From Sphyrna mokarran (Eukaryota), in NCBI GenBank assembly GCA_024679065.1, contig JAGIQG010000009.1, forward strand, positions 99,262,001-99,326,000: 64,000 nt of DNA, given 5' to 3'. A program made the position numbers and the translations under genes. This document shows positions 1 to 64,000 of the stretch, piece by piece; positions within the stretch are counted from its first letter, which is position 1; the number at the start of each line of letters is the position of its first letter. A model generated the notes under the pieces. It was given only the letters and a program-made list of their open reading frames with translations. It did not search any database and was not told the origin of the DNA.

Positions 1-2540
1 CGCATGTGAAGTGGGAGAGAGCCTGAGTGAGGCATCAGAGTGGGATTGGCATTTGGTAATTTGGAGCAGCATGGTAATGAAAGTGTTAGGTAATAAACCT
101 AATTTTCCTGCTTTTTCAGCAGTAAGTGTAGTGGTAGAGTTAGTTGGTAAAAAATGAACTACCCTACCCAAATAGCCGAGTGGCAGTAATTTGCAAAACA
201 CTTAAAGAATGATTAGAGGCAAAAGATGTAAATTGTATTCTTCAGTCTGAAGCCTATTTGGTTTGTGAGTCATTTTTGCCCAGCTGAACATGAAATAAGA
301 GAGAGTGATAAGAATACTCTCAGCAAGCTTTATGCACGTGAAGGGGGAGACAGCCTGAGCGAAGAGACAGAGTGGAATTGAAATTTGGTAATTTGGAGCT
401 TTATGGTAATTAAAGAGGAAAGCGGTAAATGTAATTTTCCTGTTTTTTTAGTTATGAGTTTAGTTGTCTGTCAGTTGATAAAAATGAGCTGCTCCCCACA
501 AATAGCTGACCGGTAGTTATCTATCAATCACCTGAAGATGATAAGAAGCAAAAGGTATAAAATGAACTCTTCTGTTTGAAGTGAGTCATTTCAGTCCAAC
601 TGATCTCGAGATGCATAAGCACACTCTCATTATGCTTGTGCACATGAAGTGGGAGAAAGCCTGAGTGAGAAATCCAGAGTGGAACTGAAACTTGGTCATT
701 TGGAGTAGTGTGGTAATTCGATGCAGGTGGGAGGAACTGCTTCTTCTGTTTTTCTTTTGTTTACTTTCTTTTTGCTTTGTGACTGTTAGCTGTATGGACA
801 GACCCAGAAAGCATCCTGAGAAGGTAAATGATATAAAGACGTATCTCGGATATTAGCAGCGTTAAGTGAAGGTAAGAATTTAATTAATTTTCTTACATGA
901 TTTAGTGGCTGACAGAAATGTTCGCCAGTGGGGCTAAGTGCTGCATTTGTGAGATGTGGGAGACCATGATAATTCTAAAGCCTTGGGCGACTACATCTGC
1001 AGGAAGTGGATCCAGTAGGCCACATGGATAGGTTTGAGCAGCTGTTGGATGCACTTCAGAGTATGAAGTAGCGGAAAGCGTCATAGACAGAAGTTTTAGT
1101 GATGTGATGACACCAAAGATGCAGCCAGATAGGCTGGTTGACTGTTGGATGGGGTAGGCAGTCAATTCAGGATTCTCCTGTAGCCTACTTAACAAATACA
1201 TTGTATTGGGAATGTCTTATCAGGAGATAGCAGCAGCAGCATCAACCAGTGTACTGGAAGCACAGTTGGCTCTGTTGTTAAACAGAGGCACAAAATGCAC
1301 CAGAGCAATATTTAGAGTGCGCTCAATAGTTAGGGATAAAGATATGCGCTTCTTTGGACATGAAAGAGGCTCCAGGATGGTATATTGCTCTGTCGTGCTA
1401 GGATCTAGGATTCCCTGAACGGGCAGAAAACATTCTGAAGGAAGAAGGTGAATAGCAAGGGATCGCGGTACCTATTGATAACAACATAAGTCAGAGCAAT
1501 GACGAGATCCTGCAACAGCAGTTTAGGTAGATAGTTAAAAAAGGACCACTATGGTTGTAATCTCAGGATTACTATGTGCCACGTACCAGTGAGACTAGAA
1601 ATATAAATATAGTCCAGCGCAACACATGGCTACACAGCAGATGTAGGATGGAGTGTTTCACATACCTGGACCATTGGGATCCCTTCCAGGGCAGATGGAT
1701 CATCTACAAGAAGGACAGGTTATTTCTAAACTGGGAGGGCATACATAATTTGGCCGGAAAATTTGCTAGTGTCATGCTGGAGGATTTAAATTAGTTTGGT
1801 GAAGGGGTACAAAACAAAGCAAATGTTAATTTTGTTGTCGGGCCAGTAAGCCCACATGAAGAGCATGCATGATTTCGTTGCTGCTCAAATACGGTTTTGC
1901 GCATTGAGGAATATTTGTTTCAATGAGAGAAATGTAGCAGGTAAAGCAGATTAAATTAGAGCTTGAATTAGTGTTTGGAATTATGATGTTGCCATGAAAG
2001 AGAATTGGTTGAAGGAAATACAGGATTGGCAGCTTAGCGTTCCAGGATACAAATATTTCAAGTGGGATTGAGGGATTGTAAAAGGTATAGGGGAATTGTA
2101 CGATTGGTTAAGGAAAATGTCACAGCTGTGCTGCGGGAGGACACCTTGGAAGGCTTATACAGCGAATAAAGATAGATAGAGTTCGGGTAGAGGAAGGGTG
2201 TAGTCAAAATGTTGAGGGCCACCCAACAGCCAGCGGGAGATAGAGGAACAGATATGTAGGTAGATTTTGGCAAGGTGTAAAAGTTGCAGGGTTGCTATGG
2301 TGGATAATTTTAACTTCCCCTATATTGACTAGGACTCAATAAGTATAAGGTGCCTGCATGTAGCAGAGTTTGTAAGGAGCATCCAGAAGGCCTTCATGAA
2401 TCAGTATGTAGATAGTCCAACTCGTGAAGGGGCCGTACTGGGCCAGGTACTGTGGAATGAGTCTGGACACGTGGTCAATTTTTCAGTAGGGTAACAGTTT
2501 CGGGAAAAATGAATTCAATTCAGTAAGCTTTAACCTGCGG
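1..2540 (+). mobile_element. Decayed CR1-clade LINE, 5' part (5'UTR, ORF1, start of ORF2 endonuclease)
   Basis: ORF1 zinc-finger-like KCCICEMWE at ~938 and esterase-like WLHSRCRMECFTYLDHWDPFQGR at ~1628. APE-like remnants at ~1920-2535 resembling NARS..GKADELRAWI, GDFNFP.IDW and SDHNS. Many stops and frameshifts. Confidence 0.85.
2..730 (+). repeat. Diverged tandem repeat of ~310-330 bp (about 2.3 copies) upstream of CR1 ORF1
   Basis: gcaYRtgaagKgggaga.agcctgagYga...agagtgg..YtgRMaYttggtMatttggag motif recurs at ~2, ~335 and ~640 with collinear downstream sequence. Confidence 0.8.
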
Positions 2541-2559
2541 AATAGATAGTTTGAACAAT

Positions 2560-2868
2560 TAGATAATAAATAACGGAACCACTGAAGTTTAAATCTCCTG
2601 ATTGGGACCTGAGTCGCGTACATATTGGCATTACGTATGCAAAATTGGGAGCTAAATGCGTCATTGAAAGACTGTTGTGGGAGAAGTGGGTTCTGTATGT
2701 GCGCCATTGGCAACAGCACTGGGAAAGTGGGTGCTATATCTCTGGGATGGTCTACATCGAACCGTGCTGAAACAGTGTAACTGGTAAGTAGAGAAGACCT
2801 TAAAGTAAATAGGAGGGGAATAGTTCTGAAGGAGAGCAGATGTGCTTTCAATGTGAAAGGATATGCCA
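2560..2868 (+). mobile_element. Older CR1 element, ORF1 C-terminal remnant (continues after 5290)
   Basis: Degenerate LNA.LKD.CGRSGF.YV.HW.Q.WG....WDGLH.NR pattern of the CR1 ORF1 esterase. Confidence 0.6.
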
Positions 2869-5288
2869 CAGTAAGATGCTTCACAACAACAGGTTAAATT
2901 CCAACAAGGTTATTTGGACTCACTTCTTTCGAAGAGCTGCTCCTTCATCAGTTGAGTGTGTAGGTAGATTTCACAAACACGCCAACACGCCATATACAGC
3001 CAAAGGCTCAATTGCAAGGTGATGGTTGGAATGCAAGTTGTTTAAGCTAATCAAGTCCTCACAGGAAGAGACAATGTGAGTGACGAGAGGGATAATCAAG
3101 GTTAAAGAAGTCTGAATAGTCTCAAGTCGGGAGAATTAGCGGATTTTGAAAGCCCAGACCAAATATAGTATGACATGAAGTCAAGAACCCAGGTAAGGCC
3201 ATCCTCATGCGTGCGGAACTTTACTATTAATTTCTGCTCGGCGATTCTGCTTTGTTGTGTGTCTTGAAGGCCACCTTGGAGAATGATTACATGAAAATCG
3301 GAGGCTGAATGTCCTTGACTGCTGAAGCCCTCCCCAACTGGAAGGCAACACTCCTGCCTGGCGATTTCTCGCACGGTGCCCATTCATCCAACTTACTCCC
3401 CGCGTGGAGATCTCTACTACTTTCTAAAGAACACAAAGAACAGACCGAGGGGTCTCTTCATTTCAGTCAATGGAACCCCATGTGAGAATCTCTCTGGCTA
3501 TGTCGAGTGCATCTGGAACCCATTGTACAAAGGAACCTTCAGCTTCTGCCTTGACACTTCGGACATTTGCAGAATCTCAGCACCCAGGGACCAGTTGAAC
3601 CAGGAACACTCCTCGCCACAATGGACCCTTGGCACTCTACACCAGCATCTCCCAAAACAATGGCATTGCTGCAGCAGCTTTTTTCCCTCAACACCGACAA
3701 CTGCCAACCTCCAGACACAGTTCTACAATTCATCTGGTTCATCCTGGTTTTACAACGTCTTTTCATTCGACAACCAGTTCTCCATCCAGACAAATAGAAC
3801 AGCCATGAGGACCACACTCGCACCTCAGTCTGCCAACACCTTCATGAACATGTTCGAACAAAACCTCGTCATCACACAGGACCTTCAACCAGCACTATAC
3901 ATCAGAGATATCAATGACATTTTCTTCTTTTGGACTCACAGCAAAGAATCACTGAAAAGACTATGCGATGACATCAAGTTCCATCCCATCAACAGACGCT
4001 ATGGATTACTCTCCAGAATCGGTTGCAATTCTTAGACACATGCATCTCCATCAAGGACAGTCACCTCAGCACTTCCCTCTACCAGTCGCCCATGGATAAT
4101 CTCACAATTCTCACCTCTCCAGTTTCCACCCTCAAAACCATCCCCTACGGACAAGCCTTTCATAAACACAGGGTCTGTTCAGACGAAGAAGAACGCAAAA
4201 CAGATATTTACAGACACTAAAAGATGCCCTAGTAACAACGGGATATGACGCTCGACTCATCGATCAGCAGTTCTGTCGCACTGCAGCAAAGAACTGCAAT
4301 ATCTCCTCAGAAGACAAACATAGAACATGACGGACAGATTACCCTTCATCGCCCAGTAGTTCCTCGGAGCAGAGAAACTACGACATCTACTTCAAAGCCT
4401 TCAACATGTCATTGCTGAAAATGAATTTCCCACCAAGGCTATTCCTCTCCTTTCCTTGCCTTCAAACCATCGCACAACTCAAAAAGAACATTGTTCGCAG
4501 TCTTCAGGAGAAAAGCGACCACAGCATCACACAACCCTGCCACGACAACCTCTTCAAGGCATGCCAGATCTTCGACATTGTGCCATGATCATATGTAAGA
4601 ACACAATCCACTATAATCATGGTGCTTACTCATGCGACTCAGTCAACATTGTCTATCACATACGCTGCAAGAAATGATGTCCAAGACATGGTATATTGGC
4701 AAAACCATGCAGATGCTACTTCAATGGATAAACAGACACTGCTCAAAAATCGCCAGGTAAAAGTGTTCCCTTCCAGTTGGGGAGCACTTCAGCAATCAAG
4801 GGCGTTCAGCCTCTGAGCTTTGGGTAAGCGGTCTCTAAGGTGAGTTTCAAGACACACAAAAATGCAGAAATGCTATGCAGATACTGATGGCCAAGTTCTG
4901 CATGCATGAGGACGGCCTCAGCTTGGTTCTTCGGTTCATATCATACTATGTTTAAACCCCACTCGTTGGCCTGCACTTGCAATATCCTAGTAACCGTCCT
5001 GACTTGTGACAATTCATACCTCTTTAACCTGTGATTATCCTTCTCACCATTTGCATTGTCTGTGCCTGTAAGGACTTGATTATCTGAAAAGACTTGCATT
5101 CCAAACATTATCTTGCAATTGAGTCTTTGCCTATACATGCTATGTTTGTGAAAGCTACCTCTTCACTTCCTGTTGAAGGAGCAGTGCTCTGAAAACTCGG
5201 CATTTCAAATGAACCTGTTGGATTTGGACATGGTACTGTGAATCTTCGAACCATGACCACTCCTGTCCAACGATGGCATCTCCACATC
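2869..5288 (+). mobile_element. Penelope-like retroelement: RT/GIY-YIG remnant on + (~3400-5288) with an inverted 3'-terminal copy on - (~2869-3385)
   Basis: RT remnants TAMRTTLAPQSANTFM, YIRDINDIFFFW and FLDTCISI. GIY-YIG C-terminus LPVGEGFSSQGHSASD..LQDTQQSRIAEQKLIVKFRTHEDGL on -, with a matching copy on + at ~4720-4950. Degenerate TSD aaaggatatgcca (2856-2868) / aaaggttatggca (5289-5301). Confidence 0.88.
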
Positions 5289-5289
5289 A

Positions 5290-6270
5290 AAGGTTATGGC
5301 AGCATTGGAAGTTCACATAATGATTTCCAGAGTGTCAAGTGAAGGGACAGAGTGTACAAAACAATAAACCACAGCAATAACTAGAACTAAAGTAGAAAAT
5401 GACGATAAAGAAAGACCATAGAAAAATCGTGTTCTTCTTAAACGCACATAATATTTGGCACAAATTAAATTAATTAACGGCACAGGTTCAAGTTAATGAC
5501 TATGCTTTTATCTTGATGTATGTACAAATTGATCAAAGTTTGAACTAAATAATCAGGGCAATGTGACTTTTTGTAGAACAGGCTGGAAGAATGCATGGCA
5601 CGTGTTAGTGCCACGCATTCTTGTTGATAGAAGATGTAATAAGTATAATACCAACAAATGACCATGGATTGGAAGAATTCATCTGACTGCTGCTCAGAAA
5701 TAACCAGGAAGGACCCACATGATGGGTGTAGTCTATAGCTATAGCTACATCATAGGATGGAGAATAAATTGGGAGATACCGGTGGCATGTAAAAAGTTGG
5801 TGCATTACTCATGGGTGAATTTATTCTTCATGTGCATTGCGAAGATCATGTTGGCAGAGGTAGCCATGCTGACGATTCAATACCATGTAATGGGAACAGA
5901 ATCCTAGAATAGGATGCCGTGACCCAGACAGGAAACAGATTTTTTTGGGTCATGAGTGTGTAATGAGGCAACTTTAATCAAATAAGTCAGAGTAATAGAT
6001 TTCCTGGGTAACAGTGACCATAACAAATCGAATTTAGCATTCACTTTGATGGTGATGAACCTGGGTGAAAACTAAGTATGCACAAATTAAAGAAGGGTGA
6101 TTAGAAATGAACGAGAATAGAGGTGGTTGGTGTAGACTGGGAAAAGATACTTTAGTAGATAAGATGTGGATCAGCAATGGCAGACTTTATGAAAATATTT
6201 AATGACTCACAAACAGGACATACTGCAGTGAGGAAGGGAATTCTTGGAAAGGCATGAATCAACTGTCCCA
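5290..6270 (+). mobile_element. Old CR1 ORF2 endonuclease remnant
   Basis: Degenerate GVVY.., MGxF and LGNSDHN (ctgggtaacagtgaccataac at ~6004) motifs. Confidence 0.65.
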
Positions 6271-7249
6271 GGAAATTAGGATAACCTGCTAGTGGAATAC
6301 AAATAAATGGGTGTAGACGAATTTAGAAATAATTACTGTACAGAAAAAGTGTGAAGTGCCTGAAAATATAGAGGTACAGTTGCATAGAAACACATAAAAC
6401 TATTGCTAGAAAATTTAAATATGTATTTTTGAAGTATTCTGCACACCTTTGTAAAAAGAGACTTTGCCACAAGCATAATGGAATGAAAGCTAAGTGAGAG
6501 GAACCACATTTTTAAAGAACAATACAGCCACTGAGAATAGCTTTCATTAGTATAGGTTACAATTTCCAAGATGCTAACATGAATGGTACAATTCAATTTC
6601 AACTGACAAGAAATACTGGGCAGACAGTGGGAATGATAGTGCTTGAATGATGCAACCTAAGTAATTGAGAGACATCATAAGTGTCAAATAGGTGCGAGTT
6701 TCCAGAATCTATGAACAAATTAATTTGCATGCTGTCAGAAGGAAGGATGTAATAGGTCAAGATAAATAATCGATTTTAGCATGATTGACCTGTCCTATTA
6801 AGATGGACAGCATAGGCAAGCAGATGATTTCTGAAAATGTATAAGTGCAGAACATGTTGATAATGTAATTAGAGTAATTTAAGCTTTCTCAAAATGCTCT
6901 TCCTCCATGGTGGAACAAATCCAGAGCAATAAATTGCGTCTTCAAATCAGAATTACTGTGTTCTTTGTTATTGCTGAGCTGTATTAATAAGGAAAATCTC
7001 CTGCATGAAATCGGCAAAATACATAGGTCTTTGAAAAACTCCTACTAAGGGTGTGAGTAAAGTAATCTATACAATATAGCAATGATTAGTAACAAGCCAG
7101 AGGACGTGAGCAGTTTTGAAAAAAAAACAAAAATAATATAAAGAAGGAGAGAGGGATGTTAAAACCAGAAATACTGAAATGAAGAGCAAGTGGTTCTTGA
7201 AATATAGAATACAAAAAGGGGCCAAAGTAAACATCAGTCTTTTGGTGAA

Positions 7250-7750
7250 TTGAGATTGCACAGCATGAGAGGCATGGGTTCGATTCCCAGCTTGTGTCAC
7301 TGTCTGTGTGGAGTTTGCACCGAAGCATGGAATGCCCTGATCTGCCCACCTAACCTCACTTGCCAACACTAGCCCATAGCTTTGAATGTAATGGAGCGCC
7401 AGGTTCTCTTTAAGGATGTGAGGCATCACTGTTCTACTATCCTCCCAGGCAGTGCATTCCAGATTGTCACCACGTTCTGAGAAGAAAGGATTTTTCTCAG
7501 ATCTTCTCTAAACATCTCATCCCTCACTTTTAACTTGTGTCCCCTCTTAACAGATCCATCAACCACGGGGAACAACTGCTCCCTATCCATCATGTCCATG
7601 CCTCTCAAAATCATGAACATCTCAATAAGGTCGCCCCTCAGTCTTCTCCACTCCAGCAAAAACAACCCAAGCCTTTCCAACGTCTCTTTTCAACTTAAGT
7701 ATTCCATCCCAGGCAACATCCTGGTAATTCTCCTCTGCACACCTCCAGTG
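7250..7750. mobile_element. SINE head fragment (+, ~7250-7320) followed by CR1 3' end (-)
   Basis: B-box-like gggttcgattccc; minus ORF ERLGLFLLEWRRLRGDLIEMFMILRG..REQLFP..WNALP. Confidence 0.85.
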
Positions 7751-7979
7751 CGTTCACGTCCTGTGGGAAAAGTAAAATTGGCAAATCTTACTGGTTCTTT
7801 GCAGAAGTTCTTTACATTCTGAAAAAATAGATGCATGATGTTAGAAAGGTATTTGAAAACAACACAAAGACATTTCTTAAACATTGTCACAGCCAAATTG
7901 TAATAATAGTAAACCTATGGCGCAGAAAGTAGTCAATAAGTATCTGCACCAGCCAAAAAAAAATTGGTCACTCATTTTA

Positions 7980-8520
7980 ATCTAATTTTCCAGCACCTAG
8001 CCCATAGCTTTGCATTTTTCATTACTTTATATGCAGATCCAGGTACAGCTCTTAATGTCAATGCCCACAACTTCATTTTTTCCACTTAAATCCCTGCCTG
8101 TCAATTTTATGCTCTTTTATTCTACTCATTTTACTTATGATACTCATTTTATCATCCTCACAGCTTACTTTCTGACCTATAAATGTATCATCGGCAAAAC
8201 TGGCTATGATATAATCGAGACCTTTATCAAATTCATCAATGTAAGTCATAAATGCGTATGGTCCCAGCATATATCCTGACAATTGATTTTCGTTATAGCC
8301 CTCCTGCCTGCAAATCAACTATTTATTATGACTCACTGTTTGCAGTTAATTAGCCAATGTTCCATTCTTTTAATTATTTCACTCATTACAGAATGAACCT
8401 GTGCATTAATATTCAAATTAGTATCTTATTTCATATCTTTTGGAAATAGGAATAATTCTACATCAATTGGTTCTTCTTGATTCAACTTTCAGTCAAGCTT
8501 AGCCACTTTTTCCTTCAATC
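7980..8520 (-). mobile_element. Old CR1 RT remnant
   Basis: Minus ORF SGYMLGP..F.TYIDEFD...IASFADDT. Confidence 0.7.
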
Positions 8521-9090
8521 TATGCAAATATTTTAACCATCCATGATTACGGCAATAGTTTATTTCCATGGTCGAATTATATCTCCATATTACTGACACA
8601 CTGATCTCTCTGTAATTAGTTTACTAGAGTTTTGTTGAAAATCGAAGGAACTTCGAGAAACAGCACTTCATCTTGCAAGTGACATTTTACAACGTTTTTG
8701 ATGAAGTATTGAGTTCAATAATATTAGATGGTAACCTTTATGTCATTCTGTTATCTTTATTCGTTTTTTTCTCTCGCTGTTTTATCAGTTACATTGTGTT
8801 CAGAAGACAAATCTTTACTCATTCTCAGCTTCTCTAAGTATATTTTGCTTTGGCTCTTCATACATCCTCCTGGTCTTACTCCAATCAATATTTGTCCTTT
8901 ATTCTGTCCTTCCCATCGGTTAATCATAAATCTCATTTTTAGTTCCTTTCCCATTCTCTTTCTTCATTTTCTCAATACCTATTGCTAACTGATTCCGCGT
9001 TGTAATTTACCGGTACGGACGTTAACTTTTTCTCTGGGCACCAGTACGGCCGAGGTACTGTCTATTTCCAAAGTTTTCTATTCATATTCC
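8500..9090 (+). mobile_element. Old Penelope-type 3' remnant
   Basis: RRNFEKQHFILQV...IEFNN resembles the Penelope GIY-YIG C-terminus, followed by a pyrimidine-rich tail. Similar remnant at ~33200-33830. Confidence 0.55.
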
Positions 9091-9247
9091 ACATTATTTT
9101 TTTGTTGTAAAGCATTCCAAACACTTCAGAAAATTGTGTTATCACAGGATATAAACGTCTGCAATAAATTACGAATCATCCATTCAAGAGAGACCTGATC
9201 TTAAGTCGCTTAAAACGACTCATTATCTGTATGATATTATTCAGTTT

Positions 9248-9562
9248 ATTTATTTATTAGTCACAAGTAAGGCTTAGTGCAATGAAGTTACTGTGGGAGG
9301 AAGCACCGGCGACCCAGTTCCATTCCTGGCTTCTTCTCGCACAAATTCCTCTAATCGCCACAATCCTGTACCTGTTCACGTCAATGAACCTAACCAGTAG
9401 ATCTTTCAGATTATGGAAGGAAACCGGAGCACCCGGAGGAAAAACAAGCAGAGACGGGGAGAACGTGCAAACTCTACATAGATAGTGAACCAAGCCAGGA
9501 AGCGACCCCTGGTCCCTGGCGCTCTGAGGCAGCAATATTAACTTTGTGCCACCATGCTGCCC
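9248..9562 (-). mobile_element. tRNA-derived SINE (HE1/V-SINE-like)
   Basis: Minus strand ggcagcatggtggcaca...gcctcagagcgccagggacc...gagtttgcacgttctccccgtc...tttcctccgggtgctccggtttcc. Confidence 0.9.
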
Positions 9563-9862
9563 TATTTACTGTCCCTAATGATGCATCGTTATGAAGTTTT
9601 CCTGGGCAAGTATGTTTGGAGAATTTAAACAGCTTAGAGAACGTCCCTTCTACCTGCCAGTCAACTAATCAAATGAAATTTGTGAGTCTTTCGCTAAGCT
9701 CCGTAGAATGTGACAGTCTCAAACTTGAGAAGTGGTGGGCTTTTTGAACTGACCTTGATCCAACTCATGCAATCTTAAACTCATTGCTGGTATTATTAAG
9801 AGGCAATTCTAGATATCAATTAATATATGATTCAGAATCATGCATTATGTTGCATAATTTAC

Positions 9863-9883
9863 CTTTACACTTCGGGTCAATTC
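9863..9883 (-). CDS. 21-nt microexon, GIDPKCK
   Basis: tttttttgcctgttttattag|GAATTGACCCGAAGTGTAAAG|gtaaat. Confidence 0.77.
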
Positions 9884-10439
9884 CTAATAAAACAGGCAAA
9901 AAAAAAAGCAGATCAAACACTTTCTGTGAAATTTACTGCACATAAGTTATATGAAGTGATCGAATCGTCAGTCCAGACTGAAAAGTAGAAAGGGAAAGCA
10001 AAAAAGCGGGTACCTGGAGCGGCATACAGACAATCTCAACTGCAATGGATGCTTCCAGACTGAAATTACCCACTTCATGGGAAAGGTGCTTGTGTGTATC
10101 GTTGATGTAAGGGGGTGGGGTCGCTGGAGGGGAGAGGGTATTTTACCTATTGTATTGCAGAAAAAATGTCAAAATACATAGATAAAAGCAGAGGCTCTAA
10201 TCTTATATATTTTGTTTGAATTCAGGGATTTTTTTTTCGGAACAGCTTTTCTCAGGGTCGGCTAGGATCTGGAACAGCATATGAATTGCACATTCCGAAG
10301 TATATTTCAAGGACATTTTTAACATTGGGCAATGGTTGAATTACTTTTTCGATGTCAAAAAGCAACAAGGCACTAAAGTCTGATCCCGAGGTTGTTATGG
10401 CAGTGTTGTGTGGTGTCATGGTCGCTGTTCCTTAAAGAC

Positions 10440-10930
10440 TGGCTAGTTCCATGTCAACAATTGTCTGTTTGAAGTTGTGTGGTTATTTGAAGGCAAGAAG
10501 TAGAGCTGTGGGGATGACCTTGGCGAGATGTTCGTCTTCATCAATGACACGTTGAAGGCTCCAGAGAAAATGTCGTAGCTCCTCTGCTCCGGGGAATTAC
10601 TGGACAATGGAGGGTATACTCTGTCTGCCATTTCCCATGTTGTCTTCTGAGGAGGTCGGTGTGGTTTTTCACTGTGGTGCATTGGAACTGTGGACCGATC
10701 AGTCGACTACCATATCCTGTTCTTACGAGGGCATGTTTCAGCATCTGGAAGTGTCTGTTGCAATCCTCCTATCTGAGCATTGTGAACACGACTTGCACTC
10801 ACCTGATGTAGGAGCAGCACTCCGAAAGCTTGTAGCTTGTGCTACTAAATAAACGTGTTGGACTTTAACCTGGTGTTGTGAGACTTCTTACTGTGCTTAC
10901 CCCAGTCCAGCGCCGCATCTCCACATCATG
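10440..10930. mobile_element. Penelope fragment with internal inversion (coding piece on -, 3' terminus on +)
   Basis: ~10440-10775 is the reverse complement of the family sequence at ~4250-4530; ~10780-10930 matches the terminus at 5140-5288. Confidence 0.8.
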
Positions 10931-11152
10931 CCAATTATTACTGACAAGGAACTCAAGTGGAAATTCATGGAAATTCCATTCTAGTCCCTAGGTCGAGTTG
11001 GCATTTATTCAGGACCTCCTTTTCTATCTGTAGGGTAACGAATAATGCATACAGAATATAAAGTTGCATTAACACTTCCACATCACTTAAGGCAGCGGCA
11101 AGTGCAAACTTAAAGTCTTAAGAATATATTTGAGAAAATAATTTCGTCGTAC

Positions 11153-11176
11153 CTGCCTTAACTTTCTTCTTCAGGT
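11153..11176 (-). CDS. 24-nt microexon, DLKKKVKA
   Basis: cgtttatttgcag|ACCTGAAGAAGAAAGTTAAGGCAG|gtacga; stops in phases 0 and 2. Confidence 0.77.
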
Positions 11177-11455
11177 CTGCAAATAAACGTATTACATTAG
11201 ACTAATAACGTCCTTTATTAGAGTTTCAATGAAATAATGGTACGTGACTAAGCACAATGTTCTAAGGCAAATTGTTGCGATTCAACACTGTCTTTTTCCC
11301 TACGGAATCATTTTTTTCTATTAGCTGCAACAGAAAACCGGGACAAAAATCTACCACAGGTTGTAGATTCCGTATATTAAATCACTGTATGTTATTAATA
11401 TATCTATCTAATCTGCAGTAAATCGCAACCGTTTGTTAGGGACGAGAGATATCAG

Positions 11456-11486
11456 TGAGAGAGAGAGAGAGAATGAGAGAGAAGGA
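11456..11486. repeat. (GA)n microsatellite
   Basis: gagagagagagagagaatgagagagaaggaga. Confidence 0.7.
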
Positions 11487-12849
11487 GATGGGTAAATCCC
11501 GAGGCAACCACTCCTTATCAAGCATTGACAGAAGGCAAGCAAAAAGCTCACAAGCTTGAATCATCGTGGGTGGCATTTATTTTCACCAGTCTAGCCAACT
11601 GAGGTGATTGTTAACAAATAGTAGCACACTAACTACCTTGACAACAAAACCCTATATCACATTTTGGAGCGTTGCATCCGTTAAATTAAGAATATTGGTA
11701 ACGATGAGAAGACAGTTACGATAAGGAAAAATCATAAAATGTACTGACGTTAACATCTAACCATATATCGATATATCAGACATAGACTATTGTTCATTGT
11801 AATGGCAGACAATGTTAACTCGTCTCTTGATATTGTTCTGAATCACTACACTATACCTCTCTGGGAGGACGTTGCTTATATTGCTTAACAGATGCCTCTA
11901 TCACAGGTAGTCATATGTTGGGAGATCCCATATGCAATTATTTTTCACATTGAAATGCAGTGGCTTCGTCGTTTTAAACCATTGAAGGGTTTAATTTGTC
12001 ACATCTCAGTGATAACAAGTTTCTTCTTCTTTAGTATATTCATGGTTTCCTGTTGCAGTTAATAGAGACAAAAACGTCGGCATAAACACAGAACGTTGAC
12101 TTTCAATCTTTGGTGTTCCAATATTGCCACGTTAGGAACACTGAACCCATACTACATAGACATCAACGGACAGAAGTTGAATATTTCTTATCTTGTGTCA
12201 CAAGAGACATAGGCAGCGTGGCTTAAAAGTCAGTGAACGCACTTCTGGCAATATCTACTCCAGCTCCAACGACTACACAGAATGACTAGCGTGAAATCAT
12301 TAGTTGGAGAATCCTTATATTTAACTTTTTAAGAATCAATGATCTAACTCTGCCTTACAAGCAATGCAACTATGATAAAATTAAATTGTCCGTACCTTGC
12401 TCACACAAAGTCGCAATGTTTACCGCTTTGCCCTTCTAACCTCTACAGTCACTCGGGTCAATAAGTTTAAGAAACTCATCTCAGACAACAAAAATCGACA
12501 TTACTGTACATTTGGCGCTACTCTGATGCCCCAATTCCATTCATAAAATAAAATACCAATATCTGAATTGGCAGACACAGAGCAGGAGCATCTTCATCTT
12601 CATCTTCGAAATTTAATATTCCTCAAATCTCTAGAAAGTGATATTCAGTCTGCACGTTTATGTTCGCGAAAAGCTTAAGCAGCAGAAGGTTGTACAAACA
12701 AATTTGCTGATGCATTAAAGTTTGTCATGCAGAATGTTCCATAGAAACTAAATAAACTATTGCTTTGATTGAGATTTTGCCTTGGCGTTATATGATTTGA
12801 ACGCAGCCTCATAAGATTACAATGTTTACGCTGCCTAATTCCAACTGAC

Positions 12850-12873
12850 CGTTCAGTGTTTTGAGTGTTTCAG
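12850..12873 (-). CDS. 24-nt microexon, AETLKTLN
   Basis: tgtcttctgtctcacag|CTGAAACACTCAAAACACTGAACG|gtcagt. Confidence 0.75.
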
Positions 12874-13556
12874 CTGTGAGACAGAAGACATAGATCATCA
12901 ACAAATACGAAAAATATTTTTGCAACTGAAAATAAAGGAATTAGTTTAATTATGATTACATTCAATTAGTTACTTATCGTCCTTTAATTATAAATATTCA
13001 AATTCTTGAATGATGATGCTGCAATTTGCCTACTGTTCATATTGAACCTAATATAACATATTAACAGTTGTTGTTTCCATGTTTTGCATAATAAACCCAT
13101 ATCATTGTTTTCAACATTATTTCAGATCTAACTTTACATTAAATCATAGCCAATATCCAGTTTGTATGCTTTTGTGACAGCCATAATCTATGCGAGAAAA
13201 ACTCCTTTTTCACGGTTGGAAGCTTTGCTGACAGGGTCAGCATTATTATCTTTCCCTAATTGCCGTTGAGACAGTCCTGACGATCTGCTTTAAAAAGAAT
13301 TAGTTAATTATTAAGGAATCATTATAATATGGTAAGCCATGAAGTATTAATAACGGATAAAAAATATAAAGGATTATCTTTATTCGTTAAGTGAAGGTGT
13401 GTGATTTGACGTATAACCATTTGAACGCCAAAGCATTTCCTGCATTTCTGTTTTTAGTTTATTTCCACATTGACTTCCATTCCTTGCGTCGCAATAAATA
13501 TAACTTCCACATATCAAGAAACTGCTTATAACTATGAACATATATTCCTCAATTAC

Positions 13557-13583
13557 CAAGCTTTACTTGCAGTGCGTCTCTCT
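13557..13583 (-). CDS. 27-nt microexon, ERDALQVKL
   Basis: ctttatttcctttcag|AGAGAGACGCACTGCAAGTAAAGCTTG|gtaatt; ends AGCTTG like the 29135 exon. Confidence 0.75.
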
Positions 13584-13954
13584 CTGAAAGGAAATAAAGC
13601 GTACATAACACTCATTACGGGAAGCTTTAATTACGAATGCATCACTGAGTTATTGGAGAATTCTGAGCTCAAAAAGTCAAGGCGGATTTGTAAAGAGCGG
13701 AACGTACCTAACAGCACTATTTGATTTTGTAATGTAATGTCGAGGGATTTAGACATAGCGCCAATAAAGAGGGCAACAGGAAAATGAACATTTACGTAAC
13801 TGTAGGCAGATTTTTCGCATGAAATCTCATTACAGTCAAATTATTACTGATGATCAATAACCATACAGTGTAATGATAGGGAAAAATTTTTCGGAATATA
13901 GATCGAGATAGTAATAATGTAAATAACAAGCAAGAGAAGAATTTAAATAGCATG

Positions 13955-14070
13955 ATCAGGTCAACGGGGAGAACGTGCACACTCCACACAGACAGCAAAC
14001 CAAGGCTGGAATCAAATCCATTTCCTTGGGGCTGTGAGACAATATTGCTCCTCACAGTGCGATCTTGTCA
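13955..14070 (-). mobile_element. SINE 5' fragment
   Basis: acggggagaacgtgcacactccacacagacag matches the other copies. Confidence 0.75.
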
Positions 14071-14339
14071 CTACTATGGGTAAGAATTGGTCAAATAGAT
14101 CAAAGTGTCAGGTAGAAATTTATTACGACATTGCAAACCTCCTGGCGCAGAGTTAAAAGTAAATATGGAAACGACGAGAAATATCAACATTTACTTTGTT
14201 GGAAGGCCAGGTTCAATGGTTTGAGAACAGATCTCTGCTGGATGTGCTGGAATCAAAAACTGACAGGCAAAAATGTAATCCAGTAATATATTGTCTTTAG
14301 AATCAAATGGTTATGGAATGGTTATAGTGCAGAAGGCGC

Positions 14340-15070
14340 AAATATAGGCCAGCCTGTACCTTTTGTTCCTGGGATATAATTTTTTCGATAGGATAATATG
14401 GACCAAATCTCAGTAACTAAGAGAAGTGTGATTTGGTTAATTACGTCAGAATGGATTTATTAAAAGAAAATCGTATCATGCTAACTTGATTGCATTGTCT
14501 AGAAAAATTGCACCTCAAATAATAAAGCGGAGAATGGGGTATGCCTCTGCTATTCGACAGTGAGAGGAAACAGAATGGTGGATCACTATCCATTTTCATA
14601 TTGGAGGAAGCAATGTAGAGGCGTTCTTCAGGAGTTGCTTCCAGGACCACTGCCTGTTTTTTAGTTTTCTCATAAACTTGAGCATGTAGCAAAAAATGTA
14701 AGCACTGCAGGTGATAGAACAGTTGTTTATCTCATGAACTACGGTGTAGGGGGTGATGGTCTTCTACAGGATGCAGGCTTGAAGAAACGTAGAACACCAA
14801 TGCAAAGTCGTTAACTATGTAATCAAAATAGATAGGAGGAAAATCCTTTCTTTATTTTGGATTTTTTAAAAATACGGAATATCTGAAAATATAGCAGAGA
14901 AGGTCTCAATCATCTCCTTCAAAAGTATTTTATCATCACCGAAAGGAGTAAAGTAAAACCCGCAGGACTACATGATAGGGGCTGGGGAGACGGAATTGCT
15001 AAATTGCTCTGGGAGAGAAAGAGCACTAAAATGACAGTTTAAATCATCCACATCTGCATTATAATCACTG
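14340..15070 (+). mobile_element. Highly decayed CR1 RT and 3' end
   Basis: WRKQCRGVLQELLPGPL resembles W..V.SGVPQGSVLGPL; a degenerate SKFADD follows, then a CR1-like tail. Confidence 0.6.
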
Positions 15071-15779
15071 TTGATGAATCTGTGATTCGATATTTATTAA
15101 TAACGACATAATGCAAGGAATATTTCTATTCCCGAGTCTGCAAAAGACACAAAGCTTCGAGGTATATATTGAGTTAAAGGTTACTTTAAAATGTTTGATT
15201 CTAGTCAGTTTTTTAGGGATTAGAATCACACATTTTGAAATGTTGGTCGCAGATCTTTACTTTCTGTACAAACTTCAGATTTCAAGCGAAGTCGCGTGGT
15301 ACAAACCACAAAACGTTTTCGCTGTTCTAGTGTGACAGAGATTCACACCACGTTAGTGCTCCATTTAATTTCAAAAGAGGAGCATTTGAATAAATGAAGA
15401 GGTAAAAATTGCTCCGTTTTAACCAGTGTCTACGCCTTCTTCATTGGAGCCTAACATATAATAATAACGATATTGATACTTAGCGGGTAACTATGGTTCC
15501 TCTTATTCCCAAAAGATAACGCAATTATTCACGCTACTTATGTAACAAGAGCAAACGGTCCATTAAGCATATCAGATATTCTATTGTTCTATAATAAAAA
15601 AATCAACTGATTTCTGCTAAACAATGCACATTTAGTTAGATTGCCGATTGCTGTTTCCACAGAAGACAATGCAAAATAACATTTAGTTCACTTTAGGAAC
15701 GGCGGCAGGTACGACAATTCAACTGATAAATACTGAAAAACACTTGACTTAATAGTCCCATTTAAAGTGACAGGCCATG

Positions 15780-16620
15780 GAAAAGTTAAATGCCTAAAGT
15801 AAGTGGATTTGATTTGCGAGTTGGGGGTATTGGACATCATAGGGTTGGGTGTCGGACATTAGGGGGATTGTTGTGGTGGAAGTTGGTGCTTGGACATCAG
15901 GCAGAGAGACGGACAGCGTCAGCTTCAGCAGACGCTCCCCGTACTTTCCATTTCTTTACTGTACAAAAAAAAGTATTTCCTTGGCTCTGTGAAACAGTCG
16001 TGCTCATCACAGTGCGATCTTGTTGGCCCACCAAACTGGGTATGGAGTCAAAGACTGGTGCATCGGAAATGGGGAATGGATTCGTGTGTACAAATATCAG
16101 GGCGATTGTGTGTTTTACCTCGCGTGTTCAGGCACCGGGACACATCGGATATTAAGGGTTCGGACATCAAACAAGTGAATGGAGGGGTGGCAGATATCTC
16201 GAACTATGTTGTGTTGGACATTGGGAGTGAATGAGGTGTCGAAAATCCTGGGCAGTGGGTTTGTGATAGTGTCTTGCGTCGAGGGCGTAGGGTTTTGGTC
16301 AGTTGGGTGATTGATTGGATTCGTCAAAGGCAATGGAGGCAGTCAGTCGGGACAGAATGTTGAAACGGAGTCCTTCCATGTGTAATTGGGCCAGGTTGGT
16401 TTGGAGATATGCAGTCAGTACAGTTGGGGGTGCGGCGGTGTGATGCGTTCCAGTAGGCACGTGTCCAGTCTCGAGTCAGATCGAGGATGTTTTGGATACA
16501 TTCATTCCGTTGGCGTTCAGGGATGGGGAACACGCTGGGGATGGAAGTTTGGTGTAGGTATGATTCAGAAGCGGCGAGGATGTCAGCTTTGGGATCGAAA
16601 GAGTTGGCTGGCGCTGGTTG
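15780..16620 (-). mobile_element. Decayed LINE endonuclease-like remnant, clade uncertain
   Basis: ADILAASESYL....FPIP and LTNPINHPT....QHNIV resemble APE motifs; strong strand asymmetry. Confidence 0.4.
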
Positions 16621-17017
16621 TTGTGTTAAAAATATTGACACTGAAGTCAGAAGTCGTTTTACATGTTCTAGTTTTTTTTTCAGCTTACATGTTAGCATAG
16701 CAGTGGTAGAACCATGTGAAGCTAGTCGTTTTAATGGCTTTGTTTGACGGTTCCCAGCGCACAACAGTCGTCCAAGTGATGTTGGATTACCTTCGCGTAT
16801 ACTCCTAGTTGTGAATTACCAAAAAAGTTCACTTAGTACATCTTTGGTGTGCCACCCAAAAAATGACACGGGGTGGGGGGTGGGGCGGGTATGGGGGGGA
16901 GGTGGATGTGGATTGGGGGCGGACAGGGAATTACATCATTACATCGTTTCGGCAAGTTTGGAATATGGTCATATTTTGCATTAGAATATCCATTTAGCAT
17001 ATTAGGAACTGACTAAC

Positions 17018-17044
17018 CTTGTGTCACGTCTTCAAGTGAGGTTC
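17018..17044 (-). CDS. 27-nt microexon, GTSLEDVTQ
   Basis: atatttctctcaacag|GAACCTCACTTGAAGACGTGACACAAG|gttagt; stops in phases 0 and 2, so only phase 1 is open. Confidence 0.78.
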
Positions 17045-17839
17045 CTGTTGAGAGAAATATAACGTTGAAAACAAAAATCATGAATTAGTATATTTAACAT
17101 AATGATTGTATTTGCAGGCACAAAATGAGGCACAAATCATTGATTGCAATGAAAGGTTATGGAAAAATGTATGGATAAGTGGTTCGCTGTCTTGCCTGGT
17201 TAACTTGAAGAATTGACATTGACTCAATTTCAGAAATATTTAAACAAGAATAAGAAGTGTTGAATATTCATCACATCAACAGTTTCCGTTAAGAAACTGA
17301 AAACAGTTTCAGCAATTGTTTGCTTTAAATACTAAAATACAACATATTTGTGAGCAACGTAGGAAAAGCGGCGAGCAAATGGGAATACATGCAACTATAA
17401 AGAGAAGTACCGAATCAAAGAGAGTGAATGAATGAGAATTCTCCGTAATACATAGCTGCTAAAATATTTTAAGTTTATTGAAAAAATTGATTATCATCAA
17501 CGCAAAAGACTATTAAAATTGATTGCTTGTGAAAGGAATTGGGGGAAAACACATGCGAGTAATCAAGTGAGAAAATGGGACACATTTGAGAAGAAACACT
17601 TGGAAAAGAGCGGAGAATTACATCTTGGCCGTGATGTGGGTAATGTGTAATACCAGCTGACGAAGCCTGAGTTTTATTGACTTAAACTAAAGGACCCTTG
17701 CGACAGGTGAGACTGCATTTGAATTCTGCTCTCTTTATTTAAGGAGGGATGTGATTAACTTCGGAGAATATTCTATTGATCACTGAAATGGAATTATTTC
17801 ATTCCTAAGAAATAATCCATCCTAGGTGGGATTATTTCA

Positions 17840-18370
17840 TAGAATCACAAAGTCTATAGCGTAGAAGGAGGCTACTTCGCACATCGAGCCTGCACCATCA
17901 ATAATTTCACCTAGGTCCCATCTCTGCACCCCCATATATATTTACCCTTCTAACCCCGTGATACTAAGGGGCAATTTAGCATGGCCAATCGACTGAACCC
18001 GCACATTTTTGGACTGAGGAAGGAAACAGGAACACCTGGAGGAACCCTACTCAGTAAGAGGTCTGACAGCACCAATTTTAAATCCAACCGATTTATTTGT
18101 TAGTAAACTCGCTAGCTTTCGGCGTTTGTGCCTTCGTCACGCGAATGAGGTGTTCATTCACCTGATGAAGGCACAAACGCCGAAAGCTAGCGAGTTTACT
18201 ATCAAATAAATCGGTTGTATTTAAAATTGGTATTTTCAGACCTCTTACTGAGTTTACCCCAGTCCAACGCCGGCATCTCTACATCGGAATCCTACTCAGA
18301 CAGGGAAGGCTGTTCAAATCCCCACAGTTCACCTGAGGCCGGAACAGAGGTTAGCAACAGTGCCGCCCAT
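17840..18370 (-). mobile_element. HE1-like SINE interrupted by a Penelope fold-back, itself inside an old CR1 remnant (~17300-18680, +)
   Basis: SINE core aagggGcaatttagcatggccaatc...ttggactg...ggaaac resumes after 18290; flanks carry CR1-like RGDL.E..KILRG. Confidence 0.75.
18049..18285. mobile_element. Short Penelope terminal insertion forming an inverted repeat with ~100-bp arms and hammerhead-like cores
   Basis: Arms 18049-18148 and 18154-18253 with a 5-nt loop; CTGATGA-aggc-acaaac-gcc-GAAA at 18162; TSD-like ggaaccctactcag (18041-18054) / ggaatcctactcag (18286-18299). Confidence 0.85.
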
Positions 18371-19164
18371 GAGGGAACGCTGGGAAAGTTGTGCAAATAT
18401 CCATTCGTGCTCAGAAATGTTAATGGTGACCTTACTGAAAAGATTCATATTCTGAGAGGAACTGACTGACTCAATGCTGAAAGAAGATTCCCTCTTATGG
18501 GAGAAGCCAAAACTAAGACTCATTGTTCAAAAATAGGAGGTTTTGCATTTAAGGTGAGGATGAGGAAAATTCTCTGTACCTTTCTCTGAGTGTGGAATTG
18601 GCTTCCCTGGACACCATGTAGCCAGCCATTTTGGACGACGGTGGATTAATCCACAATTGTAGATTAACTTCCTGAGCCACATTAAACTCAGTTGGGTGAA
18701 AAATATAACACAGGAGACTTGTATACAGGATTTTATTTGGGCGTCGCTGGTTAGACCAGCGTTTGTTGCCCATCACAAATTTTCTTTGAGAAGGCAGCGT
18801 TGAAATACTTTCTTAAAACTGCAGGCCATATCGTACAGGGCACCCACAATGTAGACAGTAAGGCAATTCTGGGATTTGTACGTAGAGACAGTGAAGGAAA
18901 GGCGATAATATTCCAAGTGAATTCATGTGTACGTTGGGCATATGTTGATGCCAAGTCGTCCGTCCATGTTCTGTTGTAGTAATTTGATGTGTTCAGTTGA
19001 TTGGGGTAACAGTCAAACTCATTGCTCTGCTCCTGGGAGTCACAAATAGGGCACATCGGACCTAGTTGGATGGCATATTTCCTTCCTTGAATTTTGTTAC
19101 TGGGACTTTAGAGCAACCGATAATTGTTTCTAAAGTTTTTCAAGCTAATTTATTCGTATAGAAA

Positions 19165-19425
19165 GTAAGCTTATAGTAACGTTGCAATGAAGATACTTTG
19201 AAAATCCCCTAGCTGTCGTGCTCTTTTGGGTACACTAAAAGAGAATGTAGCCCGGCCAATGCATTTATCCAGCACGTTTTTCGAGCTGTGGAAGGAAACT
19301 GGAGCACTTGAAGAATCCTACACAGACATGGGAAGAACTTGCAGGCTCCATGACTTAAACGAGGAATTGTACCCGGGCCTCTCGTTCTGTGAGGCAGCAG
19401 TGCTAACCAATGAGCCACCATGCCA
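19165..19425 (-). mobile_element. HE1-like SINE
   Basis: Same core and head (tgtgaggcagcagtgctaaccaatgagccacc). Confidence 0.88.
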
Positions 19426-19717
19426 TCAAAGTAATGCCGCCAGTTCCACTAGGATTATTAATTCAATTCAAATTCCACTGTACAATTTGCACGTGTTTTC
19501 CTCAATATTATTTCCAATATTACTATTCCGGTGACATTATCATACGCCCCCGCCTCCCCTTATTCTCTGAGCCCGGAATTGTGATTTTAACGCAATTAAA
19601 ATGGTTAAATAGAATATTGCAAGTATATTGCATAATACTCCAATCATATACCGCTACTTTCAGCCAAATGCCAGAATTTGAATACATGAGCCAAGGAACA
19701 TGTTTTCATCTTCTTAC

Positions 19718-19741
19718 CAGGAGCCTTTTCTCCTGTTGGTG
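19718..19741 (-). CDS. 24-nt microexon, TPTGEKAP
   Basis: ctgtatttctctgcag|CACCAACAGGAGAAAAGGCTCCTG|gtaaga. Confidence 0.8.
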
Positions 19742-19954
19742 CTGCAGAGAAATACAGGTAAAATTTTTAAAGTTACATTTTTAGGAGACCCGGAACTAAC
19801 TGAATAGCACAAATTCCACCCACTGGCATTGATTTGTATATAAAAAAGACTGATGGCGTTTGGTAGTCTTTCATTTATGCGACGTAATGACAGTGGATGA
19901 ATTTATTACAGCGTATTTCATCATGGCAGATTAATTTTAAAGTTACCTATCAGT

Positions 19955-20230
19955 CACTAATCGGCTTATATCCATACTGCAATGAAATTACTGTGAAAGT
20001 TCTCTAGTCGCTCCACTTCGGCGCCCGTTCGCGTATACTGAAGCAGAATTTCGCATGGCCTAACCAGTACATGTTTGAACTGTGGAAAGAAACCAGAGCA
20101 CACGGAGGAAACTCACGCAGAAAAGGGGAGAATGCACAAATTCCACACAGACAGTGATCCAAGCCGGGAATTGAAGCAGTGGCTTTGGCGCAGTGAGGCA
20201 GCAGTGCTAACCATTGTGCCACTGTGCCGG
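19955..20230 (-). mobile_element. HE1-like SINE inserted in duplication copy A
   Basis: SINE tail gcaatgaaattactgtgaaa and head cagtgaggcagcagtgctaaccattgtgccactgtgcc. Confidence 0.88.
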
Positions 20231-20627
20231 CTTTGCAAATTGGCTGTCTATATTCGAAAATGTTGCCTATTTAGTTATGTTTGCTGATTACCGAATTCAG
20301 AATGATATATCGGTCAGTTGAGACGACTGTAAAATAACCGCATTTGGCATTCATCGAGCATTAGCGGGAATAACCGGATGAGCAACAGCAAAGAAACCAG
20401 TGAGTTAACACGGAGCCCAAACCAAATTCAAGGCAATACAATTGCTACAACGCCACCGCCTTCCCTTAGTACCTGAACCTCGAGCTGTGATTTTAATGCA
20501 ACTAAACTGATTACACAGAACATCACGAGCGTGCCTCGTAATTCCCAGTCATATGCCGCCAGTTTTGATCAAATACAAAAATTTCAATACGTCAGCCAAT
20601 ACCAGAAATATTTTTTCTTCCACATAC

Positions 20628-20644
20628 TATCAGCTCTGTTGTGG
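20628..20644 (-). pseudogene. 17-nt frameshifting exon-like unit, duplicate of the 19718-19741 exon
   Basis: cccttttctttgcag|CCACAACAGAGCTGATA|gtatgt at the homologous position in the tandem duplicate; length not a multiple of 3. Confidence 0.5.
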
Positions 20645-21319
20645 CTGCAAAGAAAAGGGCGCACTATTTTCAGTTGTACTTTTGAGATGCGTGGCAATAA
20701 ATCATCACCACAAATTCCACCCACCGAGCTTGACAGGTATGAAAAACTGGATCTTTTATTCGCGCGACGTAATGGTAGCGGATGAATCTATTGCAGAGCA
20801 TTTCAGTTTAATCACTGCATATTAACTTCATAGCTCGGTTGCCTATATTCGACAATGTTGACCGTTCGATTGTGAGCTGCTCATTACTGAATTTCGAACG
20901 ATATACTGGCCAGCCGGAATTAATGTAGCATTTGGCATTTCCTCATCCATTAGGGGAACAGCGAGTGGAGAAATAGCAAGGAGACAATTGAGCTAACACA
21001 GCGCCCAAATAGAACTGAAATGAATAAAATCGGAAGAGGCATATGACAGACGGCCGGCCCAGAATCTTTTACATTTTGACATGCAATGGAAATATGACAT
21101 AAAGTATGAAGGTTGACGGAATTCTATGTTTCGTGAGGTTCAATCGCAATAGAAAGCGTAATTGCCAATTGTCCATTCAATGGCTCGATAACTCGATAAT
21201 CCCATTAACCCTCTCAAGGTGAATAACAGGAAACATTTTGAGTTTTATTTGAATAAAGAAACAAGAAAAAAAACGCATGCTTGAACGCTAAATGTAAAAT
21301 GGGCATTAATAAATGTAGG

Positions 21320-21500
21320 AAATTCTACATGGCCTCTAGGTCATTGAGCGTCTTTAAGACGGAGATAGATAGGTTCTTGATTAATAAGGGGATCAGTGGT
21401 TATGGGGAAAAAGCAGGAGAATGGGGTTGAGAAAAAAATCAGCTGTGATTGAATGGTCAAGTGGCATAATCCTCCTCCTATGTCTCATGGTTTTGTGCCC
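21320..21500 (+). mobile_element. CR1 3' end fragment
   Basis: gagatagataggttcttgattaataaggggatcagtggttatggggaaaaagcaggagaatggggttgag. Confidence 0.75.
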
Positions 21501-22251
21501 TCTTCGTAGGGGAAATTGCAAATTTAAATCCATGCTATTGTTCAGCAGTGACAGGCAATTGTTTTTTGTTTTCACACTCCACATTCGAAGACTGGCATGA
21601 ATTTGGATTAGTTTGCAATGATTTAATTGTTGACCTACGTCTGTGGATATAGGCCTCGCCATTTCACAGGGGGCAACTGATGTAATTTGTAGGCAAATAA
21701 TTATATTTCATGAATCAACGATGCCTGCCACATCTAAACGGAGAACCATCATCCTTATTAGTTCTCATTGAGGCTCGGATTTTTGCCTAAACGAATTCGC
21801 AAGAAGAATCAGTACGATTGCAGCTTTAATAATGATGAACTCAATATTGTCCTCTGTGAGGAAACAGAAATGTAGGCGATTCATTGGCAAAACGTGGATG
21901 CATTACAAATCGTTTCCCATTACAAGTTGCAGTATTGCAACTCAAATGCTGACCAGCGGTATGTCTAAACGTTCACCCGCTGCCAAGATCAGCTGCTGCA
22001 CAAGGTCAGCAAGGAAACTATGTTAAGTATAACCACCAATTTAATCAACGCATCGCCGAAATTTCTTTAATGTCACTCAGTGCAAATCTTAGAAATCTCC
22101 ATGAAACAGCAACGCGGCTGGTTTCATTGCCACCTGCAGCAGTTCACTGTAAAGCCTCACAAACTTTCTCAAAATAGACTAGGAACTTCTGCCTGTATAT
22201 ACATTACATATATATAAAATGTTAAAAAAATGCAAAATCAATCATTCCTAC

Positions 22252-22290
22252 TTGTAGTTTCTGTGTCAGGACTTAGTTTTTTCCGTAAAT
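22252..22290 (-). CDS. 39-nt exon, DLRKKLSPDTETT
   Basis: tatctttgttttcag|ATTTACGGAAAAAACTAAGTCCTGACACAGAAACTACAA|gtagga; start resembles the DLKKKVKA exon. Confidence 0.68.
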
Positions 22291-22754
22291 CTGAAAACAA
22301 AGATATTTCGACAAATGAACAACATGAGGCAAATTGCGTCAGCCTATCTGTTTAGAATATTCTTTCACATTGATTAGACTGAATTAAAGGGCACGTATCA
22401 GTTAAATATGTTCAATTATGCGGAAAGTTGAACTAATTAGCGTTTCTTTCATTTCAGGAAGTATGTTTCCGGAGAGATGATCATCATTCATATCTAAATA
22501 TATATGGATTTACGAATATTGAATATTATAATATTAGCTTCTATATGGTCAATGTTTTTGAGCAATTACCGAGGCCAGTATCTGATTATGGTCGTATAGA
22601 GTGCCTTTACCACCTTTGGTAATGGAATGTGATATCAGATAATAATGTAACAAGTGTCATATTCGGCGCCGTCGATTTTGCACCAGCACTAACGGCAAAC
22701 ATCGGTGACAATAATCAATGAAATCAAATCTGAATCAGTTAGGAGATTGTAATT

Positions 22755-23290
22755 CAAATTTGATTTCATTGATTATTGCCACATGTATCTCATAGAGTGG
22801 AAAGTGTTTTTGCTTACGATATGGAAAAAGCATACCGTTCATAAAGAAAGAAGGGAGACAGTGCAGAAAATAGCGTTACAGTCATAACTAGAGTTTAGAG
22901 AAAGATCAACTTAATGCAAGGTAGGTCCATTCAAAGCTTTGATGGCAGCAAGTAAGAAGCTGTTCTCCAGTCGATTGGTCCGTGACCTCAGACTTTTGTA
23001 TCTTTCTCCCAACCAAAGAGGGTAGAAGCGAGAATGTCCGGGGTGCGTGGTGTCCTTAATTATGCTGCTGCTTTTCCAAGGCAGCACGAAGCATAGATGG
23101 AGTCGATGTGTGGGAGCTGGTTTTCATGATAGACTGGACTACATCAAGACCCTTTGTAGTTACTAACGGTCTTGGGCAGAGCAGGTGCTTTACCAAGCTG
23201 TGATATAACCACATAGAATGCTTTCTATGGTGCATCTATAGAAGTTAGCGAGCGTTGTAGCTGACATGCCAAATTTCCTTAGTGTTCTGT
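22755..23290 (-). mobile_element. Rex1/Babar-like LINE 3' end
   Basis: Minus strand LRKFGMSATTLANFYRCTIESIL...IIKDTTHPGHS...KRYKSLRSRTNRLENSFL. Confidence 0.8.
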
Positions 23291-23339
23291 ACTAAAAGAG
23301 AAACACTAGAAATTGGTAGGTAGTTGGTTGAAAGTAGAG

Positions 23340-25260
23340 GCCGAGAGTGATTATGGCACATATTTCCGGCCCATCGAAATCTTGTCGTTTCTTGGCAGGC
23401 AATCCAATGAGCACCATTTCTCCGCCCCAGCCCTCGAGAAATGCAAACGTATTTTCCTCTACTGGACCTCAATTTCATTTTGAAATCTTTGACATTTTCT
23501 GAGCTCTTCTCTCTCATAGGCAGCGAATTCCAGGTTGCACCGAAGATTTTCTGCGAGCCTGTTGCCCAGAACCACATCTTTCGCTTCTCTCTTGTACGAC
23601 AGGGTAAAGAAACTGTTTGATTTGTATGCCGAATTGAAACATGGCATAACACGTGCTCCCTCACGAACATCCACCTTCCCAATCTCATGTTATACTAATA
23701 GAACCGTACTAGCTTTTCCAATTGAAATCATGTACCAAAAATCGCGGGTTCCAATTTTATCTGCTTTGAATCTTCTCATCATTCCCAAAGTGTGGTACCT
23801 AGGACTGTTCACGCTACTTTAGTTGTGGTTTAATCAGAGCTTTATGCATATTCAGCATCGTTTTATAAAGTCGGAATCCTATTTCTTTTCCTAATTGCTT
23901 CATGTTCAAAAACATATGCACACTATCCCTCATTTTCTCTTGATAAGTACCAGCGTATATCATTCTCCAGTCTGAAAAAATAGCCATATACTTTGACTCA
24001 ATGTTTTCTCTCTTTAAGCCTTTGTTAAAATCGGATCTACATATAGTTTCCTCTTCACAGGTTTCCTGTTTTCTGACAATAATTACACATGGACTTTAAA
24101 TTAAAACAATTCACACAACATTCATGGCATCTCCTTAATCCACTGCCTCCATCATTTCATTAAGATTATTCAATTAAATATTTAATTGATCTGCCTTTAC
24201 ATATCAGCTATCCTTAGCTGAATACTCTCCGAGACTCTGCTAAATCGTTCTGTGTTTATTGCTCATGAAGGATTACCCATCATAATGTTAAACTTATTGG
24301 TCTGTCGCTACCAGGGACCTCCGGCCACTCTTTCGAGATTATTCCTATCACATTTACCGTCCTTCTGTTCTCTTGCAACCCACTCCCATCATGCGAGGTT
24401 TGCAATAACATAACAATTCTGTCCCCCTCCATCGCAGCACCCCCCCCCCACCTTACGCCCAACATTCCACCACACACAAATCTTCTGGAGCCATGTGCGT
24501 TCATCGGTCAGATGACTTATTCTTTCTCAGCATAGTCAGAATTTCTCGTAAAAACTGCATCATACCGTCCACTACCTCACCATTTTGTGACCTTTCAACA
24601 TGCATTCCCACAATTAACGCTGATACAAAGCCTTTAAATGTTCTAGCCCTGGCCTGCATTTCTGAATATTTAGCATAATGGCCCTAATTTATCCATCCCT
24701 CTCCTTCCAACCTGCTGAGATTTACATGCCTGTTTAAAAGCTTCGGATTGCTTTTATGCTGGATGTCTACCTGAATATGGCTGAACGAATCCACGTGATA
24801 GATCATCATGCGTCTCTTCCTCATTCATCAGTTTTTAAAATGCTCTCCGTAATCCAAAGACCGTTGATACTGTTATCTATTGCCCTTGCGTTACTGTACA
24901 TCGTCAGTCCATGAAACATCTCTTACTCAAATATCTCTCACTATTGCCAAATCTGATTGTGTTCGATTCCATTTCACTCCGGCTGAATCCGCATTCACAC
25001 CATCGCGGTTTCCGCTCCTCCTGATCGAGTTTGGCTTCAGATTGTTACTTATTCTACTTCAATTTAAAAAATATTTTATGGAGCTCTGATCACACGTTCC
25101 CATGTATTGTCCCATGGCCAATAGATCCAATCGCCCATTTAATTCCGTAGCATCAGATCCAGCAAAACATTCAACTAGTTTGACCGAGCGCATACTGGTG
25201 AAGGAAGTTCTCTAGAACATATTTCTGTAATACTCCCTTTCCTTATGCGCTCATCTAATA
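23340..25260 (-). mobile_element. Old CR1 ORF2 remnants
   Basis: PGSDRPISLTL (NYRPVSLT-like) at ~24290-24320 and a WNSLP-like 3' region at ~23520. Confidence 0.6.
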
Positions 25261-26101
25261 CATTTTCCTCCTATATTTGTGTCCCTTTAGAACCCATAGG
25301 ATCAGTACATTTGTTGCTCTTCAACAGCTCTCTGATGCCCATGTGTGTCTGTCGGCAGGGCGATTGGACAAACTGTCACTGGTCGATTTATTGTCTTATT
25401 TGGCATGGTTTTGATCTTATTGGAGGCATAAGCCTTCCCAGCTTCACCGCCACGTAATGAAACTATTCACATTTCTTTCAGTGGCTTGCATGCTACTGCG
25501 ATGTTGAAGTACTTACATTCGTCACACTACTGGAGACAGGGGTAGCGGCAGATCGCTGTCATTGGCCTCCGGCCACCTCTTGAGGTGTTTTCCTTCCCCG
25601 CGAAGGTGGGCTTACAGCTCCAGAGAGAGATTATTTCATAGATCCAGATGTGCTCCTTTTCAAAATGGAGACGAACGCGTATTGTCTCATCCAACAGTAG
25701 AAAACATCCAATTCTGCCTGTTGATTTGTCAGCCAGCAACATAAAGGGATATTCAAGAAATCCTCGAGGAAACACAGAAACAATTCTTGAACCAAATCAT
25801 TATGAGAATCTGGAAATTAGTCACACAGGGAAAAAATCACCCAAGCTGAGGTGATCTGTCAGGCTCAGAAACCACCATCAGACTAAAATGAATTTTAAAA
25901 AGTCCAACTTTTTATGAACGCAGTTGGCGCTAATGACACGTTGCTCACCGCCTAACACATATGGCTTGTTTCCTACCCCTCTTGCTTCCAGCCCAGAAAG
26001 AATTCCATATTATTTCGCCTCAGATGTCAGAAACTAACCTAACACAATCCAAGAAAAGACATGTTTGCCTGCTTATGTGACTAGATTTATGAATATTTTA
26101 C

Positions 26102-26125
26102 CTGCCACTTCCTTTATCTTTTGAA
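26102..26125 (-). CDS. 24-nt microexon, VQKIKEVA
   Basis: gttttcttgcatcaacag|TTCAAAAGATAAAGGAAGTGGCAG|gtaaaa. Confidence 0.77.
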
Positions 26126-26424
26126 CTGTTGATGCAAGAAAACATTGAAATTGGAAAGCAGCAGATCATTCCTGTGCTTCCGTTAATTCGTTTTCCGTGC
26201 GGCATGTACAAGGTCGTTTCATCCAGTGTGGAATACCATATGACTATTACCCCTTCAGCTGTGCGAAATGATGAGTTAAGCGATATACGTTTACTTGGGC
26301 GAACGAGAGAGTAAAGTCGTATCCAATTAGCCGTTGTGTTTTCAAGCAGACTTCGATCGAATATGGCTTTGAATAAGGATGGGAGAGATGCCTGCCACTC
26401 TGCCTATCAAATTAAGAATTACAG

Positions 26425-26940
26425 AGCTCATAGAGCCATAGAGGTCTACAGCAGGGAAACAGGCCTTTCGGCCCAACTTGTCCATGCCACCCTTTTTTAT
26501 TTTAAAGCCGTAAACTAATCCTAATTACCCATATGTCGATATACCTCCATACCCATCTTACCCATGCAACTGTCTAAATGCTTTTTAAAAGACAAAATTG
26601 CACCAGCCTCTACTACTACTTATGACAGCGTGTGCAAGACACTATCCTCTGTGAAAAAAAAATTACACCTCTGGAAACTTTTGTATCTCTCTCCTCTCAC
26701 CTTAAACCTATGCCCTCTAGTTTTAGATTCCCCTACCTTTGGGAAAACATATTGACTATCAAGTTGATCTGTGCCCCTTATTATTTTATCGACCTTGAAA
26801 AGATCGCCCTCAGCCTTCTAAGCTCCAGAAAAATAATCTACCCAGTCTCTGCTTAGAACTCAAACTATCAAATCTGGATAGCATTTTAATAAATCTTTTC
26901 TGCACTCTTTCTAGTTTAATAATGTCTTTTCTATAATAGT
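26425..26940 (-). mobile_element. CR1 (HER1-like) 3' end
   Basis: YRKDIIKLERVQKRFIKML; near-collinear with 40405-40920. Confidence 0.9.
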
Positions 26941-27829
26941 TCTGAAATCTTAACTGGCCATTTAATAAGACAAACTGGCTATTTATCACTTTTCTTCTCT
27001 TACTGAGGCAGAAACATGCCAAATCAAAAGGAATAAAGGAATTTCACTACTTCCGCCGTCCACTAGGCATCAGCTAAGCAGCCAGGGGAAACGCATCATT
27101 AAGATGAAAATTAAAATGTCAAGAAAATGGATTTTGATGAACCAGGAGAAGATACTGAGTTAGGGCCATGCCTTCGGTCTGAACGCACATGACATGATTC
27201 TGTCCGGGTGCGATTGCATTCTTCTTCAATTGTGGTGACTACGTATTTTGGAGGAGTTATTGCCGCTAGTATGCCAGGCTTTTGATGCGATTTAGTTCAA
27301 TTCATTATTGTCACATGCATTGATACACATCGAAGTGTTGTTTCTTGTCCGCGATATGAATGCCCTTCGTGCAAAATAATTTTCAGGTCTCAGACAGGGG
27401 CCCACCGCTAAGTAACAAAGGACGTGTGAATCGGCGGACAGTTGAGCGGAAGGACTGGTGTTGGGCTGCAATCCTTGGGACTCTGGGGTCCGCAGCTGGG
27501 TTAACTCCACACCAGTTGTTACTGCGGTATGTGCGACTTTAATCAATTGGCATTTATGTTTCATTTCCCAGATTTGGGCTTCTGAAAACTCAGGTCAGAC
27601 AGCATGAAATACATGGTGTCAAATTGGTCAAATTGATCAATCTTTTTTTCCTTTGTTAATTACATATTCAAACATGTTTTCGACGTTTACATTGAAACAT
27701 GAAAAATGTCCCCACGAAGTTCGCAGAAGAAACAGCATCCAAGCTGATTGATTGCACGAAGTGACACTACTAAATTGGGATCTGGTGCTATAGATGAACA
27801 AAATAAAATCTAATGTGACATAGCAATCT

Positions 27830-28310
27830 ATGTCTTGCTAATTGTTACAATGCAGGAGTAGATCCTTCGGCCCATTGGGTTTGCAATATCTCTGAAAGAG
27901 CATCTTATCCAATTCCACTCGCCTACCTTGTACATTTCTTTTTGTTTTTAGATAGGTTCCCTTTCTAATACCTTCATCGAACATCTCATTGTACATTGTA
28001 CACTCCATCCATTCACTACGTGAAAACAAACATGCTCACGTCACTTCAGATTCTTTTGCCTAATATTTCGAATCTGTGCTCTTTAGGGCTTGACACTTTC
28101 TCTGGAGGGAACAGTTATTCACTATTTTGACGCGCCCGTTGCCTTTAGGATGCTGAATCCACCTATCAAGCCTTCTCTTAATCTATTTTTCCTTTAAGGA
28201 AAACAGACGCAATATCTCTGAACTATCCTTATGGATACAACTTTTCCTCTTAGAATCATTACCGGGAATCTCTTCTGCGCTCTATCCAATGCCTACATAT
28301 CGTTCCTTCA
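27830..28310 (-). mobile_element. Old CR1 3' end
   Basis: Degenerate ALDRAQKRFP and a CR1-type tail. Confidence 0.6.
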
Positions 28311-29134
28311 TTGGGTATTCTATCGATGTTAAAGAGGCTAGAGAACGAGTACTGCTGCGAAGTTAGAATGTTTAAGACGTTATCAAAATATCCAACTACT
28401 GGTTTTGCAATTAATTCTGACTACAGAATCCAATGACGTGTGGAAAAAAATGATGTATGCACGATTAATCACCATGTAGCAAATTAGTTTTGGCATTGGG
28501 TGCTAATCCTTTCCAATAAGTTGTGATTCATGTACTCTGAATTGACTTGTGTAAGAATGTTGTTTGTATAGCTCACGTTTCCTTTGATGGAGGGGTGGTG
28601 GGCGGGGAGAGGGTGGGGGGGGGGGTGCGGGGAGGGTGGTCGAGTTGGGTGGGAGTTGAGAAGAGGGGCGTATATCAGTACATATTAATCCAAGCCGCCA
28701 ATAAACTTATCAGATATAAACAAGCAAATTACTATGGACGCTGTGATTTGAAGGAAAAGGTAGAAACCAGGAGCATCTCAGCGGGTCGGACAGCATTTGT
28801 GGAGAGAGAATAGTGCTACCATTGGATCTAACGTAGGAACTATGTTGATGGATGGAATTGTTCAGGTCCTCGTTGACGGTGGCGAGTGTTAGAGTGATCG
28901 TTGCAGATCCTTAATTAGCGGAAAGTTTCAAACAAACACCAAGAAATTCTTTAACCACTCTCTGTGGCTAAGGTTGCCGACGGAGGCATGAATATCTGTT
29001 ACATCCCAGATGTAATATTCATCAACGCAATTACTTATAACTGTTTGAATATGATTTGATTCTATGACAATCAAAAATGAAAGGAAATTTGAGTGATATT
29101 TTAAAGAATAACCTTATACAATTTAATACTTTAC

Positions 29135-29161
29135 CAAGCTGTAGACGCAATCTCTCGTTTT
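29135..29161 (-). CDS. 27-nt microexon, ENERLRLQL
   Basis: actttctttttcag|AAAACGAGAGATTGCGTCTACAGCTTG|gtaaag. Confidence 0.8.
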
Positions 29162-29374
29162 CTGAAAAAGAAAGTTGAAAGAGTGACGAAAACTTCAACG
29201 TTACTCAGTTCAAATAATTCTCTCGCACTCACCAAGGTTAATCTTCCATGAGAAATGGAGTGTTTGGACCCTGTTCACAGGGTCCTCTTTTAATCTAGGC
29301 CTCTGCAAGGAATGTATCAAGAAACAAATAAAACGGAGAGATGGAATTTTACTGTTAGTAACTATTCATCTTAC

Positions 29375-29392
29375 CTTTTTTAAGTGGTTCCT
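29375..29392 (-). CDS. 18-nt microexon, KEPLKK
   Basis: ctctgtttcttctcccag|AGGAACCACTTAAAAAAG|gtaaga. Confidence 0.8.
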
Positions 29393-29599
29393 CTGGGAGA
29401 AGAAACAGAGGTGTTATGTTATGACTGCATAGTGAAGTCATGGGGTGAAGATCTGTTTGGCATTCGTTCAAGAAAAGTGCTTCAGCTTGGCAATGTTACA
29501 GTTCTCAAACATGTTGGCGCTTGGCAACAACGTAAATCTCACCACATTCCTTTTCAAAGAGAGTTATTTTTGTTTATAAAATCTATAACATCACAATGA

Positions 29600-30100
29600 T
29601 ACGCATTGACAAGAAAGGTTTACCAGGCTGATTCCTGGGATGGCAGATGTGTCAAATGAGAAGACATTAATTCGACTAGCATTATATTCACTACAGTTAG
29701 AAACATAGAAGGGATATCACAGAAACTTATAAAATTCTAACAGGGTTAGACAAGGGAAATTCAGAAAGTATATTTAAAATGGTGGGGGAGTCCAGAACCA
29801 GAGATCATAGTTTGAGAATAAGAGGTAAACCTTTTAGAATCGAGATAAGGAAAAATTTCTTCATCTGATGTTGAATCCGTGGAATTCATTACCACAAAAC
29901 GTAGTTGAGGCCGAAGCTTTGTCTGATTTCAAGAAAAAAAAATAGATATAGCTCTAGGAGCTAAAATGATCAAGAGATATGGGAGGGAGGTAGGATCAGG
30001 GCTTTGAATTAGATGATTAACCATGATCAAAATGAATGGCAGAGCAGGCTCGAAGGGCCGAATGGGCACCTCATTTTTCTTGTTTTTGTTTTCCTATGTT
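29600..30100 (+). mobile_element. CR1 3' end
   Basis: RRFTRLIPGMA..., ETYKILTGLD and WNSLPQ; tail gaatggcagagcaggctcgaagggccgaatgg. Confidence 0.85.
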
Positions 30101-30299
30101 TTTTCTCTGAATATGTGGTAAAAATTACACACTTGGACACCAGACATTGCAATGGTTTCACTGATTAACGACCGCAACTTACAGTTTCACATCATTACAA
30201 TCGCAACATATAGATCAATGGTGATGTAATGCAGAATTTCATTTGAGTGTCAATCTTGGAAGGAGCTAACTTGATTTTCTGCCCAATAGATACAATTCA

Positions 30300-31040
30300 T
30301 AATTCTGAGGTGTGCCAGACCAGTTAGGATAATTGGTAAGTGCAATCTCTGCAACATCTGCCTGAAGCATCCAATCAGTCTGGAGTGGATGCTTCAGCAA
30401 ATTAGCACGGAGAAAGTTATTAATTTACCTAGTAGTTCGTGCATAGATTTAACGCTGCAATACCCAAGAACAAGGCAAGGCCGGACTATCCTGACAATTC
30501 TGCATGATCAAGTGAATGATGCAAGTACATACAATGAAGAGTGGAATATCGGTTGGAATAATCTGCATCATTATGCTCATTGCTCGCAATTTCAAATTGT
30601 GTGATTCGTGGCATTGGGTGAGCCGCCTGGCTGAACATGTCTGCACAGATCCCGTATAATCTAACTTGGTGTTGATGGTATCTGTATTGATAGGCCTTAT
30701 AAGTTATTGCATCCTTGTAAGGATTGTTATGCTTTAAATTCAGCCATGCGTGTCGCTGGCTGGCCAACATTTGTCGCCCATTCCTACGTGCATTTGAGAA
30801 AGTGGTGGTGAACTACCTTCTTGAAACGCTGCAGTCCACGTGCTATGGGTTGATCCAGAATATCATTAGGAAGGGAATTCAAGGATTTTGATCCAGTGAC
30901 TGTCAGTATAGTGATTGGCTTGGAGGAAATTTGTTTGTGCCTGCACTCGTTCTTCTGGCTGGAATTTGTCATGGGGTTGGATGGTATTGTCTAAGGAGCT
31001 TTGATGAATTTTTGCAGTACCTCTTGTAGATTATATTCAA
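30300..31040 (-). mobile_element. CR1/L2-group LINE fragments (C-terminus NSLPN...GLQRFKKVVHHHFLK)
   Basis: ORF 30784-30972. Related copies at ~18735-19020 (-), ~21660-22180 (+), ~44360-44960 (-) and ~47390-47840 (-). Confidence 0.7.
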
Positions 31041-31504
31041 ATAGAAATTGTTCATATCATTTGATGCTCTAACATCGTAGGAATTATATCAATTAATTGG
31101 AAAATATAAAAAGGAAGATGACTACTGCAAGGGATGGATTTGATTTGATATCGATTTGCTTGAAACATAACCAACGAGCATTATCTGCGGACTGAAAAAT
31201 AGACAGTGTCCTTTGTGTCGAAGATATCATAAAGGGCATAAATCAATTTTATTTGCACAATTCGCAAATTTTTTTTTTCCTTTTGGAAACGGAATTTGTC
31301 CCAGAGCGGTTTATCGAAGGAAAACTGATGCCAACCTCTTGAAAGGAGGCTACTATCTATTACATAACACAGAAAAATGAGCAAATAAACTGATAGATTG
31401 GGATTATTTAAAAATAGATCAGCTCTTAACAGGCGATGTACACCTTGGCGGCACTTTGCTGCAGAAATATTTATTGATCCTATTCAATGCCTGCTTGAGA
31501 TATT

Positions 31505-31800
31505 TTTAGCCATGGCTTATGTGGTAGAACACGGGTAATTGATCCAGACGTTAAGGGTAAAATCTTTACTCTCTTTGTTCGAAGCTACAATTTAGGTCAA
31601 TGTATCACTGAGGGAAAGCTACACAGTTGGTTGCGCCATATCTTGGATACGTCATTAAAATTAGTTCTCATTTTTACTTTGCGGTGAATGAAAGCTCGGA
31701 AGTTGCTCGTTAGATCAAGAGCGTGACTATTCTTCTGGTGAGACCCACTTTGTATTTACCTCGGAACAAACCAGACCAAAAAGATTCACATATCCGTTGC
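31505..31800 (+). mobile_element. Ancient DeuSINE/SacSINE-like remnant
   Basis: actgagggaaagctacacagttggttgcgccatatcttggatacgtcattaaa resembles the Deu-domain core; recalled from memory, not aligned. Confidence 0.4.
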
Positions 31801-32217
31801 ATAATTCCTGCTTGTTGGAGGTTGATGTTCATGAAATGATTATCACCCTTTCCACAAGAGCAAGTTTGATTTCGTTCCAAAGTTATTTTGTTATGCACAT
31901 TACATTCTCTGAAGTCGTGGTTTGTGAAAACTGTTATACCAGCAGTAAACTTCCTTTAATGCAATTCGTTGCCATTAGGGCAACACTGTGGCACAAATAG
32001 ATAACTGACTCATCGCGCTAGGGCAGAGTTTAATTCCACTCTTGTGTGCCCTTCTGCATGGACTTAGAATTGACTATGTTAAAGCTCTCCTTAGCTTCCA
32101 AAGATGTGTAGTTTAGGTGGATTAACCATTATCCAGTCGCTTGTGGCTGAAGGAGATAAAAATTTCGACGATTATGTCTGCTGATTTTGAGGCACTTGAG
32201 GCAATTGTTGGACTTAC

Positions 32218-32361
32218 TCCACATGGGAAGAATGTTCCCTTCCCGGAATACAATATTAAGCATATGTTCTGACTTCTGGCACAAATCAACTATGTTCCAA
32301 ACTATTCCAAAATCAATACTTTGTTGGTTCAACTTCTTAGTTATTCTGCCACCCACTGAAT
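32218..32361 (-). CDS. Candidate 144-nt phase-1 exon, NSVGGRITKKLNQQSIDFGIVWNIVDLCQKSEHMLNIVFREGNILPMW
   Basis: ccattcccattag|ATTCAG...ATGTGGA|gtaagt; open and symmetric in phase 1; no domain recognised. Confidence 0.4.
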
Positions 32362-32560
32362 CTAATGGGAATGGTTGACAATGTCAATATCGCAAATGTA
32401 TTATTCGCAACAAAAAAGTAGAGGGATTGTAAATTACGGGTTGGTTTAATATAAAGAGGTAAGTAGACTAATTGTTCTGTACACTCACATTACAAATTGC
32501 ACATAAACATGAATACTGAACTTAGATTTTACGATTACCGAATGAGGAATAATAAATTAC

Positions 32561-32581
32561 TTATGCATTTCTGTAGAATTC
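32561..32581 (-). CDS. 21-nt microexon, RILQKCI
   Basis: aattaactttag|GAATTCTACAGAAATGCATAA|gtaatt; resembles the 9863-9883 exon (starts GAATT, KC at the same position). Confidence 0.6.
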   Translation of the reverse strand, partial: EFYRNA

Positions 32582-32815
32582 CTAAAGTTAATTTGTGTTG
32601 TTCACATCATTCTAATCAATGCAGAACATTCCCCTTTCTCAGAAATGCAGTTATCCACGGAAGAAAAGGTAGATAGATAGTTAGATAGATACATAGACAA
32701 ATACCGATGTTGCGGGATATGTAAAATCTTCCTTGTTTCAGTTCTATTCAGCCTTCTCCCACAATGCTTTTTTCCGTTGGGTGATGATTATTTCCGTACT
32801 CATTTGTTCGCTTAC

Positions 32816-32821
32816 TTATAG
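32816..32821 (-). CDS. Candidate 6-nt microexon, PI
   Basis: tttgatgtattttctag|CTATAA|gtaagc; frame-preserving but short enough to arise by chance. Confidence 0.4.
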   Translation of the reverse strand, partial: L

Positions 32822-34147
32822 CTAGAAAATACATCAAATTTGCTTCAATTTCTACCCTCCCTGTTCTCTCGACAGCACTCGGCGCATTTCTGAATCTTCC
32901 CGTTCCTTTCTCGACTTCTCTGTCTCACCTGTGGGGATGGTTAGCCTACCAAAATTCCTTATCCCTCGGTCGCATCGACAATCACTTCAAATACAATCCC
33001 CCGCACACATTTGTTTTATGAGCTCCAATCCTTTGTTTCAGTTTCCTTGTCTGCATTGCAGCTTTTCTGGTTTTTACTGACTTCTGCAGCGGCATTTCCG
33101 GCATGTTTTACTTTCCATGAACCGAGTATCCGCTTAAAAAATATTTGACAAGCGGCAATTTGTCTGTGCTTCTCTAAGTTTAGTAATTTGTATTCATAGT
33201 TTACAATTCGGCCTTCACTATACGGAGGAAATTAAACGCAAGTTGGCTGAAAGGTTGTGGAACAGCTTCGCTCAATGGGTAAGTATGCAATATTTCTCTT
33301 GTTGCCACGTTTATCGAATCACCCCTTGCGCTTATATTTGCATTTTTATGTAAGACCGGCTGTAGGGCTCCAGTCAGTCTCTAAGGAAGTTTAATGACAC
33401 CATTTTCAAATTACACACTTCTGCAGTCTTGTGCACTTGTCAAAAGCTTCAGACCATGAAATATCTTTTTTTGTTTGTTTGCTCTCTGCCTTGAAGGCGG
33501 ATTTTTTCTTCAGACGGAATATATCTTTTGGCTAACGTCATCAACTATTCTAGGCAAGGATTGTTTCCTTCCTAAAACTAGTACCAATCCTTCGTTTTTT
33601 GTTCCATGCCATTGTTGTTTTTAAACTCGATTTCCAGTTACTCTATCACAGAATTTTCATTTTGTCCTACTCTCAGTTTCCCGTTTCAATATGATTAGCG
33701 CCAAGCCATTTCTACCTTTCTTCAATACTGAAGGAGATTCATTCGATTAGGTAGATGACCTGTTTTTCCCCTCTCCACAGGTGCAACCGGATCTGCTGGA
33801 GATTTCGCATTATTTTCTGCTTACACTCAAAGTAGAGAGATAATAGGTAGGGAGACATAAATGTAGATTATTTGAGACAGAAGGAAAAGCAGGCCAAGGA
33901 TTGAACCATGCATAAGGGAGAAGGCGAGAAACGGGGTGTGGGAGTGGGGGTGAGAGGAGGGAGAGAGCGACAGAGAGAAAAAAGCGTGGCCAAATATATC
34001 ATATCATTATAAGCGAGTAATATGGATAAAACTGACCTTCAAAATGCCTCTTTAAATTGGCAACCTATCTCAAGAACTGAATGATTTTGTGCCAAGCAAA
34101 CACTGCAAGGTTTTTCCACATTTATCACAATCATTTTGCATACTCAC

Positions 34148-34162
34148 GATTTGTTAAAACAC
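34148..34162 (-). CDS. 15-nt microexon, RVLTN
   Basis: gattaccgttgcag|GTGTTTTAACAAATC|gtgagt. Confidence 0.62.
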
Positions 34163-35989
34163 CTGCAACGGTAATCATTATCAGAGGTATTAACATTGCC
34201 TTGCTTGTCATTGTCAGTGTCCATGAGTCCATTTTGAAATGATTAATTGTATACAATTTTGATAAACTATTTCACCGACATTTCACAACGCTAATTTATG
34301 TTGAGACATGCGGCATTATGTGTATTTTTGCTCGACTGTTGCTTGGCCTAATTTTAAAGGAGACAAATAGAAATGAAGGCAAGTGACGTAGTTGAGTATA
34401 CAGATATATGGATGACAAATACTTAAATTATAAACCACTGTCGATTAATAATTGTCTAATAATTACTGCTAATTCATTTAACATGTAGCCATTCTCATGA
34501 TATCGCATTGTTCACAAAAAATTACTTACTGTCCATCCCTAATTAAGCACCCAAACTTGAACGCAATTTAATTGCTCATTAGGCGAATTTTGAAGGAGGT
34601 TTAGGGTCAATACGTTGGAATTGAGATCAGGATGAGGTATACGACACATTAGCTCAGAACGCCAAAGTTTCTGTTCAGTCGTACACGATCGACTTGACTG
34701 ATATTGAATCCTTTGCCGATGTCTTATTGTTCATTGGCACGAGATGCGTTTTCATTTCATAGGACACCAACTATCTGAAGCACGGTTGGTTAGGAGTTAA
34801 ATAATATAACTAATGAACATAAATATACTTCTTAGAATAACAAAAGCAATCTTCTACAATGAAAATTAATTCACTGAAATAGTTTGCTGGAAATGCAATG
34901 GCAAATGATTAAGTCATAATTTTGTAAGTATAAATGTCTTTCTAAAACACATTTTTCTCTTGACAAACTAGAATCCTTCCCCCAGAGGGGAATGATAACA
35001 AAAACGTTGAAATTAAGTATTATAGTTCTTTTACCATCTCATTGATAATGATGTATAAGAATTCATTTACTGGGAAAGACAACGTGAACATGTCCGATGG
35101 TTAGAATATAGTCTCGGCACAATTAGGGTTAGATTTTGCCCTGTGCATGCTCGCTGGTTTATCTAATACCTGGTTCAGAAACTTGAGCATATGACATATT
35201 CATTTCAGCATAATGTACAACAACATTTTTTGGACTCCTATTTTCATTTTCGCAATATGAATTGTAACAACTGTCCATATAGCATATGAACTGATAAACA
35301 TTGCCTCATTTCTCAATAATCACTTCATTTAAAGTATCCATCTGCATGATGATATTCTTCATATGAAACTAATCAGAATCGTCAGTTCTATTTCAACTTT
35401 TTGTTCCTGGAATGAGGTTTCTGACCATATTTCTGAAATTGTTTCGCTGCTGAATGTAGGTGCAATAATTTCATCGTTGCTTCTCACTTGTCATAATGCC
35501 GTGGACACCCAAATTCAAACTGTCGATCGGATAGAAAGACTACTTCCTTGGAACAATATGTTTCATCCAATCTTTCTTAAATGCCGCATCATTTTCATCC
35601 AGATAGCTTTGCTGAAAAGAAAATTGTCCTTAACTTCGCAAAATTTCACTGGCACACTCCACTTTCCTCGACTACCATCACCAGACCTGAATTTACCACC
35701 TTCCTATATTGTTAGGCGCTCTTCAGAATGTTACATGAAAGTGATATTTTACTACATTCACAAATTTACCAATGTTGTCAAGTATAAATGGATATAAATG
35801 GTTATACTACTCCAACGGCAAAACAAAGGCTGCAACGGAGATAAGATTCATGACGGGCAGCTGACCATTCTGTCCAAGATTCTGCTCCACCATTCAACCG
35901 GACCATGGCGAGCTGGATATAATCTTCAAATCCACATTTCAGCCTTTTGCACATGATTGAAACCTTATCGATATCAAAACAACCTGTCA

Positions 35990-37150
35990 ATTCCAGCCTA
36001 GAACATACTTAGCGAGCCTTGTCTTTGTGGTAAATAATTAGGCAATTTCACCACTTCTGAGGAAAGAAATTCCTCCTCATCTGTGTTAAACGGGCGACTC
36101 CTTATTTTGAGATTATGCGCTCTGGTGCTCGACTCGCAACTGTCCCCTCAGTTTGTACCTTATCGGACCCCCTGAGGATCCGAGAGCTCCCAATAAAGTC
36201 ACCACTCGTTTTTTTGACCTCCAATGAATAAAGGCACAACCTTCTTAACCTCTTCGAGTAAAATTTCTTCCACACCGGATCAATCTGGTTAAACTTCTCT
36301 GGACTGCTTCCAATGCTAGGACATCTTTCCCTATATAACGGGATCAAAACTGTTCACAGTATTCCAGATATCAGCTGACAAGCGACTTGTATAGATTTAG
36401 CAAGTGTTGCCTACGTTCACACTTCACTTCTATTGCAATAATGGCCAATATTGGATTTCCTCCCCAATTTTCTGCTAAAAGTTTATACTTTTTGAGCACT
36501 ATGCAGACCCTACGCAGCTTCCCAGATCCTGCTCTGCAATCTTTCTGCATAGAAAATAACAGTTCCTTTATATTCCTACTAAGGTGCATAAATTTTACAT
36601 TATCCGACTATATTTTCGACTTTCACCTGTTGCCTATATCCCTCCCTAGACCCTTTGTGTCTTCACCACTTGCCTTCCCATCTTTATTTTGTGTCATCCA
36701 CATACTTGGCAACAGTACATTCACTTCCCTCGTTCAAGTTTTTAATATGTATTTTACATAATTTTGGCCCAGCATGGATGTCTATGCACTCCAGTTGTTA
36801 CTACTGTCATCATGAAAATGCACGACTTATTCTTAATCTGTCCTGCATCAGGTAGATAATGCTCCATCCATGATAAAATACTACTTCTAACATCATGGGC
36901 TCTTATCTCATTAGTTAGTTTTTGTGCAGTATCTTGTCAAATGCTCTTAGGAAAGCTAACTATATTAAATCTACTGGTTTCCCTTTATCCTTCCTGCTCA
37001 TTGTCACCTCAAAGAACTCTAATACATTTGCCAGGCATGATTTCCCCCTTCATAATGTTAAACTGACTCTGCTTGACTATAATGCATTTCTAATGAATGT
37101 GCTGTTACATCCTATATAATGGGCTCTAGCAACTGGCCTATAGTTGCTAG
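35990..37150 (-). mobile_element. Decayed CR1 RT
   Basis: LLNLYKSLVS and RLRRLCLYSLE...GDFI motifs; N.KPVDL-like region near 36970. Confidence 0.75.
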
Positions 37151-37471
37151 AGCAACTGGCTTACTTACAAGCTAGAAACTTGTCTGATTATGTACCTAGC
37201 CCAGAACATTAAAGATACATAGAAGAAACTTTCCGAGTCGGAAACAGGAGGAGAAATTATTCCTGAAAAACGATATTTCGGCCCGACTTCAAGGCTGCGC
37301 ACAATGTAGCTCTAAACATAGTTACTTTGGTTAGAGTAATTACTGTTGCGGACATTTGCGTGACGAACAGCTGTAGAAAAAAAAACTTGATCAGATATTC
37401 TCAGAAAACCGTCAGAGAAAAGCATGTGTTAATGTTTCATTCATAAGGGGGAAAGCGATGTAAACACTTAC

Positions 37472-37498
37472 GTGTTGTTTTGTCTGCCATATCAGTTT
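37472..37498 (-). CDS. 27-nt microexon, ETDMADKTT
   Basis: ctctctatttttttaattag|AAACTGATATGGCAGACAAAACAACAC|gtaagt. Confidence 0.78.
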
Positions 37499-37689
37499 CT
37501 AATTAAAAAAATAGAGAGAATTGCACACTAGTTTTCAAAATACAATCACGGTCCAATTTCAGGCACCTAGCATAGGAAGCTGCTAACTGCCATGATGTTA
37601 CAACAAAATAAATTAATAGCAAAACTAACAGCCAAAATGTTTTATAAAAAGAATATAAACTGATTTCATAAAATGCAGCAAAAACTAAC

Positions 37690-40340
37690 AGATACATAGC
37701 GCCTTTAAGTTAGCACTACGTCTCAAGGCTCTTCGCCCGAACATTATCAATCAAACCTTCAAAAAACGTAACACGTAAAATCACCAAATCTTTACTCAAA
37801 GTGGCCATATTTGTAGAAAAGTAATATTCAAAACAGTTTTGACAGTACATTCCGGAGGTTGGGGATTTAATAACTGACGAAGTTTCTGCTAATGATAGAG
37901 CAATGAAAATCGAAAATACTCAGATAAGCAAAACTAACAAGACGCAGCAGATATCTCAGAGGATTGTCAGATATGCATAATTAGAGGCTTAGGCAGGGAC
38001 AACGAAATTGATGGATTAAAAAATAAGACGATAATTTTAAAATCGAGACGTTGCTTGTCAAGGAACCAATGTAAATCAGCGATATCAAGATGGAAAGATG
38101 AATGTTATGAGATGGACAGCTGAGATTTGACCAAACTTAGGTTTAGGGACAGTAAAACCTAGGGTTACGAACAGGAGTATTTTTGAAAATTCGATCCTGA
38201 AGACATGCATAATTCAGCAGTTGATGAACTATTGCAGGGTGAAGTTGTCTATCTGATGGAGGTGAAAATAAGCACCTGAGTGGCACATATATATGTTTGG
38301 AAGCTTATGCAGGGGTCGAATAATGCACAGTGTTTGCTACAAGCACGATTCAACTTCAGACAGTACCAATTGAATGGGGTGGGTTTGGCAAAAATGTATA
38401 GAGTATGTGCAGGTCTCTCAAGTATTTTGTTGTATAACCCATGTTTCCAGTATCGGCTAGTAAACAGATAGTCGCACAATTCAGAGGCATATGCTGGAAT
38501 AAGTGACTACGTTCATGTGTATTTACATGTCAGTATCACGTAGGAAAGTGGTATTGAGTTTTCAGATGGTGCCACTGAAGGACGGATGTAAATGAAAAAT
38601 AGAAGATAGCCAAGCCTAAATCCCTGAAGTATACCAGATATGATGATCAGGAACTGGGGGAAACAGCAATACAATATTTCATTGATCACAATAATGCAGT
38701 TAAGTGGAATGTGATGAGAGCAGTTTCAATCAGCTGAGCTGTTGTGCAGAAGATGAGACAGGCGCAAGTAAAGATAATAATATGCATGTTTTTAGGTATG
38801 TCGAAAAGTACGAACAAGAATAGATTGACATTTCTGTACTCACATAAGATATCATCAGTCAACGAGAACGAGCACTGTATCGTAAGTCGATGGAAACATA
38901 GTTAACGAGCTTTTCTAATTTGTAGAGCTTTTCAGCCGAAAGTGAAATAGAAGATGGGGGAGTAAGTTTCAAGGATGTTGGAATCTATTTTTCATCCTGC
39001 GGAGATTCATGATGACGGCATGTTACAAGGGGACTGGCACAACTTTGAATAGGAAGATAGGATCCCTAGTACAGAAGGAGGTCATGAGCTTGCACCGACA
39101 ATAATCCCACCCCATCCCATAACCCCACGTATTATACCATCCTAGTCCCCTTGACACTAAGCAGTAATGAAGTGTGGCCAATCAAACTAACTTGTGTATC
39201 TTTGGATTGTGGGTGAAAACCGGAGTATCGGGAGGAAAACCACACAGTCACCCATGACAGAATTGAAGGCAGCAGTGCTAAGCAATGTAGAGAACTGTGT
39301 GGTGCTTCCCAGGATTGTGTATGGTGATGATGCAAGCTCTGGTTATCTATGACTTTCAGGGCGACCAGGGAACAATGAACCGTCGTGGCACGGGAGATCA
39401 AGGCCCAATAGAGCTTTATTTTGTTTAACCAGTCTTGATCGTCAGTGTCCAATCCTGTTGTTCACAGCTGCAATTTTGACTGTAGTTGTGAATTGTAAAC
39501 GATTTTGTAAACAGCATTCTTTTGACAGACGCAAGGTCAGAATATTGGAATAGAGAACAGGGATACGGTTGTGGAGTGACAAGGAGTGGTTTCATCTCTG
39601 ATGGGATAGATATCGAGTCTTCATGAAATGATAAGGCATATAAATGGACATGATTATGTATTGCGGAATTTACATTGAGGAGATCGAGCAATGATTGGAG
39701 ATCAATAAACTCAGCGGAGGGGGAATGACACGATGAATTAATTTACTTTTATGTGATCGAAGATGATAAATTATTCGATGTAGAGGCTAAATGAATACAT
39801 CAATGTAGTTATTGATTGAAACATTGCAGGATAGCTTTGGCAGGCTGTAAAGGGTGAGTGAGGACATAGAATGGGAAGTGAGTGAAGTGAAACAAGGTGA
39901 AATGCCGAGATGAAGTGTAGCTCCTAGGGACTGGCCCCAAAGGAATTCGGTATAAAAATCAGTTTGTTTACACGACAACCTGCGAGAAAATGGAGTAAGT
40001 CACAAGCACACAGTGAGGCATCGTTTGGGCAAAACATGGTAGTGCTTAGAAGCCGAATTTCTATTCCAACGATGCCAACAACGCAAGCATTCGTTGAAAC
40101 TTCATTAATAACACCAAAGATCTGGTTATCTGGAAGAAAAAAATGGCAAACAGTGTCAATGTCCAATGTTCGGCAGGCAGAGTCCATAAACTTAACACGC
40201 AATGGACAGTTCAATGGGAATGAAATTGGCAGAACTATAACTGCGAATTCATTGGGTATGAAGCTCGATGACCGGAAAGGATTAGGCGGTCGAGGCCGTT
40301 GCTCATGTGGAAGCAGCAACAAGTCCTATGCTCCGTAATT
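37690..40340 (-). mobile_element. Decayed L2 LINE, interrupted by a SINE at ~39055-39290
   Basis: L2-type 3' tail atagcgcctttaa...cgtctcaaggc at ~37695; degenerate RT and endonuclease sequence upstream. Another L2-like piece at ~41700-42080. Confidence 0.6.
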
Positions 40341-40404
40341 GTGAGTATTGTTATAGACGCAGGAGGAAAAATAGTAGGTTCAACAAATACGAAATACAGC
40401 CGTA

Positions 40405-41555
40405 CAGTCAGAGAGGTTTACAACATGGAAACAAGTCCTTTAGCCCAATTCGTCCATGCTGCCTTTTTTTAAACCTTTAAACAAATCCTAATTGCCCGCA
40501 TGTGGCCCATATCCCTCCATACACATTGCACCCATGTGACTATCTAAATGCTTTTCAAAAGATAAAATTTTGCCCTCTACTACTATCTCAGACAGCTTGA
40601 TCCAGACGCTCAGCACCCTCTGTGTGAAAAAAATGCTCTTCTGGACATTTTTGTACCTCTCCCCTCTCACATTAAATCCATGCCCTCTAGTTTTAGACTC
40701 CTCTAAATTTGGGAAAACATATTGACTATCTATCTTGTCTATGCCCCTCATTATTTTATAGACCTCATTTAGGTCACCCCTGAGCTTCCTACGCTCCAGA
40801 GAAAAACGTCCCAGTGTATTCGGCCTCTCCTTATAACTTAATCCATCAAGTGCCGGTAGCATCCTGGTAAACCCTATCTGCACTCTTTCTATTTTAATAA
40901 TATCCTTTCTATTAGAGGGTGACTAGAATTGCACGCAGTATTCCAAGTGTGGCCTTAACAATATCTTGTACAACTTCAACAAGACGTCTAAACTCCTGTA
41001 TTCAATGTTCTGACTGATGAAACCAAGCATACCGAATGCCTTCTTCACCACTCTATCCACCTGTGATTCCACTTTCAAGGAGTTATGGATATGTACCCCT
41101 AGATCTCTTTGTTCCATAACTCTCCTCAACGCCGTATCATTAACTGAGTAAGCCTTGCCCTTCTTCAATGTACCAAAATGCATCACCTCGCATTTAGCTA
41201 AATCAAACTCCATCTGTCATTCATCAGCCCCTTGGTGCAATTGATCAAGATCCCGCAATTGGAGATAACATTCTTCACTGTCCACAGTGCCACCAATCTC
41301 GGTGTCATCTGCAAACTTACCAACTATGGCCCCTATATTCTCATCCAAATCATTTATATAAATGACAAATAACAGTGGGTCCAGCACTCATCCCTGAGGC
41401 ACACTGCTCCTCAGTCACAGGTCTCCAGTTTGAAAAACAACTCTCTACAACCATCATTTAGATGCCTCACTCTGGATCCCGTGAGATTTAACTTTATGCA
41501 ACAATCTACCATGCGGTACCTTGTCAAAGGCCATGCTAATATTCATGTAGACAAA
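40405..41555 (-). mobile_element. Relatively young CR1 (HER1-like) RT C-terminal region
   Basis: AFDKVPHGRLLHKVKSHGI, MEFDLAKCEVMHFG, RDLGVHIHNSLK, LYKILLRPHLEYCVQF, RGDLNEVYKIMRG. Confidence 0.95.
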
Positions 41556-43703
41556 TGAAGCCTGTGACAGTAGTAAAGGAAAATAATGAGAAGCACTGAA
41601 AATCGGGGTAAACATTTGGCAGTACAGACTATGCCAGATTGGAGACAACATAGGTCGCGAAAGTCAGGAGAGAGGTGCATAGGTGTTTGAAGAGACCATA
41701 CGACGGAGGACATTTAGCTCATCGAACCTGGAGAAATAAAGAAATTTTGAAATGAAAGTAATGGGCACGGTTCCGGAGTGACAGTTGGAGTGTGAGCATG
41801 AATGTACATATGGAGATCCCAAATAATCCGGCTACGTGGCAAAATATTTTGGAAATGAATGCTGAATAGAGAATGGACATGGGGAATAATTCCGTTGGGA
41901 GATGCAGGAAATCCAATCGCGGATGAAGCTGAAGTGGGCAGTGTGGTGTCAAAATGATGTATCAGCGAATTTCTGCCCAAGTTTTGAGTTGGATGCAGCA
42001 GATCAACAAAGTTCCGACGCGACTTGAAGTGTTGAGTATTGGAATGTGCACTCATAGAGGCAGCTCAATGGAATTAATATCTAGAAGATGTACATATTCT
42101 GTTGCAGAACAGAAAAATAAGTTATAAATCATCTTACAATCCAAAGGCAGTAGATAAGTAATATTGATATACATATACGACAGTGACCCTTGTGAGGGTC
42201 TCCTCTCGCCACTGTCATCACATGAGCCGTCTTGAAAATTCTTGCCTAAAGCTCACGTTTGATGATAGCCATCACAGATGAAGGCAAATCTGAGGCCCAG
42301 TGAAGAACAAGTCAATTGAAATTAAATCTAATCACATTCAAAATCTTTTGCAAATTTATGATTGCTGGTTGCGCGTCTCCGCTCAAGACTAATTCTACTT
42401 CGTCGTAGACAGGACAGCGAATTCGCCACACCAAAATGTTAGCGACACAAAATATACTGACGTCGAAGTATTTTACCAGGTTTTAGCAATATTTATATGC
42501 CACCATATTCAATGTCAAACAACACAATGTTCTGGTTGTTGATATTCCGAATGTAACCCGTTTTGTTGCTTGCTACAGTCATTGAGAGATTTGGCCATTG
42601 TGCCTAAATCTGGAAGAAAAGGACCAGAAAATTGTCCTGTTGCAGGATGGAAATTACTGTGCAGCCATTGCAAAGCAACACATTGATGCGTTCTGTGTAC
42701 CAATTCAGTGGTGTGTGTTAAGACACTTACAATCTTGTAAATAATAACAGAATAAAACCACGCCATTAATTGTGGTCAGTTGCATTTTAATGCATAACTT
42801 TCATGCATTCAGTGGTTGTCGGCACCATGCTATTGCACAGTTCCTCTTGTCTATTGCCTTCTTGCTTTCTGGAAAATTTTCTTTCGGGATAGCATAATTC
42901 AACAGTACAGGAATTTATATTGGCAATGTTATCGGAGGAATATGTCTTCATTTGGAAATAAGAAATGATTTTCGTAGAGCTAGTGGGTATAATATCGTGC
43001 AAAACTATTTGTTTAGACTCATCATCTAGATATATTCATACCATATAGTTCGCCGGCAGGGACAATATTTTCCAATGGAAGCAAAGCAAATTGCGTTTCA
43101 ATTCAATTATTTAGACTTCTGTCAAATGACTGATAATACTGAGGAACTGTGCATTCACTGTAATTAAATATTCAGATGAAGGCAGTAAATTTGCAGTGGT
43201 TTCAAGATCTGTTCCCAGTTACTTTCAAACTTAATTTCTGCTGTTCGCGAGGGTAGTAATCTAACGTCGTTGAAAAAATGCATTAATTGTTGCAGTACAA
43301 AATAAAAATACACCCGATGTGGAAATTGTTGGAATGGTCACTATTTCTGTCACTTGAAATATAAAGGGGAGCAATTAGATCGCCGTGATTTACATTGACT
43401 AAATTTTTCAATTTCTATCCTTTCATTTGAATGGCATTGGATTTATTTTTAAACTGCAACCCTATCTTTGGTCATGGAAGATTGCTACATTCCTTCTTTC
43501 CGTTCCACTTTTCCGGAAGTGCTTATATGCTGAACATGAGGCCTCTGGCCTGTAGCTGGCGATATGGAGCGCGAAACTGCGTTTTGCTGCCATGTGCGCA
43601 AATAGATGAGCTTTGTTTTTTAATTTTCCAAGGCAGCACCATAGTTTCAGATGGGAAAAAATACGTTCCGTAAGATTACCTGCACGAGTTATGATATACT
43701 TAC

Positions 43704-43730
43704 CTTGCTCCTTTGAAGAAATGCCAGCGA
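43704..43730 (-). CDS. 27-nt microexon, VAGISSKEQ
   Basis: ttctctattgatttcag|TCGCTGGCATTTCTTCAAAGGAGCAAG|gtaagt (consensus donor). Confidence 0.8.
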
Positions 43731-45189
43731 CTGAAATCAATAGAGAATCAAGTGAGGGAGAAAATTGATGCTCCATTTGAATACACATTTTCAGGAATTA
43801 GAATTCGCAGCTTGTTGTGAAATGTAATATTAAAATAAGAATTGACGATGCAAATTGAAATAAGTTTCAGACTTCAACTTAGCTTCTTTTATATGTTAGC
43901 CAATGTTATTTCATATATTATTGTCACTTATATAAACGTGAACATGTATGGTAGTCGCATTTTTTAAAAGAACAAACTAAAATAAATTGATTTCTCCAAA
44001 CACTGTGTTTGGAAAATATTGATGAAAATAGTTGAGATGTCTGTAAGGACGTTGAAGACTACAATTTCTTTTCAACTATTATATGGAATCTATACACAGA
44101 AGGGCATTGAAGTCCTCAGCCAGAATTCATCATGCATACTTGTTTTCCTCAACGTTTCTTATAAGTGGTGTCTAACATTTTGGAGTACATCGGCGAAGGT
44201 AGGATGATAAGTAGCAAATGATGGATTTTCTTTTTTTACTTGAAAACATAAACTCTCCAAATATTTTAATTGTTAAATGTATGTTACCTGCATGAAGTTT
44301 AGTTAGCAAATATATAGTATTGGAGAGAAAGTCTTGTCTTTCTTTTTTCTTCTTGAGGCATCTGTTTCACTGGCCAGGGCATAATTAATTGTCTATTCCC
44401 AATTGGCGTTGATAAGGTGATGATGTGCTGCCTTCTTGATCATCTGTCAATGTTTTGAAAGTACAGCCACAGTGTTGATAGGGAGAGAGTTGAAGGATCT
44501 TGATCAACAGGGGGATCTTTCTAAGTCAGGTTGGTGAGTGACTTGGAGAGGAGCATCCAGTGGGCGTGTTTGTATGAATAATTTGTCCTCATCTTTCTAG
44601 ATAGTAGTCGTCTTGGATGTGCAAATCTCGGTGATTTCCAGCTGTGCATCTTCTAAAATGGACACAGTGCTGCTGCTGTTCGTCGTTGATGCTGGGAGTG
44701 AACGTTTGTAGATTGTGCACCAGAATAAGCGCACTACTTTGTCCCAGAAAGTGTTAAACTCCTTGTTTGTTTTTGTGCTCCGATAGTTTTCCTTTAAACA
44801 TCTGAATTGTGTCATGTAAATGGTGGAGAGGCTTTGGCAAGTCATGCAGTAAAATACTCGCCGCCGGGTTCTTAGCCTTTGACCTGCTTTTGGAGCAAGG
44901 GTATGCGTGTTGAGACAGCCCTGCTTCGTTCCTGGCCATTGATCATACTCATACGTTGGTATAGCAATAGTGTCAGACTTTCTCTCTACTTCTTCAGAGT
45001 CTTCAAACTGGAATGGTCATAATGATATAGTAGATGACGTGCCAAAGTACCAAAAATATTCGGAAATCAAATGTTGTAGCATTCTTGATTCTTTATTCGT
45101 GTTTCCTTTCATTATGGCTGAACAGAAATGCACCCGTCCATCAGTTGTAACTAGCAAACTCGACTATGATTTATTTCATTCCCAAAATT

Positions 45190-45475
45190 AAAGTTAAAGT
45201 TTACTCATCATAAGTAGGCTGACATTATCACTACAATGAAGTTACTGTGAAAACGCCCCAGCTGTGCACCTATTTGGATACAATGAGAGATAATTTAGCA
45301 TGGCCAATGTACTAAACCAGCACGTATTTTGGATTGTGGGAGAAAACCACAGAAGAAATATACGCAGGCACTGGGATTACGAGCAAACTCCACAAAGACA
45401 CGATCACCACAAGCCGTGAATCGAACCCGGGTCCTTAGTGCTGTGAGGCAGCAATGCTAATAGCTGTGCCGCCAA
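45190..45475 (-). mobile_element. HE1-like SINE
   Basis: aatcgaacccgggtccttagtgctgtgaggcagcaatgctaa head; same tail as other copies. Confidence 0.85.
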
Positions 45476-46699
45476 TGACGATGATTGCATGGCAGGTATT
45501 GCAATTTTGGAGGCCTCTTGATCATACTTTTTGCATGACTACACACAGCAGAATATCTATCGTGTGTTCCCTGACAGCATTATCTACGATCTACAATGTC
45601 CAAGGTCTTAACAACTACCTGAATAGCAACCAGCAGCAATACTTCGTGATTATATTTGACCTGATAGATCTTACGGCCTCTGTAATCAATTTTGAAGATT
45701 CCCGATATATTTCCCTTAGTACAATGCACGAGTTTCACCCAAAATGCCGGTTTCTCCCCTTACTGTTAAAATTATCTCAAAATTAATGCGTGCGCTTTAG
45801 TGGTAAGCCTAATATTCACCTGTTCATTTGCTCATATTTTATTAGGAGAGATGATTGTTCAAATAAGTTTGACCGAGAGATACTATAATTGCTATTTACG
45901 AATGATACAGAACTCTTTTTTCCATTTTAGAATGTGGCATGGTATCCAAACCTACTAACTGATGTGGTTAAACAGACTTCTCATTACTATTCTTCCACAC
46001 TTCTACTCTTGGTATGTACACTTCCTTTAAAACAAATCCGTTGATTTCTTCCGGATTGGGGACCTAATGACAGTATTTCTTTCGAAAAATTACGAATGCA
46101 AAGACGTAGACGAGCTCAACAAGCTTAGCAGAGAATAATGAAATCAGAACTGAAGACAGCAGAGAGTAGTTATTTGTTTCAGAATAGTCTCTGGCAGCTG
46201 TTGATTCTGGCAGCAAAAAGGGCGGTCGTATTTGGAGGCTAGTGTCGCATTCAACTGGAGAATCCGAATCAATTTTCAGAAATTAGAGTTTAAATCAGCG
46301 GCTTATGTGTCATTCTCACTGAGGAGAGCAGGATGGAGTGCAATTTCTATGGAGACGCGATCTTGGAAAATATGCTGTGAGAGAAATCGGTCCAATGAAC
46401 TTAAGGATAGTGCTCTGGTATTCATTTTTTTTCAAGAAAAGGTAAACGCCAATGATGAAGCGAGAGACATATCAGGCCCGAAATCACAGGATCAGAGTTG
46501 GAACGTAATTCTTTAGGTAATCAGGTATCAAATTGGTTTTCAGTTTCACGCATTTGTTTTCCTTGAAATGGGACAGTAGTTTAACCATGCTAATTTTAAG
46601 GCCCAATTCGTTTAACTAATATGCTTTGCTACAAATAACAGTTGCGTGAGTATTCAAAGCTTTAAACAGTAATTAGTTAAATGAAAAAATACAATTATA

Positions 46700-46960
46700 C
46701 ACAGCAGGCAGATGACAGATTGCAAATGTGACACTTGCGTGTTGGTGGATGCCAATATGATCCATAGCAATCACATTTGCAGCAATTTGTCATCAGCTTG
46801 AGGAACGTCAATTCAGGCTTGATGAACTGTAGTCTGAACTTCAGACACTGCAGAGGAAGCAAGTATTTAGGAAGGCAAGTTAGAACGTGGGATTTGTCGC
46901 AAGGAGCTAGAGTATACTAGTAGCAAAGTATTGCGACAGTTTTACAGAAGATGATCCTGA
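46700..46960 (+). mobile_element. CR1 ORF1 zinc-finger/coiled-coil remnant
   Basis: CDTC..., HICS..C.QLEE....LDEL.SELQTL. Confidence 0.5.
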
Positions 46961-48389
46961 ATAGTAGGAGAATGTGCTGAATTGATGAGAACATCGTCAC
47001 ACAGCCCAAGAATCAATAATTTGCTATGATAAATTCAGTGTTCTTCAACGATTTCCGAAGCAAATTTGAAGAGTGAACTCCACGTCCTCTAATCAATTCT
47101 TCCTGAACTTTTAATCAGGCGCTTTCATGCCATTATACTGAGATTTATTGCTAGAAGGACATTTATGCATGAATGGAATATTCTTCAGGTAAGTGTTCCG
47201 AAGGTGACAATGGTTCAAATATTGATATTATCAAGTTTGGATAATAAAATGTTATCCATTGCAGAATTCCTCCGTACGAATGAAACTCACAGGGACGCAG
47301 TTAGAGCTACAATGAGTGGCATTGTTATATAGTGGTTTGAAGAGGTGGAAACATTAACTGTTGGTTGATGCAATTTTTAACAATTGATTTATGGGACTGG
47401 CTGGCAAGGATTTATTGCCCGTCCTTAGTTGTCCTTGAGAAAATAGCGGTGAGCTGCCTTCTTGAATCGTTGCAGCACACATGTGTGGGTTGACTCACAA
47501 TACCAATAGAGAGGGGATTCCAGAATTTTGAACAGTGTTCCACTGAACACTGTTTGATGGAACTGTGTTACACTTCCAAGTCAGGAAGGTGAGTGGCTTG
47601 GAGGGGAACTTGCAGGTATTGGTGTTCCCATGTATCTGCTACCTTTGCCTTTCTAGATCGACATGGTTGTGAGTTTAGAAGGTGTTGTGTAAGGATTTTT
47701 GGTAAATTGCTGCAATGCATCTTCTAGTTAGTATACTCTGTTGCTAATGAGCGTCGGTAGAGGAGAGATTGAACGTTTGTAGATATGGTGCCAATCAAAC
47801 GGGCTGCTTGTCCTGTATGCTGTTAAGTGTTGTTCATATGCTAAAGTAAAATGGTTAGACGTACGAATGGGTCAGACTATTTGGTGACTAGCTGGCAAAT
47901 GGAGGGAAGTGCACTGTTTTCCTGCCCATCTGATTATATTTGCAGCTGTCAATAAATAGAAAAATCTCTTGCTGTGGAAGAATGGGCACCAGTTGCACTG
48001 CAACCCAATTTCCACAGCGATACGAACGAGAAACAAAATGAAAAATGTGAATTAGGTCAGGGCATGACATAATGTACCCAATGTCAATATTACAGGCATA
48101 ACCGAAATGTAGCAAAATTCTCTTGAAACCATTTTAGTATTATTTGATGTCCATAAGCTCCTCGATAACACTGTACTTTTCATTTCTAAGCAAAACGAAT
48201 CATGTATGACAACGACATAAACAAATGCCATAAATATAAATAATGAAAACAAACTTGTGGATGTACGTAGTTCATTATTTTCTGTGGATTAAAATAAACA
48301 TTAATTAGATGCATGATATCAAACCGAAATCTAAATCAGGAATCAAACACAAAGATTTGCAATAGATTTGAAATTTTTGAACTCCTCAC

Positions 48390-48416
48390 CAGCTTTCAGT
48401 TCGGCAATTATCTCAT
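48390..48416 (-). CDS. 27-nt microexon, NEIIAELKA
   Basis: ttttatttctgtgtcag|ATGAGATAATTGCCGAACTGAAAGCTG|gtgagg. Confidence 0.78.
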
Positions 48417-48634
48417 CTGACACAGAAATAAAACCATTGGCAATGAGTAGCAATCCTTCACATCTCAGAATAACAATTGAACGAAAATCACAAATTAATA
48501 TTTTTTTTGCACTGGGCCTTTTCAAGTAAAAAATCTTGGACGACAGCGATTCTTCATTTCATTCCCCAGAGCAATTATTTGAAAAATCATAGTCAACTCT
48601 TGGTTTGAATTTTACCCGAAACTGCGTCTTAAGT

Positions 48635-48800
48635 ATTCCCTTGGACAATCCCCATGGCAAAGCCTCGACCAATCAGAGTTAGCTGGCTAATCAACTCATA
48701 TCATACATTATAATTATCTCAGAGATACTGGCAATTTTATCCTGATGAGTACAATTTGAAAAGCTTTATCAGCTTGTCTTCCTTTCAGCAATTCTCAATA
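48635..48800 (+). mobile_element. Short Penelope-type terminus with a hammerhead-like core
   Basis: cctgatgagtacaatttgaaaagct at ~48741-48765. Confidence 0.45.
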
Positions 48801-48850
48801 TCAATGTTTTAAGCAGGATATTCATTGACAAGTTGTTAACTTGCAACTAC

Positions 48851-48865
48851 TTGGGGCACCAGTAG
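48851..48865 (-). CDS. 15-nt microexon, TTGAP
   Basis: gattttcttgtttcag|CTACTGGTGCCCCAA|gtagtt; donor moderate. Confidence 0.55.
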
Positions 48866-48992
48866 CTGAAACAAGAAAATCAGACATCATTGGACCTTTG
48901 GAGGTTGAAATCAAGCAGATGTATGATTCTTTTGACGTGTACAATGGAAACCGTGACCTAGCAGCTGAGAACTGCGTCCATGAAGGTCATAC

Positions 48993-49007
48993 TATCGCTC
49001 GAAATTC
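48993..49007 (-). CDS. 15-nt microexon, GISSD
   Basis: ccgcttgtttcag|GAATTTCGAGCGATA|gtatga. Confidence 0.6.
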
Positions 49008-50395
49008 CTGAAACAAGCGGACTTTGAGTAGTGGTAAATACCTTTTTCCACTACATCACAAAGCTTCATAGTGTTATGATTAAAAATATGTTTGGCGAAA
49101 TGTATTTTCCACATCAAACTAAAAACGTGGAAGTGGATGTAAAATGTATGGGTGGAAGAAAATGTGGAACAGTTTTCCTTATGAGTGTCTCTGTAGTTTT
49201 AGACATGCATGAGCAATAGTGAATGTTTCAGGATCAGTTGCTGCAAGGACCATTCTCTCAACCTGCCCTATATTTTCCACCCTTTTATCAATTTGTCATA
49301 TTGTCAATCGGCATTGAACTGATGGGATGTCGGCTCCTACAATACAATCTCTGCAGCTCCTGTACATTTTCCAGCATCATCAAGCACAAAATGGCATCAA
49401 GCAAGCATCCATTGTAATAGATGGAAGAAAAGATGGCCCCATTGAAACAATCACTTTGCACCAAAATCAAATGTTTCATACTTTATATTGGTCTGTGAAT
49501 CCACATGCCGAACGAATCGATTTTTTCTTAAAGGCTCCAACCATGGATTTCATTTGGTTGTTTATTTCTACTATATTGCTTCTAAATTGGTGCAAAATTA
49601 ATCTAACACGTGGACAGAAACAATTTCCTTGCAGTGTTTTGTCAATGTAAGCATCTTCGAAATATTCCCTCAGCGAGGAAAACTCATCGAGTTTCACTTT
49701 CTTAAAACGTATTTCTATAGCGCCAGCATAATTCACTTCAGAATTCGAAAACATTCATTGTTGCTCGTTATTAAAATTGCTGGATGGAATTTTAATTTAT
49801 ACACGATGTTACACAGAAAATCATGGACTGCATAAGGGATGCACTCTCAACGAAATAAATTCAGTTTTCAAATCCGTTATACATAACATGCAAGAACCTT
49901 GGATGGCTTGAATATTGAATTTTCCTGTTGTTATAAAAAAATCTGGTTTGGAACATTTATTTTGCTCCATATTCTGATGCCATTTTCCACTTACTAATGT
50001 CCAATTAACGGATTTATCTTACTGCATTCAGGTTATTGGGAAAATTGTATGAATATTTAGAATGGAAAATTAGTTTACGAATGAGCACAATTTTATAAGC
50101 AATTTCACTGTTCTGTTTATTTGTTCTGCTAAGTTCACTTATAGATGTTTCTACGTTTTTAATCAATTCTGGTATTACGTGTTAACCAAACGAATTGATT
50201 GTTTATGTAAACTTACTGCTACTTCGTAGTAGGCAATACTCACTGTCGGATTTGCACTTCGCATCCAGCTCTAAAGTTAAAGATGCAAAAATTTGAATTG
50301 GAATATTGTTCATGTAAAACCATTCAATCACGTACTGAACGTTTCGAAAGGAACAGCATCTATGTAATGGAAGAATATTTTGACAGCACATGTAC

Positions 50396-50422
50396 CTTTC
50401 TCCTTTCGACTCAGAAGTGTTT
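50396..50422 (-). CDS. 27-nt microexon, ETLLSRKEK
   Basis: tctgcgtttattacag|AAACACTTCTGAGTCGAAAGGAGAAAG|gtacat. Confidence 0.72.
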
Positions 50423-50619
50423 CTGTAATAAACGCAGACACATTTCTATTTAAGACATATGATAAAATGTGTTTACTTCCACATCGTCCAGATGATGTGG
50501 AGTTCAGATGCAAAGCCGCATTATGACGAATCATATTTAATAGAAAAATAAATTGTTTATAATGACTGAGTTGATATTGTTCCACAATATGCAAAGTGCG
50601 GCACAATAGTTCTACTCCT

Positions 50620-50848
50620 GCCTGTGTGGAGTTTGCACGTTCTCCTCTCGTCTGTGTGGGTTTCCTCCGGGTGCTCCGGTTTCCTCCAACAGTCCAAAGA
50701 TGTACTGGTTAAATGCATTAGCCATGCTAAATTCTCCCTCAGTGTGCCCGAACAGCCGCTGGTGTTTGGCAACTAGCTGATTTTCACAGTAATTTCATCG
50801 CAAAATGATGTAAGTCTACTTGTGACAATAACAAAATAAACTTTAACT
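50620..50848 (+). mobile_element. HE1-like SINE
   Basis: tgtgtggagtttgcacgttctcc...gtgggtttcctccgggtgctccggtttcctcc. Confidence 0.9.
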
Positions 50849-52029
50849 GGCTAATAGACGGAAGTTAAACTCATTGCTTCGAAACACCATGTTCTGATTT
50901 TTTTTGAGGCCCCTTTGCGTATAACGTGGCAGAAAGTACGTCAGTTTCGAAAATTAAGTTCTGCATTTGGACTTTCAATAGTCACTAACCAAAATAATCT
51001 CCGAGTGTTGAGAATAATCTCAACAGTGTGAAAGTCATGCGATCTTCGTGGAGCTCTTCATATTTTATGAGGCAGAATCAACTATTAGACCATTGGACGC
51101 CATGAAAATATTGTCAAAATTTCATCTTTGCACGTACTGCGTAAGTAAACTCAGACATTACTGAAAATGAAGCATGTCGCCGAATGTTACCACCTTTCAT
51201 TAAGGCCTATCTAAGGAAGCCAAATGTGATACGATGAAAGAAGTTCATCTCATACGAGAAAAAGCATTGATTGTCAAGTGGGCTCTGCTTTGCCGGCCGT
51301 CAAATCTGAGCTGAAAATATTTGGTTTGCCGCTGATATCTTTGGATGGCGGTGTGTGTTGTGGGGAGACGGGAAGGAGGGGGGCAGTGATAAGGGGGGAC
51401 GTCGGAAGGAAATAGAACAATCATTTAGACAAGCTGTTTCACATTTCTACCACGCATTTTTTTACTCAGTGATATTGCCCATTAGCAGGATGCGCCCATC
51501 AGTCCAAAACGATATTTTTGAGCAGTATGCTGCACAACCTACAGTTCCAATGTGGATCCGGGTAACTAGGCATAGGCTACACAAAATGCTGAGTGCAAGG
51601 TGCAGAGTGCAGGCTCCACTCATCCAACACGTCCTTGCATACGCAAAATACAGTATCTATTCTTGCATATTCTTGCAATTCACCAGCACTTGCGGAAAAA
51701 AAATATTCTATGTACACTCATTGTTTCACTAACAACCTGAACAGATTCATTTGTTACCCCGGGCATTTTTTTGTTAAGAATACATTATTCTTAATGTTTT
51801 GCAGTCACCTGTTTTTTGAAGAATTCTGCTTAACTCCTTTAGTTCTGGAATGGACATTGATATGGTTTGAGTTGACAAACATGATCAATTTCTATCTGTT
51901 GAAAAGATGTATTACCAGTCTTGTCACTCACATGGAATTTCTGAAGTTAATGTTTTTGTTTGGCCAGCATTTATTTTGCCATTCTTACCTTGAGAATCCA
52001 GAAAAGAAATGTGTCCAAGTCGCTTGGTC

Positions 52030-52560
52030 ATAAAGGCGTAGGTAAGAAGTTTGTTAACAATAGAGAGATGGGTTATTGAGCATGTATTCCATTGTGTAGA
52101 AATATAGTTGGTGATCGTTCGTCCTATCAGGCCTCTTGGCCGTCGGTGGGTGGAGAAGGCGGGTGAGAGGAAGGCAGTTTGCCAGAAGTTTGTTGCTAGG
52201 AGGGAGGCGCTGTAGAGAATCGGGGTGGAGAAAACCAGGCGGAATGGGGTGTGTTGGTGAGGGACGGCGGTGGATATTATTTTTCGCTGGTTTGGTCTGT
52301 CCTATTGTGCATGTGGAGGGCTGGAGGGATTGGTCAAAGGGAGAGTTGCCAAGGCCCCTGCTCGAGTAAATTCGGAAATTGGAGTTCAGTTGAGGTACCT
52401 TGGATAATTGCCGAGTTACAGCTGGTGTCATTCAATGTGCCACCACCTGTGTAAAAATCTGTCACGTCTCGTAATTTTGTCAACGCCGTGTGTTCTTCAG
52501 TCTCTCCAGGGAGTCCTGGAAGGATTTCTAGCAATCCGTTTACTGTAAGGATTGGGACAA
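52030..52560 (-). mobile_element. Decayed LINE RT C-terminal-like remnant, clade uncertain
   Basis: GC-richer, strand-asymmetric block; KNNIHRR....IPPGFLH resembles LINE RT C-termini. Confidence 0.3.
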
Positions 52561-52969
52561 TTACTCACATTATACCCGGTTTATAAAAGAATAATTGCAT
52601 CAGTATCTGTTTGCCCAGATATCCTGTGTCATACACTAATACAATTATTTTAAATTGGAACAATGTTAGAGCTGATGCACCACGGTGGGGAAAGGGAGGC
52701 GCTCGTCTGAGCTTCAACCCACACATTTCGTATTCACTTTTGCTCTGCGAACTTTGAAAAGGGTCTACGACCTGGACGAGCCGGAGAAGCATTAGGATGT
52801 GTTTTTAACAAATCGCTCAGAATAACCCTTACAGAGCAAGAAAGATTTAATGCCCAAACGTGTTAGAATATTTAAGATAAAGGTTTAACTACATACCGAT
52901 GACAGAATCGGACGGCAAACAAGGATTGAATTAAAAGATAGGTCTTTTTTTAAAAATCCAGCGATAGAA

Positions 52970-53320
52970 ACTCAGCATTTTTGGCAAGGCCAAAATTTGT
53001 TGCTGATTCGTATCTGTCACTGAATTTATTAACTACTAGGCCATTTTAGAGGGCAGTCAGAAGTACTGTGAGTCTGGAATCACATACAGGACAGAGAAGG
53101 ACGACAAATTTTCTTCCCCAAGAGGCATCAATGGAATAGACAAGTCTGTACAACAATAGATTATAATTTCGTGGCCATGATTACTCAGCCTAGATTTCAA
53201 TTCCAGATTTTAATTATTTGGTAATTGCAGTGGTGGGGCTTGAAGTCATGCCCCCTGGGCATTAAGTTGTCTGTCTGGGTGATTAACACAGCGACATCGC
53301 CACTACACCATTACCTTCCC
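52970..53320 (-). mobile_element. tRNA-type SINE sharing its 3' tail with the LINE family at 30300
   Basis: ggccattttagagggcag...gagtctggaatcacata...; related + copy split at ~59400-59500 and ~60000-60160. Confidence 0.55.
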
Positions 53321-54219
53321 AAAATCAGAACAAAGTAAAAGTTCAACTTATCTTTAATATCTGCTGAATAGGCGTCCAGTCACATGAACATGAATTACTA
53401 GTGCCAGAACAGGTCAGATATTTTTCCTATGTACTGTGGTTTTTCAGGACGTTAGTGTGATAGCTATAGTTGATGGATACATGCTAATTTATACTGCACT
53501 TTTTTGTGTCCATCTTGTTTGTAAGAGGTATAACTTATATTTAAGCCTGTTGAAGATGGAACAAATAACGTTAGCTTCTTGGTTTCCATACTCAAAGGCA
53601 CCTTTCGTGATTCAGGTTTCTGTGTCAAAGCAACCCAAAAAGCCATACCCTCACTACAGCCTTGCAACATAAACTGTTCCGAATTCAGTATTTTGTACTG
53701 TAGCAAAAAAAAAACAACAGCAGTAATTGTCTCAGGTTGTTGGTACTACAGGAAATAGAGACGTTTGATTTTTGCAATAAAAGCGCACCATAGCTAAACA
53801 GAAGGTAAATATTTCCTTAAGTTAACAAAAGCATTTGGTGAGATACATTTACTTTCCAAACGGATACTTCATGAATACCTAAAGCTACACGAATGGATCT
53901 AGGCCAGCAGTTTTATAGTCGTTAATCGAAAAACTATGAGCAAACGATCCCTGTTTAAAGATTGCTCTGCAATAACCTAGTGCCTCTGCTATGGCCATAA
54001 CATTAAATTAGTACGTAGTAGAATATTTTTCACACAGCAGCCATATTTACCACACTATGGGTTTTCACATACAGACAGTGATTCTAAATTTGACTACTTT
54101 TTTCATCCAAACTTATCTTAGTACTTAATATCTGCTCCTCTAGTATGTTTTCTCTCCCTCCACAAATTCTGTGCGCCACTATATTCCTCTATGATATTGA
54201 CTCCTGGCTCTCATAATCT

Positions 54220-54335
54220 TGTAAGAAGTCTCACAACACGAGGTTAAAGTCCAACAGGTTTATTTGGTAGCAAAAACCACCGAAACCTAATGTGAGACTT
54301 TTAACTGTGTTTACCCCAGGCATCTGCACATCATC
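54220..54335. mobile_element. Very short Penelope terminal insertion with inversion
   Basis: gtaagaagtctcacaacacgaggttaaagtccaacaggtttatttgg (-) joined to tgtgagactt...accccag.catctgcacatca (+). Confidence 0.75.
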
Positions 54336-55150
54336 TCAGAATGCTGCCCAGTTAGTTGAAAATCTCGCAAAGAATTTTAACAAATCTACCCAGAAATTAA
54401 CCAATCCTGACTCCGGATAGTTTCAACCCATGACGTGATCCAGGTTCTCGCTGCCGTTGGCCTTTGCTGCACTACAATAATTAATTTGGAATGATTTTCG
54501 TGCAAGACTGGTTGTCTGGATATCGCTTCTCTGTGGGTTACTTTGATGTAGATATCTTTATTATAACGCTACCTTTGCATATGGAAACCAAAAGGCTAAT
54601 ATGGTTTGCTCCATTCTTCAATGGGCTTAAATGCAACTTATGTCATCGTCATTCTATAGTCAAAAGCAATCAACTAAACATGATTTCATTTTCTATGAAT
54701 AACAATGATTCCGATGGAGTCACAATTATGAAATCCGTTTGTTTAGGATCGAGAGAACCATTTGTCAAAACCGTCACAAATAATAGCGTGATTAAGCACC
54801 CGTTTAATCTTAAATGCACATGTTATGAAGGAAGCCATTCAGTCGTCCAACTTTAAACTTTTTGATTTCGGTGCCTGTTTATTGGAAAGGATGCAGCGGA
54901 GGATCGTGTGGAGAAACAAGCTATGTCTGACCACAACTGATTCTTTTGTGGATGGCAGCAATTGTTGAAGAAGTCATATTGAACTCGAAATTTCAGCATT
55001 GTTTTTCTCATCGCAGCTGCTGTCATGTCTGCGGAATATCTCCAGTACTTTTACATCCAGAATTTGCTGTTATATTTGCTCTGTAATAATTTCAATTCTG
55101 AGAGGTTCACAGCTTTGTTTTAAATAAAAAAAAACGAAGAAGATTCCTAC

Positions 55151-55177
55151 CAAATTCTTTCGATTGCAATTCTAATT
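55151..55177 (-). CDS. 27-nt microexon, KLELQSKEF
   Basis: ggcttttatttcag|AATTAGAATTGCAATCGAAAGAATTTG|gtagga. Confidence 0.72.
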
Positions 55178-56213
55178 CTGAAATAAAAGCCGGCAAGAAT
55201 ATTCATTAGTTATTTTTAAATCTGATGAATCATCATTTGCACCCCGCATTCTAATTGATGTATTTATTTATTTCCTCTGCATTGCATCGAATTTCTACTT
55301 TCTTAGTGTTAATGCAAAAGAATGTCAATTCAATTTGTATCTTCTATGTTGCCAAAAGCATTGTGCTACTCGTAAAGGAATTCCGTCATTACATGTTTTA
55401 TTTTTTCCTCGAGTTGTTGCATTAATTTCTCTCTATTCCATTGAGATTAATCTAACGAACAGCCAATGGAAGTCAACGCCGATTTGTTTTGAAGAAACGT
55501 TTCCATTTCTAGATCAAAATATAAGCAATACATAATAGGTAACGGTCGTTCAGTCATCTACTGAGATTAACACTTGAATGCCTTACAGATATATTAAGTG
55601 AAAAATGGTTAATTTTTAAACTGAAACACTGGAGAGTTATTTGTCTCTCTGCTTTTCAGAAGCTGAAACGTTAGATAAGTTTTGCATCTTCAATTAGGAA
55701 ACAGTCTTTTAAAATCTCAAACGAAGCTAAAATGCTAACAGAACATGTCTTTGAAAATAGGAATACTTATATTGGACCACTAAAAATGGGAGAAACGTAT
55801 CCTGCCGGAACTAAGTTTCTAAGATGATCTTTAATGTTCTGATGTGATTTGCTTGCTCCCTGTGCAGATTGCAAAACGTATGTTCGCCTTCAACATTGTA
55901 CTTAGTAAAACACATGCATCGTTTCAACACAAAAATAATTCTGTCCAGAGTGATGAGGTTAAATAAATATCAGACAATCAGTGGAGAATTGCTGAAGTTG
56001 CGAAACTCGACTGATGCTTTCTCCGTTTGGAGAAAATGTCATGAAAACCAGACACAGTCCTGGACTATTTGCATTAAACCTACTCCAAGATAATTGAAGC
56101 TTCCAATATCGCAGTACAGGTTTCACAAACATCCCACCAAATGTGTTAACAGATGTCTTCGTTATAAATCCATCACAGTTTATGCAGTGCCAAACGGTTT
56201 GTAAAGATAAACC

Positions 56214-56361
56214 NNNNNNNNNNNNNNNNNNNNNNNNNNNNNNNNNNNNNNNNNNNNNNNNNNNNNNNNNNNNNNNNNNNNNNNNNNNNNNNNNNNNNNN
56301 NNNNNNNNNNNNNNNNNNNNNNNNNNNNNNNNNNNNNNNNNNNNNNNNNNNNNNNNNNNNN
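56214..56361. other. Assembly gap (148 N)
   Basis: Run of n. Confidence 1.
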
Positions 56362-56827
56362 GCGTGCTTCGCATAAAACTTAAAATAGTAGAGAGAAAAA
56401 AAAACAAAAAAAAAACATAGAACATAGCGGAGAGGAAAAGTTACTTTTTCTACCATTGGGAACCATGTTAACATTGCAGACATATACTGATTCATTGTAT
56501 AAACCAATTACTTGAACAGCTAATAAGGAAAATAATTTAAAAATAATTTTTTAAAAAAGATATTATGGTCAATGAACTAAAGAAATATCGCATTAATATG
56601 AAGACGAGGAACAACAATATTCGATGCAAAGGGAACAAAATGAAATGGGAGGATGGACGCAGCATGAAACCTTAACAATAAAGATGGAAGGAATTGCATA
56701 CAAAAGCTAAAAAGCTGTATCAAATTTTGATATATTCTATGGAATCCAATGGTTTCATAAAAAGAAATTGGTGTTACTTGAAACGAAACGATTTGAAGAC
56801 ACACAACGTATTTGCACTTTTACATAC

Positions 56828-56854
56828 TTGCATCTCTCATGGCTTTCTGGTATT
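56828..56854 (-). CDS. 27-nt microexon, (E)YQKAMRDA
   Basis: atttaatttatttcag|AATACCAGAAAGCCATGAGAGATGCAA|gtatgt. Confidence 0.75.
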
Positions 56855-56874
56855 CTGAAATAAATTAAATGTAT

Positions 56875-58300
56875 TTGAATCATCAATAGCCACAGATGAA
56901 ATGCCTGAAAATTGGAGAGTGGCAAATATTGTACCTTTGTTTAAAAAGGGCTTTAGGGAAAAGCCTGAGAACTACAGGCCAGTGGGCATCACATCTGTGG
57001 TGGGCAAGTTGTTGGAAAGTATTTTGAGAGACAAGATCTACAGGCATTTAGAGATGCAAGGGCTGATTAGGGTCAGAAACAGTGGCTTTGATGGTGGAAA
57101 ATCATGTCTCATAAATTTGATTGAGCTTTCTGAAGGGGAATCCAAAAATGTAGATGAGGGTAGTGCAGTTGACAGTGCAGGTGATATTGTCTACATGACT
57201 TTGACAAGGTATCGCATGGTAAGTGATTGGATAATGGATCCAGGGTGATTTATCGAAATAGATACAAAATTGGCTTCTTGGGTGTTTGTAGCAGTTTGTT
57301 TTTCAAACTGGAGGATTGTGACAAGTGGTGTGCCTCAAAGATCAGTGCTGGGTCCACGTTTTTGTCATTTGTATTAACGATTTGGATGAGAATATAAGGG
57401 GCATGATTATTAAGTTTGCTTACTAGTCGTGGATTGCTTACTAACCATGGATAATAGATAGTGAAGGAAATTATCTCCGATTCCAATGAGATCTTGATCA
57501 ATTGGGCCAGTGGGCTGACGAATGGCAGATGGAGTTAAGTTTAGATAAATGCCAGGTGATGCATTTTGGTAAATTGAAGCAGGACATGACTTACTCAGTT
57601 AATGGTAGGGTGTTGGGGAGTGTTATAGAACAAAGACATCGAGGGGTATAAGTTCATAGCTCATGAAAGTGGAGTCACGGGTGGATAGAATGGTGAAGAA
57701 ATCATTCATCATGCTTAGTTTCATCGCTTTGAGCATTGAATACAGAATTTGCGACCACTTGTTGAAGTTGTACAAGACATTGGTCACCCAATTAGAGAAA
57801 AGATACTATTAAACTAGAAAGAGTGCAGAAAAGATTTACTAGGATGCTATTGGGACTTGATAGCCAGAGTTATGAGGAGAGGCTGAATAGATGGGACTTT
57901 TTTCTCTGGAGCCTAGAAGGCTGGGGGCTGATTTATAGACGTCTATAAAATAACGTCGGGCATAGATCAGCTAGATAATCAATATATTTTCTCAAAAGAG
58001 TCTATAACTAGAGGGCAGGTTTAAAGTGAGAAGGTAGAGATACAAAATTGTCTAGAGGGGCGCAAGTTTTTCATGCAGAGAATGATGAGTGTCTGGAAGA
58101 AGCTGCCAGAGATAACAATAGATGCGTTTACAATTTTGCCTTTTAAAAAAACATTTAGACAGTTACATAGGTAAAATGGCTATACAGGGATATAAACTAA
58201 ATGCGGACGATGGGGATAAGCTTAGCAGTTTAAGAAGGAGCTAAACGGCGGCCGGACAAGTTGGTCGAAGGACCTTGTTGGAAACCTCTATGACTCTACA
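56875..58300 (+). mobile_element. CR1 (HER1-like) RT fragment to 3' end
   Basis: PENWRVANIVPLFKKG.REKPENYRPVGITSVVGKLLESILRD, SCLINLIE, SGVPQRSVLG, KCQVMHFG. Confidence 0.95.
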
Positions 58301-59729
58301 ACTCCGATACGTTACAACCAAGAAGCAGCAATCGTGTGTGAAGAAATTGCTATCAATGCTCTGTTGAATTAAAATCGGTGTTGGAGAAAGGCCTTTGAAA
58401 ATATTTCTATCTTAACGTATTGTCGAAATGTTGATAACTGCAATAGTTCTATAAAATTTCTGAATGTTTGATTCACTGCATTATCATTTGAATTCAAAGC
58501 GGACTCAGAGGTTTCACTCAACAGCGATGAATAATGCCTGTAGAAAAAGGTAAAATGTTGAACATGGTGTAGATGAACAAAAAACCCCCAAAATATTGGT
58601 TAAAATGGACAGTCAGTCAACGTTTGTGGATTAAACAGGTACGTTCATATCTGTTCTGTAGAAATCTTTGTAAAATGCGAATTTACGAGAAATACGAAAG
58701 ATGTGAATTTTAATTCTTTTAGGTTAAAGCAACGAACCGTAAATTGCAAGATGAACAGATGCCTTCAGCAATTGATAATTTATAAAGTAGAAGTGATTGC
58801 GTTCTCAGATATGATGTGCAACACCCGCAGGTTCATAGTTCATGGACTCAAATAGAGTACCGACCCATAGTGATTGCCTTCTCGGACAGAATTATTCCTT
58901 GCCCTGGCTGATTGTAATGGGCGAATTGCATTAGGTTTATTTTAATCTAGACTAATATCTACAATGGTAATGACTGTCTTTTTCAAATTCTCCTAATCTA
59001 ACTATCTTATGGGTGGAACACATTGTGTTCGTATGTATTCGAAAGAAATTTCATAATTTCAAAGACCTCTAATGAGTTTGCGTATTGGCATTAGCATCTA
59101 TTCATCTATTTTAATAGTTATAGTCACTCAAAGATTGCCCAACCTCATGGCGAGAGGAAATGTCCAAGTGGACCTTAAGGAACGGTAAAGATAGAAATCA
59201 CCGTCCCTCAGTTCAGCGAAGTGAAAAAATGAAACTGCAATGTTTACATTACGATTAGTCAGACTACTCATTGCAGCACATATATCTCATCACCCTTGCA
59301 CTCTTTTCTGTTGACCAAGTATGTTGGTGCATGAGAGAAATTTCCAGAAATAAGTGCATAGTCCGGGATTGACAGCATGCGTAACAAAATGGCTGCAGAG
59401 CATACTCGTGGTAGACGACGGCCCGCTGGCTTTATCGCTAGATTAATAATCCAGAAACTGAGCGAATGTTCTGAGGACCCGGGACATGGTAGAATTTGAA
59501 TTCGTAAAAATACCTTGATGTACTTGTTTTTATCCTACAGGTGCTTTGGTTCACCTTGTTGTCTAACAAGAGGCATACACGCGATGAGTCGTGAGAGGGC
59601 TGCTCTTGGATTTTTTTCGAGAGTATCCTAGTGCTTCACGTCGTTAGTGCACGCTTGACCTGGACCATTTGATGGGGAATACGACAGCTCAGTGACTATC
59701 GCTGTGCTGTGCAGATACATGGATTTGGG

Positions 59730-59995
59730 CCTGTGTCTGTGGGAGTTTGCGCATTCTCCCCGTGCTTGCGTGGGTTTTCTCCGGGTGCTCCGGTTTCCTC
59801 CCACATCCCAAAGATGTGCTCTTAGGCTAATTGGCAAAACAAATTCTCCCTAAATTGTCTCAAATTTGGTTTTTAATCCATAGATCTATAAACATAGACA
59901 GGGATCACGGGTAGAGGTGGGAACATCGGGTGGCGGCGCGGGCTCATTGGGCCGAAAGGTCTGTTCCCCATGCTGTTTTGTTCTTTGTTCTTCGT
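59730..59995 (+). mobile_element. HE1-like SINE
   Basis: gagtttgcgcattctccccgtg...ccgggtgctccggtttcctcccacatcccaaagatgtg. Confidence 0.85.
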
Positions 59996-60571
59996 ACTGT
60001 TTAAATTATTGTCGATTGTTGGAAAACTTATTTGGTTTACTAATGTCATTTAAGTAAGGGAAATGTGGTTGGCTCTCAACCGCCCTCCAAAGACAACTAG
60101 GGATAAAAAAAAATGCTGGCTAGCCAACGACACCCAAATCCCACAAATGAATAAAAAATTGGGTAGCGTATGGAGAGTGCCTTCCTTCTGAGGAACAGTT
60201 TATATTTTAGCAAAATGTGAAATCATCGTTTCTGATGAATTCTTGAAACAGAGTGAATTTATTTTCAGTTTTTTTCCGGAATGGAGATCGGATTCGGATA
60301 TTAAGTTGGATACAGAGGGAGCAAACTAAAGGTACATGTATTAAAATCCATCATTAGAACCGGAAGCCATCGAACCTACATTGTCTTTTGACTAAATTGG
60401 TAACTGCCTCGGGGAGGGTTTTGCGTGCGTCGCTTTTTTCTGTCGCATTCTTTTCAGCTCCTCTCAGCAATCGAATACTTGCAAATCGACTAGATATTCA
60501 CCGCGATATAAAAACACATGCCAATACTATTTGGGCTGGTGAATGGTTACCGGCTTGAAAGAGAACTCGAT

Positions 60572-60915
60572 GTTTGATTTGATTTGATTTGATTTGATTT
60601 ATTATTGTCATGTGTATTAACATATAGCGAAAAGTATTGTTTATTGCGCGCTATATAAACAAGGCATACTGTTCATAGAGAGTGCAGAATGTAATGTTAC
60701 AGTCATCGACAAAGATCAACTTAATACAAGGTAAATCCATTCAAAAGTCTGACAGCAGCGAAGAAGAAGGTGTTCTTGAGTCGGCTGGTATGTGACCTCA
60801 GGTTTTTATATCTTTTTTCCGAAAGAAGAAGTTGGAAGAGAGAATGTTCGGAATGCGTGAGGTCCCTAATTATGCTGGCTGCTTTGCCGAGGCAACAGGT
60901 AGTGTAGACAAAATG
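60572..60915 (-). mobile_element. Rex1/Babar-like LINE 3' end with (TTTGA)n tail
   Basis: Collinear with 22755-23100; tttgatttgatttgattttgatttgattt tail. Confidence 0.8.
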
Positions 60916-62084
60916 TAGACGTTGACTGAGGGCGAAATATGGATTGAAATGGGGCCCATTAGGCTTGATAGTAAAATATGCCTGTAAATTTGGCTGGCAA
61001 CATCAGGAGAAAAGATATTGCGGATGGAGATTCAGAAGAACAGTTGGTGAGAGTATTTTTTTTCGCACACTTCGCACTTGGAACATCGTTGGATACAAGT
61101 TCAACATAAAATAAGTTGAGTTTATAACTTATGTCCTACATAAATTGGCATGGCTAATAAGCTTTAGAATGCCACGGTTTTCGTGTGTAAAAATGTGTCG
61201 GGTTTAGGGGATGTTGAATTTAAATCCACGTGAATTAAACTAAAAGATTCCTTCCTTAAAATCAAGTCGCGTACCATATTATGCTCTAAATTGTTATCAG
61301 ATGGAAAAAGGAACATTGCAACCAGGAACGCCCACTATTCCATTTAGGCTAAATGTCCGTTGAGGGAGAAGGAGCAGGTCAGAAATAAACATTAGAGTAA
61401 CACCCATATATCACATCATAGTCTGAATTTAATCAACTAGATGACTATTTATTTATAATGTGCGGATGGATGCAATGCAAAATATTACTGGACAATGATC
61501 GTTCGCTGCTGGCCTTGAAGCAAAATGCATTGCTGTGAGTGTAAATAAATTCTAGCAGATCACAATCTCCATTGGTACGATGGGAGGTGCGAACTCTGCG
61601 ACTGGTTGTTCGATTATGTTAACAGAATCTCACTTTTCTGGTTTGCTTGAAGTTCGAATGCTGTAACGAGAAGTGCAATTCTATGAACGATATTATGCGC
61701 TAAAATTAATTTCGCATCAAATTTGACTTTGCATTAATAGGGTAAAAGTTGAAACGCAGATATTCAAAACATCGTTATCTCAGCCATGCCTCGCTTGGGC
61801 ATTGAGTCAACGAGATTAGAAAATTGGATGCATGGCTCAATGAATGGTGTGCGGAGAAGGATGTGTCACACACTGCACGTGAGCATCTCATTCTCAGGAA
61901 AGCAGGCGCCTTTCTGTTGAGGCCAGTGTCGCTGAAAATCGTAGAAATTGAGCCGTATATCTCGAAGGACGTGAGGGACAGAGTGAAGTGATATTCAGAA
62001 ATCCAAAGCGAAGAGTCGGGCAGTAGAATTTTGTAACGACCCGTATAAAGGCAAGCACAGGGATGCGCTAAGAGTGGAATTAAA

Positions 62085-62670
62085 AACAAAGAACAAAGAA
62101 AATTACAGCGCAGGAACAGTCTTTCAGACCTCCAAGCCTGCACCTACCATGCTGCCCGACTTAACTAAAACCTTCCGCATTTCCGGGCACCAAATCCCAC
62201 TATTCTCATCCTATTCATATATTTGTCAAGACGCCCCTTGCAAGTTACCACCGTATCTGCTTCCACTATCTCTCCCGGCAAAGAGTTCCAGGCACCTATC
62301 ACCCTCTGTGTAAAAAAAACCCCCTGCCTTTCTCATGTCTTTAAACCTTTCCTCTCACACCTTAAATTTGCGCGCCTTAGTAACTGATTCTTCTAACCTG
62401 GGAAAAAGCTTCTGACTATCCTCTTTGTCCATGCCTCTCATAATCTTGCAGACTCCTATCAGGTTGCCCTTCAATCTCCGAAATTCTAGTGAGAACAAAC
62501 CAAGTTTCTCCAAACCCTCCTTGTAGATAATGCCCCGCATACCAGCCAACATCCTGGTAAATCTTTTCTGTACCGTCTCGAAAGCGTCCACGTCCTTTCG
62601 GCAGTGTGATGACTAGAATTGACCACTATATTCCAAATGTGGCCTAACAAAGATTCTGTCAAGCCGCAAA
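62085..62670 (-). mobile_element. CR1 3' end
   Basis: AFETVQKRFTRMLAGM..LEKLGLFSLEFRRLKGNLI. Confidence 0.9.
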
Positions 62671-62699
62671 TTCATCCAATTCTGGAAACTGTTTAAAAA

Positions 62700-63230
62700 T
62701 GCCATCATGCCGTGTGAGAGACAGAGAGAGCAAATACAGTTCACCAGAATGGTTGCAGGAACATGTCTCTTTTGTTAGATTAATAGGTTGCAAAGTAGGA
62801 CTACTGTCCTTCGCAAAATGAAAGAACACTTCAGGGGAGGATTCAACATCATTATGTATTTTGATAAAATCGGTAGGGGAACATTTTCCATTGTTGAACA
62901 GGCTGGGATAGGGAGGCTATGGCCAGTTGGCAGAAAGAGCCAGAGCTTACTGACTTAAGTTAATGAATCAATGATGACACGTGAGAAAGATAAATAAATA
63001 GGTGGTGTTTGCATCTGCAATTTTCTGCTGGAGACTGTAATGAAGGCAAATTTCTTAGATAAATACAAAAACGAATTGGGTCAAGATCTGAAAGAAAAAA
63101 ACAAAGTCGTGAAAGGTTAGGCAGGATGCGGCAGGAAGTTGGGGTGGTGCTTCGTTGGAGGGCACCACGTCAAATTCCTTTCGCCGTGGGCTAGCACGAG
63201 TAGAACTCTCCTAATTGCTTCACTCTGCTT
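62700..63230 (+). mobile_element. Old CR1 3' remnant
   Basis: QxQFTRMVAG and GGDS(T)-like degenerate motifs with a CR1-like tail. Confidence 0.5.
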
Positions 63231-64000
63231 TAAAAATATTTTGATTCTGTGTTGAAAATTTTACATTTGGCATGTAATATTAATTGATCAGAAATTGTTG
63301 ACTGATGACATTTGAAAGTTTGATCATGTTTATTTCTTTAACTGGAAAACTGCTCTTAGACGGTTGCGATATCCAGATGAATCTAAATTTGCTCAACTAG
63401 GTCAATATATTTTCCTTGTATCACTATATTAATCAGTATAGACAAAAGGCAGATAATTAGAGTTGTGGAGAATATAAGTTGTTGTTGGATTCTATGGCTA
63501 AACAGCGTATAACACCCCAGTGATCTATTCCTACTCCGATCTCCCTTTCGGTATTTCATTGTTCCTTGCAGTTTTTTGACGAAAATTCGTGTGTTCCATT
63601 CCAGGCAACTACTGAGTCCACTTTCTGGTGATCAATGTGTCTACGTTAGTCAGATTTGCAAAAGGCCTCCGAGACTGATTGACTCATTGACCAGTTGAAA
63701 ATCATTTACATATTCTGCATGCAATTACTGCAACAAACAGCTACTCCTGGGTAAGATACTCTTTCTGTGAGTTGGTGCAGACGTGATGGACCGAATTGCA
63801 GCCTTCTGCACTGTCGGGCTTCTATGGCTATATGATTCTACAATGTGATACTATTGAACTTCTGAAACAGTTTTACTCAGCGGAACTCTTAGCTAAAGCA
63901 ACAAATTCTTGCTCCACAAATTTCAATTCTATCCTGAAGAATTTTTTGTCTTTCTAAATATGAAAATCCACATAACATCTGCGCTTGTTCATATTACATT

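Follow-up and report, generated by a model that had tools for sequence, protein, structure and literature searches.

We found that the analyzed window, a 64,000-nt stretch of a Sphyrna mokarran contig, lies in the middle of a 367-kb gene (hereafter gene 1) with at least 131 micro-exons, a predicted rod of ~1,250 residues and a B30.2 domain. We think its product is probably a cytoplasmic, dimeric spacer or scaffold whose length could be adjusted by splicing. The exons form an ordered, in-frame chain with a heptad period that ends in a SPRY/B30.2 exon, and the gene sits among tandem paralogs on the MHC-bearing chromosome. We propose that a single transcript would connect the Met and B30.2 exons and that the protein would be cytosolic, a location suggested because no signal, Ig or membrane exon was found. 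The heptads would drive dimerization and place a pair of B30.2 ligand-binding heads as far as ~185 nm from the N-terminus (1250 × 0.15 nm, if the rod is unbroken), and rod length would be tuned through exon skipping.

The minus strand of the window carries 23 phase-1 exons of 15–39 nt each, 612 nt in total, out of about 135 in the gene (Table 1). We scanned both strands for units of 12–45 nt with a splice-site weight matrix, using 100 shuffles as control. Units of 27 nt made up 15 of 79 on the minus strand versus three of 74 on the plus strand (shuffle mean 1.65, maximum 5). The excess of lengths divisible by three that the initial annotation had proposed as a test was also present (minus 45/79, plus 26/74, shuffle maximum 39). 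Among 17 strong 24-, 27- and 36-nt minus-strand units of the window, eight, one and eight contained a stop in phases 0, 1 and 2, respectively; for 111 such units across the whole gene, the counts were 60, 11 and 50. Taken in genomic order, the window exons matched catshark protein in 116 of 205 columns. This order scored 545 against catshark P0001, compared with a mean of 124 and a maximum of 232 for 1000 shuffled orders; the exons were partly picked by P0001 similarity, and it is the comparison between orders that carries the information.

The strand, length and phase statistics, together with the exon order, confirmed the hidden micro-exon gene that the initial annotation had described, and changed its dimensions. 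That account placed ~20 exons of 6–39 nt and a peptide of ~160 aa within positions 9863–56854. We placed 21 of the 23 curated exons there (558 nt, ~186 aa); no 6-nt exon was supported, and the earlier list of lengths had omitted 36 nt. The array continues past that interval, reaching +208 kb at one end and −158 kb at the other (window coordinates), and the scale of the gene had been underestimated about sixfold.

Table 1. Gene 1 exons in the window (positions are those of the window)
Feature	Position	Strand	Remark
Middle 64 kb of gene 1	1..64000	-	whole gene 367 kb
27-nt phase-1 exon	61634..61660	-	gapless with neighbors in P0007; P0001 match; outside 9863–56854
27-nt exon	56828..56854	-	
27-nt exon	55151..55177	-	
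36-nt exon	51809..51844	-	
27-nt exon	50396..50422	-	
27-nt exon	50244..50270	-	8/8 residues same as P0007 and paralog 2
27-nt exon	48390..48416	-	
27-nt exon, weak donor	48255..48281	-	
27-nt exon	43704..43730	-	
36-nt exon, GC donor	42574..42609	-	DNA block common to paralog 2
27-nt exon	37472..37498	-	
15-nt exon, weak sites	34148..34162	-	DNA block 34092–34193 matches paralog-2 15-nt exon region
18-nt exon	29375..29392	-	
27-nt exon	29135..29161	-	8/8 residues same as P0001
24-nt exon	26102..26125	-	
39-nt exon, helix end plus Pro/Thr linker	22252..22290	-	
24-nt Pro/Gly/Thr linker exon	19718..19741	-	
27-nt exon	17018..17044	-	
27-nt exon	13557..13583	-	
24-nt exon	12850..12873	-	
24-nt exon	11153..11176	-	
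21-nt exon, least certain	9863..9883	-	catshark room 15 nt; paralog 2 has a 21-nt unit here
27-nt exon	7792..7818	-	P0001 and paralog 2 match; outside 9863–56854

Three candidate units were rejected as exons: a 6-nt unit at 48860–48865, whose flanking exons abut gaplessly in both catshark proteins, and two strong-looking units that proved to be fragments of a dispersed repeat (20065–20079) and of a LINE (7743–7760). A further unit, at 37344–37370, has a strong acceptor and no ortholog support.

Gene 1 runs along the minus strand of contig C1548 from 99,470,454 (Met exon) to ~99,103,309 (end of the B30.2 exon). Our curated model has 132 exons (the Met exon and at least 131 micro-exons) plus the terminal SPRY/B30.2 exon and encodes 1438 aa, open throughout; each of the 132 exons has an open frame and is bounded by AG and GT/GC. 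Lengths of 27 nt (72) and 36 nt (30) prevail among 131 micro-exons, with only 21 of 21 or 24 nt. A GC donor is used by one further 27-nt exon of the model, a form that leaves no junction stop. The predicted coiled-coil rod lies between a short acidic start and the B30.2 domain, and its hydrophobic period of 3.48–3.53 is heptad-like, bearing out the earlier proposal of a modular coiled-coil gene. Used alone as a query, the rod returned generic coiled-coil matches, and Rfam gave 0 matches. Skipping any exon of gene 1 causes neither a frameshift nor a stop: None of 8646 skip junctions makes a stop, because no exon ends in T. A rule by which 36 + 27 nt make three heptads holds only in part (of 131 adjacent pairs, 49 were 27/36 or 36/27 and 31 were 27/27).

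Some 5' exons are diverged or weak. By inspection, the N-terminus is acidic and non-hydrophobic, with no signal peptide. Two S. canicula models (XP_038671248.1 and XP_038673008.1) begin at the Met of gene 1, and the residues preceding it differ among three paralogs. The Met exon could also be an internal exon, because in all three paralogs a phase-1 acceptor lies 14 nt upstream of it and the frame stays open.

Protein comparison, likewise suggested at the outset, recovered orthologs or paralogs that follow the exon chain colinearly in four elasmobranch genera: S. canicula (XP_038671249.1, XP_038671248.1, XP_038673008.1), S. torazame (XP_072329362.1, XP_072329363.1), Narcine (XP_069775413-428), Leucoraja (XP_055520637.1) and Chiloscyllium (XP_043533989.1, GCC31347.1). 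Identity to gene 1 was 58% over 942 columns for XP_038671249.1 and 59% over 684 columns for XP_072329363.1. A third homolog search yielded no protein other than P0001; P0018 and P0020 were rejected as homologs, being unrelated repeat proteins. Each RefSeq or GenBank model covers only part of the gene under a generic name (A33-like, CENP-E-like, golgin-like, EEA1-like, trichohyalin-like or butyrophilin-like), and no single database protein reaches from Met to B30.2. The expectation that annotation would miss the gene was thus half right: The orthologs are split and misnamed, but RefSeq does hold them. These RefSeq models of other species suggest that the gene may be transcribed. In-frame gaps of 8, 8, 11, 12 and 23 aa distinguish eight RefSeq isoforms in Narcine; the gaps of single-exon size break the heptad register, and obligate pairwise skipping of 36- and 27-nt exons is unsupported by them. 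The family appears so far only in sharks and rays, consistent with the lineage-specific origin first proposed, and we found no description of it in the literature.

Inspection of the flanks located the B30.2 exon 158 kb beyond the window start, with a phase-1 acceptor and a SPRY match (PF00622, 32.5 bits, cutoff 26.3). The best solved-structure matches were BTN3A1/3A3; with the bamboo-shark domain as query, BTN3A1 scored 79.9 bits versus 68.2 for TRIM21. In a tree without a confirmed shark BTN row, the family's B30.2 formed a clade (100/99) separate from 20 other genomic B30.2 exons. No 27-nt exon shared before B30.2 in TRIM/BTN genes was detected above the threshold used at 20 loci, and a single-sequence fold of the domain was unusable (pLDDT 36.8). 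An in-frame TGA, where catshark has Arg, removes the last 21 residues of the gene 1 B30.2. This tail carries a near-invariant Pro and aligns within the solved BTN3A1 B30.2 construct. The TGA 21 codons before the end probably cripples the head. The X1 contig, possibly the source DNA itself, carries the TGA as well; X2 contigs, presumed to be RNA, cover intronic places too and miss the TGA, and an X4 contig spans its position. Together with the diverged or weak 5' exons, the TGA would also suit an early stage of decay in gene 1.

The rod and the B30.2 have fared differently among the paralogs. In paralog 2, the rod has 0 stops in 79 mapped exons and the B30.2 exon has ~7 frameshifts and two stops. 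We saw no B30.2 exon belonging to paralogs 3 and 4, and a decayed one stands between copy 2 and copy 1. The domain is intact in the catshark ortholog and in a paralog at C1548:101.418 Mb. Between paralogs 1 and 2, dN/dS was 0.375 (0.28–0.51) across 58 exon pairs, an average over all time since duplication; both these pairs and the exons of paralog 2 were selected on similarity, 3n length and AG/GT ends, a choice that favors intact exons. All 49 MHC_I matches (49/49) lie on the contig of gene 1 at 85.8–95.8 Mb, the nearest 3.3 Mb from the end of the gene.

None of 80 ORFs taken from the regions upstream of the three Met exons (at least 80–85 aa, holding Cys and Trp, without LINE motifs, cut at locus ends) belonged to an Ig, RING or B-box family. 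An Ig regular expression, run without a positive control, fired nowhere in 1.66 Mb; the ortholog models held no Ig domain; and a genome-wide V-set search placed none near the locus among the best 150 of 1261 candidates, which by itself does not prove absence. The search for a transmembrane exon upstream of paralogs 1 and 2 gave two phase-1-ending hydrophobic candidates, both overlapping repeats (a LINE and a dinucleotide repeat). A RING pattern, which fired upstream of six of 20 other B30.2 exons, matched once in 1.66 Mb, downstream of gene 1, and Pfam found none.

We give a modest chance, well below even, to gene 1 being a recently inactivated copy whose exons were once functional and which is now silent or dispensable. 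The TGA, seen also in X1 (maybe the source DNA), the state of the 5' exons and the wrecked B30.2 of paralog 2 would all suit such a history. Against it stand the uniformly open and well-bounded curated exons and the rod of paralog 2, which has outlived its B30.2; moreover, a stop in the last exon is not expected to trigger nonsense-mediated decay. We regard as unlikely a reading in which the array forms the cytoplasmic tail of a membrane BG/butyrophilin-like receptor, or belongs to one giant read-through transcript across the tandem copies, and in which the Ig and membrane exons lie farther upstream than the scans reached. The Met exon is itself symmetric phase-1, the best solved-structure matches of the B30.2 are BTN3A1/3A3, two paralogs seem to lack their own B30.2 and the locus is MHC-linked; but the 80 upstream ORFs hold no Ig family, both hydrophobic candidates coincide with repeats, two catshark models begin at the gene 1 Met, and copies 1 and 2 have the decayed B30.2 exon between them. 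The earlier idea of a BG/BTN-like tail survives as a description of the design but not as a true receptor, for which no Ig or transmembrane exon was found.

Slightly less probable still is a division into at least two shorter genes: one, for the rod alone, would stop shortly before the window is reached, and the next would begin close to the window edge. RefSeq does divide both the S. canicula and the S. torazame sequence into two models, but the split points differ between the species, P0007 passes gapless through exons +65019, +64390, 61660 and 56854, and the starting Met of P0001 is Ile in both paralogs of this genome. Chance splice-like motifs have next to no probability as an explanation: Some strong-looking window units are indeed repeat fragments, but the strand, length and phase statistics, the exon-order test, the open 1438-aa model and dN/dS all argue otherwise, and the colinear orthologs in four genera refute it.

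Gene 1, as a predicted cytosolic rod with a terminal B30.2, resembles a butyrophilin or BG tail minus the membrane part and is a member of neither family. Like the cytoplasmic part of BTN3A1/BTN3A3, it has a heptad region followed by a B30.2 exon. Butyrophilins have Ig-V, Ig-C, a membrane helix and just a few heptads, whereas the gene 1 rod has ~1,250 aa and no Ig or membrane exon was found. Schistosome MEG-type, secreted and lectin-neck proteins have a signal peptide or a lectin domain; we saw no signal or lectin exon, and the chain ends in B30.2, contrary to the lectin-neck, secreted or MEG-like protein initially considered. With TRIMs, gene 1 has in common the coiled coil plus B30.2, and B30.2 TRIM clusters are dense on its contig; no RING or B-box was found, and the coil of a TRIM is encoded by two or three large exons, of 96 and 234 bp in finTRIMs (PMC2657112).

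Chicken BG genes are an MHC-linked tandem family that was overlooked by automatic annotation and has a long heptad tail built from many tiny exons; a soluble tail form, the "zipper protein," regulates actin-myosin, and the genes have an Ig-V and a membrane domain, lack a B30.2 and contain 13–36 exons measuring 21 or 24 nt (PMC4046983, PMC8813856). Gene 1 is alike in being MHC-linked, tandem, made of tiny heptad exons and missed by automatic annotation, and unlike in its at least 131 micro-exons of mostly 27/36 nt, its terminal B30.2 and the fact that no Ig or membrane exon was found. The BG trait of having no B30.2 fails for gene 1, in which the domain is truncated; in paralogs 2–4 it is decayed or absent. 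Since the gene 1 head is probably crippled, the rod is likely the part still selected, like the zipper protein.

More tentatively, and with less than even confidence, we suggest that sharks and rays possess an undescribed MHC-linked family of cytosolic rulers. At least 130 freely skippable 9- and 12-residue exons would yield rods of cell-specific length and composition, and the ancestral B30.2 sensor would be disappearing copy by copy with the rod kept, in parallel to the bird BG-tail design. Current annotation misses or fragments this 367-kb gene, which is built almost entirely of 27- and 36-nt exons and accompanied by several tandem sisters close to the shark MHC. Its coiled coil plus B30.2, with no Ig, membrane or RING part, would be a third design beside butyrophilins and TRIMs and bears on the origin of BG and BTN tails. 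The gene offers a natural test of how vertebrates splice more than 100 consecutive micro-exons and whether skipping sets rod length, and the repeated B30.2 loss with the rod kept provides a second lineage for testing tail purpose, a BG question too. Chordate clusters of the Atlas that combine a long coiled coil with PRY/SPRY (1277, 1579 and 1802 aa) are leads only.

The window spans C1548:99,262,001–99,326,000, and its micro-exon gene (gene 1, minus strand) is real. Its array runs on into both flanks and ends downstream in an exon that scores as SPRY (32.5 bits against a cutoff of 26.3); the initial annotation had suggested inspecting the flanks for a B30.2 exon. Searching with this terminal exon returned a bamboo-shark model and the 945-aa Scyliorhinus canicula protein XP_038671249.1 (P0001), in which a coiled coil is combined with SPRY; P0001 in turn led to models from the catshark S. 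torazame and the ray Narcine. A search of the full protein library with the S. torazame model (P0007) gave six matches, four from sharks and rays and two to unrelated repeat proteins. Mapped on P0007 and P0001, AG...GT units formed a colinear chain, with most neighbors exactly one split codon apart. The curated gene 1 comprises a 132-nt Met exon, 131 micro-exons (72 of 27 nt, 30 of 36 nt, 15 of 24 nt, six of 21 nt, and eight others), and the terminal exon, with three GC donors and a median intron of ∼2 kb. It is open over 1438 aa, with 58% identity to P0001 across 942 columns; three further exons are probable in addition. Separately, a RING-finger ORF lies 86 kb downstream of its end.

The minus-strand, phase-1 units described in the initial annotation held up when units were scored on both strands. 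In a splice-site scan of the window, 27-nt units made up 15/79 on the minus strand versus 3/74 on the plus strand, and none of 100 shuffles gave more than five; in a control of 138 kb outside gene 1 there was no strand bias (7/251 minus, 10/272 plus). Stops in the 17 strong window units of 24, 27, or 36 nt numbered eight in phase 0, one in phase 1, and eight in phase 2. The window holds 23 exons (612 nt), 21 of them inside the originally marked range (9863–56854); the units listed there were real, apart from an unsupported 6-nt unit, and two 36-nt exons had been overlooked. The Pro/Gly/Thr linkers claimed earlier are likewise present in the window's stretch of the rod. Aligned to P0001, the window exons match at 116/205 columns (score 545 vs. 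≤232 for shuffled exon orders). Two other strong-looking splice units proved to be repeats, and one open unit without ortholog support is a possible alternative exon. A plus-strand bin outside gene 1, in which 9/28 units are 24, 27, or 36 nt long, may be a repeat or another small-exon gene.

Features on contigs C1548 (JAGIQG010000009.1) and C668 of the Sphyrna mokarran assembly (G000); L-numbers denote genomic pieces
Feature	Location	Strand	Remark
Gene 1 Met exon	C1548:99,470,454; L025:4323-4454	minus	
Gene 1 terminal exon	C1548:99,103,835	minus	Phase-1 acceptor
LINE reverse-transcriptase fragments in introns	Window 7474-7863, 26692-26938, 29610-29838, 36278-36451, 40662-41408, 56868-58018, 62358-62717		
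Possible alternative exon	Window 37326-37370	minus	Open units of 27 or 45 nt with a strong acceptor, 102 nt beyond exon 37472-37498
Paralog 2	C1548:99.847 to 99.503 Mb	minus	
Paralog 2 B30.2 exon	C1548:99,503,382-99,502,851 (L029/L028)	minus	
Paralog 3	C1548:99.90-100.48 Mb	minus	L088-L180 with fourth array
Near-repeated units, paralog 3	C1548:100.098-100.152 Mb		
Fourth array, 3' part	C1548:100.54-100.63 Mb	minus	Within L088-L180
Array with open B30.2 exon	C1548:101.418 Mb; L101-L108 (101.41-101.49 Mb)		27-nt units: 9 sense, 1 antisense
Array with open B30.2 exon	C668:13.716 Mb; L109-L114 (13.67-13.72 Mb)		27-nt units: 7 sense, 1 antisense
B30.2 exons in gene 1 clade	C668:11.88 and 11.93 Mb (L115-L120)		Few short upstream exon candidates
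RING-finger ORF	C1548:99,017,526	minus	
Plus-strand unit bin, 20 kb	Window coordinate -260 kb (L042-L044)	plus	
V-set exon cluster	C1548:81.1-81.8 Mb		MHC contig

RefSeq divides the gene 1 ortholog in both catsharks, at differing places. On sequence grounds we read the array as one gene, because P0007 continues gap-free into the window from the exons immediately upstream, and because the Met that starts P0001 is Ile in both S. mokarran paralogs; a shorter isoform may also exist. The first mapped exon, at the 5' end, contains the Met with which two S. canicula models, XP_038671248.1 and XP_038673008.1, start. This exon has three copies (99.470, 99.847, and 100.480 Mb). In every copy an acceptor precedes the ATG by 14 nt and a donor follows it by 118 nt; the third copy's acceptor is weak. 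Since the Met exon is symmetric, a further coding exon may lie upstream. Ig, RING, and B-box families were absent from 80 ORFs upstream of the three copies, a set restricted to ORFs that contained Cys and Trp and were free of LINE motifs, and membrane-like candidates able to join in frame overlapped repeats. The Met exon encodes an acidic tyrosine motif, DEYxNI, conserved in all three paralogs and catshark, which we take to resemble an SH2-binding site.

The rod is rich in Lys (15.6%), Glu (14.7%), and Leu (14.0%), with a hydrophobic period of 3.5. Hydrophobic residues occupy positions 1, 4, and 8 of 36-nt exons and position 3 of 27-nt exons, so that a 36+27 pair yields three heptads; such pairs account for 49/131 adjacencies and 27/27 pairs for 31/131. 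Because no exon ends in T, none of 8646 possible exon-skip junctions creates a stop. In-frame gaps of 8, 8, 11, 12, and 23 aa distinguish eight isoform models from Narcine; such gaps would fit single-exon skipping and are at odds with obligate paired skipping.

The B30.2 domains of the gene 1 family form one clade (support 100/99), separate from 20 other B30.2 exons, in a tree whose clade members were picked by similarity and which has no confirmed BTN row. For 58 similarity-selected exon pairs of paralogs 1 and 2, dN/dS is 0.375 (0.28–0.51). No B30.2 exon was detected at the loci of paralog 3 or the fourth array; paralog 3 contains a run of near-repeated, Arg/Asp/Met-rich 27-nt units. In the C668 array with an open B30.2 exon, 36-nt and 27-nt units alternate.

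Two heads are damaged. In gene 1, a TGA at the position of a catshark Arg removes 21 residues; the X1 contig, which may be the assembly's source, has the same TGA. The gene 1 head is probably unstable, since a near-invariant Pro is lost and the missing tail aligns inside the solved BTN3A1 domain. The paralog 2 B30.2 exon carries ∼7 frameshifts and two stops in ∼525 nt. At this lesion rate ∼40% of 29-nt exons would be expected to be hit, yet the paralog 2 rod has no stop in 79 mapped exons (2262 nt; gene 1 has 89 in the shared span). The rod thus seems to have been under selection even after its head died, although frameshifted exons are invisible to mapping, which weakens the argument.

By analogy, the gene 1 product likely acts like a BTN/BG cytoplasmic tail, yet it falls outside BTN and BG, as no Ig or membrane exon was found, and outside TRIM, as no RING or B-box turned up (family definitions from PMC8813856 and PMC2657112). 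No prior paper describing a micro-exon coiled-coil/B30.2 family was found in the literature covered, which takes in few subscription papers. The words "butyrophilin," "BTN," and "SPRY" are absent from the main text of PMC10751288, whose supplementary gene tables may list the models. We propose that a presumably cytosolic chain would pair through its heptads into a dimer, a jointed rod whose length could reach ∼185 nm and which, in intact members, would carry B30.2 heads at its distal end that bind a putative ligand. Skipping of symmetric exons, if it occurs in S. mokarran, would alter length and surface while keeping frame. Headless copies might act via the rod alone, by analogy with the soluble BG tail known in chicken as zipper protein, which is described in PMC4046983 as acting on actin–myosin.

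All 49 MHC_I matches fall on C1548, at 85.8–95.8 Mb, and PRY matches are dense there at 91.8–112.9 Mb; elasmobranch class Ib genes are mapped solely to the MHC, according to PMC10751288. On the same contig, V-set exons form a cluster, with more than 20 among the matches listed (best 150 of 1261).
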